Sequence record: PX418922.1
DNA length: 64,000 nucleotides
From: a phage
Direction: 5' to 3' (one strand)
Part shown: one piece after another, positions 1 through 64,000 of the stretch
Layout of the letters: each line of letters opens with the position of its first letter
Position numbering within the stretch: the first letter of the stretch is position 1
The notes under the pieces: model-generated
Told to the model about the DNA's origin: nothing
The model's input: the letters and a program-made list of their open reading frames with translations, nothing else
Database searches by the model: none
Position numbers and translations under genes: made by a program

Positions 1-20
1 GCTAAGAACATTTTTCCTCC

Positions 21-1136
21 TTATTCTGCTGGTTCCCAAGTGCCTGGGATCATTTCTCGAATACGAACACCAACAGGTTTTGTTGGAATACCTTCATCTG
101 AAAATTCTTCATACTCTATTTCAACGAACTGATTAATCAAGGTAGAAGCATTCTCTGCTTTACGATAATTGATAGTCTCATGAGCATCTTTACGCATTAA
201 GAATTCGACTACTTTACCATTTTCCATCTCACCTGTCAACACTCCATCACCATTTTTATCACTTTTTGAATTTGTTACTTTAACTTCAAGGGTGTGGCGA
301 GGCTTACGTTTAATAACGTCATAAGAACGTTTATCAAATTCGTAAACTCCGTGAGCATTACGATATACTACACCTTCAGCTTTCTCAAGTAAAGCTTTTT
401 CATAGAAAGCATCAAACTGTTCTTGGTTTTCAATATACTCTGTATGAACTACGCAAATAAGCTCGTCAAGACCATAATCTTCAACTACTGCCTTAAGAGC
501 AGCAAGAACATCAACACGTTTTTCAAACGGTAGATCTGGAACTGGAATATCATATACGTAATAATTCAGCAAAGGTGTATTTGCATTATGCTTCTTCCAG
601 GCACTGTTAATTTGTTGCAGACTAAGGACACCTAACCCAGCAAACACTTCACCATCAAGAGGATGACCAACAACTTCACTAATAAAGTTTGGAATACCTT
701 TCCAATGAGGTGGCAGGTTATACACTTCTCCAGCTTTTGATAAACACTCCCCTTTCATGTTAATCATAGAACGTAACCCGTTCAGTTTGTATTGTGCATA
801 ACCAGGGAACACAACCCTTTCAGGATAATCTTTATAATCCTGGCATTTCATTGGTGTGGAAGGAACATGGTTTTCAGCTTCTTCTTTTGTTTTATAATAG
901 CCATTCTTTAACTGTTTTGTCCATTTGGCAAAAGCTTCAAGTTCAGCTTGTTCTTCCGGTGTTGTTTCATTGGAACGACCAATGTTTTTTGCTTCTGCTG
1001 TATAAGATTTTTCTGTGATTTTTCCACCTACCCTTCCATGAGCTACAGTAACAACTGCACCATCTGTATACACTGTCCACTGTTTAAGTTTTCCTTTTGA
1101 ATCTTTACCATACAGCGTTTGATTTGTTTGTTGCAT
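21..1136 (-). CDS. ATP-dependent polynucleotide ligase (DNA or RNA ligase)
   Basis: Nucleotidyltransferase motifs in translation: motif I KLNGLR, DGEVF, EGVVYRN, lysine-rich motif V region; start set at MQQTN because GGGAGG RBS precedes it (first ATG of track ORF lies in the RBS). Confidence 0.55.
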   Translation of the reverse strand: MQQTNQTLYGKDSKGKLKQWTVYTDGAVVTVAHGRVGGKITEKSYTAEAKNIGRSNETTPEEQAELEAFAKWTKQLKNGYYKTKEEAENHVPSTPMKCQDYKDYPERVVFPGYAQYKLNGLRSMINMKGECLSKAGEVYNLPPHWKGIPNFISEVVGHPLDGEVFAGLGVLSLQQINSAWKKHNANTPLLNYYVYDIPVPDLPFEKRVDVLAALKAVVEDYGLDELICVVHTEYIENQEQFDAFYEKALLEKAEGVVYRNAHGVYEFDKRSYDVIKRKPRHTLEVKVTNSKSDKNGDGVLTGEMENGKVVEFLMRKDAHETINYRKAENASTLINQFVEIEYEEFSDEGIPTKPVGVRIREMIPGTWEPAE

Positions 1137-1357
1137 TAGTCCTCCCATTTAAAAACTGAAATTTTCAATCTGTTACACACTTCATCCAAATCTGCGTCGA
1201 GTAACGTTGTAGATGTTGCCAACATATAATCAATGCTTGTGAAACCTTGCCCTTTGGCATAGTCAAACATATCTTCATACATATCTTCAAGATCACCGTC
1301 ATCAAAAGTAGCTAGAAAATCCTCGTCCCCACTACGAACATAAAATGCAGTACTCAT
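1136..1357 (-). CDS. hypothetical acidic protein
   Basis: ORF in tight operon packing with neighbours; no recognisable motif. Confidence 0.4.
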   Translation of the reverse strand: MSTAFYVRSGDEDFLATFDDGDLEDMYEDMFDYAKGQGFTSIDYMLATSTTLLDADLDEVCNRLKISVFKWED

Positions 1358-1542
1358 TCATCTTCATCCCAAGATTCAAAAACGCAGCAATCATCGGTTT
1401 CTATAATACCAACACGTCCGCAGGTATTGCAAGTGATTTTATCACCGTAGAATAAATAATTTTTATCACCCTCTGTGTTTACAGTTATGTCATTACTACC
1501 ACAAGGGCAAGTCAGCCAACCAACAACGATATCTTTTTTCAT
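1354..1542 (-). CDS. small zinc-ribbon protein
   Basis: CPCG...CNTCG cysteine pairs; 4-nt overlap with flanking ORFs. Confidence 0.4.
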   Translation of the reverse strand: MKKDIVVGWLTCPCGSNDITVNTEGDKNYLFYGDKITCNTCGRVGIIETDDCCVFESWDEDE

Positions 1543-1862
1543 AATCCATCCTTAATGAGTTCGTAAATCTCTTCCTGAAGAGCATCGATCTCTTCCTCCA
1601 AACGAGAGATCTCTTCTTTTAGATATACCATTTCGGATTCTTTCTCTTCTAACTCATTTTCAAATTTTACTTTATTCGCCTCATTTTCATAATGGAGTTC
1701 AGCGTAATCATCGCGCATTTGTTCAATAAGATGAATCAGAGACAAGATGTAATTATCTCCCGTTTCATCACGCCATTCTTCACCGTGGCGGAGAACGGTA
1801 ATTCGTCCAGTATCTTCATCTAAAATTGTCTCATATTTACGATCATCTGTATAAATCTGCAT
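1539..1862 (-). CDS. hypothetical coiled-coil protein
   Basis: Heptad-rich C-terminus (EEISRLEEEIDALQEEIYELIK); operon packing. Confidence 0.4.
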   Translation of the reverse strand: MQIYTDDRKYETILDEDTGRITVLRHGEEWRDETGDNYILSLIHLIEQMRDDYAELHYENEANKVKFENELEEKESEMVYLKEEISRLEEEIDALQEEIYELIKDGL

Positions 1863-1871
1863 TATTACTCC

Positions 1872-2276
1872 TTATTGAAGTTTAAGTGAACCACGAAGAC
1901 GTTTCTCTTGCTGATCACGAATATATTGTGGAACCTCGTGAATTGAATCATTACCGTGCCTATTTTCAACAACTAAAGAGATAACTTGATAACCAAACTC
2001 TTCAGCAAGAGTTAGATAAGGTTTAAGTTCTTTCTCTGTGGTTGAAGTGTTAGAAACAATAATCTTGTTAAGATTAGATGCCATAGCATCACGAACAATA
2101 CTCTGACACCATGCGTGTGCTTTACCTACGTTTTCTGGCTTCCAATCGTAAACACCACTTTCTGTGTAATGATATTGATCTGCCTCACAGATAGGCCAAT
2201 AACCTTCAGAAATAATTTCTGCTACTGTAGATTTACCAGCACCTGAAACGCCACGTAAAATGATAAGTTGTTTCAT
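1872..2276 (-). CDS. P-loop polynucleotide 5'-kinase-like protein
   Basis: Walker A GVSGAGKST at N-terminus, small size, adjacent to ligase and phosphoesterase as in Pnkp-type RNA repair enzymes. Confidence 0.6.
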   Translation of the reverse strand: MKQLIILRGVSGAGKSTVAEIISEGYWPICEADQYHYTESGVYDWKPENVGKAHAWCQSIVRDAMASNLNKIIVSNTSTTEKELKPYLTLAEEFGYQVISLVVENRHGNDSIHEVPQYIRDQQEKRLRGSLKLQ

Positions 2277-3209
2277 TTATCCTCCAAAGAAGTTTTCGAT
2301 TTTTTCACGTCGCTCCTGCTGATTTAAAGCAGCCCATTGAGTCTTCGTAAAATTATTTCGAATCCATTCTAACAAAGCGTAATATTCTTCGTCAACAATT
2401 TGTTTGGCATTTTTTGGATTATCCCAAATCAGATCCCACTTTTTATCTCCACCACGCATAAGAAACTTCTTAGTAAGATAGTGTGGTGATTTAATTTTTA
2501 AAAGTAAGTTGAACGGATAGTTTGTTTCACGAACTACAAATCCTTCGTGTTTACAATGTTTAGACATTTCAACAACATCTGAAAACTTAACCATTGGATG
2601 AACTTCAGGACGCTTAAATTTGGTGACAGAAGCAATTCCATCAAGAGCACCTTCAGGTAACATAAAACTTGTCCCATCAGGATTTTGAATTCTGGCACCA
2701 ATTAAGTATGCACCTGGTTCTTCTTCGACAATATGCGGATCAGAAGGATCACAGATTTCAAAAAGGAAAGTTGCTTTTGCACTCTCTGTCCATTTGATGA
2801 AATGTTCTATGTCATCACACTCTGAAATAATATGATTCTTTGCAATACTTGCAAAATCTGATTCAAGGCTTCCTGTTGTCGATACAATAAGTTGACCTTT
2901 ATATACACCTACAGAGGCCATAAAACCATTTACTTTACGAACCACATCTACAAATTCATCCGCTGGTAGATCTGTGCCATTCTCAAAACGATTAAAAATC
3001 TTAGTGAAAGGCCAAATAACAACATTGTCATCAGCGTCAACAACGATTCCGCGACATTCTAGAAGACGAGAATCAATGTTCCATAGGTTATCCCAGAAAA
3101 CTTTGTTCTTATACTTAAGAACAGATAGACCAGAATACTCTCCTTCTTTATATGTTTTCTTATGAACTAAACCTTTTTCAACTAAATCGTCGCAATTAAA
3201 TTTAGCCAC
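2277..3209 (-). CDS. RNA ligase-like nucleotidyltransferase (Rnl1-like)
   Basis: Motif I KVNGFM about 90 aa from N-terminus, EG motif HEGFVVRE, motif V LLLKIKSP. Confidence 0.55.
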   Translation of the reverse strand: MAKFNCDDLVEKGLVHKKTYKEGEYSGLSVLKYKNKVFWDNLWNIDSRLLECRGIVVDADDNVVIWPFTKIFNRFENGTDLPADEFVDVVRKVNGFMASVGVYKGQLIVSTTGSLESDFASIAKNHIISECDDIEHFIKWTESAKATFLFEICDPSDPHIVEEEPGAYLIGARIQNPDGTSFMLPEGALDGIASVTKFKRPEVHPMVKFSDVVEMSKHCKHEGFVVRETNYPFNLLLKIKSPHYLTKKFLMRGGDKKWDLIWDNPKNAKQIVDEEYYALLEWIRNNFTKTQWAALNQQERREKIENFFGG

Positions 3210-3210
3210 A

Positions 3211-3762
3211 TTACTCTCCTTTGATTATTTTGTGATGGTCTACAGTTACGATATCTCGTTTACTCATCATAGAAATTATCTCATCAAAATGTAAGATTTT
3301 TCCGTGTGCATCCCAACCCACATCTAACATTTTACCATAAGCTTCATCAGGGAAAGATCCGTGGGAATGCCCGTGTAGCATGATTGATCCACGACCTTGT
3401 TTATTCCAGGAGGCCATAGGGTAATGGCTTAAGACGAAGAACAGCTTCTGATATTTCACTTCGTCATAATACACCACTTCTCCATACTCTGCAAGCACTT
3501 CTCGGTGTTTGCTGTAATCATGGTTCCCAACACAATAAGTGATATCCCCTTGGAGGCGGGAAGCAATCTTACGGGTATCTTCTTCAGTCCCGAAACAGAA
3601 GTCACCCAAATGCCACATCTTGACACCTGGACTCGTAGCGCATTTATTCCATGCTTCGATCAGTGCTTCCGTCATGTGGTCCATATCTTCCCACGGTCGA
3701 TATTCAGGAGCAAACTCTCGTATACGTTTGTGCATAAAATGCAAATCACTTGTAATAAACAT
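3211..3762 (-). CDS. calcineurin-like metallophosphoesterase
   Basis: Signature DLHF...GD...GNHD...HGHSH metal-binding motifs. Confidence 0.7.
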   Translation of the reverse strand: MFITSDLHFMHKRIREFAPEYRPWEDMDHMTEALIEAWNKCATSPGVKMWHLGDFCFGTEEDTRKIASRLQGDITYCVGNHDYSKHREVLAEYGEVVYYDEVKYQKLFFVLSHYPMASWNKQGRGSIMLHGHSHGSFPDEAYGKMLDVGWDAHGKILHFDEIISMMSKRDIVTVDHHKIIKGE

Positions 3763-4118
3763 TAGTATAATCCCTCGCTAAATAGGTCACGATCATGACC
3801 ATTACGTTCGTAGTCAATCTGGTCTGCGTGTTTTGCAATAATGTATGCATCTTCACGACTCCACCAATTGTAGTATTGATCAATAAAACCTTGATTGTTT
3901 GGAAGACAATGCACTTTATCAAGCACACCTGCTTCTTTCAATGCATTCAATTGTGCAGATAATACAGGATTTGCATGTCGAACACAAGGAATAATTAACT
4001 CTTCACCATTATTCAAAATATACTTATTTGCAGCACAGACGATAATACGTTGCGCATAATGACCCTCACCAATCCAGGTAAGAGGTTGGTAACAAATATT
4101 GTTTTCAATACCACTCAT
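3762..4118 (-). CDS. hypothetical protein
   Basis: ORF with overlapping start/stop to phosphoesterase gene. Confidence 0.45.
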   Translation of the reverse strand: MSGIENNICYQPLTWIGEGHYAQRIIVCAANKYILNNGEELIIPCVRHANPVLSAQLNALKEAGVLDKVHCLPNNQGFIDQYYNWWSREDAYIIAKHADQIDYERNGHDRDLFSEGLY

Positions 4119-4277
4119 TGTTTCCTAATCCTCTTCTCTTAAGTTATCCTCGATAAAACTAGTATCTGGAAGTAAAAGATCATTACTTGTGTCGGGCCAA
4201 TCCTCTTCTTCTCGGTAGATAAAATAACCTTCGTCCTCTTCTTGTTCCGACCAAACCGAATGATGCATGTTCTCTCC

Positions 4278-4634
4278 TTAATAGTGCACACGAATCATTT
4301 TAATACCATAACGCAGCATGGATTCTTTTGCAAGCATGAATTTATCCCCAGCGGCTGGATTAGAAGTATGCACGAAAATGGTAGGTGAACCAAAGCAAGG
4401 TTTACCAAACGCCAGAAGTTCTTCCAGGCACAGGAAAACATCATACCCATCTTGGTCAGAATCTTCACCCAAATCGTTGTCAAAATGCCACTCGTCTACA
4501 AAACGATAACCCTTCTGCACCTCATTCATGTAGCGAGAGGCAAGAAGTTCCTGTGATGTTTTAAACCAGATTGCATCTGGACAACCATAATCTTTTGGAT
4601 CACGTAAATCATCAAGCCAAATAATAGTACCCAT
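4278..4634 (-). CDS. hypothetical protein (possible receiver-like domain)
   Basis: ORF; acidic DNDLGEDSDQDGYDV segment; function not recognisable. Confidence 0.4.
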   Translation of the reverse strand: MGTIIWLDDLRDPKDYGCPDAIWFKTSQELLASRYMNEVQKGYRFVDEWHFDNDLGEDSDQDGYDVFLCLEELLAFGKPCFGSPTIFVHTSNPAAGDKFMLAKESMLRYGIKMIRVHY

Positions 4635-4644
4635 ATAACCTCCT

Positions 4645-5115
4645 CTAAGCTGGCATGATTAAAAAAGAACTCTCCACTTCAAAATGCCAATCATCTACAA
4701 GCCCTGATTCCCAATCCTTCTCTTCATGGAAAGAGCAAATCCAACGGTACATACCTGGCGGTGTATTCTCAACATCTTCTGGCAACCCGTAATCCAAAGC
4801 TGTCAAACCGTTCTCTGTAAAACTAGAATGGAGATTAGGAGCTTTCAATACAGAAACCCTGCCTCCAACATCTACAGCCACAATCCACTCTGTCATGTAT
4901 GGGCTGTCATATTGAGGCTCATCAGAACCTACCTCAACAGCCTCTGTGCGTAAGATGATAAGAGGCTGCTCTGTGATTGGGGCTTTGACAATATACCCGT
5001 GATCCTCAAAAAGATCGATAACCTCGAACTCATCGCCGTTTTCGACACCATAACTCTTATTCAAAGAGATAAACTTCGGGTTATCATCGTAAGCTTTAGT
5101 TACTTTAATTCTCAT
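4645..5115 (-). CDS. hypothetical protein
   Basis: 156-aa ORF in early leftward operon. Confidence 0.45.
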   Translation of the reverse strand: MRIKVTKAYDDNPKFISLNKSYGVENGDEFEVIDLFEDHGYIVKAPITEQPLIILRTEAVEVGSDEPQYDSPYMTEWIVAVDVGGRVSVLKAPNLHSSFTENGLTALDYGLPEDVENTPPGMYRWICSFHEEKDWESGLVDDWHFEVESSFLIMPA

Positions 5116-5336
5116 TTTTCCTCCTTCACTTTAACCTCAAATTCTACAGGCTTACCCTCAATGTAAAAACACTGATACTCTGCCTTATCATCCTCATCAC
5201 GAGGCCAAGTTACCAAGGAGTTATAGCAATCTTCTGGTGTTTTGAAGATGTTTTTAGTCTCCACAGTAACATTCCCATTAAGTGTTGCCAATACCACCCA
5301 CCCAGCTACAGGGATCATAGTGCCTCCACTTTCCAC
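5112..5336 (-). CDS. hypothetical protein
   Basis: ORF with 4-nt overlap to downstream gene. Confidence 0.35.
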   Translation of the reverse strand: MESGGTMIPVAGWVVLATLNGNVTVETKNIFKTPEDCYNSLVTWPRDEDDKAEYQCFYIEGKPVEFEVKVKEEK

Positions 5337-5493
5337 GTTTTACCCTTATCAACCAAGGTCTTTGCTACAGCATACTCCTTCCCATTAACAAGGAAATAAT
5401 AAACGATAAAAGATTTCCCGATTGTTACTGTCTTAGTAACCTCTACACGTTTAACACCTTGCATGTATTTTGCCTTACCGGAATAGAGTAAAA

Positions 5494-5775
5494 TCATTTT
5501 GCATTCCTCTTGTTGTTGATAACATCCATAGCAGTATATGGTTTATTAGTGCCATGATACTCCAGAATCATTGGAGAGCCTTCTTGCACTACTTCAAAGA
5601 TACCATAAACAGAACTTTCAGCAAATACCATTTGCTTCGTGCCTTCATCGTTTACAACGAGAGAAAACTTCTTGCCTGTCCCGTTGAGGATCTCGTATTT
5701 CTTGCCAGCAGTGAATAATCCAGAGTACCACTCATTATCTGTTGCTTTTACACACTTCAGGAAAGTCTTGATCAT
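5494..5775 (-). CDS. hypothetical protein
   Basis: ORF, operon packing. Confidence 0.4.
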   Translation of the reverse strand: MIKTFLKCVKATDNEWYSGLFTAGKKYEILNGTGKKFSLVVNDEGTKQMVFAESSVYGIFEVVQEGSPMILEYHGTNKPYTAMDVINNKRNAK

Positions 5776-6125
5776 TTCTTTTTGCTCCTCTTTTTAGATT
5801 TCTCATACAAACCTAACACAGCCGCTTCTTTTGCACAAGTAGGAACTGAAGTCATCCCTCTTCTTTTTGCTTCTGGTAGTTGCAAAGTCCATATTCCCCA
5901 CCAATAAATTTGGTCTGCCGTGAGTGGTTCAGCCATTGGATCTGCCTCCTGCTCCTCAAGACGTTGCAACGCTTCTTCAATCTTCTCGATTGGTGTGTCA
6001 AAGACGAATGCCTCCGTATCAAATTTATCTTTCTTAGGAACTGATTTGGCTACTTTGAGAACCTCGTTTTTCGGTTTCTTAGTAACGTTCTTTGGCTTTG
6101 ATAACTTCTTCGGTGTTTTCGCCAC
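5772..6125 (-). CDS. hypothetical lysine-rich protein
   Basis: Lys-rich N- and C-terminal tails flanking an acidic core; possible nucleic-acid binder. Confidence 0.4.
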   Translation of the reverse strand: MAKTPKKLSKPKNVTKKPKNEVLKVAKSVPKKDKFDTEAFVFDTPIEKIEEALQRLEEQEADPMAEPLTADQIYWWGIWTLQLPEAKRRGMTSVPTCAKEAAVLGLYEKSKKRSKKK

Positions 6126-6318
6126 TTACTACCTCCATACGATCTAAAAAGTCATTCACAAATCTCCAGTAACGTTGACCTGTTCTAAGATCTTCATAGA
6201 TAACCACAGGATCAAACACTTTAGATATTCCGGCAGGTTTTGGAAATTCCACTACTGTATATAAACCACCTTTTGCTACACAAGAATAGGTTACGCCTGT
6301 AATTGGATAGTTGCTCAT
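6079..6318 (-). CDS. hypothetical protein
   Basis: ORF. Confidence 0.35.
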   Translation of the reverse strand: MSNYPITGVTYSCVAKGGLYTVVEFPKPAGISKVFDPVVIYEDLRTGQRYWRFVNDFLDRMEVVSGENTEEVIKAKERY

Positions 6319-6509
6319 TTCTTTACGTACTCCATGATTGGGGTATGGTCGCCAGTAAGCGTAACACGGCTGTAGGACACATCTTGTGTCTTCAATGTAT
6401 CAATCCACTCTAAGAAGTGTTCTTTCGCTTCTGTGTAGTTCTGTGTGCCTTTAACAACGTGTATACCATCTAGTGTTACACGGAATACCATTTGAATAAC
6501 GTCTTTCAT
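6315..6509 (-). CDS. hypothetical protein
   Basis: ORF. Confidence 0.35.
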   Translation of the reverse strand: MKDVIQMVFRVTLDGIHVVKGTQNYTEAKEHFLEWIDTLKTQDVSYSRVTLTGDHTPIMEYVKK

Positions 6510-6605
6510 TTCTTACCTCCTTTGTTGTCAAAGTAGCTTACCAGAACATCGTGAACCACACACATGGCAAAAATCAGAACAATTGTTGCCAGGATTGGGT
6601 TCTCA

Positions 6606-6929
6606 CTAATTAGTGCTATCATCTTTAACCACCTCCAATTGCCTTTCGAGTTTGACTTTGTTTGAGAACTGATAATGACACAACTTACATTGCATGTCAA
6701 CAATCTGATCGTGATTTAACCCTACAATTTTAACTTCCTTTGCACCATCCCACTCCAAATACTCAAAGTCATCCAAATGATTACTCTTGTCCAACAAGAA
6801 TGCTATCTGCTGCCATTCGATCTGAATGTCATTTAAATGATATGCTGCACAGAAGATATCCTCATAGTAAAAGACGATCATTGTCATTACTTCGTCCAGT
6901 ACAACTACCTCTTGTCTTGTAAATCTCAT
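6606..6929 (-). CDS. hypothetical protein (first gene of leftward early operon)
   Basis: ORF immediately left of divergent control region. Confidence 0.4.
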   Translation of the reverse strand: MRFTRQEVVVLDEVMTMIVFYYEDIFCAAYHLNDIQIEWQQIAFLLDKSNHLDDFEYLEWDGAKEVKIVGLNHDQIVDMQCKLCHYQFSNKVKLERQLEVVKDDSTN

Positions 6930-7186
6930 TCTAGCCTCCTAAACGCGTCTCTGACGCACTTTTTATATATAAGATGATAAATCACCTTACCTAGTAAGTA
7001 AACTTGCTCTACGAGCCTCTTATGAAGCTTATGTTATAGGCTATACTATTGCTACCTGTTTAAGCAAGGTTTTTTGCACACAGAAAATAATTTTTTAATA
7101 AAACTCTTGACTTTTGTGTTCGAAGTATGCTACCCTAGAAATCTATTAACGAGCGCAGCGAGTTAAGGTTTTAGGTTGTTGATGTA

Positions 7187-7220
7187 GTACTCTGTACTCA
7201 AGTACTGTACTCCGTACTAG
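7187..7220. repeat. tandem heptad repeat (GTACTCN)x5
   Basis: Direct reading of sequence. Confidence 0.7.
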
Positions 7221-7385
7221 ATTAATAATTATTAAATATTAATAATAAATAATTATTAGATCTAACAAACAGGTACAGTGTATCAGAACTGGTACGTACA
7301 GATCAACTTCTATCAATTAAAAAATAAAATAATAAATTATTATAAATAATACTTGATCTATAGATCAGTATGAAGTACAGTACGT
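7187..7385. promoter_or_regulatory. divergent control region: GTAC-type tandem repeats flanking AT-rich palindromes (candidate operator array or origin)
   Basis: Five tandem about-7-bp units GTACTCT GTACTCA AGTACT GTACTCC GTACTAG at 7187-7220; near-palindromic TAATAATTATTAAATATTAATAATAAATAATTATTA at 7221-7257; GGTACAG / GGTACGTACAG / GTACAGTACGT copies at 7271-7301 and 7374-7385; GATCTATAGATC palindrome at 7355-7366. Confidence 0.5.
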
Positions 7386-7413
7386 AACATCTTAACAAGA
7401 ATGGAGGTGTGCA

Positions 7414-7599
7414 ATGATTAGTGAGAATCCGTGCAAATGGCATCATGTGCCTATTAAAGATTGTATGTCTTGTAATCCACGTTCTATTTATAACATTGCA
7501 TCTTATGATGATGACAATGTGTTAGACGATGATGAAGGCTGGGAGGATTTAGATTGGACTGGTTATGAAACCAAAAGGGATAAAATTATTCCTAGTTGA
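7414..7599 (+). CDS. hypothetical protein
   Basis: ATG preceded by GGAGG; acidic C-terminus. Confidence 0.4.
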   Translation: MISENPCKWHHVPIKDCMSCNPRSIYNIASYDDDNVLDDDEGWEDLDWTGYETKRDKIIPS

Positions 7600-7636
7600 C
7601 TTAAGATATCCTTCGTGCTAAACTAGAAGTGAGGAG

Positions 7637-7888
7637 ATGCCGATCACTCCCCATTTGGGGTTCGAAGGATATATGCAAAATAGCTTTTATTTTAGGTGCC
7701 GTGCTTGTAATAGGCATTTGACAAACCACTCCAGACGTGATAAAAATGGAGTCATCAAGGAATCAGACCTCTGTTCTATTTGCACAGGTTTGGCTTTTGA
7801 TGATAGTCCCGAAAGGGTTTATCAGCATCAATATATAACAGACGTTCTCGTGTCAAACTTGGTAGAGGACGAACAACTAACAGATTAG
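7637..7888 (+). CDS. small zinc-finger protein
   Basis: CRACNRH...CSIC cysteine pairs; true start may be the internal Met (MQNSF). Confidence 0.35.
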   Translation: MPITPHLGFEGYMQNSFYFRCRACNRHLTNHSRRDKNGVIKESDLCSICTGLAFDDSPERVYQHQYITDVLVSNLVEDEQLTD

Positions 7889-7896
7889 GAGGAACA

Positions 7897-8145
7897 ATGT
7901 CTCTATTAGAAAAACACGTGTTTGAAGATGGTAACGGCAATGCAGTTTTTCTTTTCCATCCAGAAAAATACACATCTGAAAACAATGGTACAACTTCTAT
8001 TGTAATCACTAAAGATGTTAAAGTTATTGATTTCTTGGCTCTGATGCGAGAGATGGATCTTGAAATTAATACTTTTAACGCAGAAGCTTTGGTTGTTGCT
8101 CTTCTGGAAAAGAAAGATAGTGAAGAAGTAGCAGAATATGCTTAA
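7897..8145 (+). CDS. hypothetical protein
   Basis: ATG preceded by AGGAGGAACA. Confidence 0.45.
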   Translation: MSLLEKHVFEDGNGNAVFLFHPEKYTSENNGTTSIVITKDVKVIDFLALMREMDLEINTFNAEALVVALLEKKDSEEVAEYA

Positions 8146-8153
8146 ATAACTAT

Positions 8154-8183
8154 TGACAAACGTATCCTTCATATGTTAGGATA
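8154..8183 (+). promoter_or_regulatory. sigma70-like promoter (TTGACA-N18-TAGGAT)
   Basis: Member of recurring CTATTGACAA family; upstream of first tRNA block. Confidence 0.5.
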
Positions 8184-8391
8184 CGTTCATCAAGTGTGGT
8201 AACAGTGTCGTTGACTTTTGTTAAGAGGGGCTTGCACTGCGGTAGTGTTAGAGACTACTTCTTCAGAGGTTAGCTACCAAAGAGGAAAAGGAACAGTCTC
8301 GGCTCAAGAACTTTTACGCTGAAAGTTGGGCTTGGTCTTAGAGAATGTAGCGGTTCTCTACAATCGTCAGCGTCTCTGTTACCACATTTAT

Positions 8392-8463
8392 GGCCCTGTA
8401 GCTCAATGGGAGAGCTGTCGGCTCATAACCGATAGGTAGCTGGATCGAAACCAGCCAGGGCCA
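8392..8463 (+). tRNA. tRNA-Met (anticodon CAT)
   Basis: Hand-folded cloverleaf: 7-bp acceptor GGCCCTG/CAGGGCC, D-stem GCTC/GAGC, anticodon loop CTCATAA, T-arm, encoded CCA. Confidence 0.7.
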
Positions 8464-8468
8464 CCAAC

Positions 8469-8540
8469 GTCTTTATGGTGTAATGGATAGCACAGGAGTC
8501 TTCTAAACTCTTAGTCAAGGTTCGATTCCTTGTAAAGACA
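8469..8540 (+). tRNA. tRNA-Arg (anticodon TCT)
   Basis: Hand-folded cloverleaf: acceptor GTCTTTA/TAAAGAC, anticodon loop CTTCTAA, T-loop TTCGATT, CCA encoded. Confidence 0.65.
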
Positions 8541-8739
8541 CCAGAACATTTTAACATGAATTAGCTCAAGTGATTTGAACCCACTACTGATCATGGTGGC
8601 AGAGAATGAGGCAAGTATGTCAGACATTATAAACAAAGGCCACGGTTATATTAGAAGACATAAATGCTCGAAGAGCACCGCTCGTGGAGAACGGGGGTTG
8701 GTGGAGTCACCATTCATGGTAAAATGTTTTAAAAAACTA

Positions 8740-8769
8740 TTGACAACTAACATTATTTTATGTTAGATT
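8740..8769 (+). promoter_or_regulatory. sigma70-like promoter (TTGACA-N17/18-TAGAT)
   Basis: CTATTGACAA family member directly upstream of tRNA-Ser. Confidence 0.5.
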
Positions 8770-8777
8770 ATAAGTAT

Positions 8778-8865
8778 GGAAGGGCAAATCGACGTGGCGA
8801 CGAAAACGGTCTTGAAAACCGCCGAGCTTGAAAGAGCCTTGGGAGTTCGACTCTCCCTCCTTCCG
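8778..8865 (+). tRNA. tRNA-Ser (anticodon TGA), long variable arm
   Basis: Acceptor GGAAGGG/TCCTTCC, anticodon loop CTTGAAA, long extra arm, T-loop TTCGACT, CCA encoded. Confidence 0.65.
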
Positions 8866-8872
8866 CCAGATT

Positions 8873-8955
8873 GGTAGATTGGTGAAATGGTAGCCACGAC
8901 AGTTTGCTAAACTGTAGTCGGAAACGGCGTGTAGGTTCGAGTCCTACATCTACCG
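8873..8955 (+). tRNA. tRNA-Ser (anticodon GCT), long variable arm
   Basis: Acceptor GGTAGAT/ATCTACC, anticodon stem ACAGT/ACTGT with loop TTGCTAA, extra arm, CCA encoded. Confidence 0.7.
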
Positions 8956-9088
8956 CCAAGTTCTTTTTAATATAGCTTACTTTAGCAGAGTAAATCTTCG
9001 GCAAGTGGCGGTAACCACTTTACCGATAACTCATAGTTAGTGGTGTGAACACTGGCTATTTTAAAAAGAATTTAAATATTAGCATTTA

Positions 9089-9173
9089 GGTGAGTTAATT
9101 CCGTAGGGGTAGCGGGGCAGACTGTAAATCTGTTATCATTGCGATTCGGGTGGTTCGACTCCATCACTCACCA
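9089..9173 (+). tRNA. tRNA-Tyr (anticodon GTA), long variable arm
   Basis: Acceptor GGTGAGT/ACTCACC, anticodon loop CTGTAAA, extra arm hairpin, CCA encoded. Confidence 0.7.
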
Positions 9174-9182
9174 CCAAATTAA

Positions 9183-9265
9183 GATGAGTTGGCTGAATGG
9201 TTTAAGCGGCGGACTGTTAATCCGTGTTCGAAAGAACGATATAGGTTCAAATCCTATACTCATCG
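9183..9265 (+). tRNA. type II (long-arm) tRNA, anticodon loop reads CTGTTAA (GTT by position; identity uncertain)
   Basis: Acceptor GATGAGT/ACTCATC, 3-bp D-stem, variable-arm hairpin GTTC-GAAA-GAAC, T-loop TTCAAAT, CCA encoded; a GTT anticodon with a long extra arm is atypical. Confidence 0.5.
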
Positions 9266-9275
9266 CCAGAATTAT

Positions 9276-9351
9276 GGACTTGTAGAGTTAAGGTAAACCC
9301 CCAGTCGCCAAGAGGCTTCTGGAATTGCAGGTATCGAATCCTGCCGAGTCC
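9276..9351 (+). tRNA. tRNA-like element (degenerate; possible pseudo-tRNA)
   Basis: Acceptor GGACTTG/CGAGTCC and T-arm-like GCAGG-TATCGAAT-CCTGC (8-nt loop) present but no canonical anticodon arm; no CCA. Confidence 0.3.
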
Positions 9352-9358
9352 CAGCTTT

Positions 9359-9430
9359 GCTCCTATAGTATAATGGCTATTACAACGGTTTTGTAATCCG
9401 TGGATCTCTGTTCGATTCAGAGTGGGAGCA
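9359..9430 (+). tRNA. tRNA-Thr (anticodon TGT), tentative
   Basis: Acceptor GCTCCTA/TGGGAGC, T-arm CTCTG-TTCGATT-CAGAG, CCA encoded; anticodon stem has a T-T at the loop-closing pair. Confidence 0.5.
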
Positions 9431-9707
9431 CCAACACAACATTAAGAGCACTGTGATTGATCGTCGTATCCTGTGCACAAGGTCTGTTCGAAAGACAGTG
9501 TTCTTAGTATTGTGTTGATCACACAAAAAGAGTTACCTGAAACTTGACCGGAGTAGGGTTGGATGGGGCAAAAGAAGAAGCGGCTCTCCCATCGACAGCA
9601 AGAAGAATAATATTTGACTTTGGTTTTGTATTATTTTAAGTTAGCTTACCGAACGTAGGGCTAGTCACCCAACGGGATACTCGTCACTGTCCCACTCAAT
9701 AAAACTA

Positions 9708-9737
9708 TTGACAACCAATAGTAAAATGTAGTATAGT
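9708..9737 (+). promoter_or_regulatory. sigma70-like promoter (TTGACA-N18-TATAGT)
   Basis: CTATTGACAA family member upstream of tRNA at 9749. Confidence 0.5.
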
Positions 9738-9748
9738 AAAGATGTAGG

Positions 9749-9819
9749 GCGTTCTTGGTGTAGCGGTAGCATTCCGTCCTTCCAAGTCGGCGGCACGAGT
9801 TCGATCCTCGTAGAACGCT
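9749..9819 (+). tRNA. tRNA-Gly (anticodon TCC), tentative
   Basis: Acceptor GCGTTCT/AGAACGC, T-arm ACGAG-TTCGATC-CTCGT, anticodon loop CTTCCAA, CCA encoded; one mismatch in anticodon stem. Confidence 0.5.
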
Positions 9820-9920
9820 CCAAATTATTTAATAAAGGGTTGCCAGAAAACTTTCTCTTTTACTCATGGTTTTCTCCTTCTCTCACACCTCTTCTGGTTG
9901 CCCTTCATTAAATGATTTAT

Positions 9921-9993
9921 TGGTTTGTAGTGTAGTCAGGTAGCACACGACACTTTGACTGTCGTAGGTTTGGTTCAAATCCAGACAGACCAG
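9921..9993 (+). tRNA. tRNA-Gln (anticodon TTG)
   Basis: Acceptor TGGTTTG/CAGACCA, anticodon stem CGACA/TGTCG with loop CTTTGAC, T-loop TTCAAAT, CCA encoded. Confidence 0.7.
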
Positions 9994-10001
9994 CCATATA
10001 A

Positions 10002-10075
10002 CGGAATTTAGCTCAGTTTGGTAGAGCATACGCTTTGGGAGCGTAGGGTCGCAGGTTCGAATCCTGCAATTCCGA
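10002..10075 (+). tRNA. tRNA-Pro (anticodon TGG)
   Basis: C1-G72 acceptor (CGGAATT/AATTCCG) as usual for bacterial tRNA-Pro, anticodon stem TACGC/GCGTA with loop TTTGGGA, T-loop TTCGAAT, CCA encoded. Confidence 0.7.
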
Positions 10076-10084
10076 CCAATTTAA

Positions 10085-10155
10085 TGTTTCGTAGTTCAAT
10101 GGTAGAACCCACGACTGATAATCGTGAGACACAAGTTCGATTCTTGTCGAAACAA
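10085..10155 (+). tRNA. tRNA-Ile (anticodon GAT)
   Basis: Acceptor TGTTTCG/CGAAACA, anticodon stem CACGA/TCGTG with loop CTGATAA, T-arm ACAAG-TTCGATT-CTTGT, CCA encoded. Confidence 0.65.
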
Positions 10156-10160
10156 CCAGT

Positions 10161-10230
10161 TTCCCGTTAGACTTACAGGATAAGAGTTCCACAGCTTATT
10201 GTGATGCTGGTTCGAATCCAGCACGGGATA
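10161..10230 (+). tRNA. tRNA-like element, anticodon arm not resolvable
   Basis: Acceptor (1-72 mismatch) and canonical T-arm GCTGG-TTCGAAT-CCAGC present; anticodon arm could not be folded by hand; no CCA. Confidence 0.3.
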
Positions 10231-10236
10231 CCTAAT

Positions 10237-10312
10237 AGCGGGATAGAGGAGTCTGGTCGTCCTCGCCAGTTTCATATGCTGGAGATCATTGGTTCAAATC
10301 CAATTCCCGCCT
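10237..10312 (+). tRNA. tRNA with CAT anticodon (Met, initiator or Ile2-type)
   Basis: Anticodon stem CCAGT/GCTGG with loop TTCATAT, D-stem GAGG/CCTC, T-arm ATTGG-TTCAAAT-CCAAT, CCA encoded; A1-C72 mismatch at acceptor end. Confidence 0.6.
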
Positions 10313-10430
10313 CCAAATATCGCTTGCCAGCGGTATCTTTGAAGACCTTGCCTGGTTCCTTCTAAGAGGAGGGGTGCGACTCCTTAACGCACAATTATAA
10401 TAAAGCATTTCAAATTAACAGTATTTATTA

Positions 10431-10453
10431 GCCTCCTTATTGGAGGCTTTTTG
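10431..10453 (+). terminator. rho-independent terminator ending the tRNA cluster
   Basis: GCCTCC-TTATT-GGAGGC hairpin followed by TTTTT. Confidence 0.65.
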
Positions 10454-10471
10454 CTATCTATTGAATAAAAC

Positions 10472-10500
10472 TTGACTTATTATTTTTTATATGTTAAGAT
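10472..10500 (+). promoter_or_regulatory. sigma70-like promoter (TTGACT-N17-TAAGAT)
   Basis: Consensus-like -35/-10 about 20 nt upstream of RBS AGGAGG of the 10522 ORF. Confidence 0.5.
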
Positions 10501-10521
10501 AAAGTTTAGGAGGATTTTATT

Positions 10522-10818
10522 ATGCCTAAACTAAAACGTGGTCGTGGAAGACCAACAGCCGAAATGCAACAGATTTACGCAATGGATGCGGCGCAAGCAA
10601 GTGTAAAAGAATTATTTGCAGAGCATTATTTAGAAGCTATGCGGTATATTGTTGAACTTGTTAATGATAAGGATGCAGCAAAACCTCTCCGCTTCCAAGC
10701 AGCTAAAGCTATTAAAGAGCAAGTAGAAGAATGGTTAGAAGAACATTATGAAGCTATGGAAGAAGAAACCCCTGCCGTGCAGAATACAGATGACGTTCCT
10801 AAAAAGATCGTAATCTAA
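10522..10818 (+). CDS. hypothetical DNA-binding protein (AT-hook-like N-terminus); small terminase candidate
   Basis: PKLKRGRGRPT motif at N-terminus; lies upstream of large terminase; assignment by position only. Confidence 0.35.
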   Translation: MPKLKRGRGRPTAEMQQIYAMDAAQASVKELFAEHYLEAMRYIVELVNDKDAAKPLRFQAAKAIKEQVEEWLEEHYEAMEEETPAVQNTDDVPKKIVI

Positions 10819-10867
10819 TCCCTCTCCTCTCTTGGGGCTTTGCCCCTCCTCCTTGTTATTTTTAACA

Positions 10868-10902
10868 CCCCTCTCCGAAAGGTTAGGGGCTTTTTTATTT
10901 TT
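10868..10902 (+). terminator. rho-independent terminator
   Basis: CCCCT...AGGGG hairpin followed by CTTTTTTATTTTT. Confidence 0.55.
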
Positions 10903-10948
10903 AATGCTTGCAATTGTATATCATTTTATGATAAGATCAGATATGAGG

Positions 10949-11119
10949 AGGATAAAATATGCGCAATTTTGTAGTTAAAAATGATTTTAACCGTTCTTCT
11001 TATCATAAAGATAAAAAGAATGATTACACACGGGTTTGGAACTTGGAGGAAGAACTTTATGATGACAGAGAAGACTTGGGAAGAGATCCTAGCGGAGGCT
11101 CAACCAATGGAAGTGAAGA
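10949..11119 (+). CDS. small protein (56 aa), not in ORF track
   Basis: ATG at 10949 preceded by GAGGAGGATAAAAT; hand translation MRNFVVKND...GSEEDS; overlaps another small frame. Confidence 0.35.
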
Positions 11120-11196
11120 AGATAGTTAACAACGCCCCTTCTCTTCCTAAAATAAAATTTTATGAGGAAGTAGAAGATAATGAATCTAAAGACTAA
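11059..11196 (+). CDS. small protein (45 aa)
   Basis: Internal ATGATG of track ORF 10981-11196 preceded by GGAGGAAG. Confidence 0.3.
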   Translation: MMTEKTWEEILAEAQPMEVKKIVNNAPSLPKIKFYEEVEDNESKD

Positions 11197-11572
11197 AACT
11201 GTATTAAGTTTTGTTTTAATTGTTGTTCTTATTCTTGCCGGAATGTTTGCTTATAACAAGATACGTGAGTCTGGCTACAAAGATGGTGTTGCCTATCAAA
11301 CGCAAGTATATCAAGCAGCCCAAGCAAAAGCAAAACAAGATTTTGATGTTCTTCAAAAAAGAGCAGATGAAGAAAGAGCATTATTAAATACTCAAATAAA
11401 CAACTTGTCTAAAAACAATGCACAATTAAAAGCAGATTTAGAGAAGAAGAAACAAACGATCAATGAGGATACAACGAATTATGCAAAAACTAATTCTGGC
11501 AGTATGTCTTGCTTTGCCCCTAATGATGACGGGTTGTTCATCATCAACAAAAGTTTCCCCAGTTCTTATTGA
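11180..11572 (+). CDS. i-spanin-like protein (N-terminal TM helix, coiled-coil periplasmic domain)
   Basis: Hydrophobic segment VLSFVLIVVLILAGMFAY, then charged helical region; partly overlaps the downstream lipoprotein gene. Confidence 0.5.
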   Translation: MNLKTKTVLSFVLIVVLILAGMFAYNKIRESGYKDGVAYQTQVYQAAQAKAKQDFDVLQKRADEERALLNTQINNLSKNNAQLKADLEKKKQTINEDTTNYAKTNSGSMSCFAPNDDGLFIINKSFPSSY

Positions 11573-11807
11573 TGAGTGTAAGGCTGTAGCCATAGAAAAG
11601 GTTAAAGGTCCAGATTCGGACTTGATGGATAAAGTATCGACACCTGTGCCATACACTAAAAATCAAATTGCAAAAGGGGTTAGTAGATCTGAAGTTGTTA
11701 ACAACCAAACTCAAAACAATGCTCTTTGGGAGCAAGATAGACGAAAGGTTCTAGGTTTACAAACATATATTAAAACACTGCAAGAAAAAGGTATTATTGC
11801 TGAATAA
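11463..11807 (+). CDS. o-spanin-like outer-membrane lipoprotein
   Basis: Signal peptide ending in lipobox-like LMMTGC; gene starts inside 11180-11572 in another frame (Rz/Rz1-type arrangement). Confidence 0.5.
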   Translation: MRIQRIMQKLILAVCLALPLMMTGCSSSTKVSPVLIDECKAVAIEKVKGPDSDLMDKVSTPVPYTKNQIAKGVSRSEVVNNQTQNNALWEQDRRKVLGLQTYIKTLQEKGIIAE

Positions 11808-11816
11808 GGAGGGAGT

Positions 11817-13892
11817 GTGGCAAAGAAAAAGGCAGCAGGTAGTTTAGCTGGAGTAGATATTGAAGTAAAGGCTCAACCAGGTAAACAGACTCTTGCAATG
11901 GATTTAATGCCAGAAGTTATGATTTATGGTGGTGCCGCTGGATGTGTTTCGGCTGAAACGGAATATCTTACAAAAGATGGTTGGAGGCAGATTAGTGAAT
12001 ATTCGGGAGAGGATATTTACCAATACAATCCTAAGAATAAGCGTTTAGAATTGGTAACACCTTATTTTGTAGAATATGATTTAAATGGAGATAACCTATA
12101 CAGAATAACAAATGGTGTAGGATTGTTCCAAGAACTTAGTATGGAACACCGTTTTGTATTCTATAAGAAAAAGAAATCAAAGAAACATTTCGAGATTCTT
12201 GTAGGAGATCTTATTGCATTACAGCAAATAGGAAAACCCCTGCAAGGTTATGTAGAAAATCCATTCGGTAAACGTGTTCCTTTTAACATACCTGGTAAAA
12301 AGAGCACTTACTTAAAAATACACGAGGTTATTTCAACAGATGATAAGAAATATTGTTTTGAGACTCCAAGCAGCTATATTGTCTTTAGACGTGGCGATCA
12401 CTGCTTCGTTACTGGGAATAGCGGCAAGTCTCGTCTGCTATTGCTGAAAGCTTTAAAATACGCCTACAAAGACCCTTTGTTTGGTGGAATACTTTTCCGT
12501 AAGAACACCACTGCTCACCGTAAACCAGGTGGTCTGTTTACAGAAGCAAAACGTTTGTATCTTCCTTTACAACCACACGTAAAAGAAAGTACAATGGATA
12601 TCATTTTTGAAGCCACTGGTGGCGGAACCCTCAAATTTGACCATTTGGAAAATGATAACGTAACAGCAGAAACAAACCATCAGGGTACACAGTATTCAAT
12701 GGTAGGTTTTGACGAGTTAACCCACTTCACACAATATGAAATGCTCTATCTTCTAGGACGTATGCGTTCAGAGTCAGAAACAAGTTTCATGTTGTGCACA
12801 TGTAACCCTGACGCAGATAGTTGGGTTTTGAATTGGGTGTTACCTTATCTTGATGAGGGTGGTTATCCTAGAGAAGATATGTGTGGTAAACAAAAATATT
12901 TCATCATTGTTAACGATGAACCTGTTTTTGCTGACACACCTGAAGAACTGAAAGAAAAATATCCAGAAAACTGTTTCATGGAAAACCCTAATACAGGGGA
13001 GACAGTTGTTATTGAACCACAAACTTTCGTATTTATTGGTGGGACAATATTTGATAACCCAGAACTCATTAGGCTTAACCCTAATTACTTAGCACAGCTT
13101 AAATCACAAACAGCGATCAAAAGAGCACAGCTTCTGGACGGTTGTTGGTTTGCACGTATCCAGAAAGAATCTTTCTTTCAGCGTGAATGGTTACATAAAA
13201 TATCTTATAAAGATGTTCCTAACAATCTTAAACTAATGCGAGCATGGGATAAAGCTGTTTCAGTTCCTACAGAAACTTACCGTTATCCAGACTATACAAC
13301 ATCTGTCAAAATGGGTAAAGACCAAGATGGTAATATCTACATCTTTGGCGATTATGATTATGATGCTGTGGATGAGAAAAGTAAAATTTTCGGAAGGTTT
13401 CGAAGACTACCTGGGGAAAGGGATAACCTGATTCTAAATCAATGTAAAATTGATGGACCAGAAGTTACAGTAGTGCTTCCTAAAGACCCATCTGGTGCTG
13501 GGACAATAGAATACACAGAGTCTGCAAAGAAACTTATTCTAGAGGGTTTTGTTGTTAAACCAGATGCTATGCCAGGTAACAAGAAAAAGCTTCAGCGTTT
13601 CATGCCTTTTAGTAGTGCGTGTCAAAACGGTTTTGTTTATATTGTTGAAGATTCTTTCCCTAATGTGGAGACTTTAACCCACTTTTATAAAGAATTGGAA
13701 TCTTTCAATGGTGAAAGATCTACAGCCACTATTAAAGATGACATTCCCGATGCTGCTGCCTCTTGTTTTAATACTCTATCAAAAGAGAATACTTTCAAAG
13801 CAGTAGCTATCCCTACAACAACAAATGCTCCTACAGGATACAGTAGAATGAACAGCGGATTTCACCAACCGTATAGTGTCCGTAAAAGATAA
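11817..13892 (+). CDS. terminase large subunit, interrupted by an in-frame mini-intein
   Basis: Position ahead of portal and head genes; Walker A GAAGSGKS is reconstituted only when residues 43-201 are removed; 691 aa. Confidence 0.8.
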   Translation: MAKKKAAGSLAGVDIEVKAQPGKQTLAMDLMPEVMIYGGAAGCVSAETEYLTKDGWRQISEYSGEDIYQYNPKNKRLELVTPYFVEYDLNGDNLYRITNGVGLFQELSMEHRFVFYKKKKSKKHFEILVGDLIALQQIGKPLQGYVENPFGKRVPFNIPGKKSTYLKIHEVISTDDKKYCFETPSSYIVFRRGDHCFVTGNSGKSRLLLLKALKYAYKDPLFGGILFRKNTTAHRKPGGLFTEAKRLYLPLQPHVKESTMDIIFEATGGGTLKFDHLENDNVTAETNHQGTQYSMVGFDELTHFTQYEMLYLLGRMRSESETSFMLCTCNPDADSWVLNWVLPYLDEGGYPREDMCGKQKYFIIVNDEPVFADTPEELKEKYPENCFMENPNTGETVVIEPQTFVFIGGTIFDNPELIRLNPNYLAQLKSQTAIKRAQLLDGCWFARIQKESFFQREWLHKISYKDVPNNLKLMRAWDKAVSVPTETYRYPDYTTSVKMGKDQDGNIYIFGDYDYDAVDEKSKIFGRFRRLPGERDNLILNQCKIDGPEVTVVLPKDPSGAGTIEYTESAKKLILEGFVVKPDAMPGNKKKLQRFMPFSSACQNGFVYIVEDSFPNVETLTHFYKELESFNGERSTATIKDDIPDAAASCFNTLSKENTFKAVAIPTTTNAPTGYSRMNSGFHQPYSVRKR
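11943..12419 (+). mobile_element. mini-intein (159 aa, Hint domain without obvious homing-endonuclease domain) in the terminase P-loop
   Basis: Starts with Cys (CVSAETEY...), block B-like SMEHRF, ends ...FVTGN, followed by Ser; flanking exteins IYGGAAG + SGKSRLLLL form a canonical P-loop. Confidence 0.6.
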
Positions 13893-13895
13893 TTG

Positions 13896-13924
13896 TTGAC
13901 AAAAGTCACTTTAAAGTGTATTAT
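13896..13924 (+). promoter_or_regulatory. sigma70-like promoter (TTGACA-N17-TATTAT)
   Basis: Between terminase and portal genes. Confidence 0.45.
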
Positions 13925-13993
13925 AACTAGATAGGTGAGGTTGTATATAATACAGCCTTGCCTTAACGATTTTATACCTGACTGGAGGAACAA

Positions 13994-15559
13994 GTGTCAA
14001 CAGGAAAAAGAACGTACACTAAAAAGTCAGAATACTGGGACAAAGGTGCTGCAAATAAAGCTGCTCTCTCTCCAACAAAAGAGGCAGAGAAAGAGAAAAC
14101 GTTACTCCTGTCACCTGAAATAGGAACGATCGGATTAAACTCAATCAAAGCATTTACGAATTTCATGCAACCTTATGAGACTCGTTTCCCAGAATGTATT
14201 CGCACTTTTAAAGAGATGGGTGAAGACCCTGATGTAGCTACTGCTCTTGACGCTACATATATCTTTGTAGACAGAGCATTTTTTGATTTCAAGATAAAAT
14301 ACAATGTAAACTCGGCAAAGTCAAGAAAAGCTGCTAAGTTTATTGATTACATGTTACGCAATATGCAAGCCCCTCTACGTCAATATGTTAGATCACTTTT
14401 GACATATAAGCAATATGGTTTTGCATTCGCAGAGAAAGTTTATGAGTTGGATGAAGATCCTAAAAGTCCTTACTTTGGGTATTGGCGATTGACCAAACTG
14501 GCTTTTAGACCACAAGACACTCTTCACATGGCTCAACCTTTTACATATTCGGCAGACGGACGTTCTATTCTATCTGTTAACCAGAATATCACCAATACGA
14601 TGTTAGCTCCAGGTAATACAACTTTAGAAACTGGTATTAAAGAAATTCCTTTCAGTAAAGTTTTATTTGTTGGTAGCAACATTACAGAGAATAACCCACT
14701 AGGAGTTAGTCCGCTTTTAGCTGTATATCGTAGCTGGCGTGAAAAATCTCTTATTCAGGAATTTGAGGTTATTGGGGTATCTAAAGATTTAGGTGGTATG
14801 CCAGTTCTTAAGGTTCCAAGTGACATTCTAAACAGGGCATCTTTAGATCCTGCTGGGGATGAAGCACAATCTCTTCGAGTTCTCCAAGCCAACATCGCTA
14901 ACCTGCACTCTGGTGAGCAAGCCTACATGGTATTGCCTTCAGACGTTTATGAAGGCACAGTGATGCGTCAATACGATCTTGTATTCCAAGGTGTTGATGG
15001 CACAGGTAAACAGTTTGACACTCAAGCACTAATCAAACAACGCAAGCTAGATATTTATAACCGCTTTGGTGCGGGTGTGTTGATTATGGGTGATGGTGAT
15101 GCAGGAAGTTTTGCGCTTTCTGACAACAAACAAACACTATTGTCTCATTTTATTGAGCGAGATGTAGATATTGTTGTAGAAGCTATAAACTCTCAACTGA
15201 TCCCTCAAACACTACGACTAAACAATATCTTCCTTTCTGATGAAGATATGCCTAAGTTTGTCAGTGGTGAAATGGGTGATCCTGATATTGAAGTAAATGC
15301 TAAAGCTATTCAGCAGTTGGTAGCCTCTGGTGCAATACCTTTAACCCCAGAAGTTATTAACGAGTTCCTTGAAAAAATTGGTTTTGAATATCGTATCCCT
15401 GACGATATTGTTGCCAATAAAGAGAAATTCTTTGAATTCATGGATAACTATATGCCTGACAAAACTTCACGATCAGGAGATGGTTTAGCTACAGCGGGAA
15501 CTGGAACGTCTGATACTGTTTCTGCTTTAGATCCTTCAGCACAAAACCTGTCGAATTAA
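13994..15559 (+). CDS. portal protein (by position and size)
   Basis: 521-aa ORF directly after terminase, GTG start preceded by GGAGGA; no motif recognised. Confidence 0.55.
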   Translation: MSTGKRTYTKKSEYWDKGAANKAALSPTKEAEKEKTLLLSPEIGTIGLNSIKAFTNFMQPYETRFPECIRTFKEMGEDPDVATALDATYIFVDRAFFDFKIKYNVNSAKSRKAAKFIDYMLRNMQAPLRQYVRSLLTYKQYGFAFAEKVYELDEDPKSPYFGYWRLTKLAFRPQDTLHMAQPFTYSADGRSILSVNQNITNTMLAPGNTTLETGIKEIPFSKVLFVGSNITENNPLGVSPLLAVYRSWREKSLIQEFEVIGVSKDLGGMPVLKVPSDILNRASLDPAGDEAQSLRVLQANIANLHSGEQAYMVLPSDVYEGTVMRQYDLVFQGVDGTGKQFDTQALIKQRKLDIYNRFGAGVLIMGDGDAGSFALSDNKQTLLSHFIERDVDIVVEAINSQLIPQTLRLNNIFLSDEDMPKFVSGEMGDPDIEVNAKAIQQLVASGAIPLTPEVINEFLEKIGFEYRIPDDIVANKEKFFEFMDNYMPDKTSRSGDGLATAGTGTSDTVSALDPSAQNLSN

Positions 15560-15587
15560 AAATATTTAATATTTTTTAATTTTTCTA

Positions 15588-15616
15588 TTGACAAAACAAC
15601 AAATATCCTGTAGACT
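15588..15616 (+). promoter_or_regulatory. sigma70-like promoter (TTGACA-N17-TAGACT)
   Basis: CTATTGACAA family member between portal and head genes. Confidence 0.45.
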
Positions 15617-15652
15617 AAGATTTATGGGATATCTGTTTTTAAGAGGTTTCAA

Positions 15653-16132
15653 ATGGAACTCAATAAAGATACACTGTGGGAACTCTTCAAAACCTTCGCT
15701 GGTTTTAAAGAGAATTCTGAATCCCAACAAGATTCTATACCATCTCAAAAACCTGAAACTCTAGTCAAACAAAATAAATTTGATGAAGAAAAGATGCAGG
15801 TTATTGAGGTCTTGTATTGTCCACCTGAAGAAGACGATCTCCACGGAGAGCGCATGTCTGATTTGGAAATCAGGAAGATGGTTGACAACTTCAATGAGAA
15901 TATTACCAACATTAGTGGTAATCTTGGTCACATGAAGAACACCGATAAGTTTTCTCCAATTAAAGCTTGGGTAAATGAAGTCGATTGTTACATTGGTGAC
16001 GAACTCGTTGTGGAAGGAACTCCCCTCGTTAAAATCCAATTCAACGACCCTGAATTATATCAAGCTCGTAAAGACGGCGTTCTTAAAGGTTTGAGTATAG
16101 GCGCAATGGGCGTTAAAGTCAAGAAGGACTAA
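15653..16132 (+). CDS. head morphogenesis protein (possible prohead protease or scaffold partner)
   Basis: Position between portal and scaffold-like gene. Confidence 0.35.
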   Translation: MELNKDTLWELFKTFAGFKENSESQQDSIPSQKPETLVKQNKFDEEKMQVIEVLYCPPEEDDLHGERMSDLEIRKMVDNFNENITNISGNLGHMKNTDKFSPIKAWVNEVDCYIGDELVVEGTPLVKIQFNDPELYQARKDGVLKGLSIGAMGVKVKKD

Positions 16133-16134
16133 TC

Positions 16135-17250
16135 GTGGCAAATACATATTTAACTAACGTAGACTTTTCTGGAAAAGCTACGGAAGAGTCACTAGGTGCT
16201 CATATTGCTTACACTTTTGATTTTCAAGGTGGAGCGGCATCTGGTTACAATACCCCCCTTTTATTTAAGTCAGACGGATCTCCAGACATAACTTTTGAAA
16301 AGTTAGAAGCTCTCACTAAAATGGGAGAAGATGTTACAGAGTTACGTAAAAGCTATATTCAACAAGTGATGGATCGCATTTCTGAAAAAGTGCGTGAAAA
16401 ATTTGAAGCTGGTTGGGATTGGGTTTACGTTATTGATGCTGACTTCGATGCGAACGTTGCAATTTTCTGTTCAGATAACGGTATGTTCTCTGTTGGCTTT
16501 AAAGTTGACGGACTGAATGTTGAAGTTGAAGAGGTTGCTAAACCTGTTGTTCGTGTTACTGATTATCAAGTTGTTGATGGTGATGTAATGATCTCCATTG
16601 ATTTCTTTGAGGACGTTTTAGACGATGCTTTGAGTAATCTCGTTAAGAGTTCCTTGAAACAAAGTCAAGTTAAAGATTATTTAGTGAAAGCTCACGCTAA
16701 AGCTAATACAAACTCTGTGGATGCAGAGGCTAACCCCGCAGGTGATAAATCTGCAAACACAACTGGAATCAATAAAGGAGAAACCCCTTTGGAAAATATC
16801 AACAAAGAAGAATTCCTGAAATCTGCTGAATTCCAAGAACTGATGAAAGCACAGATCGCTGAAGCTGTAGAAAAAGCAGCAGCAGATGCACGTGCAGCCG
16901 CAGAACTTGAAGCACAGGAAAAAATCGCTAAGGCAGAACAGGAAGCAGAAGAACTTCGTAAAGCTGAACAAGCTCGTATCGAAGAAGAATATACAACTGT
17001 TGTTAAATCCTATTCTTTCGTAGAAGAAGACAAAGTTGAAGCTCTCGTTAAATATCTGGTAGACAATAAAGATATCGCTGAAACTATCGTCAAAGCATTC
17101 GAAAAAGCACGTGCAGAAGTGGACGCAGTTAAGAAAGAATTTGGAACAGAACGTGGTGTTGACGTGATCAATACTCAACCTGTAGCTAAATCTTCTTCTG
17201 AACTGATTAGTCAGAAAGCTGCTGAACTTAAAAAAGCCCAGAAACAATAA
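16135..17250 (+). CDS. head scaffolding-like protein
   Basis: Ala/Glu/Lys-rich coiled-coil segment AAELEAQEKIAKAEQEAEELRKAEQARIEEE; position upstream of decoration and capsid genes. Confidence 0.5.
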   Translation: MANTYLTNVDFSGKATEESLGAHIAYTFDFQGGAASGYNTPLLFKSDGSPDITFEKLEALTKMGEDVTELRKSYIQQVMDRISEKVREKFEAGWDWVYVIDADFDANVAIFCSDNGMFSVGFKVDGLNVEVEEVAKPVVRVTDYQVVDGDVMISIDFFEDVLDDALSNLVKSSLKQSQVKDYLVKAHAKANTNSVDAEANPAGDKSANTTGINKGETPLENINKEEFLKSAEFQELMKAQIAEAVEKAAADARAAAELEAQEKIAKAEQEAEELRKAEQARIEEEYTTVVKSYSFVEEDKVEALVKYLVDNKDIAETIVKAFEKARAEVDAVKKEFGTERGVDVINTQPVAKSSSELISQKAAELKKAQKQ

Positions 17251-17269
17251 TCTTAGGAGATTAAATTAA

Positions 17270-17668
17270 ATGGCTAAAGGAATTACTTTATCTAACTCTC
17301 GCCAGGAATTCGGACACCTGGTTCTGGGTGGAGTGTTTAGCTCTGACCTTGGACACTGTGTACGTGAAGTTAACCTGGTTAAAACAGCAACCATGAAAAT
17401 TGGTTCTATCCTGAAAGCTGACAACACTGAAGCTGCTAAAGCTGAAGCTGCCGATGCTGCTAAAGTTCTGATTTGGACTGATGCTCTGTTCGGTATTGAC
17501 GATGTAGCAGTAGGTGACACTTTCACCGCAGTTGTTGGCGTACGTGATCTTACTCTGAACCGCTTTGCAGTATACTACAAAGATGGCTCCCTGGTAGATG
17601 ACGCTGGCGTAGCAGCACTGGAAACACATGATCTGAAACTGACCGAAAAAGTCGTTTTCACTTCTTAA
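17270..17668 (+). CDS. head decoration protein (lambda gpD-like)
   Basis: About 130 aa, sits directly upstream of the capsid gene as D does before E in lambda; similarity judged from memory. Confidence 0.55.
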   Translation: MAKGITLSNSRQEFGHLVLGGVFSSDLGHCVREVNLVKTATMKIGSILKADNTEAAKAEAADAAKVLIWTDALFGIDDVAVGDTFTAVVGVRDLTLNRFAVYYKDGSLVDDAGVAALETHDLKLTEKVVFTS

Positions 17669-17689
17669 TTTTAATAGGAGATTAATATA

Positions 17690-18691
17690 ATGCCAGCAGT
17701 AATTTTAGATCAGGTTGTAGATTTCAGCCCTATGATCGAACTTCAGGATTCCCCTGATACACTGATTGCCAGCCTGAATCTGTTCAGTGTTGACTATCAT
17801 TCAACTACCGCTATTGAAATCGGTAAAGAAAAAGCTGAAGATGCTCTGATCTCCGCTCGTGAGCGTGGTGGTGAGCGTAACTTCCTGACCATGAAAAATC
17901 CAGAACTGAAAGCGTTCCGCATTCCGTTCTTCCCTCTGGATAAAAACATCAAAGCTCAAGATATCCAATCTTTCCGTAGCTTTGCAATGGCAGGAATCAA
18001 TGACTCTCTGCGCACAGACGCTGAAGTTGTTAACCGCTATATGTCCCAGATTCTGCGTGACGTAGCAAAAACCAAAGAGAAAATCTTTGCAGAAGCAGTT
18101 ATGGGTCGTGCCTATAACGGCGTAGGTGGTGCAGCTAACTCTGCATACAACTGGTATACCGAATGGGGTGCTACCCAGAAATCTGTTGCTGTAGACTTTG
18201 CTTCTACCACTGTTTCTCCAGCAGCCACTATCGAACAAGAAGCTCGTGCTTACATCATCGATACTAAACAAGATGGCTCTACCGCTACCCGTATCGTAGC
18301 TCTGTGTTCTCGTGAGTTTTTCGCATCTCTGGTTAACTCTCCATTTGTTCGCCAGGCATATCAGTATTTCCAGGGAACTCCTAACCTTCTGCGTGACCGC
18401 CTTAGCGGTAACATGGATGTTCAGGTGTTCGAATGGAACGGTGTAACTTACATTGAAGATATCCACGGTAACATCCCTGCTGGTGAAGCATATGTTCTGC
18501 CTATGGGTATCGAAGGTATGTTCCAGGCGCACTACGCTCCTGCGGATACCCCAGAACTGGCTAACACCCAGGCTCGTGAACTGTATACCTTCATGATCAG
18601 CCAGCACCGCACTATTCAGCTTCAGTCTGAATTCTCGCTGCTCGCAGTTAACACCCGTCCAGAACTGGTAGTTAAACTGACTACGGCTTAA
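17690..18691 (+). CDS. major capsid protein (lambda gpE-like)
   Basis: 333 aa; C-terminal LANTQARELYTF recalls the GNTQARGLRTYG region of lambda E; strong RBS AGGAGATTAATATA; followed by terminator. Confidence 0.8.
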   Translation: MPAVILDQVVDFSPMIELQDSPDTLIASLNLFSVDYHSTTAIEIGKEKAEDALISARERGGERNFLTMKNPELKAFRIPFFPLDKNIKAQDIQSFRSFAMAGINDSLRTDAEVVNRYMSQILRDVAKTKEKIFAEAVMGRAYNGVGGAANSAYNWYTEWGATQKSVAVDFASTTVSPAATIEQEARAYIIDTKQDGSTATRIVALCSREFFASLVNSPFVRQAYQYFQGTPNLLRDRLSGNMDVQVFEWNGVTYIEDIHGNIPAGEAYVLPMGIEGMFQAHYAPADTPELANTQARELYTFMISQHRTIQLQSEFSLLAVNTRPELVVKLTTA

Positions 18692-18712
18692 TAGAACTCT
18701 GTTAATATTAGA

Positions 18713-18745
18713 GGCTCGTCCGTGATGGGCGAGCCTTTTCTGTTT
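18713..18745 (+). terminator. rho-independent terminator after capsid gene
   Basis: GGCTCGTCC-GTGAT-GGGCGAGCC hairpin followed by TTTTCTGTTT. Confidence 0.65.
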
Positions 18746-18775
18746 ACAATAAGAGTTTACAATGAGGAGATTGAT

Positions 18776-19120
18776 ATGTCAAACCCAGAATTGAAACGTT
18801 ATTTTAGTTATCACGAAATGATTCGTGATTTCGAATCGCTTTCACCACTGATCGATGCTGATAAAACATTAGTATCTGCGCCACCAATGTCTTTCTATCT
18901 GAAAGATGGTCGTATTGCATTAGGTGGAAACTTCATTCACTTCCTCACGCGTTTGAGAGAAGAAACAGGTATTCTTGTGCATCCTTTTGCAAGTGAAGAA
19001 CACATGGGTTACTATCTTGTAAGTTACGAAGACTATTCGCCTGTAAAAATCAAAGAAGAAGTTTTAAAAGTAGAAGCGGTAGACACTCCAGCTAAAAAAC
19101 GTTCCCTTCGTAAAAAATAA
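18776..19120 (+). CDS. hypothetical head-tail connector region protein
   Basis: Start moved to MSNPEL (RBS AATGAGGAG) because the track start lies inside the terminator hairpin. Confidence 0.45.
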   Translation: MSNPELKRYFSYHEMIRDFESLSPLIDADKTLVSAPPMSFYLKDGRIALGGNFIHFLTRLREETGILVHPFASEEHMGYYLVSYEDYSPVKIKEEVLKVEAVDTPAKKRSLRKK

Positions 19121-19129
19121 GGTGGGCTT

Positions 19130-19678
19130 ATGCTGAATGCGGTAGAGTTGGCACCACTGATCCGAATTCTTGTTTATAACCCTTCTCAAGAAGTATTGCC
19201 AGATGCGATGCTGATTCAGATCATCCAAACTTGGATTGATATTATAGGGAATGAAGATAAGGATAAGTGTGCAGTATTGTGGAACAGCTTGATTTCTGTT
19301 TTAGAGTATTTATGGAACAACGATGTTCTTAACAACAGTACTCAAACAGGAGGAGCTATGTCCCGCAGAGAAAAGATGGGTGAAGTCGAAGTTGAAGTTA
19401 AATTTAACAACGGTCAAGTCACTTATAAATCTCCGTGGGAAGATATCTATCATAACTATTTAAATGGTCTTATGGTGATCCCTGGGTGCACGGCAGGACG
19501 AGGAGCAACCAGCAAAGTTCTTATTGGCGGTGTGGATGCTCGTGAGATTGATCGAGTAAACAGCGATCCTAACTCTGTAAATGGTCTTGGTAATGTTGCA
19601 AGTGTTGATCGTAATACACGCAACGTTAATTATTTGCGAAATTACGGACCTGTTTCTTTTTATCGTAGGGACAAATAA
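19130..19678 (+). CDS. putative head-tail adaptor/connector protein
   Basis: Position between capsid and tail genes. Confidence 0.4.
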   Translation: MLNAVELAPLIRILVYNPSQEVLPDAMLIQIIQTWIDIIGNEDKDKCAVLWNSLISVLEYLWNNDVLNNSTQTGGAMSRREKMGEVEVEVKFNNGQVTYKSPWEDIYHNYLNGLMVIPGCTAGRGATSKVLIGGVDAREIDRVNSDPNSVNGLGNVASVDRNTRNVNYLRNYGPVSFYRRDK

Positions 19679-20166
19679 TGGAAAGTGAGATCTTACCAGG
19701 TGACGATACAGATTGGGAAACCATTATCAAAAAGATGATGGACCTTGAACAAGTTCAAATCGAGGCTGGTTTTTTAACAAACAAAAGGCATCCTGAATCA
19801 GATCTCACTATTCCTGCAATAGCAGCTATTCAACAATATGGTAATGAAACAAATAACATACCTGCTCGCCCTTTTATAACAGATGGTGCTGTTATCTCAC
19901 AGAACAATATCGCTAAAAAGATGAAGCAGGTGTTTGCAAATTACTTACTGAATAATGTCGGGTTAGCTGTTTTTGAGCCTATAGCGAGAGCCTCTAGAGA
20001 AGGAATAGCTCAAGCGATTGCAATGCAACGTTATCGTCCTTTATCTCCTGTGACAATTAAGATACGACAAGATAAAGGCAACTATTCTAATCATATCTTA
20101 ATAGATACGGCACACATGATAAATGCAATCGAAACAAAAATCACAAAAAGCAAGTCTAAAAAATAA
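19678..20166 (+). CDS. putative head completion / neck protein
   Basis: Position; overlapping ATG with upstream stop. Confidence 0.4.
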   Translation: MESEILPGDDTDWETIIKKMMDLEQVQIEAGFLTNKRHPESDLTIPAIAAIQQYGNETNNIPARPFITDGAVISQNNIAKKMKQVFANYLLNNVGLAVFEPIARASREGIAQAIAMQRYRPLSPVTIKIRQDKGNYSNHILIDTAHMINAIETKITKSKSKK

Positions 20167-20211
20167 CTTGCATAAACTTTGTTTTTGATGTATACTAAAA
20201 AGGAGATACAA

Positions 20212-20628
20212 GTGTTACTAGATCAATTTACTCTCCTTGATCTAACTGAATACCAAGGTCGTAGACGAGTCTACAAAGAGGCAGTTGGTTCAGTTATTGC
20301 TAACTTAGAAAGTAGTGTAGAATATGAACCATTTACCATTGAAGCGGCAAGCTTACAACCGATATCTGGTAAAACACTGAATGCACTACCTGAAGGTTAC
20401 AGATCTAAGGCTCAATATAGTTTCTGGACTAAAACAGAAATGAAGGGGTTACAACAAGGAACAGAACAGTTATCAGATCAGATATTGATAGATGGTAAAT
20501 GGTATTCTGTTTATTCCCTTAAAGATTGGACCAGAACATCTTTCTTAGTCCATCATCACTGTGTTGCGATATTAGACGATCAAAACAACTCCTGGTCTTA
20601 TGGAACAGAAGGAGGAAACTTTGGCTAA
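20212..20628 (+). CDS. putative neck / tail completion protein
   Basis: GTG start preceded by AAAGGAGATACAA chosen over the track ATG. Confidence 0.4.
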   Translation: MLLDQFTLLDLTEYQGRRRVYKEAVGSVIANLESSVEYEPFTIEAASLQPISGKTLNALPEGYRSKAQYSFWTKTEMKGLQQGTEQLSDQILIDGKWYSVYSLKDWTRTSFLVHHHCVAILDDQNNSWSYGTEGGNFG

Positions 20629-21259
20629 TATTTACCAACAAATAGAAGCATACGAAAATGCCATCTACTTAAATATAGGTGGCTTCCTTCAAGAATTAGT
20701 GGGGTTGCCAGTCTATGTTATGGATAAGCCATTCATTAAACCGGATACTCCTTACCTAGCACTACGTATTATCACTTCCAGCGATTCTGGAGGTTGGTCT
20801 TACCGAAGCTCTATTCAAAATGATATGTATTCCTACGAGATGGATAATACCTACGAGATTGAACTTGTAGCCTATCGTGGAAGACCTACCACTTTGATGA
20901 GCTATGTTCTGGCTGCTCTCCGTGGTGCAGAGGAATTAAAATACAAACATCTCTATTCTAAAGGTCTTGGTTTTTTAGGAGCCTCCAATATAGCCCAAGC
21001 CAATACAATTGTAGACGGAGATAAGACTGAATTAAGAGCGCGTATGGTTATGACGTTCAACACTCGTATGAGTATTGAAGATATTGCTACTACACCAATA
21101 GAAGCAATCAACATGCACATCCGTTCATTCAGAGATAGTTACAATGATCCTATCCCTTTAGATTTAATTCTAAACAGGGTTTATGCAATTACTTTGGTTC
21201 CAGGCGAATACTCGTCAGTCAATCAAAATGGATCATTATTTAACAACCCTACCGAATAA
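20600..21259 (+). CDS. putative tail terminator / sheath completion protein
   Basis: Position before sheath gene; start could instead be the TTG at 20621 behind GGAGGAAA. Confidence 0.4.
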   Translation: MEQKEETLANIYQQIEAYENAIYLNIGGFLQELVGLPVYVMDKPFIKPDTPYLALRIITSSDSGGWSYRSSIQNDMYSYEMDNTYEIELVAYRGRPTTLMSYVLAALRGAEELKYKHLYSKGLGFLGASNIAQANTIVDGDKTELRARMVMTFNTRMSIEDIATTPIEAINMHIRSFRDSYNDPIPLDLILNRVYAITLVPGEYSSVNQNGSLFNNPTE

Positions 21260-21293
21260 ACTCATTGGAATTAAGTTTCTAACAGGAGCATAA

Positions 21294-22667
21294 ATGGCAA
21301 CTTTTCGTGAAAAGGTAGCAACCGTAACTTTACTGTATGGTGCTACATCAATTCGTGAAACCCAGTTCGATATTCCCCTGATCCTTACAGGTCAGAACGT
21401 AACTGGCGAAGCGATTCAATATTACTCTTCTTCCGATGCACTTTTGGAAGCAGGTTATGGATTAAATGATCCAGCGTATATTATGGCAGTCAAACTGTTT
21501 AACGGTTTGTTCCCACCAGATCAAGTCATGGTTGGTAAGCGTGAAGTTACAAACTTTACTCTAACTCCAATCGTAGAAGATAGTGCAACTTACACAATTA
21601 CCATCAAAAATGGTACCAAGAAAAAAGAATTTAAATTCATTGCTGATGACACTGCAACTGCACAAGAGATTGTAGTTGGTCTGACTGAAATGATCAATGC
21701 AGATCTTGTTTATGGTCCACTGTTTACAGTAGCTAACAACGGCGCTGCAATGACTTTCACTCCAGTAGAAGGTAAGTTTGGTTCTATTGACAGCACAGGT
21801 TTCACGCAAGAAACTGTCTATGCTAATGCTATTACGGAAGATATCGCTGCTCTGCATGATATTGATAGTAGCTGGTTCTGGACCCTTTCAGATTCCCATG
21901 AAACAGAAGATGTTCTAGCTTTGGCTGCATGGGTAGAAGAGAATGATAAAGTTTACTTCTTCTCTAGCTCTGAACCTGGAATTAAAACGAAAGCAGAAGA
22001 TAACGTTCTGGAACGACTGAATGACCTCGGTTATAATAACACTTGCTTTGCTTTGTGGATGACCGATGCAGATTCTGTATTCCCAGAAGCAGCAGTTGTT
22101 GGTGCAATCTGTTCTCGTCAACCTGGTTTAACTACTCTTCACGGTAAAACACTGGTAGGTGTAGAGATCGAGAAACTGGATCAGACTTCGGAAAACAATA
22201 TTGTTCAACAGAACGGTAACATCTATCGTAAAGAGCATGGAACTCTGTTCTATCGTGATGGATTGATGGTTAGCGGTTTCTTTGTTGACTATGTTGTTCA
22301 TGCTTTGTGGTTTAAAGCTCGCACAGAAGAATCACTGTTTACACTGTTTAAACAACAGTCTATGCTGGGTGGTGGTGTTCGTGCTACTTCAAACGGTCTG
22401 GCTTTGATTCGACAAGCTGTTCTGGCTAACCCGATCCAAGTAGGTATCCTTAATGGTTCCATCGCTAATGAAGTTGTTACTTCTGAAGAGACTGGTTTGC
22501 GTGTCGATCTGAAACCTATTGTTTATATTCCTTCTCGTGCCGATATGACTGATGCGCAAATCAATGCTCGTCTGGTAGATGGGATGAAGATTGAATATGT
22601 TTACGCTGGCTTCTTCCATTACGTTAAAGTTCAGGTCAACGTCCTGACTAACCGTACTGCAAACTAA
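21294..22667 (+). CDS. tail sheath protein (putative)
   Basis: 457-aa protein followed by 159-aa tube-sized protein, chaperone and tape measure, the canonical contractile-tail order; no motif check possible. Confidence 0.55.
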   Translation: MATFREKVATVTLLYGATSIRETQFDIPLILTGQNVTGEAIQYYSSSDALLEAGYGLNDPAYIMAVKLFNGLFPPDQVMVGKREVTNFTLTPIVEDSATYTITIKNGTKKKEFKFIADDTATAQEIVVGLTEMINADLVYGPLFTVANNGAAMTFTPVEGKFGSIDSTGFTQETVYANAITEDIAALHDIDSSWFWTLSDSHETEDVLALAAWVEENDKVYFFSSSEPGIKTKAEDNVLERLNDLGYNNTCFALWMTDADSVFPEAAVVGAICSRQPGLTTLHGKTLVGVEIEKLDQTSENNIVQQNGNIYRKEHGTLFYRDGLMVSGFFVDYVVHALWFKARTEESLFTLFKQQSMLGGGVRATSNGLALIRQAVLANPIQVGILNGSIANEVVTSEETGLRVDLKPIVYIPSRADMTDAQINARLVDGMKIEYVYAGFFHYVKVQVNVLTNRTAN

Positions 22668-22669
22668 TA

Positions 22670-22695
22670 CGGCGGGGGTTAAGCCCCCCGTTATC
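22670..22695 (+). terminator. GC-rich hairpin (attenuator or terminator) after sheath gene
   Basis: CGGCGGGGG-TTAA-GCCCCCCG hairpin; weak U-tract. Confidence 0.45.
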
Positions 22696-22714
22696 AAAAT
22701 AAAGAGGATCTATA

Positions 22715-23194
22715 ATGGATAAAATGCTTACTGGCGTAATGGCCTACGACCCATCTCAAGTTATCCTTTCATTAGGTGGTTGGGAACCGTGGGGTTTTGC
22801 GGCTGATACTAAAATCGTTATTGCTAAATCTAACGATATTATCAACCCTTATTCAGGGACTGATGGCGACGTTTCACTAGCTTTGAGTCGTAACCGTTTG
22901 GGAACACTCACAATGTCTTTGCAACGCACATCTCCAGCTAACGAAGTACTTGCAACATATGCACAAACAATGTATTCTACTCGTCAAGTAGCGTTCAGTG
23001 TTTACTTGGAAGACCCACGTGGCTATTACATTAGCACGATTGGATGGATTCAAAGTCAGCCTGAAGATACTATTGGCGAAATGATTACAGAGAACCAATG
23101 GGTTATTGGTCTTAAAGATGCAAGCCTTCTGCGTAATGAAGTTGGTGTAGGTTTGAGCACCCTTAACTCAATCTCTGCTCTGACAATTCAATAA
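22715..23194 (+). CDS. tail tube protein (putative)
   Basis: Size and position after sheath. Confidence 0.5.
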   Translation: MDKMLTGVMAYDPSQVILSLGGWEPWGFAADTKIVIAKSNDIINPYSGTDGDVSLALSRNRLGTLTMSLQRTSPANEVLATYAQTMYSTRQVAFSVYLEDPRGYYISTIGWIQSQPEDTIGEMITENQWVIGLKDASLLRNEVGVGLSTLNSISALTIQ

Positions 23195-23201
23195 TAAATA
23201 A

Positions 23202-23222
23202 AGGGCAGAAATGCCCTTTTTA
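23202..23222 (+). terminator. rho-independent terminator
   Basis: AGGGCA-GAAA-TGCCCT hairpin plus TTTTT. Confidence 0.6.
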
Positions 23223-23239
23223 TCATTAGAGAGGAAAAT

Positions 23240-23722
23240 ATGTCACAAGAACAAGATAACACAATTCAAAAATATGCTCGACCAGAAGAAGTAGTTGAGA
23301 TTCCGTTAGATGGAAACAGATCTGTTACTTTCCGTATTATGAAGTGGAGTCCATCTAAAGTGTTTGACAGGATTCCAGAATTGGGTAGTGTTCTGGTTGT
23401 TCCTATGACTATGTATAGCACAGCAACAATGTCCGCAGACGAAGACCTTGAGTCACGTATTGCTATGGCACTGATCCAACTTTTTGCAGGTTTGGAAGAA
23501 AAGAATTTAACTGTCTTTTTGCGTAAAATTTTAGATGAGGTTTATACTCAAGACGGTTATAACGTTGCAGAAAATTTTGATGAATTATTTATGGCTCACC
23601 CAGAACTAGTGTTAGATCTTACGGCTAAAGTTCTGGAGGTAAACTACGGCCCTTTTTTCAAACGAGGTTTCGGAAAACTGTTCACACAGCTTCAGGCGAT
23701 GACGAGTTTAGCAGCAAATTAA
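23240..23722 (+). CDS. tail assembly chaperone (frame 0 product)
   Basis: Position directly upstream of tape measure; contains slippery heptamer near 3' end. Confidence 0.55.
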   Translation: MSQEQDNTIQKYARPEEVVEIPLDGNRSVTFRIMKWSPSKVFDRIPELGSVLVVPMTMYSTATMSADEDLESRIAMALIQLFAGLEEKNLTVFLRKILDEVYTQDGYNVAENFDELFMAHPELVLDLTAKVLEVNYGPFFKRGFGKLFTQLQAMTSLAAN

Positions 23723-23988
23723 CACCTGCGATTGAACATGCTATCGACACAGCAACGAAAACCCTTACTTTGAAGTGGTATGAGGTTATTCTTTGCAAAG
23801 TCGTTAAAGATACCTCGGAAACACTGAAAACATTGGATAACTACGGTGTAGATTATCTTTTAAAACTATATGAGTATTTAACATACGAAGAGTATGTTGA
23901 AGCCATGTATGTTAAAGACACTTCAATAAAGAGAAAACATCAAAACCAGACAAATAAAATGTCAGATTTGTTTAAGAAACTTGTTTAA
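23653..23988 (+). CDS. tail assembly chaperone -1 frameshift extension
   Basis: Slippery T TTT TTC at 23653-23659 is in the X XXY YYZ register of the upstream frame; the -1 frame is open from 23629 to stop at 23986-23988. Confidence 0.5.
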   Translation, partial: FFQTRFRKTVHTASGDDEFSSKLTPAIEHAIDTATKTLTLKWYEVILCKVVKDTSETLKTLDNYGVDYLLKLYEYLTYEEYVEAMYVKDTSIKRKHQNQTNKMSDLFKKLV

Positions 23989-24008
23989 TCCAACACGAGG
24001 AACACACT

Positions 24009-25997
24009 TTGTTAGAAATTAATGCCTCCAGAATTAGTAACGTGGTTACGTTTAAGGTGGACAAGAACAGTCTCAAGGAAGCAAAAGATGCCGTGTTGAG
24101 TGTTCAGAAGTTTGCAAATAAAATGCAACCCACTATGAACATGACCAAGTTTAGACAACAAATGAAAGAGATTGAGCGTGAACTTAAGAAAGCTCAAACT
24201 CAAAGTCAAAAACCTATGCGAGCACCTACTCCCGCTGGAGCGGGTGCTCCTGTAGGAGGATCTGGTAGACCTAGAACTCCTAAAACCCCGCAAGGAAGAG
24301 AAGAAGAAAAAGCTCGTAAAGCTGCTGAACGCGAAGCTAAAGCAGCAGCACGTAGGGAAGATTTAGGTAATCTTCGTTTGCAGAACTTTAACTACAGAGC
24401 AAGAGCATTTAGTAAAGCCAGTCCTGGCGCTATGCAAGAAGCTAGAGATGTTATGGGTAAAGCTGTAGAGCAATACAAAAAGGGTGAAATAACTCTTCAA
24501 CGTATGAACCAAGCTCTTGCTCACCAGTTGGATGCTTTACGCAGATCGCATCGTGAAAAGAATGCTGAAATAGAAGACGAGGTTCGCGGTCGTCGCCGTA
24601 TTCGTAGAGAGTTAGAAGCAGAAGCTAAAATGCGTATACGTATGCGAAATCGTGAACTTAGGGATATAGAACGAAATCGTAAGCGTGAATTAGCACAACA
24701 AAAACGTGATCGTGACCGTAGATATGGGCAATTAAAAGAAGGTGCAGCAGGTCTTAATCCACGTATGATTGCATCCTCTTTGATAGGTGCTGGGCTGTTT
24801 GCAGGTGGTTCTGTAGTTGGTAACACGTTGATGAATACTAACGAAAGAATTAAACTTGTAAGTCGTGGTGCTGAAAACGTTCAGACAAACGCCAACGCTA
24901 TTTTGGCAATGACAGCTTGGGGTGAACAGAACGGTGTAGACTCTGCAAATATTATTAAATCAATAGATAATATTAAAGACGTTCGTGAACGTCTTGGTAA
25001 TACAGTTTTAGCTGCAAAGTGGAATGAGAAAGAAGGGAAGTGGAAAGGCGGTGATAATGGCATAACTGACATTATGAACTTGTTTGGATGGAATCCAGAA
25101 CAACTTAAACCTTTACAGAACGATCCTTTAGCTTTTATTCAGGCTACTGTTAATGAAGGTGAGCGTCGAGGTATGAACTCTGCTCAAATCGGGCGACTTC
25201 TTGAAAACCTTGGTGATGACCTTATGCACTACCAACGTATGTTTAGTAAAAACGGCGAAGGGTATAATGAAGTATTGAAAATGCTTCAAAGAACAGGTGC
25301 AACATTAACTCAAGAACAAATAGATGCTTCTAAAGAGTTTACTCGTTTTGCTGCAACAGTTCAGCTTGTAGGTCAAGGTATGCAGAACCATTTCTTAGAG
25401 GGTTTTGTAAAAGCTTTACCTAAAGATGATTCTTGGTTGGATAACGTTAAAGTGCTAGATCAGTTCGCCAAAGATTTAGGTGAAGAACTTGGTAAAACAA
25501 CAGTTCAACTTGGTGGTTTTGCTAAAGAATTAGGAGATGGTTTCGGATCTTTTACCAATTGGCTTAAAGAAACATTCCCAGATACCTTCGGAGACAACAC
25601 AGATCCTAATAAATCTTTGGCACAAAAAGCATACGAGGCAACGCAAAGTGGAGACAGCAATCCTGTAGCAGATTGGTTGTACAATTTAACAGGTATTGAT
25701 ACACAAGATATTGGTCGTATGTGGAGAGGAGAACAAACAAGGACACGTGCTTTTGGATTTGGTAATCCTCTTGAAGATTTACGTGAATCAGCCTATACAC
25801 CTAACGTAAGTTTGGCTCGTAATCAACCTGTTGTTGAGAATACGGTAGCAATACCAAGTGATCTTATCAAAGTTACGATCAGCCCTTCTTCCGAGTTTGG
25901 AAATATTCTTGATGCAAGAATTCAAAATAGCGGAAATAGTATTTTCCAACGTTTGTCTCTTTCAACTCTAAGTGGACAATCTAACACTGGTGGTTAA
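24009..25997 (+). CDS. tail tape measure protein
   Basis: 662 aa, Arg/Glu/Ala/Lys-rich helical N-terminal half, after chaperone pair; TTG start. Confidence 0.7.
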   Translation: MLEINASRISNVVTFKVDKNSLKEAKDAVLSVQKFANKMQPTMNMTKFRQQMKEIERELKKAQTQSQKPMRAPTPAGAGAPVGGSGRPRTPKTPQGREEEKARKAAEREAKAAARREDLGNLRLQNFNYRARAFSKASPGAMQEARDVMGKAVEQYKKGEITLQRMNQALAHQLDALRRSHREKNAEIEDEVRGRRRIRRELEAEAKMRIRMRNRELRDIERNRKRELAQQKRDRDRRYGQLKEGAAGLNPRMIASSLIGAGLFAGGSVVGNTLMNTNERIKLVSRGAENVQTNANAILAMTAWGEQNGVDSANIIKSIDNIKDVRERLGNTVLAAKWNEKEGKWKGGDNGITDIMNLFGWNPEQLKPLQNDPLAFIQATVNEGERRGMNSAQIGRLLENLGDDLMHYQRMFSKNGEGYNEVLKMLQRTGATLTQEQIDASKEFTRFAATVQLVGQGMQNHFLEGFVKALPKDDSWLDNVKVLDQFAKDLGEELGKTTVQLGGFAKELGDGFGSFTNWLKETFPDTFGDNTDPNKSLAQKAYEATQSGDSNPVADWLYNLTGIDTQDIGRMWRGEQTRTRAFGFGNPLEDLRESAYTPNVSLARNQPVVENTVAIPSDLIKVTISPSSEFGNILDARIQNSGNSIFQRLSLSTLSGQSNTGG

Positions 25998-26004
25998 TAA
26001 AATA

Positions 26005-26026
26005 CCTCGCTTCGGCGGGGTTTTTT
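26005..26026 (+). terminator. rho-independent terminator after tape measure gene
   Basis: CCTCGC-TTCG-GCGGGG hairpin with UUCG tetraloop plus TTTTTT. Confidence 0.65.
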
Positions 26027-26034
26027 CGTTTCCC

Positions 26035-26064
26035 TTGACACGAAGTTTCTATATGTGTTACAAT
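26035..26064 (+). promoter_or_regulatory. sigma70-like promoter (TTGACA-N18-TACAAT)
   Basis: Immediately after terminator, upstream of baseplate genes. Confidence 0.5.
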
Positions 26065-26123
26065 AATCAATATGGGAAGATCTTGCATCTTCCTTTTGGC
26101 ATTATCATTACTACGAGGTTATC

Positions 26124-26825
26124 ATGGCAGCAATGACTCCACAACAGTCGGTGAGAGCCGTCTATAAGGCAGAACAGGAAATCAACTCTACCGAGAATAA
26201 AAATACCTCGGCATCCACTGTAAAGGGTGATAATGGTTTCTGCATTTTAGCAAGTGTTTATAATAGTTCAAGTGATCAATACATTCAAAACTTTAAAGCA
26301 ATTACTTTCGATTCGGTCCCTGAAGTAGGTGTAACTCGTGAGGCAGATGTTACAAGTTTTCCAGTAGAATCAGGATCGGATGTAAGTGACCACGTTCAAA
26401 TAAAAAACAACAGATTTAAACTTTCAGGTATAATTACCGAAACACCAATTCGGCTTATGCGAGATCAATTATACAGTGCAGGTGTAAATGGGGCAAGGAT
26501 TTCTCAAGCAATAGAATATCTAGATCAAATATTTGAGTCAAGACAACCAATAGTTCTTTTGACAGAACACAGGACTTTTGAAAATGTTATTCTCAAAGGC
26601 TACTCTTATGATTATAAATCTGAATTTGCTATGCAATTTGATTTAGAGTTTGAACAAATCCGTCTCGTTTCTAAGGCCACTACTAATGCTATTGCTGTAA
26701 AAACAGCACCAAATAAATCGACTGGTGGTGATGTGAAAGGTCAAGTTGCTTCGAATGGTCCTAAGTCAGATATTACAGTAAGAACTGCTGAAGCTACTAA
26801 TACCCCAACAAACAACGGAGGTTAA
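26124..26825 (+). CDS. tail/baseplate protein
   Basis: Position after tape measure. Confidence 0.45.
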   Translation: MAAMTPQQSVRAVYKAEQEINSTENKNTSASTVKGDNGFCILASVYNSSSDQYIQNFKAITFDSVPEVGVTREADVTSFPVESGSDVSDHVQIKNNRFKLSGIITETPIRLMRDQLYSAGVNGARISQAIEYLDQIFESRQPIVLLTEHRTFENVILKGYSYDYKSEFAMQFDLEFEQIRLVSKATTNAIAVKTAPNKSTGGDVKGQVASNGPKSDITVRTAEATNTPTNNGG

Positions 26826-26827
26826 TA

Positions 26828-27241
26828 GTGACAACTTATTCTAAAACAACAAGGTCTACAAGTAATACAGGCTACAGTGCAGTTTATCTAGAGGACCATT
26901 CTACTTATTTTGCATGGTATCTGAAAACTGAAGAGTATCCTGATCAAACATATACAGTTACATTGGATGGAGTTGATTATGACATTCGTTTAAGGTGGAA
27001 CACTAGGGACGAGTCTTGGCAATGTCAGATTGGATTATCTGGAGATGATCCAAGTATAAGTTTCAAAGTTACAAATGGTTTAGATCTTCTTAAACCTTAT
27101 AAATATCTTGAAAGTGTGCCAGATGGTCAATTGTATATAGTAGATACAGTTAAGATTAATGGTCGTCCTGGGTATACAACTACAGGTCGAGATAAACGTT
27201 TTGTATTGGTTTATATTGATAACAAACCTAATCAGGCGTAA
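26828..27241 (+). CDS. tail/baseplate protein
   Basis: Position. Confidence 0.4.
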   Translation: MTTYSKTTRSTSNTGYSAVYLEDHSTYFAWYLKTEEYPDQTYTVTLDGVDYDIRLRWNTRDESWQCQIGLSGDDPSISFKVTNGLDLLKPYKYLESVPDGQLYIVDTVKINGRPGYTTTGRDKRFVLVYIDNKPNQA

Positions 27242-27250
27242 GGAGATAAT

Positions 27251-28261
27251 ATGGCAGAAAGAGAGTATACAAAAGCTCCTGCCCCTAATTTAAACAGGGC
27301 ATACAAATTATTAATTGGTTCTGCCACAAACACAATACAGAAGAGAACTAAGAACTCGGCATTTAAATCTACAGTAGATTTGGATACCAAGTTAGGAACA
27401 ACAGAAAAATCCTCTTCTAATTTGTATTTGTTGCAAGACCATCAAATAACCTTCAGTATTAAGAAAGATAATAACAAAGATCCTAACCAAGCAGAGATTG
27501 TAGTTTATAACCTTTCGGATGATACTGTTAACTATATAAACCGTGGTATCCGAAATAACTTGGCTGTTGCTTTAGCGGTAGGATACGAAGGTGAAGAGTT
27601 GGTTATGGTCTTCAAAGGAACTATCCAGTGGGTTAGTGATACTTTTGACTCGGTAGACAGGAAAACCACTTTACACTGTTTGGATGGCGGTATTAACATT
27701 GCAGAAGCAAGAACAAGCCGCAGTTATCCAAAAGGAACTAAAATCAAACGTGTTGTGACAGATTTGGTAAAGGATTTAGGAACTACAGAAGGTAATATAC
27801 ACGTAGATAATGATCAAACCTTATCCTCAGCAACAGCTATGTGTGGAAACACTTCACATTACCTAGAACATATTTGTAAAAGTATTGATCACAATGTGTC
27901 AATACAAGATGGATCTGTTTATGTCACTCCTCGTTCACAAATGTCTAGTGCACGTAGCGCCTACATTAGCCCTGAAACTGGTCTGATAGGAAGTCCAGAA
28001 CCATTCCACAACGATATAAAACCTACTAAAAAAGTTACCAAGTCCTCTAAGAAGGCAAAGAAACCTACAGATGGTGTTAAATTTAAATGCCAAATGAACG
28101 GTGCAATTTTACCAGAAAAAACAATCTGGTTAAAAAGCCGAGATTATGATGGTCCATTTAAAGTTGTCTCTGTTTCTCACAATGGTGATAAAGAGGGTAA
28201 AGAGTGGGTTACTGAAGTGGAGTGTGTATCCGTGTCTGAAATAATGACTAAGGAGAAATAA
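27251..28261 (+). CDS. baseplate hub-like protein
   Basis: Position immediately before spike-like gene. Confidence 0.45.
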   Translation: MAEREYTKAPAPNLNRAYKLLIGSATNTIQKRTKNSAFKSTVDLDTKLGTTEKSSSNLYLLQDHQITFSIKKDNNKDPNQAEIVVYNLSDDTVNYINRGIRNNLAVALAVGYEGEELVMVFKGTIQWVSDTFDSVDRKTTLHCLDGGINIAEARTSRSYPKGTKIKRVVTDLVKDLGTTEGNIHVDNDQTLSSATAMCGNTSHYLEHICKSIDHNVSIQDGSVYVTPRSQMSSARSAYISPETGLIGSPEPFHNDIKPTKKVTKSSKKAKKPTDGVKFKCQMNGAILPEKTIWLKSRDYDGPFKVVSVSHNGDKEGKEWVTEVECVSVSEIMTKEK

Positions 28262-28995
28262 TGGATGCATTGAATTTTGTCACAGCAATGCGTGGCTTAA
28301 TGACAGAACAATTAGCAGAAGTCCATACAGCCTTGCCAGTCCGTGTGACTGGCGTTAATTATGGTGCTAAAACTGTCACTTTAGAATCTATTGTTAAAAA
28401 CACACGATCTAGTGAAGATGAAATAGATTACCCTACTTTTGAAGATGTTCCTTTTATGGTTAATGGCGGGGGGACAGGAAGAATCTCATTCCCTATTAAA
28501 GCTGGTGATTTAGGAACTGTTATATTTTCTGAAAGAGATCCTTCTAATGCACTGCAAACTAGTGGGGAAACCTCTTCATCATCCACTTTTATGCAGCCTT
28601 GTGGATTATACCCTATTTGTTTTATTCCCAAAATAGCTACAGGAACAGATTCAACAGAAGCTGTGGATTCTGAAAAGGTAGTTATTTCTAATAACAAAAA
28701 CACGTACGCTTCTTTCGACCCTACAGGTAATATTTCAATATGGAATAGTCAAGGGATGAAAATAGATATTACTACCTCTGGTATTACTATTACAGATGGC
28801 ACAGGGACTTTGGATCTAAAAGGTGGTAATTTAACTTTCAAAGGCGGCGTAGCAGATATTAATGGTCTTAAAATAGATCAGAACGGTTTGATGACAGATG
28901 GTAATGGCATCGGATTCCATACTCACACGCACACGGTTCGTAACATTCAGAGCGGTAGCTCAAGTGCCGAGTCCTTAAAACCAACAGGAGCCTAA
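28261..28995 (+). CDS. baseplate central spike protein (gpV-like)
   Basis: N-terminal OB-like region GTGRISFPIKAGDLGTVIFSERD and Gly-rich beta-strand-like C-terminus; position. Confidence 0.5.
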   Translation: MDALNFVTAMRGLMTEQLAEVHTALPVRVTGVNYGAKTVTLESIVKNTRSSEDEIDYPTFEDVPFMVNGGGTGRISFPIKAGDLGTVIFSERDPSNALQTSGETSSSSTFMQPCGLYPICFIPKIATGTDSTEAVDSEKVVISNNKNTYASFDPTGNISIWNSQGMKIDITTSGITITDGTGTLDLKGGNLTFKGGVADINGLKIDQNGLMTDGNGIGFHTHTHTVRNIQSGSSSAESLKPTGA

Positions 28996-28996
28996 C

Positions 28997-29623
28997 ATGG
29001 GAATCCCTTTTGACTTAAAGCTTGGACCAAACAACGACCTCATCATGGACGATGGGGATTTGGTCCTCACCACAACCAGAACAGAAATTGCAGCACAAAC
29101 TCTTGGGATAACTCTGAACACGTATCGTGGAGAGTGGTTTTTAAATACTAACTTCGGTGTTCCTTACTTACAAGAGATTATTGGTGTTGCTAGAAAGAAA
29201 GATATTGTAGACAGAATCTTTTTAGCGGAGATTGCCAAAAACGTTTACATAGATACAATAAACAGTTATAAATCTGCTTATGACATGGACCAACGTTATT
29301 ACTCAATGACAGTTATGGTGACAGTTGGAGCAGATACAGTAACATCCATATTCAATACTCAACCTTCTGAAGAGTTTATTTACCCTGAAGCTGGTGAAGA
29401 CAATGCAGCGATCATTTGTGAAGCTTACAGTATTGTTGAGAATTCGAATAGACTTTATCGCTTTATCAACTTTGTTGGTTTGCCACGTGATACCTACTCT
29501 ACTTGGTGGAATGAATGGTCTACAGAGTCAGCAGGGGAAAGAATCATGGTTAACGAAAAAGGTGATGCATTAGCTACAAACAATAATTTCGGTATAACAG
29601 CTATGACAGGAGTAGAAGAATAA
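28997..29623 (+). CDS. baseplate wedge protein (gp25/W-like)
   Basis: Position after spike; size. Confidence 0.4.
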   Translation: MGIPFDLKLGPNNDLIMDDGDLVLTTTRTEIAAQTLGITLNTYRGEWFLNTNFGVPYLQEIIGVARKKDIVDRIFLAEIAKNVYIDTINSYKSAYDMDQRYYSMTVMVTVGADTVTSIFNTQPSEEFIYPEAGEDNAAIICEAYSIVENSNRLYRFINFVGLPRDTYSTWWNEWSTESAGERIMVNEKGDALATNNNFGITAMTGVEE

Positions 29624-30096
29624 TGGCAGATTTAACTACGATCAAAGTTTCTGATCTTACACAAACAACCTCTGTATCTGATACAGATTTCTTTGTAACA
29701 GATCAGGCTGGAATAACAAAGAAGACTTCTTTGAAAGTGCTGTTGAGTGGTGCAGGGGTAACTAGAAACCGTTTAAATGCACGTGGAACAGTAACTAGCA
29801 CCTTGGCATTAGATATTAGTTCAGCAGAATATTTTTCGGCAACTTTATCTTCTGCAACATGCACAATTAGTTTTACTAATATTCCAGTAGCAACGAATGC
29901 AGTTTTAAACTTTACTTTAGCTTTGCGTCAAGGAAGTGGCGCAAATAAAGTCGTATGGCCTTCTTCTGTAAAATGGAGTTTTGGTCGTTCCCCAGTTTTG
30001 AGTTATCGTCAAGGTGCAACAGACACTTTTGAGTTTATCAGTTATGATAATGGTGCAACTTGGACAGGTAGCTTAGTTTTAGCAGGAGTTATTTAA
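29623..30096 (+). CDS. baseplate/tail protein
   Basis: ATGA overlap coupling to neighbours. Confidence 0.4.
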   Translation: MADLTTIKVSDLTQTTSVSDTDFFVTDQAGITKKTSLKVLLSGAGVTRNRLNARGTVTSTLALDISSAEYFSATLSSATCTISFTNIPVATNAVLNFTLALRQGSGANKVVWPSSVKWSFGRSPVLSYRQGATDTFEFISYDNGATWTGSLVLAGVI

Positions 30097-32972
30097 TGTC
30101 AAGAGTTAAGCACAATATTGACAACACGTTTCAGTTGATTGAAGGGTTGGTTCAGTTTTTGGAAAGAAATACTGGGCTTACCATAGATCCTACGGTTCAG
30201 CATTACATTATCAACCCACAAAACGTATTGGCGAACAACAGACACTTTATTAACTGGACAGCGCAGGAAGGGCAACCAAACGGTGACGCTACTACCGAAG
30301 GTCAATCTGTGCTTATCACTGGTTTTGCTTATGCATATTTGGCTACAGGGGATAAAAAATATCTTGAATCTGCCGAGAAGTATTGGCAAGCCTATATAGA
30401 TCACTTCTTCGGGGGCCAACCTATTCCTGATCCTCCGGCTAAGTATCGTCCCAACTGGATCATCAATGGTAAAGAACCACGTTTAGCACATTACCCTCTC
30501 ACAGATGATGGGTATCCTACGCACGGTGGGTTCAAAGGTAGCATGATGACTTGGATTAACGGAAGGACTGTTATTCCTAAAGGTGCACCGCATTGGGGGG
30601 AATACTTAGATAAAGCTTGGTTTGCTTTCAATGGCAATCTTGGTTGGAACTCCGTTAACGCAACAGTTTATGCAACTAATCCAGATGGTTCAACCAACTG
30701 GAAAGAATATGGAGATCAGTGGGACGTTGAATGGATTATAGATCGTCTAGGACGTAAAGTTGATTGGGATGGTAACATTTTATCTACAGGTCACAGCTTC
30801 GCAGAATATGGAACAGTGCAACTTAAAAATGCTTCTGTGAACGGTGATTATAAATTCAACTACGCTACATGCAACCCTGTAGAACACGGTGGATATCTGC
30901 TTAAGCGTAATGAGATGTGGCATAACCGTCCTGTAAACGTTCCGGTAGAGTTAGGTTATCAAGATAATGCTTCCGATGCTGAAACGTGGTGGTGTGATGC
31001 AAACTACTTGATGTATCAGATCACAGGAGAGAGAAAATACTGGCTTTGCTGGCAATCTTCTTTATTGTTGTGTCAAGACTACTCAAACATCGATATGTTT
31101 GATAAATTCTTCCGTAGATCTACGACAGCAATAATTCCTTTTACAGATGGTATCTCGTATGATTACTCATACCCATCTACAGCAATACCTAAATATTCTC
31201 GTGACGAATTAGGATACACAGTAATTCGCCAAGATGTTTCAGCACAAACAACTCTAGAACAACAGGCAGTTTGGTTCAGAGCAGATCAGAATTCAAAACT
31301 GCGTATTGAGTTTCAAGGTGTAGATGATGCAGGGGAAGGTGTTCTTTTCCGTCCAGAGCTAGAATTAAGCAAAACTAAGAGTGAAACAGACACAGTGACA
31401 TATCGTTGTGGCTTACCTCTTGGTGCAGCTAATATGACTAAGATGGATATACCTTTATCTAGTTTTATGCGCACCGAACCTCCTGGAGGTGGTGTATATA
31501 TTATTGCTGAACCCAGAATTATTGTTGACTGGGGAAGCAATACTGTGATACAATATAAATATGCAACTGGTATTGCTGGGACAAATAGTGATCAGATAGT
31601 TTCTGCTAATATGGATTCAGATGGTGGTTTTACTGTTGGGTTTTGGTTAACACCAACTAAAACAGCCAATTTAAAATCTATTACATATCGTTCATACGCA
31701 GATGATTTTAACATCACTATTACGGATTCCGCAGGTTGGAGATGGTGGGCCATGTTAGAAAAAACAAATTCTGCATGGGTTACTAAAGCTTTAAGTCCTG
31801 CTGATTTCAAATTAAGCACTTGGCAACCCAATCATAACGACACAGAGGCAAAACCTTCGTCAATAAACCTGACTGCTGTTGATCAGATCAATATTGCATT
31901 GGATTCTGAACCTGCAAATGGCTTGACAGGGGCAATCGACTTTTATTGCGTTAACGATATCCCATCTTTGTATTCTTCAGCCGCTGGCGATGATTACACA
32001 ATGTATTTCAGGGTTACAGTTTCATCTGAAAATCCTTATACAGCAAAACTTGGAGATTGTACAATACTGGACTACAAACTTGACAGTTTGAATTATACTC
32101 CAGGAATCATTCCATTTTCCAATATTAGTGATCCTAACACAGCATTATATGACGGTTGGCGTGGTATTCCTTATCCAGGTTATCAATACCCATCCTTATA
32201 TTGTTTTAAAGGGAGAGATATTGACTGGGTTCGTATGAACAACAGTATAGACTTTTTATATGATTCACAAATGTGGTTTTATAATAAGTTTGCCCCTGTA
32301 ATGCCTGGGCCAATGGCACAAGCTTATGTTTGGGATCGTTGGGATGCTCATAAATATGGAAACAAAAATGAGTTCACAATGTATCATTGGAACGATAAAG
32401 CTTGGGATGGTTATGAAGCACGAGCATTCTTCTGTGCGTGTCATACGGTATACGAACTAAAGCGACGAGGAGCCGAAGTTCCTGAAAAACTTTTAACAGT
32501 TTGTAAAAACTGGATCAACTACCTGAAGTGGTTCCAAGATAACAACGAAGGAAGAACACCAACAATATTTTATCCCAACGGAGAAGTGGCTGCGCCTGTA
32601 GATGACTTTACAAGTCACATGTCTGCGCTCTTTATGGCGGGATGTGCTATAATGGGGATGGCTGGATATGATTCAGAAATTCCTAACATTAAAATAGTAG
32701 CAGACCGCTGTTTTGAACTTATTCAAGAAAACTATATTGTTCTTGGTCCTAATCACGTTATGAATGGTTGTTGGAGTGCTGCTCCTAGACCAGACAGTGA
32801 TAACGGAGTCTTCTTTGGCTTCCACGCTGGAGAGTTGTTACGTGGTTTTGGGTTGTATGCTTTATACAAAAAACTTAATCCCCAAAATGCATTACCTGTT
32901 TTGGATTCGAGCAATATTCCTGCACTTACTGTTTTGACAATGGCAAACATTAGTGTGGACGTTACCGAGTAA
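30096..32972 (+). CDS. large tail-associated protein (possible receptor-binding or glycan-degrading protein)
   Basis: 958 aa, Trp/Tyr/Asn-rich; position in tail module. Confidence 0.45.
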   Translation: MSRVKHNIDNTFQLIEGLVQFLERNTGLTIDPTVQHYIINPQNVLANNRHFINWTAQEGQPNGDATTEGQSVLITGFAYAYLATGDKKYLESAEKYWQAYIDHFFGGQPIPDPPAKYRPNWIINGKEPRLAHYPLTDDGYPTHGGFKGSMMTWINGRTVIPKGAPHWGEYLDKAWFAFNGNLGWNSVNATVYATNPDGSTNWKEYGDQWDVEWIIDRLGRKVDWDGNILSTGHSFAEYGTVQLKNASVNGDYKFNYATCNPVEHGGYLLKRNEMWHNRPVNVPVELGYQDNASDAETWWCDANYLMYQITGERKYWLCWQSSLLLCQDYSNIDMFDKFFRRSTTAIIPFTDGISYDYSYPSTAIPKYSRDELGYTVIRQDVSAQTTLEQQAVWFRADQNSKLRIEFQGVDDAGEGVLFRPELELSKTKSETDTVTYRCGLPLGAANMTKMDIPLSSFMRTEPPGGGVYIIAEPRIIVDWGSNTVIQYKYATGIAGTNSDQIVSANMDSDGGFTVGFWLTPTKTANLKSITYRSYADDFNITITDSAGWRWWAMLEKTNSAWVTKALSPADFKLSTWQPNHNDTEAKPSSINLTAVDQINIALDSEPANGLTGAIDFYCVNDIPSLYSSAAGDDYTMYFRVTVSSENPYTAKLGDCTILDYKLDSLNYTPGIIPFSNISDPNTALYDGWRGIPYPGYQYPSLYCFKGRDIDWVRMNNSIDFLYDSQMWFYNKFAPVMPGPMAQAYVWDRWDAHKYGNKNEFTMYHWNDKAWDGYEARAFFCACHTVYELKRRGAEVPEKLLTVCKNWINYLKWFQDNNEGRTPTIFYPNGEVAAPVDDFTSHMSALFMAGCAIMGMAGYDSEIPNIKIVADRCFELIQENYIVLGPNHVMNGCWSAAPRPDSDNGVFFGFHAGELLRGFGLYALYKKLNPQNALPVLDSSNIPALTVLTMANISVDVTE

Positions 32973-32980
32973 GGGGTAAA

Positions 32981-35134
32981 ATGAAACAAGCTATATTTAC
33001 TGTCACGCGAGACAAGAGAGTAAATGCGAGTTCATTTAACTACACGACTGTTGACGGAACAGCAGTCGCTGGTAGAGATTATATTGCAAAATCGGGAACA
33101 CTTGTGTTCCCTGATGATGCTGATTCTGCTACTATTGTGGTTGAAGTATTTGAACGACCAAAGAACTCAATAGATCTTAACTTCTCCCTCCAAGTTTCAG
33201 GGATTAGTCAAAATAACATGATGGTTGAAACAACCATCAATTGTATTATAACTACTATCCAAGAAAATACTACTCCAATAACTTGGACTACAAAAGACGC
33301 TAAAATGTTCTCTCCTATGTATTGGACAATAGATTCTCAAGCAACGGAAAGTTGTTCTATTGTATCTCATGGAGACTCTTTTACTGCAAGATTTGTAAAC
33401 AGAACAACAGCAGGTTTGGCAGGGGTTATCTGGAGCACAGTTGACAAATATGACCATAAAGGTGTTGGGTATTTACCCCACACAGATTTAAGTTCAGAGA
33501 AACTTTGGTTTAAAATGGAAATTAGTCAAAACATGCCAGGTTTTAAAGAAGAACCTTTGGTGCCGACTTTGACTGTAACTCTCCTGGATAAAAGTGTTCA
33601 TTATGTCAGTTTAGGATTCTACGCTTCAGATATTTCAGAAGATGGTAAAACAGCTACAATCAAGTTAGATTTTGGTAATATCTTTTCTGGCCCTAACAAT
33701 GATATTCCTTTAGATATGAGTGCTGTAGATAATATTTTCTTCTCTTTGATTACAGCAAGGTATGAAGAAATAGAAGAGATTGTACCTATTGCCAGTCAAG
33801 AGGCTTGGTTTACTTTCACTCTTCTTGAACCTACTTCTGGTTACAGTATGATGAAAGTCAGCAACCTTGTCCAGCCTGAACATGATATTCGCATGTGCAC
33901 ATCTTATGATGATATGTATAACCTGACTCCAGAGAGAGTTATTTATAATACATATGCGCTAGGTTATCGTGGAATGATTAACCATTACAACGGAATGTCT
34001 CACTATTATGAGTTCTCATGGAACGGAACATCTTGGGCTTTAAATAGATCTGTCTTCCTGAATCCAGCTACAGAAGCTTGGCTAAATAGTTTCCATTCTA
34101 TAGCGAACGAGAAGGGTTACACAATAATGAACTCTTTAAGTTTTGAGTTGATGAGCACAGTTTGTCCTGTTGAATGGGTCCAGCATGATTGGAACGATGC
34201 TCTTGCAGCAACAGGGTATAAGCCTCCTAGTTACGTGTTGTCTCCAACTATTGACGAAGGCATGGAATATTTGCAAAATGTTATTAACAAAATAGCATCT
34301 ATTTCTCAAGCTAACAATATTCCAATCGTCATTCAAATTGGTGAACCTTGGTGGTGGTATAATACAGCAAGTAAAATGCCTTGTATATATGATTACACTA
34401 CCAAACTGGCATTCAATACAGAAACAGGCTTATTTGCACAAGATGCGGGAACAATAGATAATTATAAAACAGGAACGCCATTTGACGAATACTATGCATT
34501 TTTGTCTCGTAAACTAGGGTTAAGAGTTACAAAGTTTGCAACAGATACTAGAGCAACTTATCCAGGAGCTAAAGTAACATTGCTTCCATTCTTACCATCA
34601 ATTATTGGCAACGGGTTGATGGAGAAAGTTAACTTTCCGTCTGATTACTACATTCCTGAAGCTTTTGATTTTTACTGTTCGGAGTGTTACGACTGGCTTC
34701 TGGAAGGTAAAATGATGAAAGCATTTGATGCAATTACCATACCACATGAAAAATTAGGTTTTGAATATTCTGATATTCACTATCTTGCAGGTTTTGTTCC
34801 AGATGCTACTCTTGCACCTTTGTATGGCTTTGATCCTGAATCAAACTACCGCACGTATCTTTGGAAAATGATTATAGGTAACATAGTGTTGAACGCCAAT
34901 AAGTTTGACGGACTTACACAATATATATGGGCCTATCCTCAAATAATGCATGATTCTATCACGGTAGTTAATTCTCAATCCCAAGTTTTCTATATGGGTA
35001 ACGTGCCTTTGAACGTTTATTTACAGGATATCACTCTTAAACAGGTAAATGTTGAGATTGCCACCATAAGTGGAATTACATTAGCCACTAAATCTGGAGA
35101 AGATTTAGTAACAACACAAAAATTTTATATATAG
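32981..35134 (+). CDS. large tail-associated protein
   Basis: 717 aa; position. Confidence 0.45.
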   Translation: MKQAIFTVTRDKRVNASSFNYTTVDGTAVAGRDYIAKSGTLVFPDDADSATIVVEVFERPKNSIDLNFSLQVSGISQNNMMVETTINCIITTIQENTTPITWTTKDAKMFSPMYWTIDSQATESCSIVSHGDSFTARFVNRTTAGLAGVIWSTVDKYDHKGVGYLPHTDLSSEKLWFKMEISQNMPGFKEEPLVPTLTVTLLDKSVHYVSLGFYASDISEDGKTATIKLDFGNIFSGPNNDIPLDMSAVDNIFFSLITARYEEIEEIVPIASQEAWFTFTLLEPTSGYSMMKVSNLVQPEHDIRMCTSYDDMYNLTPERVIYNTYALGYRGMINHYNGMSHYYEFSWNGTSWALNRSVFLNPATEAWLNSFHSIANEKGYTIMNSLSFELMSTVCPVEWVQHDWNDALAATGYKPPSYVLSPTIDEGMEYLQNVINKIASISQANNIPIVIQIGEPWWWYNTASKMPCIYDYTTKLAFNTETGLFAQDAGTIDNYKTGTPFDEYYAFLSRKLGLRVTKFATDTRATYPGAKVTLLPFLPSIIGNGLMEKVNFPSDYYIPEAFDFYCSECYDWLLEGKMMKAFDAITIPHEKLGFEYSDIHYLAGFVPDATLAPLYGFDPESNYRTYLWKMIIGNIVLNANKFDGLTQYIWAYPQIMHDSITVVNSQSQVFYMGNVPLNVYLQDITLKQVNVEIATISGITLATKSGEDLVTTQKFYI

Positions 35135-35142
35135 GAGTAAAA

Positions 35143-37644
35143 ATGTCAACTACAATTACTAATTTACCCGAAACATCAAAAGTTAATGGTTCAGATTACC
35201 TGGTTTTAGATCAACCTGATAAAACTGTTAAAAGCACAGTTTCCAACTTTCTTACTGACACTGGGGTGGTTTTAGCCACCCAGTTGAAAGATACAGGTGG
35301 AGCAGATTTAATACAATCCTCAAATGGTAATACTGTTCAGGAAGAGTTGAATAACAATCTTCTTAATGATCGTGAACAGTGGCGTCGTAGTCTTGCTGAA
35401 GCGGGGTTAACACTTGTTGATGGTAGCTTTGAGGAGGGTGCTACATTAAATAATAATACTGATGCTGTTTGGTATATTGCAGGTGGACAGTGCTATACAT
35501 GGGGTGGTGCTTTCCCTAAAGAAGTTCCAGCTGGGTCAACCCCAGAAACATCTGGTGGCGTTGGTTCTGGGGCGTGGGTGAGCGTTGGTGATGCTAATTT
35601 AAGACAGGAATTAGCATCTTCATCTGGGTTTAAATTAATTGGTTCAGTATCTAATGTTACTCAATTAAGAACCATTACCGGTTCTGCTGGAGATAAAATA
35701 TTCCTCAAAGAATATAATACTGGTACCGGGAAAGGTGGGGGAATATTGACTGGTGTTAGCAGTCCGACACTGGTCGATGATGGCGTGAGCTTTTTCAGGG
35801 TTAACTCATCTTTTGGTTGGGCGCGAGATATATCTAAAGGTGTTAGCTTTTTTGATGGTGGTGTTATTGGTGATGCTGTTATTTCTGGTCCAAGTGTAAC
35901 TGGAACAGATGATACTGCCGCGGTTCTTCGCGTTTTTTCTGCCAGATTACCGATTAGGCAGAATACGCCGTTAAAAATGCGTCTAACGTCTTCTGTAACT
36001 TTAGGTAACGGTATTGTTGACTTGGTTGGTGCGGGGTCCACACATGTAGTATTTGTATTTGATCATTTGTCTGCCGGTTTAACTTTTGGCTCTGAGACTA
36101 ATTCGGAAACAAAATACCAGGGAACAGTGAAAGGCGTTTCTTGCGTTCGCCCTAACTACCTTGCATATGCTGGCTCAGCAGGTCCAAAATCTCTCTCATT
36201 TGGTAACTTCTCCCCTATTATTTTAGAAGACGTTAGAGAAGAAAACGCCATAGGATTTGGTATTTTCTTTGTATTCTGCCGGTCGGTCGTGGTTAGGAAA
36301 TGTTACGCCGGTAATCACGTCGGAACTTACTCTACCCCTAAATCTGGAACGGATGGCATCCATTTTTATAAATGTAACGACGTATGGGCCTACGATAATA
36401 TTTTAGAGGAAATCGGTGACGATGCGATATCATCAGGGTCATTTGATCCCCTGTTCCCTTGCTCAAATATAAACTTCATCAGGAATAAGATTTCAAGAGT
36501 GCACGGAAGTATGAAACTTTATAGTTTTGTGGACGGTGCGGAGATAGCCTATAACCGATTCCGCGTAGGTCATGAAGGAGGAGTTTATCTTACAAATGAT
36601 GCTAACTCTCTCGATAACTCTTATGTGAAGAATATAAAAATTCATCACAATGAGTTTTTTGATATTATTGGGAGTGAACCCAGTAATAACACATCTGGTG
36701 GCGTGCGTCTGAGATTCTGGCCTGATAATTCAGTACCAAATTCACGGGCAATTATAGACCAAATCTATATAACAGATAACCTAATTAGTGGCTGTGGCGC
36801 TGGCATTGCGGCAATAACACAGGATGCATACAAAAGATTTTCTAATATGTTCATTCGTAATAACTCGTTTCGTGCGGCACCACTCGATCTAACGGGTAGC
36901 AGGCCTTATATCCGCATACATCAATTTGATTATGAACTTGAGATTAGCGGAAATACAATGGTTAACTCGCATTCAGGGGGTATTGTTATAGATCAGGTCA
37001 ACGGCTCGGTTACCGCCACTTTTACGGCTCCAAAAGCTAAAATCAGCGGTAACACTATCGATGGGTACAGCCTGGCGTCAACGTTGGGCCAACTGGCAAA
37101 CGGTATTCTGGTTAGACCGTCTGATTACAATATCCTCTTAGAGATGGTAGGTAATCAGGTAAGGGGCCAGGCTATTAGTGATACCCTACCAGCAACACAA
37201 GGCATTTTGGTTAACAACGTTAGCCCACTGTCTTTTATTGAAGCAAACCAATCCGATAACAACATTGCTATCGGTGCAGGTTCTGCTGCCTATAAAGGTA
37301 TAGGTAAGACTAAGTTGGGAGCACCGAATGCTGGTACTCACTACGCTGGCAGTACCATTACTGATTATGTTGGTGGGAATCGTTACACTATCCTAACCAA
37401 CGGAACCTTTGGTACATTAAACGGTGTAACAGGTACTACTGTAGCCGGTAGTAAAACAGTTACTCTTAATAGCATAGCTGATGTGTATAGAGGTTGTGTT
37501 ATAGCTATAGCTGGTGTCTCTGGTAACAAACGTGTCTTGGATATACAAGGCACTACTATTAAGGTCGATGTAGCTTGTGACACTTCTGTATCAAACGGTG
37601 CAGTTAGCTACGTTGCCCCTACCTTTAGGACAGAAGCTATGTAA
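35143..37644 (+). CDS. tail spike/fibre protein with beta-helix-like repeats
   Basis: N-terminal anchor motif YTWGGAFPKEVPAGSTPETSGGVGSGAWVSVG shared with two other fibre genes; Gly/Asn/Ser/Ile-rich repetitive body. Confidence 0.55.
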   Translation: MSTTITNLPETSKVNGSDYLVLDQPDKTVKSTVSNFLTDTGVVLATQLKDTGGADLIQSSNGNTVQEELNNNLLNDREQWRRSLAEAGLTLVDGSFEEGATLNNNTDAVWYIAGGQCYTWGGAFPKEVPAGSTPETSGGVGSGAWVSVGDANLRQELASSSGFKLIGSVSNVTQLRTITGSAGDKIFLKEYNTGTGKGGGILTGVSSPTLVDDGVSFFRVNSSFGWARDISKGVSFFDGGVIGDAVISGPSVTGTDDTAAVLRVFSARLPIRQNTPLKMRLTSSVTLGNGIVDLVGAGSTHVVFVFDHLSAGLTFGSETNSETKYQGTVKGVSCVRPNYLAYAGSAGPKSLSFGNFSPIILEDVREENAIGFGIFFVFCRSVVVRKCYAGNHVGTYSTPKSGTDGIHFYKCNDVWAYDNILEEIGDDAISSGSFDPLFPCSNINFIRNKISRVHGSMKLYSFVDGAEIAYNRFRVGHEGGVYLTNDANSLDNSYVKNIKIHHNEFFDIIGSEPSNNTSGGVRLRFWPDNSVPNSRAIIDQIYITDNLISGCGAGIAAITQDAYKRFSNMFIRNNSFRAAPLDLTGSRPYIRIHQFDYELEISGNTMVNSHSGGIVIDQVNGSVTATFTAPKAKISGNTIDGYSLASTLGQLANGILVRPSDYNILLEMVGNQVRGQAISDTLPATQGILVNNVSPLSFIEANQSDNNIAIGAGSAAYKGIGKTKLGAPNAGTHYAGSTITDYVGGNRYTILTNGTFGTLNGVTGTTVAGSKTVTLNSIADVYRGCVIAIAGVSGNKRVLDIQGTTIKVDVACDTSVSNGAVSYVAPTFRTEAM

Positions 37645-37649
37645 ACCAT

Positions 37650-37668
37650 AGGCCACGTAAGGTGGCCT
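37650..37668 (+). terminator. stem-loop after tail spike gene
   Basis: AGGCCAC-GTAAG-GTGGCCT hairpin; weak U-tract. Confidence 0.4.
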
Positions 37669-37696
37669 ATTAAAACTACAACATGAGGATTAACCC

Positions 37697-38002
37697 ATGA
37701 ATAAGATGTTTACCCAGCCAACAGGCTCGGTAGCAAAACAGACTAACAAACAATCCATAGCCCGTCACTTTGGAGTTAAGCAATCCGAGGTTGTTTATTT
37801 CTCAGTTGGTGCTCCGCTTACTGGTTACAAAGCCATTTATGACAAAGAATCGCAGCGTGCTTACTCCTTACCTGCTGATATTGCCCCAGGTACTACTGCC
37901 ATTAGTCTTAGTGCTGCTGTACTTGTGCATTCAGCGGGTTCTGTAGACCTTGGGGAATTAGCTGTATATCGTGATTTAAAAAGTAATGAGAACGCACTAT
38001 GA
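37697..38002 (+). CDS. small protein paralogous to an internal segment of the 42326-45379 tail spike
   Basis: VKQSEVVYFSVGAPLTGYKAIYD...SVDLGELAV aligns with LLDDEVAYATAGQSLTGIKALYD...SVDLSALAV in the large spike. Confidence 0.45.
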   Translation: MNKMFTQPTGSVAKQTNKQSIARHFGVKQSEVVYFSVGAPLTGYKAIYDKESQRAYSLPADIAPGTTAISLSAAVLVHSAGSVDLGELAVYRDLKSNENAL

Positions 38003-38241
38003 GAAAATTTTTAATAGGTATGTTCTGTACATATCCTGATAATAAAGTCAGTTCTACTAAAGTCTGGAACGCTGTAGGCATGTCGGTTATGACAGGCATG
38101 TTTATCTTTTTAGGAATAGAAAAAGAAATTCCTGAATGGATGGGTTGGGCTTTTGTTTTCATGATAACCCCTTCTCGCCTCATGAAAAATCTTATTGATT
38201 TACGCTGGGGCAGATCACAATCTACCAAAGAGGATGACTAA
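37999..38241 (+). CDS. small membrane protein (two predicted TM helices)
   Basis: Hydrophobic stretches VMTGMFIFLGI and WMGWAFVFMIT. Confidence 0.4.
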   Translation: MRKFLIGMFCTYPDNKVSSTKVWNAVGMSVMTGMFIFLGIEKEIPEWMGWAFVFMITPSRLMKNLIDLRWGRSQSTKEDD

Positions 38242-39728
38242 TGGACGAATATGGTTTGACAGATGCGGGATTTGTAATCCCGACTTTTGACGATGTTTTA
38301 AACAACTACATGACAGCAGTAAAAAACACATTTGGTGCAGATGCAGCCACTTCGGAAGATACTGTGATCGGGCAACTGTTTAGAATAATTGCATACACAG
38401 ATTACACATTGTGGGAAGGTATGCAAGGTGTTTATAATACTCAAACACTGGATGGTGCAGAAGGTATTTATCTTGACGAAATCTTTTCTAAACGCGGTTT
38501 CTATCGAGCAGGGGCAGCAGCAAGTACAGGTTATGCATATGTTAAGAGTAATAACAAAGCAGCTTGGACTTATGAGTTAGGCACGGATATTTACTTCAAC
38601 TCTGACAGTGATATGAACTACTATGTTAGCACACCAACTATGTTGAATGCTAAGATTGCAGCTTATCAAATATCTCGTGCTAATGCAACTGCTACAGGTG
38701 TTCCAAATATTACTTTTTATGCACAAAGTGCGGTGGATGGAGGACTAAACAGTAAAACACTTGCACCTGGTTCTTCTACATTTATAACCGATCTTGAAAC
38801 TTTTATCAAGGCAAATTTAACAGAAGCTGATCGTAGTCTCGTATTTTCTGATTCGGGTAACTTATCAGTTGGTTTTACTTCTTTAACCAGTGATACTCCA
38901 GTGGGACTGGTAACTCCTATTAAATTTTATGCTAGTGTTCCGGTTGGAACCAAGTGGAGTGAGATTCCGGTAGTTGCAGCAGAGAAAGGATACAACCCTG
39001 TTGGCGTAGAGTCTATTACAGGGATATCTTCTACCTTTACAGGTTATCTTGACAGTGGTAACTTCTATTCATTTTCTCCTGGTCGGGATGTTGAGACAGA
39101 CGCAGAATTCCGCTCTCGTTTCAATGACAACGTTGATGAAGCTAACGCAGGGACACGAGCAGCTATTGTGAAAGCTCTGCTACTCACAGATGGTGTTACT
39201 AAGGTGAAGATTTATGATAACCCTACATTACATGATCAAGAACATGCTCCAGCTATGACTTTCCAGACTATAGTTTATGGTGGCAGTGCAGAAGAAATTG
39301 CAAATGTTATCTATAAAACCAAACCAATCAACACTTTGACACACGGAACAACTAACATAACAGTTACAACAGAAGACGGAGGACAAGAAATTATTCGCTT
39401 CTCTCCTGGTGCTTCTGCTATGTATTCCGTAAAACTTGTTTATCAAACTGTCAACGGAACAACTTTAAGTGGAACAGAAAAACAAAACATCGTAGAAGCT
39501 CTACAAAACCTGCAAGCTTACTTTGAGTTAGGTTCTTCAGTAACGAACGATCAAATCAAAGGTGTTATTTATGCAGCACTTGCTTTTGGACGCTTGACTT
39601 CTCTTCGTGTTTATGTTAAACTTAATACTGAGGATGACAGTAAATATACAGAGAATAATATAGTTCCTACTTATAATGTTGTCCCTTCTTTTGACCTTGA
39701 TAACATTTCTTACGAGTATGGAGTGTAA
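38241..39728 (+). CDS. baseplate J-like protein
   Basis: 495 aa; N-terminal region typical of Baseplate_J family as remembered; position before gpI-like and fibre genes. Confidence 0.6.
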   Translation: MDEYGLTDAGFVIPTFDDVLNNYMTAVKNTFGADAATSEDTVIGQLFRIIAYTDYTLWEGMQGVYNTQTLDGAEGIYLDEIFSKRGFYRAGAAASTGYAYVKSNNKAAWTYELGTDIYFNSDSDMNYYVSTPTMLNAKIAAYQISRANATATGVPNITFYAQSAVDGGLNSKTLAPGSSTFITDLETFIKANLTEADRSLVFSDSGNLSVGFTSLTSDTPVGLVTPIKFYASVPVGTKWSEIPVVAAEKGYNPVGVESITGISSTFTGYLDSGNFYSFSPGRDVETDAEFRSRFNDNVDEANAGTRAAIVKALLLTDGVTKVKIYDNPTLHDQEHAPAMTFQTIVYGGSAEEIANVIYKTKPINTLTHGTTNITVTTEDGGQEIIRFSPGASAMYSVKLVYQTVNGTTLSGTEKQNIVEALQNLQAYFELGSSVTNDQIKGVIYAALAFGRLTSLRVYVKLNTEDDSKYTENNIVPTYNVVPSFDLDNISYEYGV

Positions 39729-39730
39729 AA

Positions 39731-40360
39731 ATGGCAGTGAGTGTTGACCATGTAACAACTTGGGCCAGTATCAATGAAGATGTTAAAAACCTTCTGATTG
39801 AAGATTTTAAATCTTCTCCTAACATTGTCAAGCTCCTCTACATCGTATCCAGTGAAAAGCAAAAGATAGATCAGGCAATGATCTATCTTGCTAAACACCG
39901 CTTGATCTCCACAGCCACAGGCAAATACCTAGATATCTTAGGAGAAGAAATGGGGATCGAACGTAATGGCTCTGATGATGAAGAGTATAGAACAATATTA
40001 AAAATCAGGGCTTACCGCGTAGCCTCATCGGGGACTCGTGGTGACATAATTGATATCTTCGCCCGTTTCACAGGAACAGAGCGTGAAACGCTTAATACTT
40101 ACGTAGGTTTGAATAAAACCTTTGATGTGTTTTTCTACAACCTGTGTCTTCAATCTGATCAAGCTTTAGAGCAGTTGCTAAGTGTTTTCCCTATTATTAG
40201 TAGCTACCGTCTTGGAGCAAAAGCAGGATCAGCTTTTGGTTTTAGTTCTTATTATGCTACCAAACCGCCTCATGGTATTGGTGGTTTAGGTTCCCTGTAC
40301 ATGGAATCTACTGGGGATGAAACAGGACGCATGTGTACGCTTCTCAAGCAAATAGATTAA
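39731..40360 (+). CDS. baseplate protein (P2 gpI-like, putative)
   Basis: Position after J-like gene. Confidence 0.45.
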   Translation: MAVSVDHVTTWASINEDVKNLLIEDFKSSPNIVKLLYIVSSEKQKIDQAMIYLAKHRLISTATGKYLDILGEEMGIERNGSDDEEYRTILKIRAYRVASSGTRGDIIDIFARFTGTERETLNTYVGLNKTFDVFFYNLCLQSDQALEQLLSVFPIISSYRLGAKAGSAFGFSSYYATKPPHGIGGLGSLYMESTGDETGRMCTLLKQID

Positions 40361-40369
40361 GGAGTTTAA

Positions 40370-41431
40370 ATGGCGAAGCCAATATATTATCCTGACTGGG
40401 CTACACAAACTGTAACGCTCCCAGGAACTTTAAACACAAACAAAATTAGACCTAAAGAAACCATCCGCACAGTTGGTATGGATTATGGTCAAATCATGAC
40501 TTGCGAAGAAATGAACTGGATTCTTAATAATATCGGTTTATGGATTCGCTATTTGGTGGATGACTTTCTTCCAACTTTACCTGATACTTACTTGCCTTTA
40601 GTTGGGACTAAGATTACAATGGCAGGTGATGCTACTGGTGAGGTTACTTGGAATGGTAATAAAGAAGTTACTTTATCTATCCAAGTTCAAGATAACAGCC
40701 ATAATCACTTGTCGGCAAACATTACAGATGCCACTAGTTCAACAGTAACACCAAACGTGTTGGTAAAACGTGATGCGGGTGGTGCTATTTATGGTGGTGA
40801 TGTTTATGTTAACGGTACTTCCACAACAGATCCTGCAACACTGTTTTTCAAAAACTTTGCAGGACAAACTAATGGTGAGATTTCTGCCGAATACCAAAGT
40901 GGAGGTCAGCTTTATATTTATCGTAGAAATCCTAGCACAGGTAATGTATCGGCAGGTGTTCGTTTATATGATGCAGGTTATGTTCTAATAGACAGTCCAA
41001 GATCAAACAGTGGACAAGATACTTCTAACGGAAATGCTTTAGTTCGCTTAGATTATCTGAATTCTCGTTTGACTTCTCTTCAGAACACATTGCAGACGAA
41101 TATTAACACTGTTCAAAACAACCTGAATAGTGTTAACAGCAACCTCTCTTCCCGTATAAACAATGTAGAAAGTAATCATCAAAGTCAGATTACAAACAAC
41201 TACAATTATGCTAACGGAACCTTTGTAAGAGATATTCGTTACACTAGCCAAGGTGTGTATTATCCACCAGGGAACGAAGTTTCTTGGACTTATATCTGTT
41301 CTTCTGGTTATGTTCTTTCTGGTATTATTGTCCAGGAAACAGGGCGTAGTTCTGCGGATAACATCGGTGGGGTTTATTTCAAACGCCTCCAGCGCAACGT
41401 TAACGGAAACTGGTACGATATCGGAGGCTAA
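40370..41431 (+). CDS. tail fibre protein
   Basis: Asn/Ser/Thr/Gly-rich; coiled/repeat segment LNSRLTSLQNTLQTNINTVQNNLNSVNSNLSSRINNV. Confidence 0.5.
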   Translation: MAKPIYYPDWATQTVTLPGTLNTNKIRPKETIRTVGMDYGQIMTCEEMNWILNNIGLWIRYLVDDFLPTLPDTYLPLVGTKITMAGDATGEVTWNGNKEVTLSIQVQDNSHNHLSANITDATSSTVTPNVLVKRDAGGAIYGGDVYVNGTSTTDPATLFFKNFAGQTNGEISAEYQSGGQLYIYRRNPSTGNVSAGVRLYDAGYVLIDSPRSNSGQDTSNGNALVRLDYLNSRLTSLQNTLQTNINTVQNNLNSVNSNLSSRINNVESNHQSQITNNYNYANGTFVRDIRYTSQGVYYPPGNEVSWTYICSSGYVLSGIIVQETGRSSADNIGGVYFKRLQRNVNGNWYDIGG

Positions 41432-41977
41432 ATGATATTTACAAATTTTAAAAGATATATTCCCGAAGATCCCGAACTAAAAGAATTGGTAGAAGTAGAG
41501 AACATTCTTTTTCTTCGTTGCGATCAAGGTTACGATTGGTATGATTTACGTAGCACAGAATTCAATAACGATAAAATGAAAGTCGTTTTTGACGATCAAA
41601 ATCGTATTGTGTTTTGGAACACTGATCCTACATTACTTTGCCCTGAAGATCTTTCTATAGCACAAGTGGACTTTAATATAGACACTTTTGAGGATATTAG
41701 AAACAAGGTTCTGGATTTAGAAACTTTGACTCTTAAGGATAAAGAGTATTCCCGTGAAGAGTTGATGACACAAGCTAGTGCAAAAATTCGCTCTTTACAA
41801 GAAACAGCGGTAGCACTTATAACACCTTTACAGTATGCTAAAGATTTAGAAATGGCTACTGAAGATGAATTAGCTTATCTTAAAAATCTTCAAGTTTATG
41901 TGGTTAAACTAAACCGTGTTCCGCTTCAAAAAGACTATCCTTACACTATAGATTGGCCTACATTACCAACGGAATAA
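41432..41977 (+). CDS. putative tail fibre assembly protein
   Basis: Position after fibre gene; ATGA-type coupling. Confidence 0.4.
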   Translation: MIFTNFKRYIPEDPELKELVEVENILFLRCDQGYDWYDLRSTEFNNDKMKVVFDDQNRIVFWNTDPTLLCPEDLSIAQVDFNIDTFEDIRNKVLDLETLTLKDKEYSREELMTQASAKIRSLQETAVALITPLQYAKDLEMATEDELAYLKNLQVYVVKLNRVPLQKDYPYTIDWPTLPTE

Positions 41978-41986
41978 GGGATCATT

Positions 41987-42322
41987 ATGGAATTTCAAGA
42001 AGCATGGGGACTTGCAAAGGATGCAATAATCCCTTTAATCGGAGTCATCTGGTTCTTTTTCAAACAAAAAATGGATAAATTCGGCTCTGATCTTGAGGAA
42101 ATGGAGGAGAAAAGTCGAGAGCTAGAGAAGAAGTTGGTCTTTGTTGAATCAACTTATGCAACTAAAGCCGAACTTACCCAGATGCTAAATCAAATTAACT
42201 CTACATTAATGGCAAATAATAACACTCTTGAGCAAAAAATTGAAAAGATTATGGACCTCAAGAATGCGACTATCCAAATGATGCTAGATGACATAGTTAA
42301 ACGTACACAGAATAAGGGGTAA
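41987..42322 (+). CDS. small membrane/coiled-coil protein
   Basis: N-terminal hydrophobic helix IIPLIGVIWFFF then coiled coil. Confidence 0.4.
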   Translation: MEFQEAWGLAKDAIIPLIGVIWFFFKQKMDKFGSDLEEMEEKSRELEKKLVFVESTYATKAELTQMLNQINSTLMANNNTLEQKIEKIMDLKNATIQMMLDDIVKRTQNKG

Positions 42323-42325
42323 TTA

Positions 42326-45300
42326 ATGGCAACATTCCCAACGTATCCAGCAACGTCTCTTGAACAGGGCGTAGATCTGGTTATTTTCTCGTCCAATCAA
42401 CTTCATGATGTTATTAATGGAAGTGCGACAGAAAGTATTGAGACAGAATCAGGGTTGATACCAACCCTGAGAAAAGCCCTTGTTGATAACTTTTTCTTTA
42501 AAAGCCCATTGGATTGGGCGCAAGGCACAAATGAAACGGTTTTTAACCAACTACGTTATTTTCAGAATGGGGTATTGAGCGGTTATTATTATGCTCCTAA
42601 TGCTACATTGGTAAACCCAATCCCTATGCAAGGTACTCCAGTAGGAGATAACAACTGGGTATTGTGGGGATTGAAGACAGAACAATTGGCAACAGAAGTC
42701 ACACCTTGGGTATATTCTGGTGCAACTGGTTATGAAACAGTAATCAGTCCTCCTTACATCTTTGATAGTGCTATTGTTACGATCAATGGTGTTATTCAGG
42801 TTCTGGGGGAAGCTTTCCGTATAGAAGATAGTAAGATCATCTTATCTGAACCTTTGGGACACGATCCTGCAACAGGACTGCCAAACAAGCTTTTCGCTTA
42901 TATTGGTAAAATCGTAGCTTCAGCAGATACAGATCCTAATCTAGAGAACCGTCTTGTTAGTTTAGAAACAAAAACGGAAGAACTAACAGAAAGCATAGAT
43001 AAAGTCCCTCTGCAAACTATTGCTCGTAAATATGGTTTGTTAGATGATGAGGTGGCTTACGCAACAGCAGGTCAATCGTTAACAGGGATTAAAGCTCTGT
43101 ATGATCCGGTAGCACAGTCTTCCTACACATTACCTCCTAACATCACAGGAACTTTAACATCTTTGTCTGTTTCTGGAGTAATGACTTATTCTGGAGGGTC
43201 TGTAGATCTTTCTGCACTAGCTGTTGAACGTGGACAGTTTGTCCATTTGCCTACAAGCTTTGGTAATAATGTAACTCTGACAGCTAAAAATCAGACGATT
43301 GGACGTGGTGCTGGTCGTTATCGTTGGGCTGGAAGTTTACCAAAAAGTATTTTGGCCTCTGACACATTAGAGACAAGCGGTGGATTAGGTCCAAACGCAT
43401 GGGTTCTAACTAATACGGAAGGACTGTTAACCCCTCGTGGTGGAACATACAACGATTTATTCGATGTTGTCTACTTGTCAGAATTTGCTAACAATACAAC
43501 TACCTATACCACACCAGAAGCAGCTTTCCAGGCGGCACTGTTAGCAGCAAAAGCTTCGAAAAGTAAGATTCTCGATGCTTACGGTTGCGATATGACTTTC
43601 ACGACAAGCTCTTTTGATATTCAAGGTATCACTTTGCGTGGTGGTGTGTTCCGTGGTCAACGCGACTATCGTGTGCAGAATGCTACAGTAGAAGGCACAA
43701 CTTTCCGTAACTCTCGTGTTATGTATTGGGGTGGTGCTGTGCGCATGTTCGATTGTTTGTGGGACGGTGCTCCTCGCGCAGGTCAAGTTGGTAGCTTGGT
43801 ATTCCAAGGCAACCCAATATCAGGTACTTTTGAAATTGATAATTGTACTTTTAAAAACGGGTTATATGGCATCCTTCAACAAGGGACAGGAGAACCAGTA
43901 ACACGCGGTGTCTTCCGTAACCTTACCTTCATGGACATGCAAGGTGATGCGATAGAACTGAACGTCATCAATAAACATTATGATGATGGTTGTGTGATTG
44001 AGAATATTTACCTGTCTAATATCGATGGGACTAACGCTCCTATTCCTCTGTCCAACTGGGGTATCGGTATCGGTGTAGCTGGTAAAGGACCATATGGTTA
44101 CGGAATCCCTGATGATCAATATTGCAAGAATATTACAATTCGTAACGTTTTTGCAAAACGTTGCCGTCAGATTGTCCACGTAGAAGTTGGTCGTAATATT
44201 TCTATCGAAAACATTCATGGCGATCCAGATCAAACCGTATCTGTTGGGACAGGTTTGGCAACTGGCGCAGTTGTAATGTATGGAAGTAAAGATTTTACGA
44301 TTGACGGTGTTTATGGAGAGCCTAAAACAGACGGTAGCACACTTGCAAGTAATATCCGTATGATTTATTTGGAGTGGGGAACTAACGCAGTTCTGGACGA
44401 AGAGGGTAATCCGGTAGTTCCGGCACAGGGTAGACCTTCAAACCCATGCTTTAACTATTCTGTTCGTAATATTCACACCAAAACTGGGCGTGTTTTTGCA
44501 GGAGTTTCCGCTGGGCCAGGTTATGAAAACAGAGTTAGCTTTGAAAATATTCGTTGCGCTGCATTGCAGTTGTTCGGTATAGCTTCTTGGCTTTCAATGT
44601 CTAACATCACCTGTAATATCTTCGATTGTGTTGGTCAACCTGAATCTGGTCCAGGGACATTTTATGATGGATTCTTCCGTAGAGAAAAATCTGTTCTTGA
44701 AATGGTTAACGTGAACTGTTACCCAGATGGCAAGACGATGGTTACTGGTCGTCCACAGTGGAGCCGTTGCCGTTACTCGGATATTCATCGTGTCAACTGT
44801 AATGTTGAAGCTAATATGTATACCAATATCGCAGGTGGTATTGGAGCTATTGTAGGGACAACGGGCAAAGTTTATTACTTAGAGCCTAATCCTAGTCGAA
44901 ACATTGATGGAATGCATTTCCCAACAGGGAAAGAGTTTGACAAAGGTGATATGATAGTCAAGGCGGATAATACGTTCTTCCTTGTAACAACAAGTGGGGC
45001 ATATATTCCAGATATCCCAGCTTTCGGTATTCGAGCTACACAGGCAGGAGATACCTTCCTGACACAGAACTTGACTCCTAACGGGACAGCAACAAATGCT
45101 TCTTGGTTGTATCATTACCCTCTGTCAGCAGGGACACGTATCCGTATTCCTGGTGCTGGCGTAGGTGGAGCAGATTTGGACACAGTTATTACTCGTGCAC
45201 CTTATCAAGATAATGATACGTGGACTAACCCAGTTAAAATAGACATTGCAGATCCAATTGTAACGCCTACAAGTGCTGGAGTTAGAATTAAAACCATACC

Positions 45301-45379
45301 TAATGATTCCAGTAATGTTTCTGTAGGTAATACTGCGGTTATTCGCCCAACGCCAGTAGTAGATGTGCCAACAACCTAA
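42326..45379 (+). CDS. tail spike protein (beta-helix-like, 1017 aa)
   Basis: ETSGGLGPNAWVL anchor-like motif; long Gly/Asn/Thr/Val-rich repeats. Confidence 0.55.
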   Translation: MATFPTYPATSLEQGVDLVIFSSNQLHDVINGSATESIETESGLIPTLRKALVDNFFFKSPLDWAQGTNETVFNQLRYFQNGVLSGYYYAPNATLVNPIPMQGTPVGDNNWVLWGLKTEQLATEVTPWVYSGATGYETVISPPYIFDSAIVTINGVIQVLGEAFRIEDSKIILSEPLGHDPATGLPNKLFAYIGKIVASADTDPNLENRLVSLETKTEELTESIDKVPLQTIARKYGLLDDEVAYATAGQSLTGIKALYDPVAQSSYTLPPNITGTLTSLSVSGVMTYSGGSVDLSALAVERGQFVHLPTSFGNNVTLTAKNQTIGRGAGRYRWAGSLPKSILASDTLETSGGLGPNAWVLTNTEGLLTPRGGTYNDLFDVVYLSEFANNTTTYTTPEAAFQAALLAAKASKSKILDAYGCDMTFTTSSFDIQGITLRGGVFRGQRDYRVQNATVEGTTFRNSRVMYWGGAVRMFDCLWDGAPRAGQVGSLVFQGNPISGTFEIDNCTFKNGLYGILQQGTGEPVTRGVFRNLTFMDMQGDAIELNVINKHYDDGCVIENIYLSNIDGTNAPIPLSNWGIGIGVAGKGPYGYGIPDDQYCKNITIRNVFAKRCRQIVHVEVGRNISIENIHGDPDQTVSVGTGLATGAVVMYGSKDFTIDGVYGEPKTDGSTLASNIRMIYLEWGTNAVLDEEGNPVVPAQGRPSNPCFNYSVRNIHTKTGRVFAGVSAGPGYENRVSFENIRCAALQLFGIASWLSMSNITCNIFDCVGQPESGPGTFYDGFFRREKSVLEMVNVNCYPDGKTMVTGRPQWSRCRYSDIHRVNCNVEANMYTNIAGGIGAIVGTTGKVYYLEPNPSRNIDGMHFPTGKEFDKGDMIVKADNTFFLVTTSGAYIPDIPAFGIRATQAGDTFLTQNLTPNGTATNASWLYHYPLSAGTRIRIPGAGVGGADLDTVITRAPYQDNDTWTNPVKIDIADPIVTPTSAGVRIKTIPNDSSNVSVGNTAVIRPTPVVDVPTT

Positions 45380-45385
45380 TGGAAT

Positions 45386-45408
45386 AGAGGGGGATTCCCC
45401 CTCTTCTT
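45386..45408 (+). terminator. stem-loop terminator candidate
   Basis: AGAGGGGG-ATT-CCCCCTCT hairpin followed by TCTTCC. Confidence 0.45.
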
Positions 45409-45440
45409 CCAATAGAATGGTCTAATGATAGGAGAGATAA

Positions 45441-47465
45441 ATGAATTTAACAAGACCTAATAGTGCGATAGCCGATCTGGTAGAAGCTACTTATCGAAAA
45501 CGTCGCAGCTTTGAGGCAGGTTTTACATTACGTAATTCCCGTGAAGTTTTGCTGTTAGCAGCAGAAGGGAATTATTACCAATGGAAAGGAACTTTTCCTA
45601 AAGTAGTTCCAGCAAACTCTACGCCAGCCACCACAGGTGGTATTTCTTCCCTTGCATGGCAAAGTGTTGGGACCGCTGATGATATAGCAATTATCAATGC
45701 CAAGTTTACGGCAATGCAGCAACAGATTGATGATCTGTCGGAAACAATACCTGAAGCTGGTAAATCGGCTTATCAGATCGCACTTGATAATGGTTTTGTT
45801 GGAACAGAAGCACAATGGCTTGCTTCTTTGAAAGGGGATACTGGTGCTCAACTTAATATTAAAGGATCATTAGCAAGCACTAGTGAACTACCATCCACAG
45901 GTAACGTTGCAGGGGATGGTTATATCGTAGGTGATGTAATCTACGCTTGGGATGGTTCTGTTTGGAAACTTATTTCTTCTCTTGGACCAGAAGGTAAATC
46001 AGCTTACGAGATATGGTTGGCAGATGGTAATACAGGATCTGTTTATGATTTTCTTACCTCTATAAAAGGTGATAAAGGCGATGTTGGTCCTACAGGGCCA
46101 CAGGGAGCACCTGGTGTTAACGCCAACGGTTTTGATTATCGTGGGGATTTGCCTTCTACAAGTAACTTACCACAACCTAACTCTGAAAACGTAAGCCAAG
46201 CTTATTCTATCAATGGTAATCTTTATGTCTCTAATGGGACAGCTTGGGTCAACATGGGTAATATTGTTGGTCCTCAAGGTCCACAAGGTGAGGCAGGTAA
46301 AGACGGTCTAGATGGAACAGATGGAGATGAAGGGAAATCTGCATATCAAAGTTGGCTGGATGCTGGTAACGAAGGGACAGAAGTAGATTTTATTGCCTCA
46401 CTTAAAGGTCCAAAAGGAGACAAGGGTGATCAAGGAGAGCGAGGTCCACAAGGTGAACTAGGTCCGCAAGGACCAGTGGGTGCAACAGGATCAGGTTTAG
46501 AGATTATCGGGGTTCTGAACAGCGAAGCTGAACTTCCTCCTACTGGAGAAGTAGGTGATGCATATAAAATTAATAATGATTTGTATGTTTGGGTTCAAGA
46601 TGCTACGGAATGGATGAATGTTGGCAGTCTTGGAGGAACATCAATTACAGCTAAAGGGCATGTTCCGAACAGTGAAGCTCTCCCTGTTTACAATAACTAT
46701 GGCGATGCCTACTTAACTGAAGACACCAGTAATCTTTACATCTATACCTACGATCAAGACACCAATTCCGCATCTTTTGTTGACATGGGAAGTATTAAAG
46801 GCGACAAAGGTGAAAAAGGGGATAAAGGAGATAAGGGTGATCCTGGAACAAACGGAACCAACGGTACTAATGGGACCAACGGTAAGGACGGCGCACAGTG
46901 GTTTGTAGCAACAACTAATCCAGTCGCAGGTGATGGTGTTATCAATGATTACGCTTTCAATACTACCACTGGAGCAGTGTTTAAGAAAACAGATTCTTCT
47001 ACATGGACACTTATAGGAACTCTTCCTAGTATACCAGAAGCACCTCAAGACGGCTTGACGTATGGTCGTTCTGATGGGAACTGGATCGAAATATCAGGAT
47101 CAGATCCTACAGAAGCTATAACACCAACTAAAGTTACAGCAGGTTTCATGGAACTTGAAACAACTACTGCCAACTCTGGAGCATCTTGGACTCCTTCTGG
47201 AACTTCCAATATGTATGTTGTTACAGTAACTGACGCTCTGACAGTTGGAGCATGGCCTGGTGTCACTGGCTCTACAAAACCTAAAGCGTTTTCAGCAATG
47301 ATTTATTTGATTCAAGATACAACGGGACACACGGTTACACTAGATGCGTCTTATGGAGCACTAAATGATACAGAAATAGCAACTACTGCTAACGCAGTAA
47401 CAATTTTGCAATTAACGTATCCTGGTGTGGGTAATATCGTGGACATGGTTGTTGTAACACGATAA
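45441..47465 (+). CDS. tail fibre protein with collagen-like Gly-X-Y repeats
   Basis: GPQGPQGEAGKDG, KGPKGDKGDQGERGPQGELGPQGPVG and KGDKGEKGDKGDKGDPGTNGTNGTNGTNGKDG blocks; N-terminal anchor motif YQWKGTFPKVVPANSTPATTGG; three GKSAY...W(L)..GN internal repeats. Confidence 0.65.
   Translation: MNLTRPNSAIADLVEATYRKRRSFEAGFTLRNSREVLLLAAEGNYYQWKGTFPKVVPANSTPATTGGISSLAWQSVGTADDIAIINAKFTAMQQQIDDLSETIPEAGKSAYQIALDNGFVGTEAQWLASLKGDTGAQLNIKGSLASTSELPSTGNVAGDGYIVGDVIYAWDGSVWKLISSLGPEGKSAYEIWLADGNTGSVYDFLTSIKGDKGDVGPTGPQGAPGVNANGFDYRGDLPSTSNLPQPNSENVSQAYSINGNLYVSNGTAWVNMGNIVGPQGPQGEAGKDGLDGTDGDEGKSAYQSWLDAGNEGTEVDFIASLKGPKGDKGDQGERGPQGELGPQGPVGATGSGLEIIGVLNSEAELPPTGEVGDAYKINNDLYVWVQDATEWMNVGSLGGTSITAKGHVPNSEALPVYNNYGDAYLTEDTSNLYIYTYDQDTNSASFVDMGSIKGDKGEKGDKGDKGDPGTNGTNGTNGTNGKDGAQWFVATTNPVAGDGVINDYAFNTTTGAVFKKTDSSTWTLIGTLPSIPEAPQDGLTYGRSDGNWIEISGSDPTEAITPTKVTAGFMELETTTANSGASWTPSGTSNMYVVTVTDALTVGAWPGVTGSTKPKAFSAMIYLIQDTTGHTVTLDASYGALNDTEIATTANAVTILQLTYPGVGNIVDMVVVTR
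46800..46892 (+). repeat. Gly-X-Y codon tandem repeat inside tail fibre gene
   Basis: Direct reading: ggc gac aaa ggt gaa aaa ggg gat aaa gga gat aag ggt gat cct gga aca aac gga acc aac ggt act aat ggg acc aac ggt aag gac ggc. Confidence 0.7.
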
Positions 47466-47468
47466 CAG

Positions 47469-47493
47469 AAGCCCCGAAAGGGGCTTTCTTTTT
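47469..47493 (+). terminator. rho-independent terminator
   Basis: AAGCCCC-GAAA-GGGGCTT hairpin plus TTCTTTTT. Confidence 0.65.
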
Positions 47494-47506
47494 ATGGAGG
47501 GTTTAA

Positions 47507-50182
47507 ATGTTTCCAATTCCAATATTTACTATTATGACCAGCACTGGTGTCGTTCCTCTGCCAGCAGGTATTGTTAAAAAAGTAATCACTTTAGATTACC
47601 CAGATAATGCTGGGAATTCTAATAGCAGTTTAGCAATTTTGCTTAATGATGGTAGATTGTTTACTCAAGGCGCAAACCTTTTTGGTGAGATTGCAGATGG
47701 AACTCGTAGTGCACGATTCAATAATTTCCACTTGGCTTCTACTGTAGTAGCGGATGTGTTTACCGCAGATCGTTGTTTTGTTATTAAAACTAACAGTGGA
47801 GGATGGCAATATTCAGGATTGACAGCAGGATTGGTAGGATCTATAGCAGCAGGTGGTACGGACGCATGTGTAACTACTTGGACCAGCTTTCCATCTGTAA
47901 TAACAGGGACTATCTCTTTAGCTAATCTTAAAGAGGTTAAGGGAGGATATAACAACACTCTCTGGTTAATGAATAGTGGTGTTCTTTATGGATCAGGTCA
48001 AAACACAGTAGGCAGTTTAGGTGCAAGTACTACTAACGAAGTTTCTACTCCTCGTCAGATAACAAGTGCAGCAGTTGCTTTTGATGCAGGTTACAACCAA
48101 TGCTCTTATGTCAACAATGTGGGAACCTTGCGTGTTTGTGGAGCTAGTAAAGGTTTAGCAGGTAATAATAACACAACAACAGCTTTTGTCAATGCTAAGA
48201 TATCCGCTACTGAAACAGTGTATGTCAAAGATTACATCAATACAGTTTCCCAGACAATAGTTGTAGGAGATACCTCCGGTGGCACGGGTACAGTAAACTA
48301 CTTATATGTTAGGTCTAATACAGAAACAACCTACACTAAACTGGATACCTTTGCAGCAGGTTTCTCAACATGGAAGTTTCCACCAAGCCGCCACTCTTTT
48401 TTCGTTGGGATCAATAATTCCTTGTGGGCTATTGGTAAGAACTACACTGCAAACTTAGGTTTGGGGTATGATTCTGCGAGCGGAGATCCACTCCAAGTGG
48501 GAAAACCAGTTAAACCTGAAGGAGTGGGTTCTTGGGATATAAACAAGCTCACAAGCGTTCATACGCTGAATATGGATGTTACTAACCAATTAGGTTATCA
48601 AGGAACCTTTTTCGTTTATAATGGAGATATGTATTATTCCGGTATTTGGAAAGATGGGAAAGCCTCGTATCTGTTCAATAGCGGTCTAAACTATAATAAA
48701 TTCACACCAATAGCAAGCTCCGTGATTACGGGTGATATTCTGGCAACTGGCTTAACTACAGATTCTTTAGGAATTTGTATTGTAGGTGGAACTAAACAGT
48801 TGACACATTCTGTTAGCCCAGAAGGAGGTAAACTTTTCAATATTAAATACACTTCTTCTGCCCCTGCAAACATGACAATATCATCTACTGGTTTAATGAC
48901 TTTCCATGCAGAAGGTGGTTTTGATGCAGGTATGACAGCCTTAAACGCTGAAGGAACAACTTTATCAGATACCTCTGGAGGATATGCTTCAACATTGAGT
49001 GTTTACACCCCTAGCTTATCTGCGATGGATGTAGGAACAACACAAACAATGGTAGCAGAAATAACGCCAACAGGAGCAGCAAGCTTACCTGGCATGGTTG
49101 TTGAGTATTTCTCTAATGACCCTACGGTAGCAACAGTTGACCCCGTTACAGGCGTTATTACAGCGGTTGCTGATGGAGGTTGTCGTATCGGTTGTAGAGC
49201 AACTTATCAAGGTGTGGTAACTGCCGAAGATAGTTCTTATCTCACAGTGAATGCTGTGGTGATTGTGATGGATTATGATTTGACGCAAGAAACTATTCCG
49301 GCGGATGTAAAGGTCAACAGGAGTAACCGTTATGCCAGGGCTTCTGGAGATATCCTTGTACCTACAGAGAGTTCTGCTCCCGTAGCACCTTTAGAATATG
49401 TTGGTACAACTCCACAAGGTAGACGTGTTGTAGCAGCCAACCGTACACATATCTTTATCAACAATAACTTGACAACAGCTTCCCCGTGGTTGAAGACGAA
49501 CTTGACAGTCACAGCATCAACAATCAACTCTCCGGTTGGAACTACGGCTAACACTTACAAGTTAACACCTTCTACAACTTCAGGACAACATATTTTATCA
49601 GCAGTGAATACAGCTTCTGATATTACAGCAGGTAAGCACTGGGCGGCATCCGTATTCTTGAAGCCAGATGGGATCACTAAAGTGAAACTCAAATTGACTT
49701 CAGGAGATGAGATTAACGAAGGGACTTATGATCTTGTAGCTGGAACATTTACAGGTGCAGATGCAAACATAATCGATATGGGGAATGGTTGGTATCGTGT
49801 AATTCTACACAAAGTGACAGTTGCCAAACAAGCATCTATAACCTATGAGATTATAGCTTTGAATGCAAGTGGATCAGACACTTTCGCAGGAGATGGTACG
49901 GCAGGTCTTATTGCTTGGGTTCCACAGCTTGAGATGGGGGATATGACAAATCCAGTTTGGGCGGGGACACCATTTGTTTGTTCTTATGCACGAGACACTA
50001 CCAGTGCTGTTACCTTCACTATTCCTAAGAATGGACATACTGGCGTGGACATTTACCACACTGATGGTACTGTGCAACGAGAGGTCTTCACTGGTACAGC
50101 TACAACTTGGATGTTGACGTTCACCGCCGCAAGTGCGGATTGGGGATCGAAGTTCATTACAGGTTTGAAATATTACGACTAA
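47507..50182 (+). CDS. large tail fibre protein (beta-rich, Ig-like/adhesin-like)
   Basis: 891 aa, Thr/Ser/Gly/Val-rich; last gene of rightward late operon. Confidence 0.5.
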   Translation: MFPIPIFTIMTSTGVVPLPAGIVKKVITLDYPDNAGNSNSSLAILLNDGRLFTQGANLFGEIADGTRSARFNNFHLASTVVADVFTADRCFVIKTNSGGWQYSGLTAGLVGSIAAGGTDACVTTWTSFPSVITGTISLANLKEVKGGYNNTLWLMNSGVLYGSGQNTVGSLGASTTNEVSTPRQITSAAVAFDAGYNQCSYVNNVGTLRVCGASKGLAGNNNTTTAFVNAKISATETVYVKDYINTVSQTIVVGDTSGGTGTVNYLYVRSNTETTYTKLDTFAAGFSTWKFPPSRHSFFVGINNSLWAIGKNYTANLGLGYDSASGDPLQVGKPVKPEGVGSWDINKLTSVHTLNMDVTNQLGYQGTFFVYNGDMYYSGIWKDGKASYLFNSGLNYNKFTPIASSVITGDILATGLTTDSLGICIVGGTKQLTHSVSPEGGKLFNIKYTSSAPANMTISSTGLMTFHAEGGFDAGMTALNAEGTTLSDTSGGYASTLSVYTPSLSAMDVGTTQTMVAEITPTGAASLPGMVVEYFSNDPTVATVDPVTGVITAVADGGCRIGCRATYQGVVTAEDSSYLTVNAVVIVMDYDLTQETIPADVKVNRSNRYARASGDILVPTESSAPVAPLEYVGTTPQGRRVVAANRTHIFINNNLTTASPWLKTNLTVTASTINSPVGTTANTYKLTPSTTSGQHILSAVNTASDITAGKHWAASVFLKPDGITKVKLKLTSGDEINEGTYDLVAGTFTGADANIIDMGNGWYRVILHKVTVAKQASITYEIIALNASGSDTFAGDGTAGLIAWVPQLEMGDMTNPVWAGTPFVCSYARDTTSAVTFTIPKNGHTGVDIYHTDGTVQREVFTGTATTWMLTFTAASADWGSKFITGLKYYD

Positions 50183-50187
50183 TAAAA

Positions 50188-50218
50188 AAGGGAACCTTTG
50201 CGGGTTCCCTTTTCTTTT
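50188..50218. terminator. bidirectional rho-independent terminator between convergent operons
   Basis: AAGGGAACC-TTTGCG-GGTTCCCTT hairpin flanked by AATAAAAAA upstream and TTCTTTT downstream. Confidence 0.7.
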
Positions 50219-50245
50219 ATAAAAACTCTTTATAAATCAATAAGA

Positions 50246-51133
50246 TCAGAATGGAATATCATCGTCGAAGTCCATTGGAGGTTCTTCTTGATTACTTGGA
50301 GTTGGTTCTGGTTGTGGTTCAGGTTTCTTAACTTCTTTCTTCTCTTCTTTCTTAGGCTGTTCTGCGGAACCACGAATGGCAGCAGCAACTTTATCAGACA
50401 GAGCCAGAACTTTACGAGCAGAATCAATCAGATCTTCTACAGATACAGTCTTAATAGTATGGTCTTTACAAGCATTGAGGATAGCGTGACCAACAGATGC
50501 CCCAAGATCATAATCATTAATATCAACGCCACGAGATTCAGCAATTTCCGATTTCAGCGTGACAGTTGCAGATTGAACAACCCCAGCGATATCGAAAGCA
50601 TCGCCTTTAACACCATTACGAATCAGTTCCAGTGCACCATTTACTGCGTGACCAGTTTCCAGACCTACAGTATCACGTTTTTTATAGGATTGCTTAGGAG
50701 CAGCATCGTTGGAACCTTTATTGCCAGAAGATTTGTTAGACTTCTGAACACCATCGGTAGACAATACTGTAATACGAGATTTTTTAGTATTGTAGTAAGT
50801 TTTACCGCCTTTATTATCAACGCGATCAATATCAATACTTACTTCTACACCTTTTTCAATAGTGATCCAATTATCGCCTTCTTTGACTTGCAGGTTTTCA
50901 TAACCTTCTTTCAGTTCAATGTCACCAAGAGAAATCCAAACACCTTTCTCATCTGGTTTAGCACCTTTCTCTTTCAGAACAAGAGAAGCTCGGTGAGTTG
51001 AAACAATCGTTTTTCCTTCCCAATGGAAGGTTTTAGGTTCAGCGAATTTATCCAGTTTAACGTAGTCTACGATACCAGTTGCATAAGTTACGGTTTTGCC
51101 TTTACGATCAGTTTCAGTATTAATTACGGACAT
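50246..51133 (-). CDS. ssDNA-binding-like protein with E. coli SSB-type C-terminal tip
   Basis: C-terminus ...EEPPMDFDDDIPF resembles the E. coli SSB tail end (PMDFDDDIPF); Pro/Glu/Lys-rich linker precedes it; N-terminal fold not identified. Confidence 0.55.
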   Translation of the reverse strand: MSVINTETDRKGKTVTYATGIVDYVKLDKFAEPKTFHWEGKTIVSTHRASLVLKEKGAKPDEKGVWISLGDIELKEGYENLQVKEGDNWITIEKGVEVSIDIDRVDNKGGKTYYNTKKSRITVLSTDGVQKSNKSSGNKGSNDAAPKQSYKKRDTVGLETGHAVNGALELIRNGVKGDAFDIAGVVQSATVTLKSEIAESRGVDINDYDLGASVGHAILNACKDHTIKTVSVEDLIDSARKVLALSDKVAAAIRGSAEQPKKEEKKEVKKPEPQPEPTPSNQEEPPMDFDDDIPF

Positions 51134-51149
51134 TATTATCTCCTCTACA

Positions 51150-51542
51150 TTACATTAATTTTGCACAGAAAGAGCGGAGTCTTTCCATATCATCTTGCTC
51201 TAACAGGTATTTACCTTTACCTATTCCAACTCCAATTTCACCATTAGGAAAATGAACTATTTGCACTGGGAAACCTCCGAGTTTAATTGTGGCAGCTTTG
51301 CCTTCTTCGTCTATAACGTTTCGGATTGTATCTTGCAGTGAAATGAATTCTTTGTTTGTAACAGTGGTTTCAATTATTTCAGATGTTTCGACACGAGCAG
51401 TTAGCTTCTTGTTTCCACCTTGAATAACCAAAATTTGAAAATAAAAAGAGTTGTCAAGACCTACAACATTTTTCTCAACTAGTGTCAAACTGGTATAGTT
51501 TCCATAAACAGTTTCAACAGCTATCTTAGAACGTTCAGTCAT
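51150..51542 (-). CDS. hypothetical protein
   Basis: ORF. Confidence 0.4.
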   Translation of the reverse strand: MTERSKIAVETVYGNYTSLTLVEKNVVGLDNSFYFQILVIQGGNKKLTARVETSEIIETTVTNKEFISLQDTIRNVIDEEGKAATIKLGGFPVQIVHFPNGEIGVGIGKGKYLLEQDDMERLRSFCAKLM

Positions 51543-51587
51543 TGAATGCTATCCTATCATAAAATGTTTAATATTGTCAAGCTTTAA

Positions 51588-52181
51588 TTACCAAGGAATA
51601 TCATCTTCTTCCAATCTGGTATCTACTTGAGGTGGACGTGGAACCTTAACCTCTTTCACAAAACGAAGATATGGGAAACGTGTAGCAATTTTAATAACAT
51701 GTTTGGCATCTTCTCTAACATCTTTGTGCAAGAAGCAGATCCCTGTTTCCAAGGTTGTTTCAAAATCTTTAGAATAATAACAGTCCTTCCCATCAAATGC
51801 AGCCTGGCAGATGGACAGATCGAACTCATTTAGAAAGGTTGTCATTACGCTTGGTTCCATAATCATAAGGTTGCAAAGCTGACCATCACGTTCAAACTCA
51901 AAAACGTGTTTAAGACCAGTAACACCTTCATAATTGTCAGAAGCCTCTTTGTTCCCTAGTTTACGAATATTGGTTCCCATTAAAGCAGATGCAATTAATC
52001 CTTGTATTTGTTCTTCAGTCCGATGTGCAGGAAGGGATGTATAGAAATCCAGATCACGTCCAGCAATATCAAGAATACGCCAATCACGAACAGCACCGCC
52101 AGCCAAGACAGAATTAGGATCAGCGATCTTTAATATGGTAAGAATTTCTTTGGCAATATTGATTTGTTTTGATTTAGTCAT
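51588..52181 (-). CDS. Pol-beta superfamily nucleotidyltransferase (CCA-adding/poly(A) polymerase head-domain-like) with SSB-like C-terminal tip
   Basis: LAGGAVRDWRILDIAGRDLDFYT matches the GGxVRD...DxD signature of class II tRNA nucleotidyltransferases; C-terminus ends EEDDIPW. Confidence 0.5.
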   Translation of the reverse strand: MTKSKQINIAKEILTILKIADPNSVLAGGAVRDWRILDIAGRDLDFYTSLPAHRTEEQIQGLIASALMGTNIRKLGNKEASDNYEGVTGLKHVFEFERDGQLCNLMIMEPSVMTTFLNEFDLSICQAAFDGKDCYYSKDFETTLETGICFLHKDVREDAKHVIKIATRFPYLRFVKEVKVPRPPQVDTRLEEDDIPW

Positions 52182-52392
52182 TGATACGCTCCACAGTTAC
52201 TTTTACAACATCGTCCATATTAATCTCATCCCCTAAGACCTCAATAACACCTTCCTCATAAAGTCGAGCACATTCTTCCCACACTTCAGCTTCCGTCATT
52301 CCACCTGCAATCTTATTTGCAAGACCTTTAATAACATCTTCATTTTGTTCATCAACAAGAATTGAAACATTAAAGCTCACTAATTTACGCAT
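52174..52392 (-). CDS. hypothetical acidic protein
   Basis: ORF overlapping neighbour start. Confidence 0.35.
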   Translation of the reverse strand: MRKLVSFNVSILVDEQNEDVIKGLANKIAGGMTEAEVWEECARLYEEGVIEVLGDEINMDDVVKVTVERIND

Positions 52393-52569
52393 TGTTTTCT
52401 CCTTATACTTCTAAACGGAAAGTTTCTTTAGATACAAAATCGTATCCACCTTTTTCAAGCCAGTCATTGTAAACCTCATCGGCTTGAGACTCTATCATAA
52501 AATACCGAGTGGTAACTTCGTCTCCGACAATACGCACAATTTTATAGCAAATCATGATACCATTTCCCA

Positions 52570-52761
52570 TTAATCTTCCTCCAGATCAATTTCATTATAA
52601 CAATGTATGCAGAAACCATCATTGTGCATATGTTGTTCATAAGACATATCTTTACCACAAGACCAACAACGGATATCCCCATCGTCCCATTCACGTTCTT
52701 CTTCACCTTCGAATTCATCTGGTAGGTAAGGCATACCAAGACAATCTAAATCGTAATGCAT
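52570..52761 (-). CDS. small zinc-ribbon protein
   Basis: CWSCGKD...CIHCYNE; start moved to internal Met preceded by AGGAGGAGAT, avoiding overlap with the polymerase gene and the hairpin at 52777-52797. Confidence 0.45.
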   Translation of the reverse strand: MHYDLDCLGMPYLPDEFEGEEEREWDDGDIRCWSCGKDMSYEQHMHNDGFCIHCYNEIDLEED

Positions 52762-52810
52762 ATCTCCTCCTATAAAGGGGCAGAAGCCCCTTATAAAACA
52801 ATATGTTAGA

Positions 52811-55408
52811 TCAGTGACAGGACGCCCAAGAATTACCCACATCATATCCGGCAGTAAGCTGAACATTAAGATTGTAAAATTCTCCAGCCTTAGTAACAGC
52901 TAAGGCAGCAAGTTCACCTGCCCGACTATAGGCTGTAAACCATCCACCTTTAGGAGATTCATGAATGTTAGCCCAAATTTGCCCTGTCTCTTTTTCCTTA
53001 TTATGCTTCCATTCTTCGACTTTAGCAAGGCATTCTTTATCAATTTTCTTTTGTTCTTCAGGATCGTCTACTTTCTTCCAACCTAATGATTCAGGTGAAA
53101 ACCATTTAAATTCTACAAGGTTACGAGAAACTTCAAGCTGGGCTTCATCGTGATATGCAATCATTTGTTGCACGAAGTCTTTATTCTTCCAGTCATCTTT
53201 AAAGAAGTCAACACTTAGCCCTTCTTCTTCGATCATGTCGTCATAAATAACCATTGCACGTTTAGCACAGATAACCCCGCCGCTTTGGAATAGAGAGTTA
53301 AGAATCGCGTGAGCAGAACGAGTAGGAACCTTACGACCGTCAATACCCAAAACATATTGTTTACCAGTCTTAACCCAGAAATCGTTTAAACGTTCTTTAA
53401 GACGCGCCAATGGGAATGCAGCTTCCCAGAAAGCATCAAACACCAATTGACCTGTAAACTTATCGCTACCAATTGTTTTAGCAACCTTGTCGGCTTGTGC
53501 ACCATAGGTAATACCATACTTAACAGATTTAGCAGGACTACGTTCAAATTTACGTCCAATAGTTTCAGTGATACGTTTTGCCATCATTGTGTGAACATCG
53601 TTAGGTTTTTCTAACAACAGAGCGTTACAATATTCGTGTGGCTCCGGCTCGTACCGCCAACAGTAGTGTGATTCAATTTTTGCTTCCAAAGAGTCGAAGT
53701 CGTAGCCGATCTGGAAGTATTTAGGAACCTCTACACCAAACAAGTTACGCATCTCCCATCCAAACAAAGATGTGACACGAGGAATGTTAGCTACAGACCT
53801 ATGCTTCATACGAGAGGTTGCAGCATCACATGTAGCTGCTGGGGTAGGAATACGACCATCCGCCCTTACTGCGGCTAAGAAACCTTTATCGTATTCTTGA
53901 TCTTCTTCATCTTCTTCCCAATCAGCACCGCCACCTAAAATAGAGTTCCTACGATGCTTATACGTTAAGTATTCTACAATCTGTGTAGCATAAGGAAACT
54001 TCTCACCCAAAGCTTGCAGGTTAGGACAAATTTCTTTTTCCTGACCTTTGGTAAAACATGGGTTAGTCAATACTTTAAGACCGCGACCTTTACCTTTTGC
54101 TATACGCTCTTGAATCTTCCTTTCCAAGGTTTCCGGTGTGCACTCCAGATGATCACAACGATCCTGACAAAAATTAGAAGATAGAGTTTGCTCAACGTAA
54201 GCTCGAATGCCTTTCTGAAGTTCTTCCTCGCTCTTTTTAATCTTGGTGCCAGATTTAAGAGTCAAGTCTTTATCTTTATATTCAGACGGTACCCAACCTA
54301 ATCCTACAAGCCAGTTTTTAATATGGGTTGTATCGTTCAATGTTGCAGGAATGTTAGGATCACATAGAGGCTCATCTGCTGCAACTGGCAGTTTCCACTC
54401 TTTCCCCAACATAACTAACCACCAATCGCCATCCCTCTCTTCCAAATGACCATCATGTTTCTTAGCAAAATTGATCATATGGTTAGTTGGCTCTAAGTTC
54501 TTTTTAATTTGCAACTTAGGTGGAATAAAAGCTTTAAGATAACCTTTTGTTGCTGGTTTAGGTGGCAAAATAGGCTCAACGAGTAAACGAAGACGCTCCA
54601 TTTCTGCATCCAAAAAAGCAAGGTTCTCTTCTGCTTGTTTCATGTTAAAAGCAAACCCACGGTGTTCCTGGCGTGTAATAATGTCTGCTACACGTTGTTC
54701 AAGTTCAAATGGACCTTCCCATTTATCATAATCACCCCATTCTTCCATAAGGTAATTATATACGCTCGTATTGGCTTTGTTGTCATAGATACAGTAATAA
54801 AGCATATCCGCAGCAAAAGTCTTAAATCGATCTTCTTCTGGAATCTCTTTACGGAAATCTATTTTTACATCACCACCTGCTTTTCGAGAAAGTGCTGCCA
54901 AGCTATGTCCTGATTTGCCCTCAATCTTTCGATCTGGGTTTAACACTTTACTCAAAATCAAGGAGTCAATAAGTTTTACCTTATTTTTGCCCCACGTATT
55001 ATATTTAACACTGTAATCTAATCCATAAAACAGTTTTGTAGCCAACCAGTCGTAGTTGATACCGTTGTGAGCCACAGCCATTTCAACCAGATATTCAGGC
55101 TTGTCTTTAAAATAACCTTCATGATTAATAAAATCTGGGAAATCTTTTAGTTGAAAATGTGTGTAATCTTGCGCCACATACTCTTTAAGAACATATGTGT
55201 ATTTACCATCTGACTCTTCATAAGGACGCCCATCAAAGATGTATTTAGGGCCATCGTGGAAAGCTACTATTTCTCCTGTTTCATGGTTCTCTAAGACAAT
55301 ACAGTGCATTTGAAATGTGTCTTTGAGACGATAAGGACTAGCTAAATAATCAATAGTGTCATTATTCAACAATCCGTTTGCTTCAATATCCCATGTAAAC
55401 TTACTCAC
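52811..55408 (-). CDS. family A DNA polymerase with 3'-5' exonuclease domain
   Basis: Exo I WDIEANGL; motif A YDFDSLEAKI; motif B RSPAKSVKYGITYGA; motif C YHDEAQLEV. Confidence 0.9.
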   Translation of the reverse strand: MSKFTWDIEANGLLNNDTIDYLASPYRLKDTFQMHCIVLENHETGEIVAFHDGPKYIFDGRPYEESDGKYTYVLKEYVAQDYTHFQLKDFPDFINHEGYFKDKPEYLVEMAVAHNGINYDWLATKLFYGLDYSVKYNTWGKNKVKLIDSLILSKVLNPDRKIEGKSGHSLAALSRKAGGDVKIDFRKEIPEEDRFKTFAADMLYYCIYDNKANTSVYNYLMEEWGDYDKWEGPFELEQRVADIITRQEHRGFAFNMKQAEENLAFLDAEMERLRLLVEPILPPKPATKGYLKAFIPPKLQIKKNLEPTNHMINFAKKHDGHLEERDGDWWLVMLGKEWKLPVAADEPLCDPNIPATLNDTTHIKNWLVGLGWVPSEYKDKDLTLKSGTKIKKSEEELQKGIRAYVEQTLSSNFCQDRCDHLECTPETLERKIQERIAKGKGRGLKVLTNPCFTKGQEKEICPNLQALGEKFPYATQIVEYLTYKHRRNSILGGGADWEEDEEDQEYDKGFLAAVRADGRIPTPAATCDAATSRMKHRSVANIPRVTSLFGWEMRNLFGVEVPKYFQIGYDFDSLEAKIESHYCWRYEPEPHEYCNALLLEKPNDVHTMMAKRITETIGRKFERSPAKSVKYGITYGAQADKVAKTIGSDKFTGQLVFDAFWEAAFPLARLKERLNDFWVKTGKQYVLGIDGRKVPTRSAHAILNSLFQSGGVICAKRAMVIYDDMIEEEGLSVDFFKDDWKNKDFVQQMIAYHDEAQLEVSRNLVEFKWFSPESLGWKKVDDPEEQKKIDKECLAKVEEWKHNKEKETGQIWANIHESPKGGWFTAYSRAGELAALAVTKAGEFYNLNVQLTAGYDVGNSWASCH

Positions 55409-56202
55409 TATTCCTCCTTTCTAATGTTCTCCAGAACCCACTGAAGTTCTTTTAAACTTAAACTTCTTACTCCCGCAGTTTTACTAGCTTCAGCTTTAAG
55501 TAACGGGTAAGCCTCAATGATACGCGTTTTAAGATCAGAAGTCAAGGCTTTTAAAAAGTAGGTAGATGCTTCAGATAAAGAATCTTCTTCTGATAACACT
55601 TTACCTGCACTTGCTCCCGCTCTCCTAACGGCTATATCGTAGTCTTTACTGTTACCTAATACGAATAGTCGATTCTCTCCTAAAACAACGGGAGAACGCT
55701 TCTCGTTGCGTTTAATCCATATCTGGAATACACAAGGAACATCCCAAGGTTCTCCATGAAGAATAAAAGATCCTTTTGGACATTCTTCTTCGTAAAGAAG
55801 ATGCATGTGGGGATTTAGTTTGTGTGCAAAAAAGATTTTTTGAAATGTGCGAGGCAAGATAAAACAAATACCACCTTCGTTATCCAACATTTCAGCACAA
55901 TGGTTAAAGAACTTAATGGCAAGACTAGCATTTTTTCCAAACGGAGGATTACCGACAAAAGCAGTTACACTACCAACAGACTCAACAGATTGAGCTAAAA
56001 AATCTGCCTCAATACAATCTTCAAACTTAGGGTCAATATCAAAAGAAGTTATGTTTTTAAAACAAGAAGAGAAAGCCCCTTCTCCCGCAGATGGTTCTAC
56101 GTAGTTAGCTTCCTCTCCAAAAATTTCTTTGATCTTATCACATAAGAACCCCGCATAAGCGGGGTTAGTGTAATATTGATCAAGTGTGTTCAACTTGCTC
56201 AA
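55408..56202 (-). CDS. DNA methyltransferase (amino-methyltransferase, gamma-type motif order)
   Basis: DQYYTNP then SAM motif I VEPSAGEGAF then catalytic GNPPFG; small, no obvious separate target-recognition domain. Confidence 0.7.
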   Translation of the reverse strand: MSKLNTLDQYYTNPAYAGFLCDKIKEIFGEEANYVEPSAGEGAFSSCFKNITSFDIDPKFEDCIEADFLAQSVESVGSVTAFVGNPPFGKNASLAIKFFNHCAEMLDNEGGICFILPRTFQKIFFAHKLNPHMHLLYEEECPKGSFILHGEPWDVPCVFQIWIKRNEKRSPVVLGENRLFVLGNSKDYDIAVRRAGASAGKVLSEEDSLSEASTYFLKALTSDLKTRIIEAYPLLKAEASKTAGVRSLSLKELQWVLENIRKEE

Positions 56203-56211
56203 TAGTCCTCC

Positions 56212-56643
56212 TTAGTTGTTAGCGAACTCAATAGTGAGGTCAACTTTACCATCGTCAGAAATAACCATGTTTTTGGTATTTTTAAAGATGATATCTACTT
56301 TACCTTCACTTACACGACAGAATGCAACACCATCTGCAACTTTATCGATATAATATTTGTAAGAAAGAATACCCACTTTACTACGACCAGCACCTTTTGT
56401 GAAAGAAGGGCTTACATCGAAACGGAAACCTTTAGAAGAAACAACACGGTAAGAACGTCCAGTTGGAAGATGTTCAATAACAGAGACATTATTCTCAACA
56501 ACTTTTACAGCAAACTCTTCAGGATGATCCTCAACAATCATATGTGGGATGGCAAATGCCAACGCTTGTTTGTGTTTAATAACACCAGCACCCAGAGCAC
56601 CAGCAGCTTTAACTTTTGCATTCAGATCGATTGTCATACGCAT
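56212..56643 (-). CDS. hypothetical protein
   Basis: ORF between methyltransferase and primase-helicase. Confidence 0.45.
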   Translation of the reverse strand: MRMTIDLNAKVKAAGALGAGVIKHKQALAFAIPHMIVEDHPEEFAVKVVENNVSVIEHLPTGRSYRVVSSKGFRFDVSPSFTKGAGRSKVGILSYKYYIDKVADGVAFCRVSEGKVDIIFKNTKNMVISDDGKVDLTIEFANN

Positions 56644-56735
56644 TTTTACTTCTCCTCTTGTTTGGTTGATGAGACAAGTATAAGTCCCTTCCGTAAAGTT
56701 GTCAACAGGTATTTTTAATAAAAGGGCCGAAGCCC

Positions 56736-58511
56736 TTAATAATTGCTATCCGTAGGCAAATTAGCAGGATTGTTGAAATACTGCTCTTTGTCATGCAGGG
56801 TTGCAGTTCTAATGTCATAGTAAAACTGCCCTGCCGGACCAGTTTCTGAGAACTCACGGTTTTTTAGGATAAAGCAATGAGTCGTATTGCGTTCTACAGG
56901 GTCTTCAGCGGCTTTATCTCGTTCCAAAGCCAAGGTAATACCAGCACCTTTAGCCAAGAAACTACTACCCATTGCATCGTCCTCTGTTAAGTGTTCATTG
57001 CCACCATTGGCCGATTTCTTAACGTGTGAGATGACAATAATAGTTATAGCATACTCTTTCATGATGCGCTTCAACCATGTTGCTAACTCTTCCTGGGCTT
57101 GAACATCCATACCAGAAAGCAAATCAGAATAAGGGTCGATAACAAGAATTGTTACTCCAAAATAGATGATCATCTCCAAAACTTTTTCTTTGATAGACTC
57201 CACATCTGCTCCACGATCATCACACACATAAAAACGTGGTGATCCATCTTCTCTTTCGTAAAAATCTAGGATTTTTTCTTTATTCTCTTCCAAGATTTGA
57301 AATTTCTCTTCCGGTGTTTTCCTGTGTAGAGGAATATGCAGGAACGAGGACAACAGGTTACGAGAATATTTCTTATAAGTTGCTTCCAAGGACAGAATAC
57401 CTAGGGTATGTTCTGGGTGCGCAACAATAATATGTTTGGTGATCTCGTTCACCATCAAAGTTTTACCGATACTGGTCTTTGCCAGGATAACTGTAATCTC
57501 TTCCTCTACTAAACCACCACCCAGCATATTTGCAGCAACACGCATAAAAGGAGGCAAGGTAATCATCTTGGATTCCAAGCATTCTAATGCGGCTTCATAC
57601 AAGACATTAGAAGCATAAACACCTGCTGGGGTGTATAGACGAGCACTCCAAAAAGCTTTTACGAAATCTTTTGCACGACCTTCTTCCAGATACTGATTGG
57701 CATCCTTAAGATCCATCTGCATACGATAGACTTTGTTACGAGGCAGCACCTTAACAATATTTTCAAATGCCTCATTACCTGCTTTGTCATTATCCATGCA
57801 AACAATAATCTTCTTAAATTTTTCAAAGAAAGGATATTGTGCCTGAACTTGTTTATACATACTGGTTTCACCAGTTGTGCCACTAACTACTGCTGGAAGT
57901 TCATACTTGTTGTCCAAGTTTTCAGATAGCATTTGATAAGCTGCCAGAGCATCGTGTTCACCACCTGTAATTACCACAGTATGAGAACGGTCTGCAAAAC
58001 GAATTTGTCCAAAAAGATCTACATCTTTACCTACTTGACCAATAGGTTTACTGAAATCTTTAGGATGAATACGACGCTTAAAACCAACCAATTCTTTACC
58101 GATAGTAGTTGGATATAAACAACTTTCTACTACCATCTGATCCCCTTCCTGACGGTATTCATAACGAACACCATAGAAAGATGAAACTTTTTCTTTAATG
58201 CCTCGATAACCACGTGGGTTGGTTGATGTTTCTTGAACAATTTTACGATGAATCTGTTTATTAAATTCCGAACCCACAATCTCCTCCTCTTCTAAAACTT
58301 CACCATTTTCTCGTAACCATTCTACGCTAGGAATAGTGTATTCACACGCAAAGCACTTAGCACCTTTATGCTCTCCATTAGAATCTAATCCATAAACCAT
58401 CAGGTTATTACGAGAGCGATCCTTGCCATTTTTCATGCAGCGCGGACAACCTGTATGCCCTTCCTTGCTAAGATCAACATCAAATCCATATTTAGTTATA
58501 ATGTGCGACAC
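56736..58511 (-). CDS. bifunctional DNA primase / hexameric helicase (T7 gp4-like)
   Basis: N-terminal Cys4 zinc ribbon (CPRCMKNG...CFACEY), TOPRIM-like VVITGGEHDAL, Walker A AKTSIGKT in C-terminal helicase half. Confidence 0.85.
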   Translation of the reverse strand: MSHIITKYGFDVDLSKEGHTGCPRCMKNGKDRSRNNLMVYGLDSNGEHKGAKCFACEYTIPSVEWLRENGEVLEEEEIVGSEFNKQIHRKIVQETSTNPRGYRGIKEKVSSFYGVRYEYRQEGDQMVVESCLYPTTIGKELVGFKRRIHPKDFSKPIGQVGKDVDLFGQIRFADRSHTVVITGGEHDALAAYQMLSENLDNKYELPAVVSGTTGETSMYKQVQAQYPFFEKFKKIIVCMDNDKAGNEAFENIVKVLPRNKVYRMQMDLKDANQYLEEGRAKDFVKAFWSARLYTPAGVYASNVLYEAALECLESKMITLPPFMRVAANMLGGGLVEEEITVILAKTSIGKTLMVNEITKHIIVAHPEHTLGILSLEATYKKYSRNLLSSFLHIPLHRKTPEEKFQILEENKEKILDFYEREDGSPRFYVCDDRGADVESIKEKVLEMIIYFGVTILVIDPYSDLLSGMDVQAQEELATWLKRIMKEYAITIIVISHVKKSANGGNEHLTEDDAMGSSFLAKGAGITLALERDKAAEDPVERNTTHCFILKNREFSETGPAGQFYYDIRTATLHDKEQYFNNPANLPTDSNY

Positions 58512-58523
58512 TTTGTTCTCCTG

Positions 58524-58802
58524 TTAAAATGGTTCGTTAGTCTCCATCATATATTCTGCTTCTAGTTCTTCCATGTGCTTTCTAAATTGGAAAGCAATTT
58601 CTGCTACAGTTACATTTAAATCTTTTTCAAAAACTTCTGTAGAGCCTTCATAAAAACGAATACCGTCAATTAAAAGCCCTCCGTGGTAATCCCAATCACT
58701 TTCACGAGAAAGCGGGTTAGGCTCTTCATAATAGTAATCCACCTCCACGACTAAAGCTTTCCCGTTACGAGTGGTGTATTCAAAATCAAAAGTGTTAATC
58801 AT
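58524..58802 (-). CDS. hypothetical protein
   Basis: ORF. Confidence 0.4.
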   Translation of the reverse strand: MINTFDFEYTTRNGKALVVEVDYYYEEPNPLSRESDWDYHGGLLIDGIRFYEGSTEVFEKDLNVTVAEIAFQFRKHMEELEAEYMMETNEPF

Positions 58803-59746
58803 TATAGCTCCTCAAATAAAAGTCTACGACGCTCATTCAACACATCAATGTGATAATGAGTCCTGACATACTTAGCTAATGCTAATCCTTTCTCCATGCA
58901 AACATCGGGAGCACTTAATAAGTATTCCGTAATATCTTTCCACTCGGAAGGTGTTTCAGCAAAGAATAACAAATCTTTAAACTCTTGTGTATGATAATTC
59001 TCACGAGGAGAACAGATCAAAGGTAAACCCTTAGCACCTGCCTCAAGAATTTTAAGATTGCTTTTTGCATTATTAAACACGTTATCAAGCAATGGCGCAA
59101 GACTGATTTGATGACCATCGTAAGATTCCATGTAGTTGGCATATGGTCTTACACCTTCATAAACACAAGTTGGTGCTACATTTTCTCTGATCACAGACCA
59201 TTCACGACTACTTAAAACTTCAGAACCCCTACGAAAACCACATATTGTAAGATCTTTACCAAAATCGGGCAAGATAGCCAAATCTTGTTTATGTGTTTCA
59301 CTTCCAGCCCAGACTAATGGAGTTTTGGAGTAGCGATCACGGGTCAACACAAATTGACCTTCATCGTAAGGAAGACCATTAGGGATTATGTGCACATTAT
59401 CATTGTATTGTGAAAGTTCAACTTGCAAAGCAGGTGTCGTAGTTGTAACAAGATCGCTGTGCTCTAAAAACCATTTTAAATGTTCACGAATACCTGATTC
59501 AAAAATACCTTCTAACATGTGTCCTTTTGGAATAACTAAAGAGTCATCCAAATCCATAACCATTTTAAAGCCTAGGTTTTTAAGGGCTAAAAAGCCCTCT
59601 TTACCTTTTGTTGGCACTCCGTTAAAAACGAAAACGTTGTGTTTAGGTTGTGAAGAGAACTGCCTTGAGTAAGGCAGCACTACCCTATGGAAATCGCAGA
59701 CACTATAATTGATTCCATTACGATTGTCAAGAATTATTTGTCCCAT
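58802..59746 (-). CDS. glycosyltransferase, paralog A (candidate DNA sugar transferase)
   Basis: Clear paralog of next gene: CDFHRVVLPY / CDYHRIVIPF, VMDLDD / VVDLDD, PLVWAGSETH / PVVWAGGASH, KSNLKILEAGAKGLPLICS / KSNLKILEAGAKGIPIVCS. Confidence 0.55.
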   Translation of the reverse strand: MGQIILDNRNGINYSVCDFHRVVLPYSRQFSSQPKHNVFVFNGVPTKGKEGFLALKNLGFKMVMDLDDSLVIPKGHMLEGIFESGIREHLKWFLEHSDLVTTTTPALQVELSQYNDNVHIIPNGLPYDEGQFVLTRDRYSKTPLVWAGSETHKQDLAILPDFGKDLTICGFRRGSEVLSSREWSVIRENVAPTCVYEGVRPYANYMESYDGHQISLAPLLDNVFNNAKSNLKILEAGAKGLPLICSPRENYHTQEFKDLLFFAETPSEWKDITEYLLSAPDVCMEKGLALAKYVRTHYHIDVLNERRRLLFEEL

Positions 59747-59753
59747 ACTTCAC

Positions 59754-60701
59754 CTACAAACTTTCAATAACCTGGCGTCGCAACTCGTTTGCATCTGCCA
59801 GATTATAATGTGTTCGAACATGTTCAGCCAAGAACAAGCCACGATCTTCCCGATAGTTTGGATTGCGAAGAAGCTTAACAATTTCGTAATGCCATTCTGC
59901 TTTATTCTCTGCGTAAGCAACAGCGCGAGCATCTACAGGGTTAAAATAAGGTAATACCTTAGAACAAACAATTGGAATACCTTTTGCTCCAGCTTCCAGG
60001 ATTTTGAGATTACTTTTACAATTATTAAAATCGTTATCTACCAAAGGAGCTATAGCAATAGCATGACTTTCGTAAACACTCATGTAATTATCTAAATCTT
60101 TTACAGCGGCTTTATATTTGGCATTTGGTAAATTTCTGCGAATCTTAATCCACTCTTGTCCCGTGATGCTTTGTGATGTTTCATATCCCGCAATAGTAAG
60201 AAGTTCATCATCGAAAGTATTAGAGACTAGTCGTAAGTCTGGTTCGTGACTAGCACCGCCAGCCCATACAACAGGGGTACCGGATGAACGATCATTTGAC
60301 AAAGTGAATTGTCCGCTATCAAAAGGAAGTGCATTTCGGATCACAACAACATTCCTATTTAAGTGACGGATCTTATATGCCAAATATTCCGTAGTCACAA
60401 TAACCACATCAGCAAGCTTAACCATAGCTACAATAGCATGAGTGTTTGACTCGTATAGACTTGCTAAATAATGTTCTGGATTAAGTTGGTAAAAATCATC
60501 TAAGTCTACAACAACCTTAACACCTTGACGTTTCAAAGATAAAACGTATTCTGCACCTTTAGAGTGGATACGGTTAAACACAACAACATCTTTCTTAGGT
60601 TGAATATTATTGTTGTTAAATGGTATAACAATACGATGATAGTCACAACCGCTGTGAGGTTTTGCATCAATTTTTAGTTTAGACCATTTTTTATTTGACA
60701 T
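59754..60701 (-). CDS. glycosyltransferase, paralog B (candidate DNA sugar transferase)
   Basis: As above; tandem duplicate, 315 aa. Confidence 0.55.
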   Translation of the reverse strand: MSNKKWSKLKIDAKPHSGCDYHRIVIPFNNNNIQPKKDVVVFNRIHSKGAEYVLSLKRQGVKVVVDLDDFYQLNPEHYLASLYESNTHAIVAMVKLADVVIVTTEYLAYKIRHLNRNVVVIRNALPFDSGQFTLSNDRSSGTPVVWAGGASHEPDLRLVSNTFDDELLTIAGYETSQSITGQEWIKIRRNLPNAKYKAAVKDLDNYMSVYESHAIAIAPLVDNDFNNCKSNLKILEAGAKGIPIVCSKVLPYFNPVDARAVAYAENKAEWHYEIVKLLRNPNYREDRGLFLAEHVRTHYNLADANELRRQVIESL

Positions 60702-61374
60702 GTGCTAGTGCCTCCTCATAGGAAATTCGGATTTTCCCATTTTTAATATCCTCTAAAGATGCTTTATATTCTTCCCAGTTAATCCCAATAGCAGCCTCTT
60801 TCTCTTCTTTTGTCAGGTTAGCAAAAGGCATAGGATTGTTTCCAAAAACATCGTCTGGGTGGATATAAGCCATGATACGAAGTGGACAAGGTGTTGCCTG
60901 AATACCATGATTCAAACCAGCAGCTTGCAAACGGTGTCCCCATTCAGCATCTTCAAAACCATAACCGTGAGTGTAAGGACGGAAATAACCCATCTTCTCA
61001 ACAACGGAACGAGAATACATTGCAAATTGACACATTGCAAGTTCCCAGAGAATAACTTCTCCTTTGCTTCCAACAACTTTATCTTTGAAATACTCCGGCA
61101 TACCAAAGAAATCCCATCCTCCAGAGACAGCTTGATCTACAAAGTATGTTTCCCATCCCTCCATGACTGGGTAGCAATCATCGTCAAAAATAAACCAATA
61201 ATCATAACCTTCTTCATAAAACTGGTGCATAAGTTCATTCCTGGCATAAGCTACACCTTTACGATCTGGATCGTTGAATACTCGAAAATCTGCACGTGGA
61301 TCTGTTACAAGGTAGTCTTTAAGTGGACGGACACCTACAGTGATAACACCCACTCCGATTTTAATATTTTCCAT
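60691..61374 (-). CDS. GT-A fold glycosyltransferase-like protein
   Basis: DxD-type motif in YWFIFDDDCYP; N-terminal beta-alpha IGVGVITVGVRP; overlaps paralog B start. Confidence 0.5.
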   Translation of the reverse strand: MENIKIGVGVITVGVRPLKDYLVTDPRADFRVFNDPDRKGVAYARNELMHQFYEEGYDYWFIFDDDCYPVMEGWETYFVDQAVSGGWDFFGMPEYFKDKVVGSKGEVILWELAMCQFAMYSRSVVEKMGYFRPYTHGYGFEDAEWGHRLQAAGLNHGIQATPCPLRIMAYIHPDDVFGNNPMPFANLTKEEKEAAIGINWEEYKASLEDIKNGKIRISYEEALAHVK

Positions 61375-61382
61375 TTTCTCTC

Positions 61383-61946
61383 CTAAATAGTTTTACTGTG
61401 ATCATGACAGTGTAATAAATGATGTATAGACCGTTGAGGATCTGTTTGACCTAATCTGTAAATGTGAAACAGATACATTCCCCGCATCAATCCTAACCTC
61501 TTTCCTTTTTCATGTAAAGTGCGAGAGAAAATTAAGTCGAATTGGATAGATTTTTCTTCGAAAGGAATTTCATTCCACAATGATTTTCTAAAAAGCAAAA
61601 AGAAACCTGCCAGAGGTGTTCCGAAAGGAACTTCTTCAACACTTACTTTATGATATTCCCTTGCAATCTTAGCATATTCTATATGGTTTAGAATATCGGG
61701 ATCATCGTTAATTTGGTTAGAGAAAAGCTGATAACCACTACCTAACCTGTTACAAGTTGCACCTATTACATCAAAAGGCGGGTTTGACATAACAAGCTCT
61801 TCAAGCATAGATGGTTGATCAGGTAGGAGGAACATTGTATCGGTATCTCTTAAACACACCCAACTATCGTCTGGAAGAACGGCAATAGCTTCATTGATAG
61901 CCTTGCCGATATTTCCTGTCAGATAGGGAGTAATATAATAAATCAT
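61383..61946 (-). CDS. nucleotide-sugar transferase-like protein (putative)
   Basis: VCLRDTDTMF DxD-like motif; 187 aa. Confidence 0.4.
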   Translation of the reverse strand: MIYYITPYLTGNIGKAINEAIAVLPDDSWVCLRDTDTMFLLPDQPSMLEELVMSNPPFDVIGATCNRLGSGYQLFSNQINDDPDILNHIEYAKIAREYHKVSVEEVPFGTPLAGFFLLFRKSLWNEIPFEEKSIQFDLIFSRTLHEKGKRLGLMRGMYLFHIYRLGQTDPQRSIHHLLHCHDHSKTI

Positions 61947-61964
61947 TCTCCCCCCTCCGTTATA

Positions 61965-62156
61965 TTAACTGTCAGCTACAATCCCACGTTTAATCATTTC
62001 TTGTTGGATCTGAATCACACGATCTCGTGCTTCCATATATTCTTTAAAAGATTCTTGGAGATGGTCACGGGCTACGTCCCGTAGTTTAATCAGTTTGTCG
62101 TTTGTCACTTCTTGAAGAGAGATCTCGCCAGTTTCATTGGTCCCAAGCGTTTTCAT
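61965..62156 (-). CDS. hypothetical protein
   Basis: ORF. Confidence 0.35.
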   Translation of the reverse strand: MKTLGTNETGEISLQEVTNDKLIKLRDVARDHLQESFKEYMEARDRVIQIQQEMIKRGIVADS

Positions 62157-62412
62157 TTACAACCTCCTTAATAGCTACTGCACAGTTCTTACAAATACAT
62201 TGACCTTTGTTCTTAGAAATTTCAATGTAAGGTTCATTTTCGTTTTCTCCGCGTCGTGAGTCGTATATTACTGTATTGAAGCAGACAACGCAAATGTTTT
62301 TAATAACGACATATTTTTGCACTTTCTGTTTAGTGCGAAAATTGACTTCAATGACTTCTCCCATCAATGAATCTCCCCTAAAATGTTGTTTTGAGACATT
62401 ACTGCGGAGCAT
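62134..62412 (-). CDS. hypothetical Cys-rich protein
   Basis: CVVC...CICKNC cysteine pairs. Confidence 0.35.
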   Translation of the reverse strand: MLRSNVSKQHFRGDSLMGEVIEVNFRTKQKVQKYVVIKNICVVCFNTVIYDSRRGENENEPYIEISKNKGQCICKNCAVAIKEVVNENAWDQ

Positions 62413-62651
62413 TCTACAGCATCATGAGTCCTTGCAAAACGCTCCCACAACACAGCATCTACTTTAAGAACCATACAAGGATAAATACTGTCGTTGATCA
62501 TGTCAATGCTATATTTATCTACATCCTTTTCATCTTCCATAAACAAAGTAGCGTATGCTTCTAAATGCTTACGGGTGTAGTATACATCCTCTTCAGTAAG
62601 ACCGACAACCAGGTAACTTGCTACAACAACAGTATTATCTTCTTGCATTTT
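62364..62651 (-). CDS. hypothetical protein
   Basis: Start set at MQEDN preceded by AAAGGGGAG RBS. Confidence 0.4.
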   Translation of the reverse strand, partial: KMQEDNTVVVASYLVVGLTEEDVYYTRKHLEAYATLFMEDEKDVDKYSIDMINDSIYPCMVLKVDAVLWERFARTHDAVECSAVMSQNNILGEIH

Positions 62652-63171
62652 AACTCCCCTTTGGTAGATAGAAACCATGCACTTTATCTCGATAAACAAG
62701 ACGCATATCACGTTCCCAGTGTGTTCTTATATTCCGTTTCTTGAAGTATAGAGCACCTTTAGTAACATCTAAAACAGACCGCAATTCAGGAAAATGTTTC
62801 TCTAAATAAAGTAAACGCTCCGCTATTGCTTTTGCTTCCTGCCACTTATCTTTCTCTGTTACGTTAAAAGTTTTCGCATATGAGAATTGCCCTTTCTGGA
62901 ACAAGACTCCTCTGACTGTGTTAGGGAAGTAGGTATCATTTCTTCTGTTGATTACCACATTCCCAACGGCATTCATTCCTTTTTTACCCAGACCGCGACC
63001 TTCTGCGTAAATTGCACAAGCTAATAGAATTTTATCATTATATTGCTTTGTACATTTGTGAACTACTTTAGCGGTTTTTACGTTTGCAGCTTCGGCTTTC
63101 GCCACAACAGGTGTAAATGTAAAAGCAGTTAAGGATAGTAACGCAACTGTTACAAAGTTTTTTATCAGCAA
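62650..63171 (-). CDS. secreted cell wall hydrolase (SleB-like), candidate endolysin
   Basis: N-terminal signal or signal-anchor LLSLTAFTFTPVVAKA; catalytic region CAIYAEGRGLGKKGMNAVGNVVINR typical of the SleB/CwlJ family. Confidence 0.7.
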   Translation of the reverse strand: MLIKNFVTVALLSLTAFTFTPVVAKAEAANVKTAKVVHKCTKQYNDKILLACAIYAEGRGLGKKGMNAVGNVVINRRNDTYFPNTVRGVLFQKGQFSYAKTFNVTEKDKWQEAKAIAERLLYLEKHFPELRSVLDVTKGALYFKKRNIRTHWERDMRLVYRDKVHGFYLPKGS

Positions 63172-63270
63172 ATTTTGCCTCCTTTTTAAGTTAACGAATT
63201 TCTAGTATAACACGATAGAGGCTTTATTGCAAGAGGGGGATTTCTCCCCCTCAAAATCATTTGTTAATTA

Positions 63271-63873
63271 TTATGGACATTCATACCATTCTTTTTTACC
63301 ACCGAAGGCCATCACCACATCGCAAATATCCAGACCAGCTTTACCTACACCATATGCTTTCAGCTTCCATTCTCCATCTTCACGAACCAAGGAAGCCACG
63401 TGGCAGATTGTGTTACCAGCTACTTCAGGAGCCAGGAAGTCAAAATCCAGAATTTCCACATTGCGCTCGGAGTCGAAGATTTTAAGCATACCTTCAGAAG
63501 CATGACCAAAACGTTTCAGACCTGTATCATCATCAATGGTCAGAACAAAGGCAATCTCTTGTGCATCAGGAGAGATTTTAGCCAGAGTAATATCAATCTG
63601 CTCCATGCTGCCAGTGCCATCACGAACATCGTCACCAGCGAAGGTAGAACGTTCAGGATCAAACTTGTTAGCATAGCAAACAAGATGACGTGCAGACAGC
63701 ATTTCAGGATTGCCAGCGGCATTGTGACGACAAACCAGTGCACTTACATCCAGATCCAGTTTAGAATCAGACTTCCAAGAGAATTCCAGGCGCAGTTCTT
63801 TCAGAGCCGGAGCAACCTTCTTCAGGGAAATTTTTTCGCTAGAGCCTTTTTTCAGGGAAATTTTATCAGTCAT
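63271..63873 (-). CDS. TerD-domain protein
   Basis: ISLKKG...DLDVSALV...GDDVRDGTGSMEQIDITLAKISPDAQEIAFVLTIDD...EWKLKAYG follows the TerD/TerZ pattern. Confidence 0.7.
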   Translation of the reverse strand: MTDKISLKKGSSEKISLKKVAPALKELRLEFSWKSDSKLDLDVSALVCRHNAAGNPEMLSARHLVCYANKFDPERSTFAGDDVRDGTGSMEQIDITLAKISPDAQEIAFVLTIDDDTGLKRFGHASEGMLKIFDSERNVEILDFDFLAPEVAGNTICHVASLVREDGEWKLKAYGVGKAGLDICDVVMAFGGKKEWYECP

Positions 63874-64000
63874 CTTTTGTCTCCTCTATTATTTAAGTGT
63901 AATACCAGTTACAGTCAATTCTACTTCCAAAAGCTTAGATGTGTTTTGGATTGATACTAATTGTGCATGATGGTTTAGTTCTACAGCAGAATAATCATTT

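Follow-up and report, generated by a model that had tools for sequence, protein, structure and literature searches.

A chimeric tailspike and a probable tailspike remnant in the hypervariable slot of a Phapecoctavirus tail module

Introduction

The phi92/phAPEC8-like and rV5-like myophages (Stephanstirmvirinae and Vequintavirinae) are known for a multivalent "Swiss army knife" adsorption apparatus (PMC8594841; PMC13450770). In phi92, co-display of fibre types has been seen by cryo-EM: only three fibre sets were shown on the virion, fibre II branches off the base of fibre I, and the phi92 gp147-type short tail fibre has been assigned to fibre III (PMC13450770). A deacetylase fibre has also been described (Maffei 2021). 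One position of the phi92 array, gp143, is a hypervariable spike slot.

Tailspikes with homologous domains occur in CBA120 (TSP1-4; Kuttervirus) and G7C (gp66/gp63.1; Gamaleyavirus). TSP4 and gp66 share the order anchor, gp10-like XD domain, TD1, TD2 and beta-helix, and XD3 is where a second spike attaches by its N-terminal TD1 (PMC11414711; PMC13352976). In these model systems TD1 docks and TD2 does not (PMC11414711). The conserved TD domains have been proposed as recombination sites in Kuttervirus (PMC8432352), and when S117 was engineered, recombination at conserved N-terminal domains gave chimeric as well as truncated tsp genes (PMC11414711). The receptor-binding proteins of the Klebsiella and E. 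coli podophages KP32, K11 and K1-5 (Latka et al.) are built from anchors, branching domains and conserved peptides: the exchangeable spike has a short N-terminal segment that is conserved, another spike has the gp10-like domain, and enzymatic bodies are swapped across genera. Here we compare these systems with the tail module in a 64,000-nucleotide stretch of phage DNA (record PX418922.1; hereafter the window).

Results

A known multi-fibre module

The window holds the lateral-fibre and baseplate module of a Phapecoctavirus (Stephanstirmvirinae), a phAPEC8-like phage of E. coli. Phapecoctavirus genomes matched it with 85-90% coverage and 97-98.6% nucleotide identity (type genomes phAPEC8 and Ro121c4YLVW; ~98% overall), and synteny comparison gave the gene order of the type genomes except in one variable slot. 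The equivalents of phi92 gp140-151 lie in the same order as in the phi92/phAPEC8/rV5-like phages, with orthologues of the wedge proteins gp145 and gp146, the short fibre gp147 and the colanidase gp150. Apart from the colanidase, the genes outside the slot are:

29623-30096, plus strand: small tail fibre protein of 157 aa, positional counterpart of phi92 gp140
30096-32972, plus strand: p958, a conserved tail protein of 958 aa (TfpL, phi92 gene 141 type)
32981-35134, plus strand: p717, 717 aa, with Calx-beta and NCTSP_N domains and a TIM barrel
37999-38241, plus strand: membrane protein of 80 aa, the conserved right flank of the variable slot (phrog_1322)
38241-40360, plus strand: baseplate wedge proteins, orthologues of phi92 gp145 and gp146
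40370-41977, plus strand: short tail fibre (phi92 gp147, fibre III type, Mu gpS-like) and gpU-like assembly chaperone
45441-47465, plus strand: p674, a collagen-like repeat fibre of 674 aa (phi92 gp151 type; phrog_15437)
47507-50182, plus strand: p891, a tail protein of 891 aa that combines an RCC1-like beta-propeller with Big_2 Ig-like domains and a C-terminal domain (Pfam; phrog_11922)

The 157-aa protein matched the tail fiber family phrog_9017 (E 2e-68) and is syntenic with phAPEC8 G377_gp098. The wedge proteins matched chains of PDB 21vq (E 5e-264 and 8e-118), while the short fibre and its chaperone matched phrog_4465, the short tail fibre in PDB 9cuy and the tail fibre assembly protein U in 5yvq. 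In p674, Pfam matches were to PF18668 (E 1e-19) and Collagen (E 3e-12), and the N-terminus is kept in Wecvirus (80%) and Justusliebigvirus (71%). The C-terminal part of p891 resembles a head spike fibre (PDB 6tb9); this protein is TfpM1, reported as absent from Justusliebigvirus (PMC12695924).

A sequence-only reading of this DNA had named six large open reading frames of 674-1017 aa as tail fibres or spikes that together form a multi-receptor arsenal. All six were confirmed in position and length, and the arsenal was supported. Because the window is that of a Phapecoctavirus ~98% identical to known phages, the arsenal is the multivalent apparatus already published, whose baseplate wedge would carry several proteins that bind or degrade glycans and differ chemically from one another. 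Co-display itself is known only from the cryo-EM of phi92. Since the arsenal is already a published hallmark of the group, it adds little by itself.

Two of the six proteins, however, are not of the kind proposed. The fold of p958 is a globular (alpha/alpha)6 glycoside-hydrolase-like barrel with an inserted beta-sandwich and CBM-like domains, and neither an elongated trimeric fibre nor a right-handed beta-helix was found in it. A TIM-barrel protein of the N4 gp64/gp65 type ("non-contractile tail sheath"), p717 matched PDB 9lc0 Gp64 (E 6e-30) and the Pfam families PF03160, PF23844 and PF23845 (E down to 1e-78), and is a candidate glycan-modifying component of the lateral fibres. Nor are the six proteins six fibres: the protein P0114 is a natural fusion of p958-like and p717-like parts (52% identity over 571 aa), and phi92 virions show only the three sets mentioned above.

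The motif shared by three proteins is the TD2 neck domain

A motif had been noticed in p674 and in two further proteins, p833 and p1017:

35143-37644, plus strand: p833, a hypervariable-slot tailspike of 833 aa at the phi92 gp143 position, a three-part chimera
42326-45379, plus strand: p1017, a colanidase tailspike of 1017 aa, orthologue of phi92 gp150 (PDB 6e0v, 1e-79; phrog_6117)

The motif is Pfam PF18668 (Tail_spike_N), the TD2 domain of the CBA120 tailspikes. All three copies scored above the curated gathering cut-off of 25 bits (p833, residues 93-150, E 1e-19, 70.7 bits; p674, residues 12-77, E 1e-19, 70.5 bits; p1017, residues 302-361, E 2e-9, 37.6 bits), and HMM scans of the window returned no copy beyond these. 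Pairwise BLASTP linked p674 with p833 (4e-12), p1017 with p833 (1e-5) and p1017 with p674 (0.007). The sharing is therefore significant, as had been claimed. Its supposed N-proximal position holds for p674, where TD2 is at the extreme N-terminus (residues 12-88), and for p833, where it begins at residue 93, but not for p1017, where it occupies about residues 305-369 of 1017.

PF18668 is found behind unrelated anchors in more than 1,370 phage records from many families, including K1F gp17, Jerseyvirus, Kuttervirus and Klebsiella podophages. The conserved attachment parts lie upstream of it and exchange breakpoints gather at its 3' end, so that TD2 is not the anchor but a neck domain, placed in many tailspikes directly before the receptor-binding body. 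Its DNA sequence is conserved between unrelated phages, and TD2 may for this reason serve as a left homology arm for the swapping of spike bodies, in line with the site proposed for Kuttervirus.

A chimeric spike in an exchange slot

Cassette exchange has a hot spot in the slot bounded by the N4-gp64/65-like gene on the left and the gene of the 80-aa membrane protein on the right. Its features are:

35143-35307, plus strand: codons 1-55 of p833, the sole segment conserved in every slot allele (breakpoints, phmmer)
35419-35592, plus strand: TD2 (PF18668) copy of p833 (Pfam E 1e-19)
37645-37696, plus strand: spacer of 52 nt with the hairpin AGGCCAC-gtaa-GGTGGCCT and a GAGGA Shine-Dalgarno sequence
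37697-38002, plus strand: TD1-only stub of 101 aa, cut at the TD1/TD2 border (PDB; phrog_7992)

Residues 1-150 of p833 are a Stephanstirmvirinae N-terminus, sharing 89% identity with the spike of Ro121 (residues 1-154). Residues 151-650 are the spike body of a Klebsiella siphophage, with 94-100% amino acid identity to gp60 of Klebsiella phage 6991, and residues 651-833 are a Gamaleyavirus gp66-like C-terminal domain, 88-96% identical to the Mimir124 fibre. The last exchanges at this locus would have joined the Stephanstirmvirinae N-terminus to a depolymerase-type body and a C-terminal domain from two other lineages. An exact look-up of the p833 sequence in the assembly index returned no contig, and the allele is likewise absent from the phage collection, which sets it apart, together with its Klebsiella siphophage body, from the alleles of phi92/phAPEC8/rV5-like phages.

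Two classes of left breakpoint were observed. Class I breakpoints lie at nt 151-178 of the gene in phAPEC8, ALITA, KMB37, anhysbys, nieznany and SF1-1, and phmmer matches of the p833 N-terminus end at residues 55-65. Codons 1-55 may therefore encode a virion- or adapter-binding peptide, comparable to the short conserved segment of the KP32, K11 and K1-5 proteins, although the context here is a myovirus baseplate and no sequence similarity to the KP32-type conserved peptide was found. Class II breakpoints (nt 436-476; seven comparisons, including the Klebsiella phage) coincide with the 3' end of TD2, which is also where p833 joins the Klebsiella-phage body. Right breakpoints fell at -27 nt, codon 16, codon 47 or codon 61 of the stub, or beyond it. 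Mimir124 is ~90% identical across the spike C-terminus, the spacer and the stub start, with identical 52-nt spacing, and the spacer appears to have been co-transferred with its flanking coding sequence from a Gamaleyavirus-type gp66/gp63.1 junction. The Mimir124 paper itself is silent on the domains of the fibre.

The stub is most likely a leftover of cassette swapping

The 101-aa stub is of the N-terminal "head" domain type of the CBA120 TSP1 and TSP3 or G7C gp63.1 tailspikes. Its residues 1-93 matched residues 1-95 of PDB 4oj5 (E 6e-33), followed by 4qnl (1e-31) and 5w6f (4e-28), and the stub matched phrog_7992 at E 1e-54, which led us to reject a random open reading frame or an annotation artefact. 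It had been called a paralog of the spike at 42326. This was not borne out: the stub is 47% identical to p1017 over 74 aa (residues 230-302, E 2e-16, BLASTP), compared with ~75% amino acid and 87% nucleotide identity to the N-termini of Kuttervirus tailspikes, and a Gamaleyavirus shares 90% identity with its first 22 codons and the spacer before them. Because the foreign tailspikes are so much closer than p1017, we rejected an intragenomic duplication, and the stub appears to be a xenolog acquired by recombination. The recent domain shuffling that had been suspected is nonetheless real. We also rejected a split gene, in which stub and upstream spike would be "two CDSs of one spike" in the wording of the BME3 paper, because the upstream spike is complete, with a C-terminal domain and a stop codon of its own, and the stub that follows it is an N-terminal domain.

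The homology that the stub shares with full-length tailspike genes begins at about -35 nt, reaches codon 94 and ends at the TD1/TD2 border. Allele comparison showed that the stub is itself a mosaic, with donor-derived codons 1-57 and resident codons 58-101. Two 5' alleles sit on a common 3' part, one identical to Kuttervirus/G7C N-termini and the other of the Mimir124 type. The pN/pS ratio was 0.20 in the 5' half and 0.71 in the resident 3' half, compared to 0.12-0.14 in the flanking genes of the same genomes (0.12 in the 80-aa membrane-protein gene). Of only nine variant codons in the resident half, 8 are nonsynonymous and 1 is synonymous (P = 1.8e-4 with the omega of the flanks, 0.27 under neutrality; out-of-register sequence L023 left out), which indicates that this half evolves near-neutrally; purifying selection on this part, which recombination has not overwritten, was not seen in this small sample. 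At the same time this half varies less between genera than the essential flanks do, with a nucleotide diversity of 0.00-0.056 in 37870-38016 against up to 0.18 (both genera compared), which indicates recent horizontal spread. For BME3, a stub 100% identical to the one in ZCKP1 has been reported (PMC12210895).

Taken together with the decay or absence of the stub in relatives and with the finding that none of the 18 loci inspected has it at full length, these data suggest that the stub is most likely a leftover of tailspike cassette swapping with unrelated phages. It would be the TD1 head of the former next tailspike gene in a tandem-spike donor of Kuttervirus or Gamaleyavirus type, would have arrived with a cassette and would have been truncated at the TD1/TD2 border. 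From the breakpoint positions we infer that it may now act as a passive right homology arm, each exchange overwriting the 5' part while the 3' part drifts without constraint at the protein level. Its breakpoint is of the same kind as those that arose in S117, but here the remnant is natural, common to two genera and repeatedly re-used as a crossover site.

p1017 has a gp66/TSP4-like layout

Two segments of the colanidase spike resemble parts of branched tailspikes:

42692-42922, plus strand: T4 gp10-like (XD, branching) domain of p1017 (hhalign, phmmer, PDB, phrog_2710)
43010-43432, plus strand: internal TD1 and TD2 of p1017

The protein comprises an anchor (residues 1-115), the gp10-like XD (123-199), a coiled coil, TD1 (229-302), TD2 (305-369) and a beta-helix (426-1000). 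XD-TD1-TD2 was colinear by BLASTP with residues 195-405 of Kuttervirus TSP4 (E 3e-31) and with G7C-like gp66 (2e-15). The XD matched that of Kuttervirus TSP2 (hhalign probability 84%, E 7e-6), PDB 7y22_e (1.5e-4), 9k4a (1e-3) and 6w4q (0.012), and phrog_2710 (4e-14); phmmer gave 5e-5. A homologue search with residues 1-230 found 8 proteins; in an AF2 model built on the resulting 9-sequence alignment, pLDDT was below 50 for residues 118-230, and Pfam scans of the N-terminus and its homologues gave no match, not even to PF26208, the family precomputed for those homologues. Judged by these sequence matches, p1017 has the gp66/TSP4-like branching layout of a primary spike, with an XD upstream of TD1 and TD2. 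A full-length secondary spike with a docking TD1 was found neither in the window nor in 18 related loci. This differs from CBA120 and G7C, as do the single XD-like domain found here and the unrelated chassis and anchors. TD1 and TD2 also distinguish the Phapecoctavirus colanidase from phi92-type spikes, in which no match to them was detected: in tblastn, Justusliebigvirus gp150-type spikes matched residues 1-199 of p1017 only.

Weighing the alternatives

We consider it likely that a known multi-fibre module, a TD2 junction, a stub that is the scar of cassette exchange and a chimeric p833 jointly explain this locus. The sequence-only reading had instead proposed that the shared motif docks three spikes on one branched adapter, the fragment being a duplication within the genome. 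Significant sharing of the motif, a Pfam name that refers to the N-terminal domain of TSP1/Gp66, the extreme N-terminal position in p674 and a gp10-like branching domain in the module are all consistent with that model. However, the motif begins at residue 12, 93 or 302 in the three proteins and follows unrelated anchors across many phage families. Slot alleles that lack it (those of phAPEC8, ALITA, anhysbys, nieznany and SF1-1 diverge from p833 upstream of TD2) keep residues 1-55, just as the Justusliebigvirus spikes keep residues 1-199 in the absence of a detectable TD1-TD2 match. The literature, moreover, places docking in TD1 or in short N-terminal peptides, and the fragment is far nearer to foreign tailspikes than to p1017. 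The model is therefore very improbable as a whole, although a docking role for TD2 is possible in p674, because it is the sole recognisable N-terminal domain there.

Another possibility is that the stub works as a virion or assembly component, a trimer on an XD3-type domain of p1017 that caps or stabilises an empty socket or regulates the choice of secondary spike. The layout of p1017 is that of TSP4 and gp66, in which XD3 receives the N-terminal TD1 of a second spike, and HMM scans of the window found an N-terminal TD1 in no open reading frame other than the stub. Of 18 loci, 12 have the stub intact, and the branching of fibre II in phi92 (PMC13450770) would also agree with such a role. The stub is probably translated, because its GAGGA Shine-Dalgarno sequence, 7 nt upstream, is good and its stop codon and the ATG of the following gene overlap (ATGA), coupling the two genes. 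On the other hand, p1017 is virtually the same in phAPEC8 and others (E 8e-155 over residues 1-230), although the stub is missing from them, and in five relatives it carries a frameshift or is truncated (frameshifted in SF1-1; 49-63 aa in ALITA, KMB37 and ECGD1). Near-neutral substitution in the resident half also argues against a functional protein, and no relevant paper on the virion proteomics of Phapecoctavirus turned up in a literature search. We regard such a function as unlikely. The low divergence of the 3' half could instead reflect a function of the DNA or RNA, such as translational coupling, or control over the expression of the membrane-protein and wedge genes further downstream. 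The diversity minimum at 37870-38016, the stop-start overlap, and pN and pS values that are similar and both low would all fit, but phAPEC8 expresses the same downstream genes without a stub, the junctions are altered in SF1-1 and ZCKP1, and a promoter and terminator scan around the stub gave no signal above shuffled expectation. This explanation is extremely doubtful, and a leftover of cassette exchange is the reading that we carry forward.

Discussion

The result is an ordinary one and its new detail is modest. It maps natural points of spike-body exchange in the Stephanstirmvirinae, which on the left follow residue ~55 or ~150 of the spike in the slot and on the right fall within or just upstream of the TD1 stub, and it shows spike bodies moving among myo-, sipho- and N4-like podophages of E. 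coli and Klebsiella. Efforts to engineer the host range of therapeutic phages of the phAPEC8/phi92 type can use such junctions directly as design points.

From the domain layout it could further be speculated that the XD3-like socket of Phapecoctavirus p1017 is empty or capped, an expressed stub docking there as a placeholder, at once "adapter plug" and landing pad. We think this rather improbable; if true, a single recombination restoring a TD1-TD2-body gene at the stub would mount an additional spike at once. For phi92, both the gp66/TSP4-like layout of p1017 and the natural p958-p717 fusion are testable candidates for the branch point seen by cryo-EM, where fibre II leaves the base of fibre I.

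A new allele of a known adsorption module

The ORF list of the module holds six large genes on the + strand, encoding, in order, proteins of 958, 717, 833, 1017, 674 and 891 aa (named here p958 to p891 by length), and a 101-aa ORF. All six lie at exactly the coordinates where a sequence-only reading had placed six long tail-module ORFs. The stretches that concern us most are:

30096-35134, + strand, adjacent genes of p958 and p717
35143-37644, + strand, p833, the spike of the hypervariable slot
37697-38002, the 101-aa ORF ("stub"); codons 1-57 are donor-derived and codons 58-101 resident
42326-45379, + strand, p1017, the colanidase spike
45441-47465, + strand, p674, the collagen-like fibre
47507-50182, + strand, p891

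Many Phapecoctavirus (Stephanstirmvirinae) genomes, including P3322, SKA64, Ro121c4YLVW and phAPEC8, matched this 20-kb region with 97-98.6% identity over 85-90% of its length, and its gene order is that of Phapecoctavirus relatives. The two wedge proteins, whose genes stand among those for the fibres, are phi92 gp145 and gp146 orthologues (PDB 21vq, E = 5e-264 and 8e-118), and by position and homology the module genes correspond to phi92 gp140-gp151. Because a "multivalent adsorption apparatus" or "nanosized Swiss army knife" with co-expressed lateral fibres is known for this group (PMC8594841, PMC12695924, PMC13450770), the large fibre arsenal is an already published hallmark. The feature is a new member of this known system, a chimeric allele not seen before at the hypervariable spike slot of Phapecoctavirus. 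What the sequence-only reading observed stands, and its interpretation stands in part.

Several 'Campylobacter phage' records and 'Acinetobacter phage vB_AbaM_ABPW7' are approximately 94-97% identical to E. coli Phapecoctavirus here; host labels in public records may be unreliable. Upstream of the structural module, at 8392-10315 (+), is a cluster of ten tRNAs (Met, Arg, Ser, Asn, Thr, Gly, Gln, Pro, Ile, Met).

The slot carries a chimeric spike

No phage record shared the whole 35143-38241 segment in a megablast search. The first 150 residues of p833 have 89% identity to the Ro121 spike. From residue 151 to 650, identity is 94-100% (89% nt) to gp60 of Klebsiella siphophage 6991 and to the spike body of its relatives ZCKP8, ZCKp20p and ZC2. 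This body was found in no other Stephanstirmvirinae record. As it is of a Klebsiella siphophage type, the phage may target a capsule of Klebsiella type or a similar glycan of E. coli. The body occupies 35593-37092, and the siphophages that share it are ~46-49 kb in size.

For residues 651-833, the match is to the C-terminus of a gp66-like fibre, that of Gamaleyavirus Mimir124 (88-96% identity). It continues (90% nt) across a spacer, 52 nt long in both, and covers codons 1-22 of the stub, where Mimir124 has the start of a gp63.1-like second fibre. Since the match spans all three elements, an N4-like podophage junction, from the C-terminus of one fibre over the spacer to the N-terminus of the next, has been kept in a myophage. 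The domain shuffling proposed earlier is thus borne out in p833, and the exchanged cassette is marked at one end by the TD2 motif and at the other by the TD1 stub (TD1 and TD2 being head/neck domains of the CBA120 tailspikes). The exchange partners are Kuttervirus, Gamaleyavirus and Klebsiella siphophage lineages.

The 101-aa ORF is a TD1 domain and probably a decaying import

The stub is a TD1 domain: its residues 1-93 match the first 95 of CBA120 TSP1 (4oj5, 6e-33), G7C gp63.1 (4qnl, 1e-31) and TSP3, and it also matches phrog_7992 (1e-54). It had been regarded as a paralog of an internal segment of p1017. However, its identity to the TD1 inside p1017 is 47%, as against ~75% (aa) and up to 87% (nt) to Kuttervirus spike N-termini, and because these are closer the stub did not arise as a paralog within the genome. 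Its DNA is homologous to complete spike genes from ~35 nt 5' of the ATG to codon ~94, where the homology ends at the TD1/TD2 border; the last seven codons and an overlapping ATGA occur only in the stub.

Among 18 Stephanstirmvirinae loci, the stub was 101-102 aa long in 12, frameshifted in SF1-1, absent from phAPEC8, shortened in ALITA, KMB37 and ECGD1 (63 or 49 aa), and left as a 20-aa remnant ORF in a related contig (L023). None of the 18 had a full-length version. The alleles are mosaic: the 5' part is of Mimir124 type or identical to Kuttervirus/G7C N-termini, and the 3' part, SLPADIAPGTTAISLS...LAVYRDLKSNENAL, is common to all. Right-hand breakpoints lie 27 nt before the start codon, within the stub (codon 16, 47 or 61) or beyond its end. 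The motif GTTA(I/V)SL, for which a role as recombination site in Kuttervirus has been put forward (PMC8432352), sits in the conserved 3' part a few codons 3' of the codon-57 split.

In a comparison of ten genomes, pS was 0.50 and pN/pS 0.20 in the 5' half of the stub, and 0.05 and 0.71, respectively, in the resident half; pN/pS was 0.12 for the flanking membrane-protein gene and 0.14 for the wedge gene. The values of the 5' half reflect import from donors with a functional TD1. Over the 44 resident codons of 12 genomes, the distinct variant codons comprised 1 synonymous and 8 nonsynonymous (P = 1.8e-4 under the omega of the flanks and 0.27 under neutrality). This half has nevertheless diverged less between genera than its essential flanks, which fits recent horizontal spread with the cassette; constraint at the DNA level is a minor alternative explanation for its conservation. 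The stubs of BME3 and ZCKP1 are reported to be identical (PMC12210895).

Nucleotide diversity between Phapecoctavirus and Justusliebigvirus is about 0.01-0.05 at 37870-38016 and up to 0.18 at 38017-38673 (membrane-protein and wedge genes); despite the high conservation of 37870-38016, its few changes are almost all nonsynonymous. The junction region 3' of the stub is inconsistently annotated among relatives, the next gene being given as 50 aa in ZCKP1 (L030 3848-4000), 87 aa in phAPEC8 (L008 8362-8625) and 80 aa here, with varying starts.

The shared motif is TD2

The motif common to three of the proteins is real: pairwise BLASTP was significant, and each matched Pfam PF18668 (Tail_spike_N; p833 93-150, 1e-19; p674 12-77, 1e-19; p1017 302-361, 2e-9). 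No further copy was found in the window. PF18668 is TD2, the second "tandem/head" domain of the CBA120 tailspikes (PDB 4oj5, 5w6f, 5w6h), and tblastn placed it in >1,370 phage records, where the anchors in front of it differ widely; K1F gp17, Jerseyvirus spikes, Kuttervirus TSPs and depolymerases of Klebsiella podophages are among them.

A role as common docking domain, as had been suggested, does not agree with the slot alleles that keep their N-termini without it, nor with the Justusliebigvirus-type spikes that keep theirs and show no detectable match to it. At the p833 slot, six relatives (phAPEC8, ALITA, KMB37, anhysbys, nieznany and SF1-1) share only nt 1 to 151-178 (residues 1-~55) and then diverge, and in another six sharing extends to nt 452-476, the 3' end of TD2. 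In p1017, residues 1-115 are conserved and common to Vequintavirus, Seunavirus and Vibrio phages, residues 123-199 are also conserved, and Justusliebigvirus-type records match residues 1-199 only. These breakpoints and this N-terminal conservation argue that TD2 is not the attachment element of p833 and p1017. Papers on the model systems give the docking role to TD1 or short N-terminal peptides and not to TD2 (PMC11414711, PMC13352976, PMC6517402). TD1/TD2 homology was not detected in the phi92 gp150 crystal construct. In p674 TD2 is the sole recognisable N-terminal domain and may have a docking role.

Six heterogeneous proteins and a spike of branching layout

Although six fibre/spike ORFs are present, their products are heterogeneous and the separate fibres probably number fewer than six. 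p833 and p1017 are beta-helix tailspikes, and the last 575 residues of p1017 align with the crystal structure of the phi92 colanidase, gp150 (6e0v, 1e-79). p674 is a fibre with collagen-like repeats, p717 (Calx-beta, NCTSP_N and TIM barrel) is a relative of N4 gp64/gp65, p891 combines an RCC1-like propeller with Ig-like domains, and p958 has widespread homologues. A 1557-aa metagenomic protein (P0114) is a natural fusion of p958-like and p717-like parts (52% identity over 571 aa), which suggests joint action of the two proteins and hints that they form a single structure, perhaps the 'arm' of phi92 fibre I. Virions of phi92 have three fibre sets only, and fibre II branches off the base of fibre I (PMC13450770). 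Residues ~615-831 of p891, in its C-terminal part, resemble the Rhodobacter gene transfer agent head spike fibre Rcc01080 (PDB 6tb9, 1.6e-13).

Residues 123-199 of p1017 match T4 gp10-like branching (XD) domains: the XD of Kuttervirus TSP2 (phmmer, 5e-5), adaptors and depolymerases in the PDB (7y22_e, 9k4a and 6w4q, 1.5e-4 to 0.012) and phrog_2710, the G7C gp66 family (4e-14), with an hhalign probability of 84% (E = 7e-6). Residues 128-360 are colinear with XD3-TD1-TD2 of a Kuttervirus TSP4 (E = 3e-31); a gp66-like protein also aligns colinearly (2e-15). On these grounds the colanidase spike is built like a primary spike that branches, resembling TSP4 and gp66 in its XD-TD1-TD2 order as far as sequence tells. 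The earlier idea of a branched adapter thus finds partial support in this XD domain and none in the shared TD2 motif.

It could be speculated that the stub protein plugs the XD socket of p1017, as the stub is the only N-terminal TD1 in the genome. This is unlikely, however, because phages that lack the stub have a virtually identical p1017 N-terminus, the stub has decayed in several lineages, and its substitution pattern is near neutral.

p674 has three ~45-aa repeats (GKSAY..W...G..G....F..SLKG.KGD) among its collagen-like G-X-Y runs, and its C-terminal ~120 residues match PHROG family 4549, which the N-terminal domain of p1017 matches as well.

What the first reader, a model, noticed from the sequence alone, without database searches (positions are those of the whole stretch)
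50246..52181. Two nearby proteins end in an E. coli SSB-type tip (DDDIPF and EDDIPW)
The 295-aa protein ends ...PMDFDDDIPF, the same terminal residues as the E. coli SSB acidic tip that docks partner proteins. Two genes upstream in the same operon, the Pol-beta nucleotidyltransferase ends ...EEDDIPW. Two unrelated proteins carrying the same docking peptide suggests a shared recruitment code for the phage replisome, or competition with host SSB for its clients.
Basis: partly seen in the sequence, partly recalled or inferred. Interest (0 to 1): 0.7.

Follow-up and report, generated by a model that had tools for sequence, protein, structure and literature searches.

The report
SSB docking tails on phage proteins
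In this E. coli phage, an unusual single-stranded-DNA-binding protein carries the same C-terminal docking peptide as the host protein SSB, and a small nucleotidyltransferase two genes upstream carries a tryptophan-ending version; this suggests that phages attach such tails to different replication proteins, but no binding partner has been identified.

Summary
The window is a phAPEC8-like Phapecoctavirus. ORF 50246-51133(-) ends PSNQEEPPMDFDDDIPF, whose last 10 residues are those of E. coli SSB. ORF 51588-52181(-) ends EEDDIPW. No other gene in a 99%-identical complete genome ends this way (about 0.0002 expected).

The 295-aa protein belongs to an uncharacterised family. It has a predicted OB fold, a conserved four-helix domain, a disordered linker and the tip. 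It shows no sequence homology to canonical SSB or T7 gp2.5 outside the tail. The tip ends in Pro-Phe in all 103 free-tip relatives.

The 197-aa protein is a small Pol-beta-fold nucleotidyltransferase with an intact GG...DxD...E signature. Its D-I-P-W tip follows a variable linker. The tip is kept down to 36% identity, always ends in W, and is absent from phi92.

In relatives the tip is followed by a conserved cap, APIGLQY... This cap occurs on a canonical SSB and on a primase-helicase. The window holds a frameshifted remnant of it.

My best reading is a phage SSB plugged into SSB-tail pockets, with a related but distinct tail on the NTase. This is analogous to the T7 gp2.5 and gp4 tails. Binding partners are inferred, not shown.

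The parts
50246..51133 (-). Gene for the 295-aa non-canonical SSB-like protein (phrog_4477), stop codon included
   Evidence: ORF. PHROG hit 2.7e-97 with no Pfam domain. Annotated as SSB in some GenBank records. AF2 model with mean pLDDT 82.
50759..51133 (-). Residues 1-125: beta-rich domain predicted to be an OB fold
50375..50668 (-). Residues 156-253: four-helix domain with two conserved GHA(x)(L)N motifs; the most conserved part of the family; function unknown
50276..50374 (-). Residues 254-286: disordered Lys/Glu/Pro-rich linker
   Evidence: pLDDT 43-71. Length and sequence vary across homologues.
50249..50275 (-). Residues 287-295, MDFDDDIPF: SSB-type acidic tip, identical to the last 9 residues of E. 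coli SSB
   Evidence: The D-F-D-D-D-I-P-F consensus is kept in the family down to about 30% identity, and all 103 free-tip homologues end in PF. The last 39 nt match a plasmid ssb gene at 36 of 39 positions, including the stop codon.
50227..50248 (-). Stop codon plus a decayed remnant of the 'APIGLQY...' cap that follows the tip in relatives
   Evidence: Alignment with Phapecoctavirus ECO340P2: window TTC TGA TCT TAT TGA versus TT- TGC TCC TAT TGG A... The window differs by one extra base, which puts TGA directly after Phe, and the rest is deleted.
50186..50213 (.). Hairpin with T-runs on both sides: bidirectional terminator-like site between the convergent tail gene and the SSB-like gene
   Evidence: and the sequence. 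A terminator is annotated here in phAPEC8 records.
51150..51542 (-). 130-aa conserved protein of unknown function between the two tip-bearing genes
   Evidence: ORF. phrog_16560, function unknown. The same position is kept in phi92 (gp157), Citrobacter phage Tr1 and metagenomic contig L011.
51588..52181 (-). Gene for the 197-aa stand-alone Pol-beta-fold nucleotidyltransferase, stop codon included
   Evidence: ORF. phrog_10174 and phrog_1614, both annotated nucleotidyltransferase. Weak hit to the Pfam PolyA_pol head domain. Foldseek hits to TUT7, TdT, MenT1 and a class I CCA enzyme, with probability up to 0.99 but E about 0.01.
52047..52100 (-). Residues 28-45, GGAVRDWRILDIAGRDLD: nucleotidyltransferase active-site signature (GG ... 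DxD)
   Evidence: G28, G29, R32, W34, D43 and D45 are invariant in 39 family members with 24-67% identity to the window protein. E95 is also invariant in close homologues.
51606..51656 (-). Residues 176-192: variable Pro-rich linker before the NTase tip
   Evidence: Alignment shows variation in length and sequence. pLDDT is below 50.
51591..51605 (-). Residues 193-197, DDIPW: SSB-tip-like C-terminus ending in Trp
   Evidence: DDIPW is kept in 9 of 10 homologues at 58-97% identity (the tenth ends DDSFPW) and in P0136. NDIPW occurs in P0242 and KDIPW in Citrobacter phage Tr1 (36% identity). The tip is absent in phi92 gp158 and in Vibrio phage homologues.

Best explanation
The 295-aa protein is the ssDNA-binding protein of this phAPEC8-like phage, built on a non-canonical scaffold. 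It has an OB-fold domain, a conserved four-helix domain of unknown role, and a roughly 40-residue disordered linker ending in the tip MDFDDDIPF, which is identical to the host's.

When the protein coats phage ssDNA, the free tip docks into SSB-tail pockets. These are a hydrophobic pocket for Pro-Phe surrounded by a basic rim. The pockets could lie on host SSB-interacting proteins, on phage replisome proteins, or both. This connects phage ssDNA to replication and repair enzymes.

The nucleotidyltransferase two genes upstream acquired a related tip, (D)DIPW, on a flexible linker within the Phapecoctavirus lineage and its near relatives. It most likely uses this tip as a short docking motif for a pocket of the same type. 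That would bring the enzyme to the same hub or let it compete there. Because the tip always ends in W rather than F, it probably has its own partner or affinity.

Shown: the sequences, their conservation, the predicted folds, the intact catalytic signature, the gene order, and the occurrence of the tip module on other protein types. Inferred: ssDNA binding, docking and every partner.
For: - Tip identity with E. coli SSB.
- Only two such C-termini in about 150 kb, against 1.7e-4 expected.
- Disordered linker plus tip, the same layout as bacterial SSB.
- The tip ends in PF in 103 of 103 free-tip homologues, down to about 30% identity.
- No canonical SSB OB domain in the 110 kb that could be scanned. 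The 3A1_SA_NWU record (OR062524.1) lists this gene as its only SSB.
- The gene sits in the block containing DNA polymerase, methyltransferase and primase-helicase.
- NTase: GG...DxD is invariant across the family and E95 is invariant in close homologues. The fold is Pol-beta-like. The DIPW tip is conserved to 36% identity while the linker varies.
- The tip module is portable. It occurs on a canonical SSB (Vibrio phage Valp1) and on a primase-helicase (Klebsiella phage K54_rec3).
- Precedents: T7 gp2.5 and gp4 both end in an acidic tail with a terminal Phe, and these tails bind T7 DNA polymerase (papers cited). HK620 SSB needs its last six residues to recruit the phage protein Sak4. SSB-Ct pockets are described.
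Against: - No binding data and no complex model exist. Neither ssDNA binding nor any partner is shown.
- The most conserved part of the protein is the helical domain, not the OB domain, so ssDNA coating may not be its only or main job.
- F177 of SSB is considered invariant and fills the pocket. A Trp may not fit the known host pockets.
- The NTase tip is missing in phi92, so it is not needed for the enzyme's core function.
- In many relatives the SSB-like tip is not terminal but is capped by 15-17 residues. This is hard to reconcile with recognition of a free C-terminus.
Confidence: 0.6

Rival explanations
1. Host takeover by competition. The main role of one or both tips is to act as a decoy. 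An abundant phage SSB and the tip-bearing NTase occupy the SSB-tail pockets of host enzymes (Exo I, RecJ, RecQ, PriA, UDG, Pol III chi). This pulls them off host SSB, either to shut down host replication and repair or to protect phage DNA ends.
For: The last 10 residues are identical to host SSB rather than a phage-specific variant. The tail-coding DNA is nearly identical to that of E. coli plasmid ssb genes. The same tip is used by a phage without its own DNA polymerase (Valp1), so host proteins are plausible targets.
Against: This is not exclusive of recruitment and is equally untested. The phage encodes its own polymerase, primase-helicase, helicase and nucleases. The NTase ends in W, which departs from the invariant F of the host motif.
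Confidence: 0.25
2. The NTase tail does not dock onto other proteins' SSB pockets. Instead it is an acidic, nucleic-acid-mimicking tail. It either folds back on the enzyme's own substrate site as an autoinhibitor, or binds the ssDNA groove of the phage SSB-like protein when that protein is off DNA. T7 gp2.5 and E. coli SSB tails do this with their own OB folds.
For: T7 gp2.5 tails compete with ssDNA for the protein's own binding surface (title cited), and the E. coli SSB tail binds its own OB fold weakly (discussion quoted). About 10% of the wider NTase family (23 of 229) ends acidic plus aromatic, with varied sequences such as DEGLF, EVDF, DDDF and SDEW. This fits a generic electrostatic or aromatic tail better than one precise motif.
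Against: In the Phapecoctavirus group the exact I-P-W is kept even where the acidic residues are lost (KPKDIPW in Tr1). This argues for specific recognition of I-P-aromatic rather than charge alone.
Confidence: 0.15
3. The NTase is an anti-defence enzyme of the Gad2 type (Gad2 is a nucleotidyltransferase-domain inhibitor of the Gabija system). The tip delivers it to ssDNA-associated host defence or repair machinery rather than to the replisome.
For: About 45% of family members carry precomputed hits to Pfam PF26128 'Gad2'. Gad2 is a phage protein with a predicted NTase domain that blocks Gabija. The enzyme is not needed for CCA addition to phage tRNAs, because all 10 tRNA genes in the window already encode CCA.
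Against: The Gad2 hits are labelled weak or faint and could not be reproduced with the local Pfam library for any member tested. Gad2 is 400 aa and this protein is 197 aa. The gene lies in a conserved replication block, not an accessory island.
Confidence: 0.12
4. The NTase tip is a coincidental or neutral C-terminal sequence with no function.
For: It is absent in phi92 and in distant homologues, so it is dispensable for the fold and the catalytic core.
Against: The expected number of such endings per genome is about 2e-4. The tip is invariant across homologues at 58-97% identity and recognisable at 36%, while the adjacent linker changes freely.
Confidence: 0.04

Closest known systems
E. coli SSB C-terminal tip (SSB-Ct, MDFDDDIPF) and its client proteins
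   Same: The 295-aa protein has the same last 10 residues at a free C-terminus, after a disordered linker and an OB-fold domain. The NTase keeps D-D-I-P-aromatic at a free C-terminus.
   Different: The OB domain has no detectable sequence homology to Pfam or NCBIfam SSB models. An extra conserved helical domain is present. The linker is Lys/Glu/Pro-rich rather than Gly/Gln-rich. The NTase is not an SSB and ends in W instead of the invariant F.
Bacteriophage T7 gp2.5 (SSB) and gp4 (primase-helicase) acidic C-terminal tails that bind T7 DNA polymerase
   Same: Two unrelated proteins of one phage replication module end in similar acidic tails with a terminal aromatic residue: T7 has ...EADEDGDF and ...SNDTDF. 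In a Klebsiella phage the SSB-type tip module sits on the primase-helicase itself.
   Different: The motif differs: host-type D-D-I-P-F/W versus T7 D-x-D-F. There is no homology between the 295-aa family and gp2.5. The second tail here is on a nucleotidyltransferase, not a helicase. The partner is unknown.
Canonical SSBs of plasmids and phages that keep a host-like tail (P1 Ssb, plasmid SSBs, HK620 SSB with Sak4)
   Same: A mobile-element SSB carries an enterobacterial tip. The tail-coding DNA is 36 of 39 nt identical to a plasmid ssb. The HK620 SSB tail recruits a phage protein.
   Different: Those proteins are ordinary PF00436 SSBs. This one belongs to an uncharacterised family (phrog_4477) whose BFVD neighbours are all unnamed.
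Class II nucleotidyltransferases (CCA-adding enzyme, poly(A) polymerase head domain) and small Pol-beta-fold NTases such as MenT toxins
   Same: It has the GGAVRD...DLD signature and a Pol-beta fold. The size is similar to MenT1.
   Different: The Pfam score is below the gathering threshold (13.9 versus 23 bits). There are no neck, body or tail domains. The substrate is unknown. The phage tRNA genes already encode CCA.
Gad2 (Pfam PF26128), anti-Gabija phage protein with an NTase domain
   Same: Many family members carry precomputed PF26128 hits. Both are phage-encoded NTase-domain proteins.
   Different: The hits are weak or faint and were not reproduced here. The protein is half the length of Gad2 and lies in a replication module.

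Membership tests
Bacterial-type SSB (Pfam PF00436 / NCBIfam PRK09010) | Sequence match of the OB domain to the family model | tested here: not met
   No Pfam SSB hit. The NCBIfam hit covers only the tail, at 22.8 bits against a cutoff of 260. hhalign against a canonical SSB aligns only the last 14 residues. The PDB profile search matches only the tail.
Bacterial-type SSB (Pfam PF00436 / NCBIfam PRK09010) | OB fold as the DNA-binding core | tested here: met
Bacterial-type SSB (Pfam PF00436 / NCBIfam PRK09010) | Disordered linker ending in an acidic tip with C-terminal Pro-Phe | tested here: met
   Residues 254-295 have low pLDDT. The tip MDFDDDIPF is identical to that of E. coli SSB.
Bacterial-type SSB (Pfam PF00436 / NCBIfam PRK09010) | High-affinity ssDNA binding and homo-oligomerisation | not testable with these tools
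   Needs EMSA or fluorescence titration and SEC-MALS.
SSB-Ct docking motif | D-D-D-I-P-F at the extreme C-terminus with a free carboxylate, with Phe filling a hydrophobic pocket bordered by basic residues | tested here: met
   This applies to the 295-aa protein. The sequence and the stop codon directly after Phe are seen. Actual docking was not tested.
SSB-Ct docking motif | Terminal residue is Phe (regarded as invariant in SSBs) | tested here: not met
   This applies to the NTase. It ends in Trp in all 13 tip-bearing relatives. D-D-I-P and the free C-terminus are kept.
T7 gp2.5-like SSB | Homology to gp2.5 | tested here: not met
Class II nucleotidyltransferase (CCA-adding / poly(A) polymerase, Pfam PF01743) | Head-domain signature GGxVRD ... 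DxD and a score above the Pfam gathering threshold | tested here: inconclusive
   The signature is present and GG/R/DxD are invariant across the family. The score is 13.9 bits against a cutoff of 23, with the best family member at E = 0.0011.
Class II nucleotidyltransferase (CCA-adding / poly(A) polymerase, Pfam PF01743) | Neck, body and tail domains that hold the tRNA or RNA 3' end | tested here: not met
   The protein is only 197 aa. The C-terminal half has no match and was poorly modelled.
Gad2 (Pfam PF26128) | Significant match to the Gad2 model | tested here: inconclusive
   Precomputed hits exist on about 45% of relatives, labelled weak or faint. No hit was found for the window protein or for eight flagged relatives in the local Pfam scan.

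The most novel reading that the evidence does not exclude
C-terminal SSB-type peptides act as a portable, exchangeable address label in phage replication modules. The same short module is attached to a non-canonical SSB, to canonical SSBs, to a primase-helicase and, in a Trp-ending version, to a nucleotidyltransferase. The F- and W-ending labels address different pockets. A conserved 15-17-residue cap (APIGLQY...h-H/Y-A/C-h) buries the supposedly essential free carboxylate. The cap either switches the label off until it is removed or adds a second, probably host, partner. The cap is gained and lost between nearly identical phages, and the window carries a frameshifted remnant.
Probability: 0.3. 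Interest if true: 0.75.

Novelty: new variant of a known kind. Interest (0 to 1): 0.55.

Why it matters
SSB tails are the main hub through which bacterial replication, repair and recombination enzymes find ssDNA, and they are being pursued as an antibacterial target. Three things would follow if the reading is right:
- If a phage puts a host-identical tail on an unrelated OB-fold protein and a Trp-ending variant on an enzyme, then the SSB-Ct pocket code is used more widely than on SSBs. Such tails could then help predict which unknown phage proteins work at ssDNA.
- It would give a tractable coliphage system for asking which host clients a lytic phage needs or neutralises.
- The capped tip found in relatives questions the rule that the C-terminal carboxylate must be free.

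The practical value now is an annotation fix. phrog_4477 is probably the SSB of the Stephanstirmvirinae and related phages.

Tried and rejected
- Pfam, NCBIfam and PDB sequence searches for the 295-aa protein gave only tail matches. One amusing set of tail matches was PDB myosin chains that end in the same SSB-type tail.
- hhalign against a canonical SSB and against T7 gp2.5 found no domain homology.
- BFVD returned only unnamed phage proteins.
- The NTase structure model was usable only for residues 1-120, so the C-terminal half remains uninterpreted. Foldseek hits are weak (E about 0.01).
- The Gad2 link could not be reproduced locally.
- Literature searches for the tip on non-SSB proteins, for DDIPW and for the APIGLQY cap found nothing relevant. 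Three T7 papers could not be opened, so the T7 statements rest on titles in reference lists, on the sequences, and on general knowledge.
- For the cap I considered a beta-clamp-binding motif (QL[SD]LF, QLxLxL, QxxMxF). I rejected it because the hydrophobic positions do not line up.
- I also considered a Lon degron. The SulA C-terminus LSGLKIHSNLYH resembles PIGLQYGRNFLHCF at 4 of 10 positions, but not the other cap variants. I keep this only as a weak idea.
- A tRNA-maturation role for the NTase is less likely, because all ten phage tRNA genes already end in CCA.
- Technical limit: loci fetched in parallel calls did not reach the Python sandbox. The last 41 kb of the reference genome was therefore scanned for tips only by DNA pattern, and it was not scanned for a canonical SSB domain.
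Full report
**What is there**

ORF 50246..51133(-), 295 aa, ends ...PEPTPSNQEEPPMDFDDDIPF followed by TGA. ORF 51588..52181(-), 197 aa, ends ...PPQVDTRLEEDDIPW followed by TAA. A 130-aa ORF (51150..51542) lies between them. All three are on the minus strand. The only terminator-like hairpin is at 50186-50213, after the 295-aa gene. One transcription unit is therefore plausible but not demonstrated.

The E. coli SSB chain in the PDB ends ...PSNEPPMDFDDDIPF. The last 10 residues are identical, and the last 15 match apart from a two-residue insertion.

**Is it more than chance?**

- Of 371 stop-to-stop ORFs of at least 50 codons in the window, only these two end in an acidic stretch plus [ILVMF]-P-[FWY].
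- The window is 99% identical to complete Phapecoctavirus genomes (phAPEC8 group, Stephanstirmvirinae).
- The remaining roughly 88 kb of one such genome (OR062524.1) has no further gene with such an end. This comes from an ORF scan of the first 46.5 kb and a DNA pattern scan of the last 41 kb, with the window as positive control.
- From the local amino-acid composition, 1.7e-4 genes ending DDIP[FW] are expected per 282 genes.
- Both ends are conserved in orthologues while the residues before them vary.

**The 295-aa protein**

- It has no Pfam domain and falls in PHROG 4477, function unknown. Only its last 40-50 residues hit SSB PHROGs and the NCBIfam SSB model.
- A profile of 51 homologues matches solved structures only through the tail.
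- hhalign against a canonical phage SSB aligns only the last 14 residues. Against T7 gp2.5 it finds nothing.
- An AlphaFold2 model built on 51 homologues (mean pLDDT 82) shows five parts: a beta domain (1-125), a disordered stretch (133-149), a four-helix domain (156-253), a disordered Lys/Glu/Pro-rich linker and the tip.
- The most conserved residues of the family lie in the helical domain, in two GHA(x)(L)N motifs. The protein may therefore do more than coat DNA.
- BFVD neighbours are all uncharacterised phage proteins.
- No canonical SSB OB domain is encoded in the 110 kb I could scan. Of the 20 GenBank records listed for this region, five name this gene an SSB (e.g. 3A1_SA_NWU, ESCO37, ESCO25, ABPW7); the others, including phAPEC8, call it hypothetical. 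In the 3A1_SA_NWU record it is the only gene so named.
- I conclude that it is very probably the phage's SSB, on a scaffold not homologous at sequence level to the known SSB families.

**The SSB-like tip in the family**

Among 120 homologues with 29-99% identity to the window protein, 103 have a free tip and all 103 end in Pro-Phe. The usual ending is (E)PP[MV]DFDDDIPF. That is the enterobacterial SSB consensus, not a phage-specific variant.

At the DNA level the last 39 nt are 36 of 39 identical to the ssb gene of an E. coli plasmid, with the same codon choices and stop codon. This hints that tail-coding segments are exchanged between ssb genes of mobile elements. The match is short, however, and was selected from many alleles.

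**The 197-aa protein**

- It carries GGAVRD-x9-DLD. G28, G29, R32, W34, D43 and D45 are invariant in 39 family members with 24-67% identity to it, and E95 is invariant in the close set.
- Pfam gives only a sub-threshold match to the poly(A) polymerase head domain.
- The model is reliable only for residues 1-120. That part resembles Pol-beta-fold nucleotidyltransferases such as TUT7, TdT, MenT1 and a class I CCA enzyme, but weakly.
- The family is large: 1056 representatives at E of 1e-3 or better, mostly stand-alone proteins of about 190 aa.
- About 45% of members carry precomputed hits to Pfam PF26128 (Gad2, the anti-Gabija protein with an NTase domain). These hits are labelled weak or faint, and I could not reproduce them.
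- The ten tRNA genes of the window all encode their CCA end. CCA addition to phage tRNAs is therefore not required, although repair of damaged ends is not excluded.

**The NTase tip**

- Nine of the ten homologues at 58-97% identity end in DDIPW and the tenth ends DDSFPW, after a linker that varies in length and sequence.
- A metagenomic relative with the same gene order ends PDDIPW.
- A 305-aa member from a different kind of phage ends NDIPW.
- Citrobacter phage Tr1 (36% identity) ends KPKDIPW.
- phi92 gp158 (37% identity, same gene order) ends NNEEFKI, and Vibrio phage homologues also lack a tip.
- The tip is therefore a lineage-specific addition under selection, and it always ends in Trp.
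- Phe177 of SSB is described as invariant and as the residue that fills the partner's pocket. The two tips are related but not interchangeable by sequence, which weakens the claim of one shared docking peptide.
- In the wider family, 23 of 229 members end acidic plus aromatic, against 4 of 175 long ORFs of this phage, two of which are the genes in question. The family count is inflated by the related DDIPW group.

**A portable module and a cap**

Seventeen of the 120 SSB-like homologues continue past the tip with a conserved 15-17 residues, for example ...DDDIPF-APIGLQYGRNFLHCF. These include the near-identical Phapecoctavirus ECO340P2, phi92 gp156 and Tr1.

The same cap follows the tip in two other protein types:
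- An ordinary SSB of Vibrio phage Valp1 (...EPPMDFDDDIPFAPIGLQYPAIVHCM). Valp1 is an N15-like protelomerase phage with no DNA polymerase.
- The primase-helicase of Klebsiella phage vB_Kpn_K54_rec3 (...DDDTPFAPIGLQYAKHAIYVI). It is only distantly related to the window's primase-helicase.

In the window, the bases after the Phe codon align with the start of the cap-coding sequence. They differ by one extra base, which creates TGA immediately after Phe, and the rest is deleted. About a dozen Phapecoctavirus records keep the cap, and several have a homing-endonuclease gene just downstream. I found no literature on this cap.

The cap shows that the tip is a movable module used on different replication proteins. 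It also conflicts with the usual requirement for a free C-terminal carboxylate.

**How it most likely works**

I commit to the following, with confidence about 0.6. The 295-aa protein coats phage ssDNA and presents a host-identical tip on a flexible linker. The tip docks into SSB-Ct-type pockets. The NTase uses its D-I-P-W end as a docking motif for a pocket of the same kind, with its own specificity.

Precedents:
- T7 gp2.5 and gp4 are unrelated proteins that both end in acidic tails with a terminal Phe (...EADEDGDF and ...SNDTDF). Their tails bind T7 DNA polymerase (papers cited, and general knowledge of the Richardson laboratory's work).
- The HK620 SSB tail is needed to recruit the phage annealase Sak4.

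I cannot decide whether the partners here are phage proteins, host SSB clients or both. Identity to the host tip, and its use by a phage that depends on the host replisome, point to host proteins. The phage's own complete replisome and the primase-helicase case point to phage proteins.

**Rivals**

- Competition or decoy against host SSB clients (0.25; not exclusive of the main reading).
- An autoinhibitory or SSB-groove-binding acidic tail on the NTase (0.15).
- A Gad2-like anti-defence enzyme delivered by the tip (0.12).
- A functionless coincidence (0.04).

**Novelty and limits**

Host-like tails on mobile-element SSBs and shared acidic tails in T7 are known. New here are:
- the uncharacterised OB-plus-helical scaffold that carries the tail;
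- a conserved Trp-ending tip on a nucleotidyltransferase;
- in relatives, the cap and its occurrence on three protein types.

Everything about binding is inference. The fold assignments rest on predictions, and the NTase C-terminal half is unmodelled. I rate this a new variant of a known kind, with interest 0.55.

Noticed in passing
L004:1501-1611 (ECO340P2); L006:3526-4473 (phi92 gp156); L007:3564-4535 (Tr1); L005:1994-2581 (Vibrio phage Valp1 SSB); L009:518-2581 (Klebsiella phage K54_rec3 primase-helicase); window remnant 50227-50248: A conserved 15-17-aa cap ([AS]P[ILV]GLQY..., ending hydrophobic, e.g. FLHCF, ALYA, HAIYVI) directly follows the SSB tip. It occurs on the SSB-like protein of many relatives, on a canonical SSB and on a primase-helicase. 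It buries the C-terminal carboxylate, is polymorphic between near-identical phages, and I found no description of it in the literature.
   Followed up: partly
relatives of window 50150-50250: H121-H129 (e.g. Mt1B1_P17, nieznany, nepoznato, PsgM04F): Several Phapecoctavirus genomes have an extra endonuclease gene (an insertion of roughly 430-480 bp, probably a homing endonuclease) immediately downstream of the SSB-like gene. The 3' end of this gene is therefore an indel hot spot, which may explain gain and loss of the cap.
   Followed up: no
window 58524-58802 (-): The 92-aa ORF just downstream of the primase-helicase ends ...EYMMETNEPF. This is a weakly tip-like end (acidic, Pro-Phe). Its conservation in homologues was not checked.
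   Followed up: no
SulA C-terminus (L013:1911-2420) versus the cap: The cap PIGLQYGRNFLHCF loosely resembles the Lon degron at the SulA C-terminus (LSGLKIHSNLYH: G, L, N and H shared). Other cap variants fit less well. This is speculative.
   Followed up: partly
window 50375-50668 (-): The helical domain of the SSB-like protein contains a duplicated, almost invariant motif (ETGHAVNGALEL and GASVGHAILNAC). It is more conserved than the OB domain, and its function is unknown.
   Followed up: no
window 8392-10315 (+): A cluster of ten tRNA genes (Met, Arg, Ser, Asn, Thr, Gly, Gln, Pro, Ile, Met), all with a genomically encoded 3' CCA.
   Followed up: yes
window 58802-61946 (-); L002:30995-34273: The record annotates four consecutive genes next to the primase-helicase as glycosyltransferases. 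A full dTDP-rhamnose pathway (rmlABCD-like) is annotated elsewhere in the genome. This could indicate DNA or surface-glycan modification.
   Followed up: no
window 45441-47465 (+): The 674-aa tail spike/fibre protein contains long collagen-like Gly-X-Y runs (e.g. GPQGPQGEAGKDGLDGTDGDEGKS, GDKGEKGDKGDKGDPGTNGTNGTNGTNGKDG).
   Followed up: no
window about 50000-50250: GC skew changes sign here, at the point where plus-strand structural genes converge with the minus-strand replication genes at a shared bidirectional terminator.
   Followed up: no

Follow-up and report, generated by a model that had tools for sequence, protein, structure and literature searches.

The open reading frame at 51588-52181 (minus strand, stop codon included) in a 64,000-nucleotide stretch of phage DNA (sequence record PX418922.1, referred to as the window) encodes a Pol-beta-superfamily nucleotidyltransferase with a genuine class II (CCA/PAP-type) head. 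The protein of 197 amino acids, hereafter the NTase, falls far short of every characterised class II enzyme in length and carries neither a body nor a tail domain. Its gene lies in a replication operon and its C-terminus is an SSB-type docking peptide, and for these two reasons the NTase is more likely to act at replicating DNA than in tRNA repair. As the best explanation we tentatively propose a terminal nucleotidyltransferase that is docked to the replisome or to an SSB hub.

The NTase gene

The 197-aa Pol-beta-superfamily ORF that an earlier note on this DNA had described is real. The region corresponds to exactly one minus-strand ORF, which starts with ATG and ends with a TAA stop codon at 51588-51590, and the plus strand is interrupted by many stops throughout. 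A GGAG is found 8 nt upstream of the start codon. The start codon is overlapped by the stop codon of an upstream 72-aa ORF (52174-52392, minus strand; phrog_25475), which suggests translational coupling of the two genes. The NTase is 100% identical to gp183 of phage phAPEC8 (AFU62754.1), which has been named 'putative tRNA nucleotidyl transferase / poly(A) polymerase' in GenBank since 2012; the gene is therefore no new discovery. Residues 26-48 read LAGGAVRDWRILDIAGRDLDFYT and the C-terminus reads ...RLEEDDIPW. The core of the protein is mildly acidic, with a pI of 5.6 (family median about 6.0). This is unusual for an enzyme that has to grip nucleic acid alone and counts against a DNA-docked role.

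The NTase has a class II head with a conserved active site

Motif A of the class II enzymes was located at residues 26-47 (LAGGAVRDWRILDIAGRDLDFY; 52041-52106, minus strand) by alignment to CCA-adding enzymes, including E. coli Cca. The paired glycines and both catalytic aspartates, D43 and D45, fall within it, and residues 28-45 (GGAVRDWRILDIAGRDLD) show the class II arrangement of GGxVRD followed by the DxD pair. Conservation was measured over 187 representatives of the family. Every one of them has G28, G29, D43 and D45, and R32, W34 and K164 each occur in 97% or more. At position 95, which is E95 in the NTase, 70% carry E or D. Although overall identity within the family is only 20-35%, R32, W34, K164, F169 and P170 are near-invariant. 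This pattern in diverged representatives, together with the invariant GG and DxD residues, indicates that the active site is maintained.

A search of PDB sequences with the NTase as a single sequence gave only noise (PYL1 receptors, E about 0.3), and a family profile built from 56 members was therefore needed. The top of the resulting list consisted of class II CCA-adding and poly(A) enzymes only, with 6ibp as the best match (E=0.0025, covering the N-terminal helix and motif A). In a Foldseek search of the PDB with the predicted structure, all 32 of the 32 best matches were class II enzymes, 344-517 residues in length. The earlier note had read GGAVRD...DLDF as the hallmark of a class II head and had proposed structure prediction with a fold search as a check; both the profile and Foldseek bear this reading out, and no unrelated fold was found among the best Foldseek matches. 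The Pfam model for the head, PF01743 (PolyA_pol), gives the NTase 13.9 bits (E=0.07), below its cut-off of 23, and covers residues 26-65 only. Relatives likewise stay under the cut-off, at 13-21.5 bits. Precomputed matches to PF26128.2 were present on 17 of 58 relatives. NCBIfam and PADLOC searches returned no match for the NTase.

Compared with E. coli Cca, the B. stearothermophilus CCA-adding enzyme (1miv), E. coli PAP I (3aql) and the A. aeolicus A-adding enzyme (4wby), the NTase shares the N-terminal helix, motif A in the form GGAVRD-x9-DLD, the head fold and the likeness of a neck start (DLSICQ versus DFTINA, and ED..H..K...RF versus EDxxR..R..RF). It differs in being half their size or less, in an invariant Trp34 directly after RD, in its acidic core and SSB-type tip, in the loss of the RRD arginines, in the exchange of the templating Arg for His (for Tyr in many family members), in a score below the Pfam gathering threshold and in its location in a replication operon. 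A stand-alone protein annotated as a 'CCA-adding enzyme head domain' is known from S. pneumoniae (NP_344798.1; PDB 2la3, 191 aa). However, this protein is cellular, shares only 13% identity with the NTase and is absent from the PDB sequence matches of the family profile.

A stub of the neck is probably retained

The structured part of the NTase ends at about residue 176 and the remainder is disordered, which leaves no body or tail domain. In a pairwise alignment to E. coli Cca, residues 120-127 (FDLSICQA; 51801-51824, minus strand) align with class II motif B, (RR)DLTINA, with both arginines missing (LNEFDLSICQ in the NTase versus LKRRDLTINA in E. coli Cca). Within the family, F120, S123, I124 and C125 are conserved, and neither position 118 nor position 119 has a conserved Arg in the 187 representatives. 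The RRD element, which recognises the ribose 2'-OH in class II enzymes, is thus lost. As judged from the aligned sequences, FDLSICQA may be the structural equivalent of motif B.

Similarly, residues 157-170 (EDAKHVIKIATRFP; 51672-51713, minus strand) would be the equivalent of motif D, in a helix that the predicted model places at residues 160-168. Here EDAKHVIKIATRF of the NTase aligns pairwise with EDPLRVLRVARF of E. coli Cca. EDAKH is set against EDPLR, so that H161 replaces the templating Arg; the EDxxR amino-acid template for CTP and ATP is not present. Of the 187 representatives, 99 have His and 80 have Tyr at position 161. The ED pair of this helix shows no family-wide conservation, whereas K164 is found in 183 of the 187 and K/R168, F169 and P170 are also conserved. 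When the family was compared with E. coli Cca by hhalign, motif A alone was aligned, and the correspondence to motifs B and D is therefore drawn from a permissive pairwise alignment and from alignment lengths. Since both segments align in this way, a stub of the neck is probably kept. The statement in the earlier note that the protein lacks the usual neck and body thus has to be divided: the body (and tail) domains are indeed absent, but the neck appears to persist as this stub.

The C-terminus carries an SSB-type tip

Behind the head and neck stub, a disordered linker (residues 179-192) leads to the tip DDIPW (residues 193-197), together encoded at 51591-51647 on the minus strand, with the tip at 51591-51605. 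In the predicted model, pLDDT is about 60 over residues 181-190, falling to 46, and lies below 50 over residues 192-197. The NTase shares this arrangement of a disordered linker, an acidic run and a terminal [I/V]-P-aromatic at the extreme C-terminus with the SSB tip (E. coli ...DFDDDIPF) and with the tails of T7 gp2.5 and gp4. The SSB C-terminal peptide DDDIPF is described as a general docking peptide (PMC5872125), and the T7 gp2.5 tail touches both polymerase and helicase (PMC10359462). The E. coli SSB tip ends in Phe, whereas that of the NTase ends in Trp and sits, as a putative docking peptide, on an enzyme that is not an SSB. An OB-fold ssDNA-binding domain is absent from the NTase: its entire structured part is the Pol-beta-type nucleotidyltransferase fold, and it shares only the tail with SSBs.

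The SSB-like tail had already been remarked upon in the earlier note and is real. Throughout the window, an end with an acidic run and [I/V]P[F/W] was found only in the NTase ORF and in the SSB-like ORF at 50246-51133. In bases 1-100,000 of the near-identical SKA64 genome, of which about 86 kb lie outside the window, no other ORF ends in DD[IV]P[FW]. The same scan for SSB-type tips otherwise returned only an unrelated acidic tail of the RNR small subunit (...DDEELDF) and weak matches in short ORFs. SSB-like proteins and a DnaB-type helicase bear such tips too in the sampled replication modules: the motif [ILVMF]P[FWY] ends 15 of 1029 neighbourhood ORFs, namely nine SSB-like proteins, four NTases, one DnaB-type helicase and one unknown protein.

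The DDIPW tip persists at identities as low as 58%, whereas the linker differs in sequence and length. It characterises the Phapecoctavirus lineage and scattered others, with similar tips in five distant family members (P0018, P0062, P0149, P0161 and P0199). In the family as a whole SSB-type tips are sporadic; Fri1 ORF31, for example, ends in ENEIFGIY. Because most members have no SSB-type tail and phi92 gp158, the closest out-group, ends in EEFKI, the tail is a lineage-specific addition and not part of the core function.

The NTase gene is part of a replication operon

The location within a replication operon, claimed earlier from the sequence, was confirmed. The order of genes is primase-helicase, Dam, PolA, three small ORFs, NTase, gp182 and SSB-like protein, so that the NTase gene stands between PolA and the SSB-like gene in a module of replication and nucleotide metabolism. 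The block is headed by a gp4-type primase-helicase with Toprim and DnaB_C domains (56736-58511, minus strand; DnaB_C E=2.3e-15, Toprim_2 E=3.6e-9), named 'putative primase/helicase' in phAPEC8. The polymerase is of family A (T7-type) and has a 3'-5' exonuclease region (52811-55408, minus strand; Pfam DNA_pol_A E=1.4e-13, phrog_17 E=2.7e-111). Directly downstream of the NTase lies the gene of a 130-aa protein, gp182 in phAPEC8 (51150-51542, minus strand; phrog_16560, E=1.1e-76), and two genes downstream that of the 295-aa SSB-like protein, phAPEC8 gp181 (50246-51133, minus strand). The last 12 residues of gp181, EPPMDFDDDIPF, are exactly the C-terminus of E. coli SSB. Matches to SSB sequences in the PDB span only this tail, also when a profile is used, and the SSB families of NCBIfam and PHROG match only the tail as well. 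A single-sequence AlphaFold model of gp181 reached a pLDDT of 37.7. The protein is thus SSB-like by its tail, and an OB-fold body is not established.

The order polymerase, NTase, gp182 and SSB-like protein is kept in phage phi92, at 37% identity, where gp157 is the homologue of gp182. The order NTase, gp182 and SSB-like protein also occurs in five IMG/VR lineages, with the gp182 homologue at position +1 after the NTase in 9 of 9 loci.

A phage family associated with T7-type replication genes

The NTase belongs to a family of 1044 clusters at 50% identity, whose members are typically 170-220 aa long (about 190). It matches phrog_10174 with E=7.9e-63 (residues 1-128) and phrog_1614 with E=1.8e-11 (residues 4-184). 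All residues of the family signature GGA[VP]RDW ... DLDFY ... [HY]xxK[IM]xx[KR]FP are present in it (G28, G29, R32, W34, D43, D45, H161, K164, R168, F169 and P170). Among 185,579 species genomes, the family pattern turned up in just 3 contigs, all of them from MAGs, and the family is apparently restricted to phages; in BFVD, many T7/phiKMV-like phages have small relatives. Members of the two PHROGs include phi92 gp158, Fri1 ORF31, the LKD16 'nucleotidyltransferase' and ICP1 ORF223. They have the same size as the NTase and the same place beside polymerase, exonuclease or helicase genes, except that ICP1 ORF223, unlike the NTase, stops after the head. Acinetobacter phage Fri1, a podophage, carries ORF31 ('putative tRNA nucleotidyltransferase'; phrog_1614, 1.4e-42) in its replication module, and no tRNA gene was found in this phage. 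Ten longer family members have extensions at the N-terminus, but none of these matched Pfam, so domain fusions provide no clue to function.

Within six genes on either side of the NTase gene, 21 of 47 IMG/VR lineages have PolA and 21 a primase-helicase; at least one of the two is present in 29 of the 47 and a 5'-3' exonuclease in 9. The association is significant even at a null of 0.2 (binomial p <= 1e-4). However, middle-gene regions of T7-like phages also contain anti-host genes, so the neighbourhood alone does not prove a role in replication. Literature searches retrieved no functional study, biochemical or genetic, of any family member, and phages of this kind are not covered by the HIDEN-SEQ essentiality preprint.

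Possible functions of the NTase

Of the two roles considered in the earlier note, repair of tRNA 3' ends and a DNA-related function hinted at by the tail, it is the latter that the context supports. In the reading that we tentatively prefer, the NTase would be a free-standing class II core, predicted to be catalytically competent, with a complete head and a neck stub but without the body and tail domains that hold tRNA. The family travels with T7-type replication modules of family A polymerase, gp4-type primase-helicase and 5'-3' exonuclease, and in the Phapecoctavirus lineage it carries the linker and the DDIPW tip, a docking peptide of the type found on SSB, T7 gp2.5 and helicase. This tip might tether the enzyme to a reader of SSB tails, for which the phage polymerase, the phage helicase and members of the host SSB interactome are candidates. 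The docked NTase would thereby reach single-stranded DNA coated with SSB, at forks or in recombination intermediates, and could there add a nucleotide in a template-independent manner to a free 3'-OH, either on DNA or on an RNA primer. Because the RRD ribose sensor and the templating Arg are replaced, its choice of nucleotide would differ from that of CCA enzymes. On the other hand, to our knowledge every class II enzyme characterised so far uses RNA and not DNA 3' ends, which counts against a DNA acceptor. In this reading the fold, active-site conservation, family membership, genomic association and tail rest on observation, whereas tip docking, a 3' end of nucleic acid as the acceptor and the purpose of the enzyme are inferred.

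The most far-reaching form of this proposal is unlikely. It would make the NTase either a new accessory of the T7-type replisome, a terminal transferase of class II descent that the SSB-type tip recruits to modify DNA or RNA-primer 3' ends at forks or genome ends, or an enzyme that uses the SSB-type tip as bait for nucleotidylylating, and so disarming, proteins of the host SSB interactome. If the NTase does act at forks or on SSB-interacting proteins, a fold that has been studied very thoroughly would gain a new activity, and the CCA/PAP lineage its first DNA-replication-linked or protein-targeting function. It would add an accessory component to a model type of replisome, and the swapping of tails could serve as an address label that sends enzymes to ssDNA. 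In hundreds of phage genomes the label 'tRNA nucleotidyltransferase / poly(A) polymerase' rests on one motif. Since the tRNA-holding domains and nucleotide-selecting residues are lost, and since the family is confined to phages and accompanies T7-type replication genes, this label is probably misleading.

An acceptor other than a nucleic-acid 3' end is a doubtful alternative. The NTase would then serve in counter-defence or host manipulation, nucleotidylylating a protein or making or modifying a small nucleotide signal, with the SSB-type tip as bait to reach candidate targets in the host SSB interactome (ExoI, RecQ, PriA or RecG, for example). There is a precedent in small MNT-like phage nucleotidyltransferases of another clade, which reportedly counter TIR-STING by making competitor cyclic dinucleotides (Ho et al., bioRxiv 10.1101/2022.06.09.495361). 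The acidic core would fit such a role, and so would the anti-host genes in T7-like middle regions. The phage-restricted, patchy distribution with variable tails and N-terminal additions is typical of arms-race genes, and ICP1 retains the head only. Against this, the NTase gave no match in PADLOC, and the anti-STING motif (GS-x-AY[GAN]T-x4-SDxD, then NP-x-h2[DE]) is absent from it. The anti-STING enzymes resemble the NTase as small phage Pol-beta-superfamily enzymes with an intact DxD site. They were nevertheless rejected as members of the same family: the NTase has GGA[VP]RDW-x8-DLDFY with class II enzymes as nearest structures, and the spacing from G to DxD is 15 here but 12 there. A MenT-like toxin was also rejected because its structural score is lower and because neither an antitoxin nor a defence context was found; the combination of a DUF1814-type fold and a cognate antitoxin gene that marks MenT/AbiEii was not found for the NTase.

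It is distinctly unlikely that the NTase restores C, C or A on trimmed or attacked phage or host tRNAs, beside a heal-and-seal triad and a tRNA cluster, and tRNA 3'-end repair is thus the weaker of the two earlier alternatives. Among solved structures, those of CCA-adding, A-adding and poly(A) enzymes come closest, and motif A is the class II signature. The RNA-repair set reported earlier does exist at 1872-3762 on the minus strand (P-loop kinase, Rnl1-type RNA ligase and metallophosphoesterase), and most Stephanstirmvirinae have both this triad and the NTase (at least 80% of the triad query is covered in 113 records). However, it lies 48 kb from the NTase in a separate transcription unit, and phAPEC8 lacks it while retaining an identical NTase. 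ARAGORN found 10 tRNA genes in the window, not the about 14 counted earlier, and CCA is encoded in all ten. These encoded CCA ends and the retention of the NTase in phAPEC8 are the reasons why CCA repair is disfavoured. The host also has its own Cca, and in the T4 Pnkp/Rnl1 pathway heal-and-seal repair of the anticodon loop requires no CCA addition. Moreover, the body and tail that bind and measure tRNA are missing (197 aa versus 344-517 aa), as are the RRD arginines, and the templating Arg of EDxxR is His or Tyr. Relatives reside in replication modules, including that of the tRNA-gene-free Fri1.

General tailing of RNA is improbable as well. A minimal poly(A) or poly(N) enzyme would tag the 3' ends of host or phage transcripts or of primers for exonucleolytic decay, which would feed nucleotides into phage DNA synthesis or time gene expression. 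Given that tRNA-binding domains are absent, the simplest acceptor is an RNA 3' end of no particular kind, and the gene is co-expressed with genes of nucleotide and DNA metabolism. Yet PAP I scores only marginally better than CCA-adding and A-adding enzymes, and its basic C-terminal region for RNA binding has no counterpart in the acidic core. The SSB-type tip points to complexes bound to ssDNA and not to mRNA, and PAP I is already present in the host. If the NTase should turn out to be a plain RNA-tailing or CCA enzyme, it would be the smallest working class II core and useful for enzyme engineering.

Finally, the degenerate classical motifs B and D, the Pfam score below cut-off and the truncated ICP1 copy might be taken for signs of an inactive CCA/PAP-head remnant or a structural protein, acting as a scaffold or as a tail-bearing blocker of SSB-tail pockets, but this is highly improbable given the GG and DxD residues that are invariant in 187 diverged representatives and the near-invariance of R32, W34, K164, F169 and P170 at 20-35% identity.

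Gene and operon organization

The window is part of the ~150-kb genome of an E. coli myophage, a Phapecoctavirus within the Stephanstirmvirinae. Across bases 50000-55500, the phages SKA64 and phAPEC8 are 98.8-99.0% identical to the window. On the minus strand, positions 51588-52181 are filled by a single ORF with 197 codons and a stop codon, and the plus strand of this segment is closed by stops. The encoded nucleotidyltransferase (NTase) carries LAGGAVRDWRILDIAGRDLDFY at residues 26-47, ends in RLEEDDIPW and is 100% identical to phAPEC8 gp183 (AFU62754.1), which is labelled 'putative tRNA nucleotidyl transferase / poly(A) polymerase' in GenBank. The feature is real, the gene is not new and a loose annotation was already known. 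The NTase start codon (ATG) overlaps the stop codon of an upstream ORF of 72 aa and is preceded, at a distance of 8 nt, by GGAG.

The minus-strand block runs from a primase-helicase (56736-58511, Toprim_2 and DnaB_C) through a Dam methylase, a family A DNA polymerase (52811-55408) and three small ORFs to the NTase, gp182 (51150-51542, phrog_16560) and the SSB-like protein gp181 (50246-51133, 295 aa), whose tail matches E. coli SSB. A Pfam search with the 130-aa gp182 returned no match. In Phapecoctavirus, Justusliebigvirus and related IMG/VR lineages, its gene invariably follows that of the NTase, and gp182 may be a subunit that partners the NTase or the SSB-like protein. A sigma-70-like site (51551-51580, minus strand; TTGACA, 18 nt spacer, TAGGAT, upstream TG) lies in the 45 nt that separate the NTase stop codon from the start of gp182. 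Through this putative promoter, gp182 and the SSB-like gene may be transcribed independently of the NTase; over the region as a whole, promoter-like sites were not in excess compared to shuffled sequence. The small minus-strand ORF at 52570-52866 overlaps the end of the polymerase gene and is called here with 98 aa, versus 63 aa in the phAPEC8 annotation. Its C-x2-C ... C-x2-C spacing suggests a putative zinc ribbon.

A class II-type head with a putative neck stub

With the NTase sequence alone, the class II case is thin: Pfam PolyA_pol scored 13.9 bits (cut-off 23) over residues 26-65, and neither NCBIfam nor a single-sequence PDB search gave a match. Once relatives are included, the assignment to the class II type is solid, because a homologue profile, a confident AlphaFold2 model and Foldseek matches agree. 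The top hits of a 56-homologue profile among PDB sequences were only CCA-adding, poly(A) and A-adding enzymes (best E=0.0025). The model, built from the same homologue alignment, reached a pLDDT of 86.6 and a pTM of 0.81, and its best 32 Foldseek matches in the PDB were all class II enzymes rather than an unrelated fold. The class II tRNA nucleotidyltransferase/poly(A) polymerase-type head that the earlier note had recognized is thereby borne out.

Pairwise alignment with E. coli Cca places LNEFDLSICQ opposite LKRRDLTINA (motif B) and REDAKHVIKIATRF opposite GEDPLRVLRVARF (motif D and first neck helix), and residues 160-168 are helical in the model. We infer from sequence that these segments are equivalent to motifs B and D. 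Given the alignment and the helix, the NTase therefore consists of a head plus a neck stub, with the tRNA-binding body and tail domains entirely missing; the absence of the usual neck and body domains noted earlier thus holds for the body, but only in part for the neck. In CCA enzymes, the RRD arginines of motif B read the ribose 2'-OH and the EDxxR arginine is the templating residue. Compared to these enzymes, the NTase keeps the head and neck stub but lacks both RRD arginines, and His161 takes the place of the templating arginine.

Residue conservation was counted across 187 family representatives. G28, G29, D43 and D45 never vary, and at least 97% of the representatives retain R32, W34 and K164. 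Residue 161 is either His or Tyr, conservation extends to F169 and P170, and at E95, which may be the third carboxylate, 70% have E or D. From this pattern, the family is predicted to be catalytically active, with a nucleotide selection that would be unlike that of CCA enzymes.

A phage family associated with replication modules

In a HMMER scan of 1.84 billion representatives, 1044 clusters passed E<=1e-3 and 333 passed E<=1e-10; nearly all are 170-220 aa long. The family is already catalogued; the NTase hits two PHROGs with the bare label 'nucleotidyltransferase', phrog_10174 (E=7.9e-63) and phrog_1614 (E=1.8e-11). A curated family may also already exist under PF26128.2, which precomputed Pfam assigns to 17 of 58 relatives (among them representatives P0009, P0015, P0016 and P0028). 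No functional report on the family was found in a literature search. In BFVD, small proteins of similar structure occur in many T7/phiKMV-like podophages, including Ralstonia P-PSG-11, Caulobacter Cd1, Dickeya Ninurta, Aeromonas phiAS7, Pectobacterium PP2, Pseudomonas LKD16 and phiNV3, and Providencia PS3, as well as in Vibrio phages including ICP1.

The family looks phage-restricted, because a signature-peptide scan of one genome per species (185,579 prokaryotic species), with a narrow search pattern, gave three MAG contigs only, one of them a 98%-identical Phapecoctavirus contig. The 43.5-kb contig JAEZZU010000064.1, which carries a 98%-identical NTase copy and is binned as 'MAG: Proteobacteria bacterium', is almost certainly a mis-binned Phapecoctavirus contig.

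ORFs were called in 80 IMG/VR loci encoding relatives, six genes on each side were clustered, and neighbours were counted over 47 NTase lineages (70% identity). A family A polymerase lies near the NTase in 21/47 lineages and a gp4-type primase-helicase likewise in 21/47 (p ~1e-4 for such a count under a generous null of 0.2 per lineage); one or the other is found in 29. A 5'-3' exonuclease is nearby in nine lineages and AP2/HNH homing endonucleases, mobile elements common around polymerase genes, in 13. Pfam bore out the neighbour identities. In the window itself, the block with primase-helicase, polymerase and SSB-like protein upholds the initial placement of the NTase in a replication operon. 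Phage phi92 keeps the order polymerase, NTase, gp182 homologue and SSB-like protein with an NTase just 37% identical. In the Acinetobacter phage Fri1 (Autographiviridae), a 187-aa 'putative tRNA nucleotidyltransferase' (phrog_1614, E=1.4e-42) sits between a 5'-3' exonuclease and endonuclease VII, and no tRNA gene was found in the complete 41.8-kb genome. For Fri1-like phages, the nucleotidyltransferase gene has been placed in the replication and repair cluster (PMC5537680). Other relatives have a nucleotide metabolism context, with RNR, glutaredoxin and ThyX, or, in ICP1, DNA ligase, PRPP synthetase and NadV. The ICP1 homologue near these genes (ORF223 of Vibrio phage ICP1_2005_A, L006, 4956-5375) has 137-139 aa and ends ...VCMAW directly after the head; it could represent either a form that is naturally head-only or a copy in decay.

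An SSB-type tip

Residues 179-197 are predicted to be disordered in the AlphaFold2 model. Homologues down to 58% identity differ in the sequence and length of the linker, but all keep the tip DDIPW except for one with DDSFPW. Of the window ORFs, just two have a C-terminal acidic run followed by [I/V]P[F/W], the NTase and gp181. In gp181, the final 12 residues, EPPMDFDDDIPF, equal the E. coli SSB C-terminus letter for letter; the SSB-like tail noticed at the outset is thus confirmed. The gp181 body gave no Pfam and no PDB sequence match, and the protein looks like a non-canonical ssDNA-binding protein with a copied host SSB docking peptide. Bases 1-100,000 of the near-identical SKA64 genome (~86 kb of them outside the window) contain no further ORF with this kind of tip; a strong acidic-aromatic end was otherwise seen just in the RNR small subunit, whose tail is unrelated.

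The 80 loci contain 1029 ORFs with 80 aa or more, of which 15 end in [ILVMF]P[FWY]. Nine are SSB-like proteins, of the gp181 family or of the 223-248-aa phrog_862 family, which ends in DIPW, DVPW or DTPW and lies beside NTases (L033, L039, L046, L086). Four are NTases, one is a 131-aa protein without assigned function and one is a DnaB-type primase-helicase (DDRVPF; IMG/VR L082, 3062-3904). Because the helicase and phrog_862 carry them too, SSB-type tips occur on several replication proteins of the relatives' phages, as in T7. Distant NTase representatives also have tips (P0018 ...SNDFPW, P0062 ...PDDIPW, P0161 ...SNDIPW, P0199 ...DDGIPF, P0149 ...KPIPF) or looser acidic-aromatic ends (EEFEF, DDDF, WDEEF). 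Most members lack an SSB-type tail, phi92 gp158 ending in EEFKI, which makes the tail an accessory acquired repeatedly and not the essence of the family.

In the SSB-like gp156 of phi92 (L007, 7026-7973), DFDDDIPF is followed by 15 more residues (APIGLQYGRNFLHCF), making the tip internal, and in IMG/VR L013 a gene of this type is split into 270-aa and 55-aa ORFs. A frameshift, an error in sequencing or a genuine variant that masks the tip may account for this.

Possible functions

The SSB-Ct hexapeptide is described as a general docking site (PMC5872125), and the acidic tail of T7 gp2.5 contacts polymerase and helicase (PMC10359462). Since the NTase shares the tip almost exclusively with SSBs and a helicase, we infer that the NTase is physically tied to the SSB/replisome interaction hub. 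Our preferred reading, held tentatively, is that of a minimal class II-derived terminal nucleotidyltransferase that would work in T7-type replication modules on a nucleic-acid 3' end; in the Phapecoctavirus lineage, the tip would dock it to SSB-tail-reading proteins at single-stranded DNA. New here are the anatomy of a head plus neck stub, in which the specificity motifs are altered, the apparent restriction to phages, the quantitative link to replication modules and the tip common to the NTase and the neighbouring SSB-like protein.

It seems unlikely that the NTase serves counter-defence or host manipulation by acting on a protein or small molecule. Such a role would fit the core, which is acidic (pI 5.6), and a distribution that is patchy and confined to phages. 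A precedent exists in MNT-like phage NTases, which make competitor cyclic dinucleotides (bioRxiv 10.1101/2022.06.09.495361), but the catalytic motif of that family is absent from the 197-aa NTase. The most far-reaching reading, in which the enzyme docks to the replisome and modifies ends, or uses the tip as bait to modify partners of host SSB, has a low probability.

Restoration of tRNA 3' ends, as the earlier note had considered, is improbable. It draws on the kinship with class II enzymes, on 10 tRNA genes at 8392-10315 (ARAGORN; about 14 had been estimated) and on a heal-and-seal RNA-repair set that is indeed present at 1872-3762 on the minus strand: a P-loop kinase (AAA_33, 1872-2276), an Rnl1-type RNA ligase (2277-3209) and a metallophosphoesterase (3211-3762). 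However, the NTase has no tRNA-binding domain and altered specificity motifs, all 10 tRNA genes already end in CCA, the host has its own Cca, and anticodon-loop repair needs no CCA addition. Moreover, phAPEC8 lacks the repair set yet keeps an identical NTase, and relatives thrive in replication modules, including that of Fri1 without tRNA genes. An inactive scaffold is very improbable given the invariant active site.

Most Stephanstirmvirinae records contain the repair set, which in the window has an ATP-dependent DNA ligase (21-1148) as its neighbour, but phAPEC8 does not. In phAPEC8, 11 tRNA genes are annotated, one marked pseudo, versus the 10 of the window; its tRNA-Tyr lies between tRNA-Ser and tRNA-Asn, and ARAGORN found none at the matching window positions 8958-9183 (plus strand).
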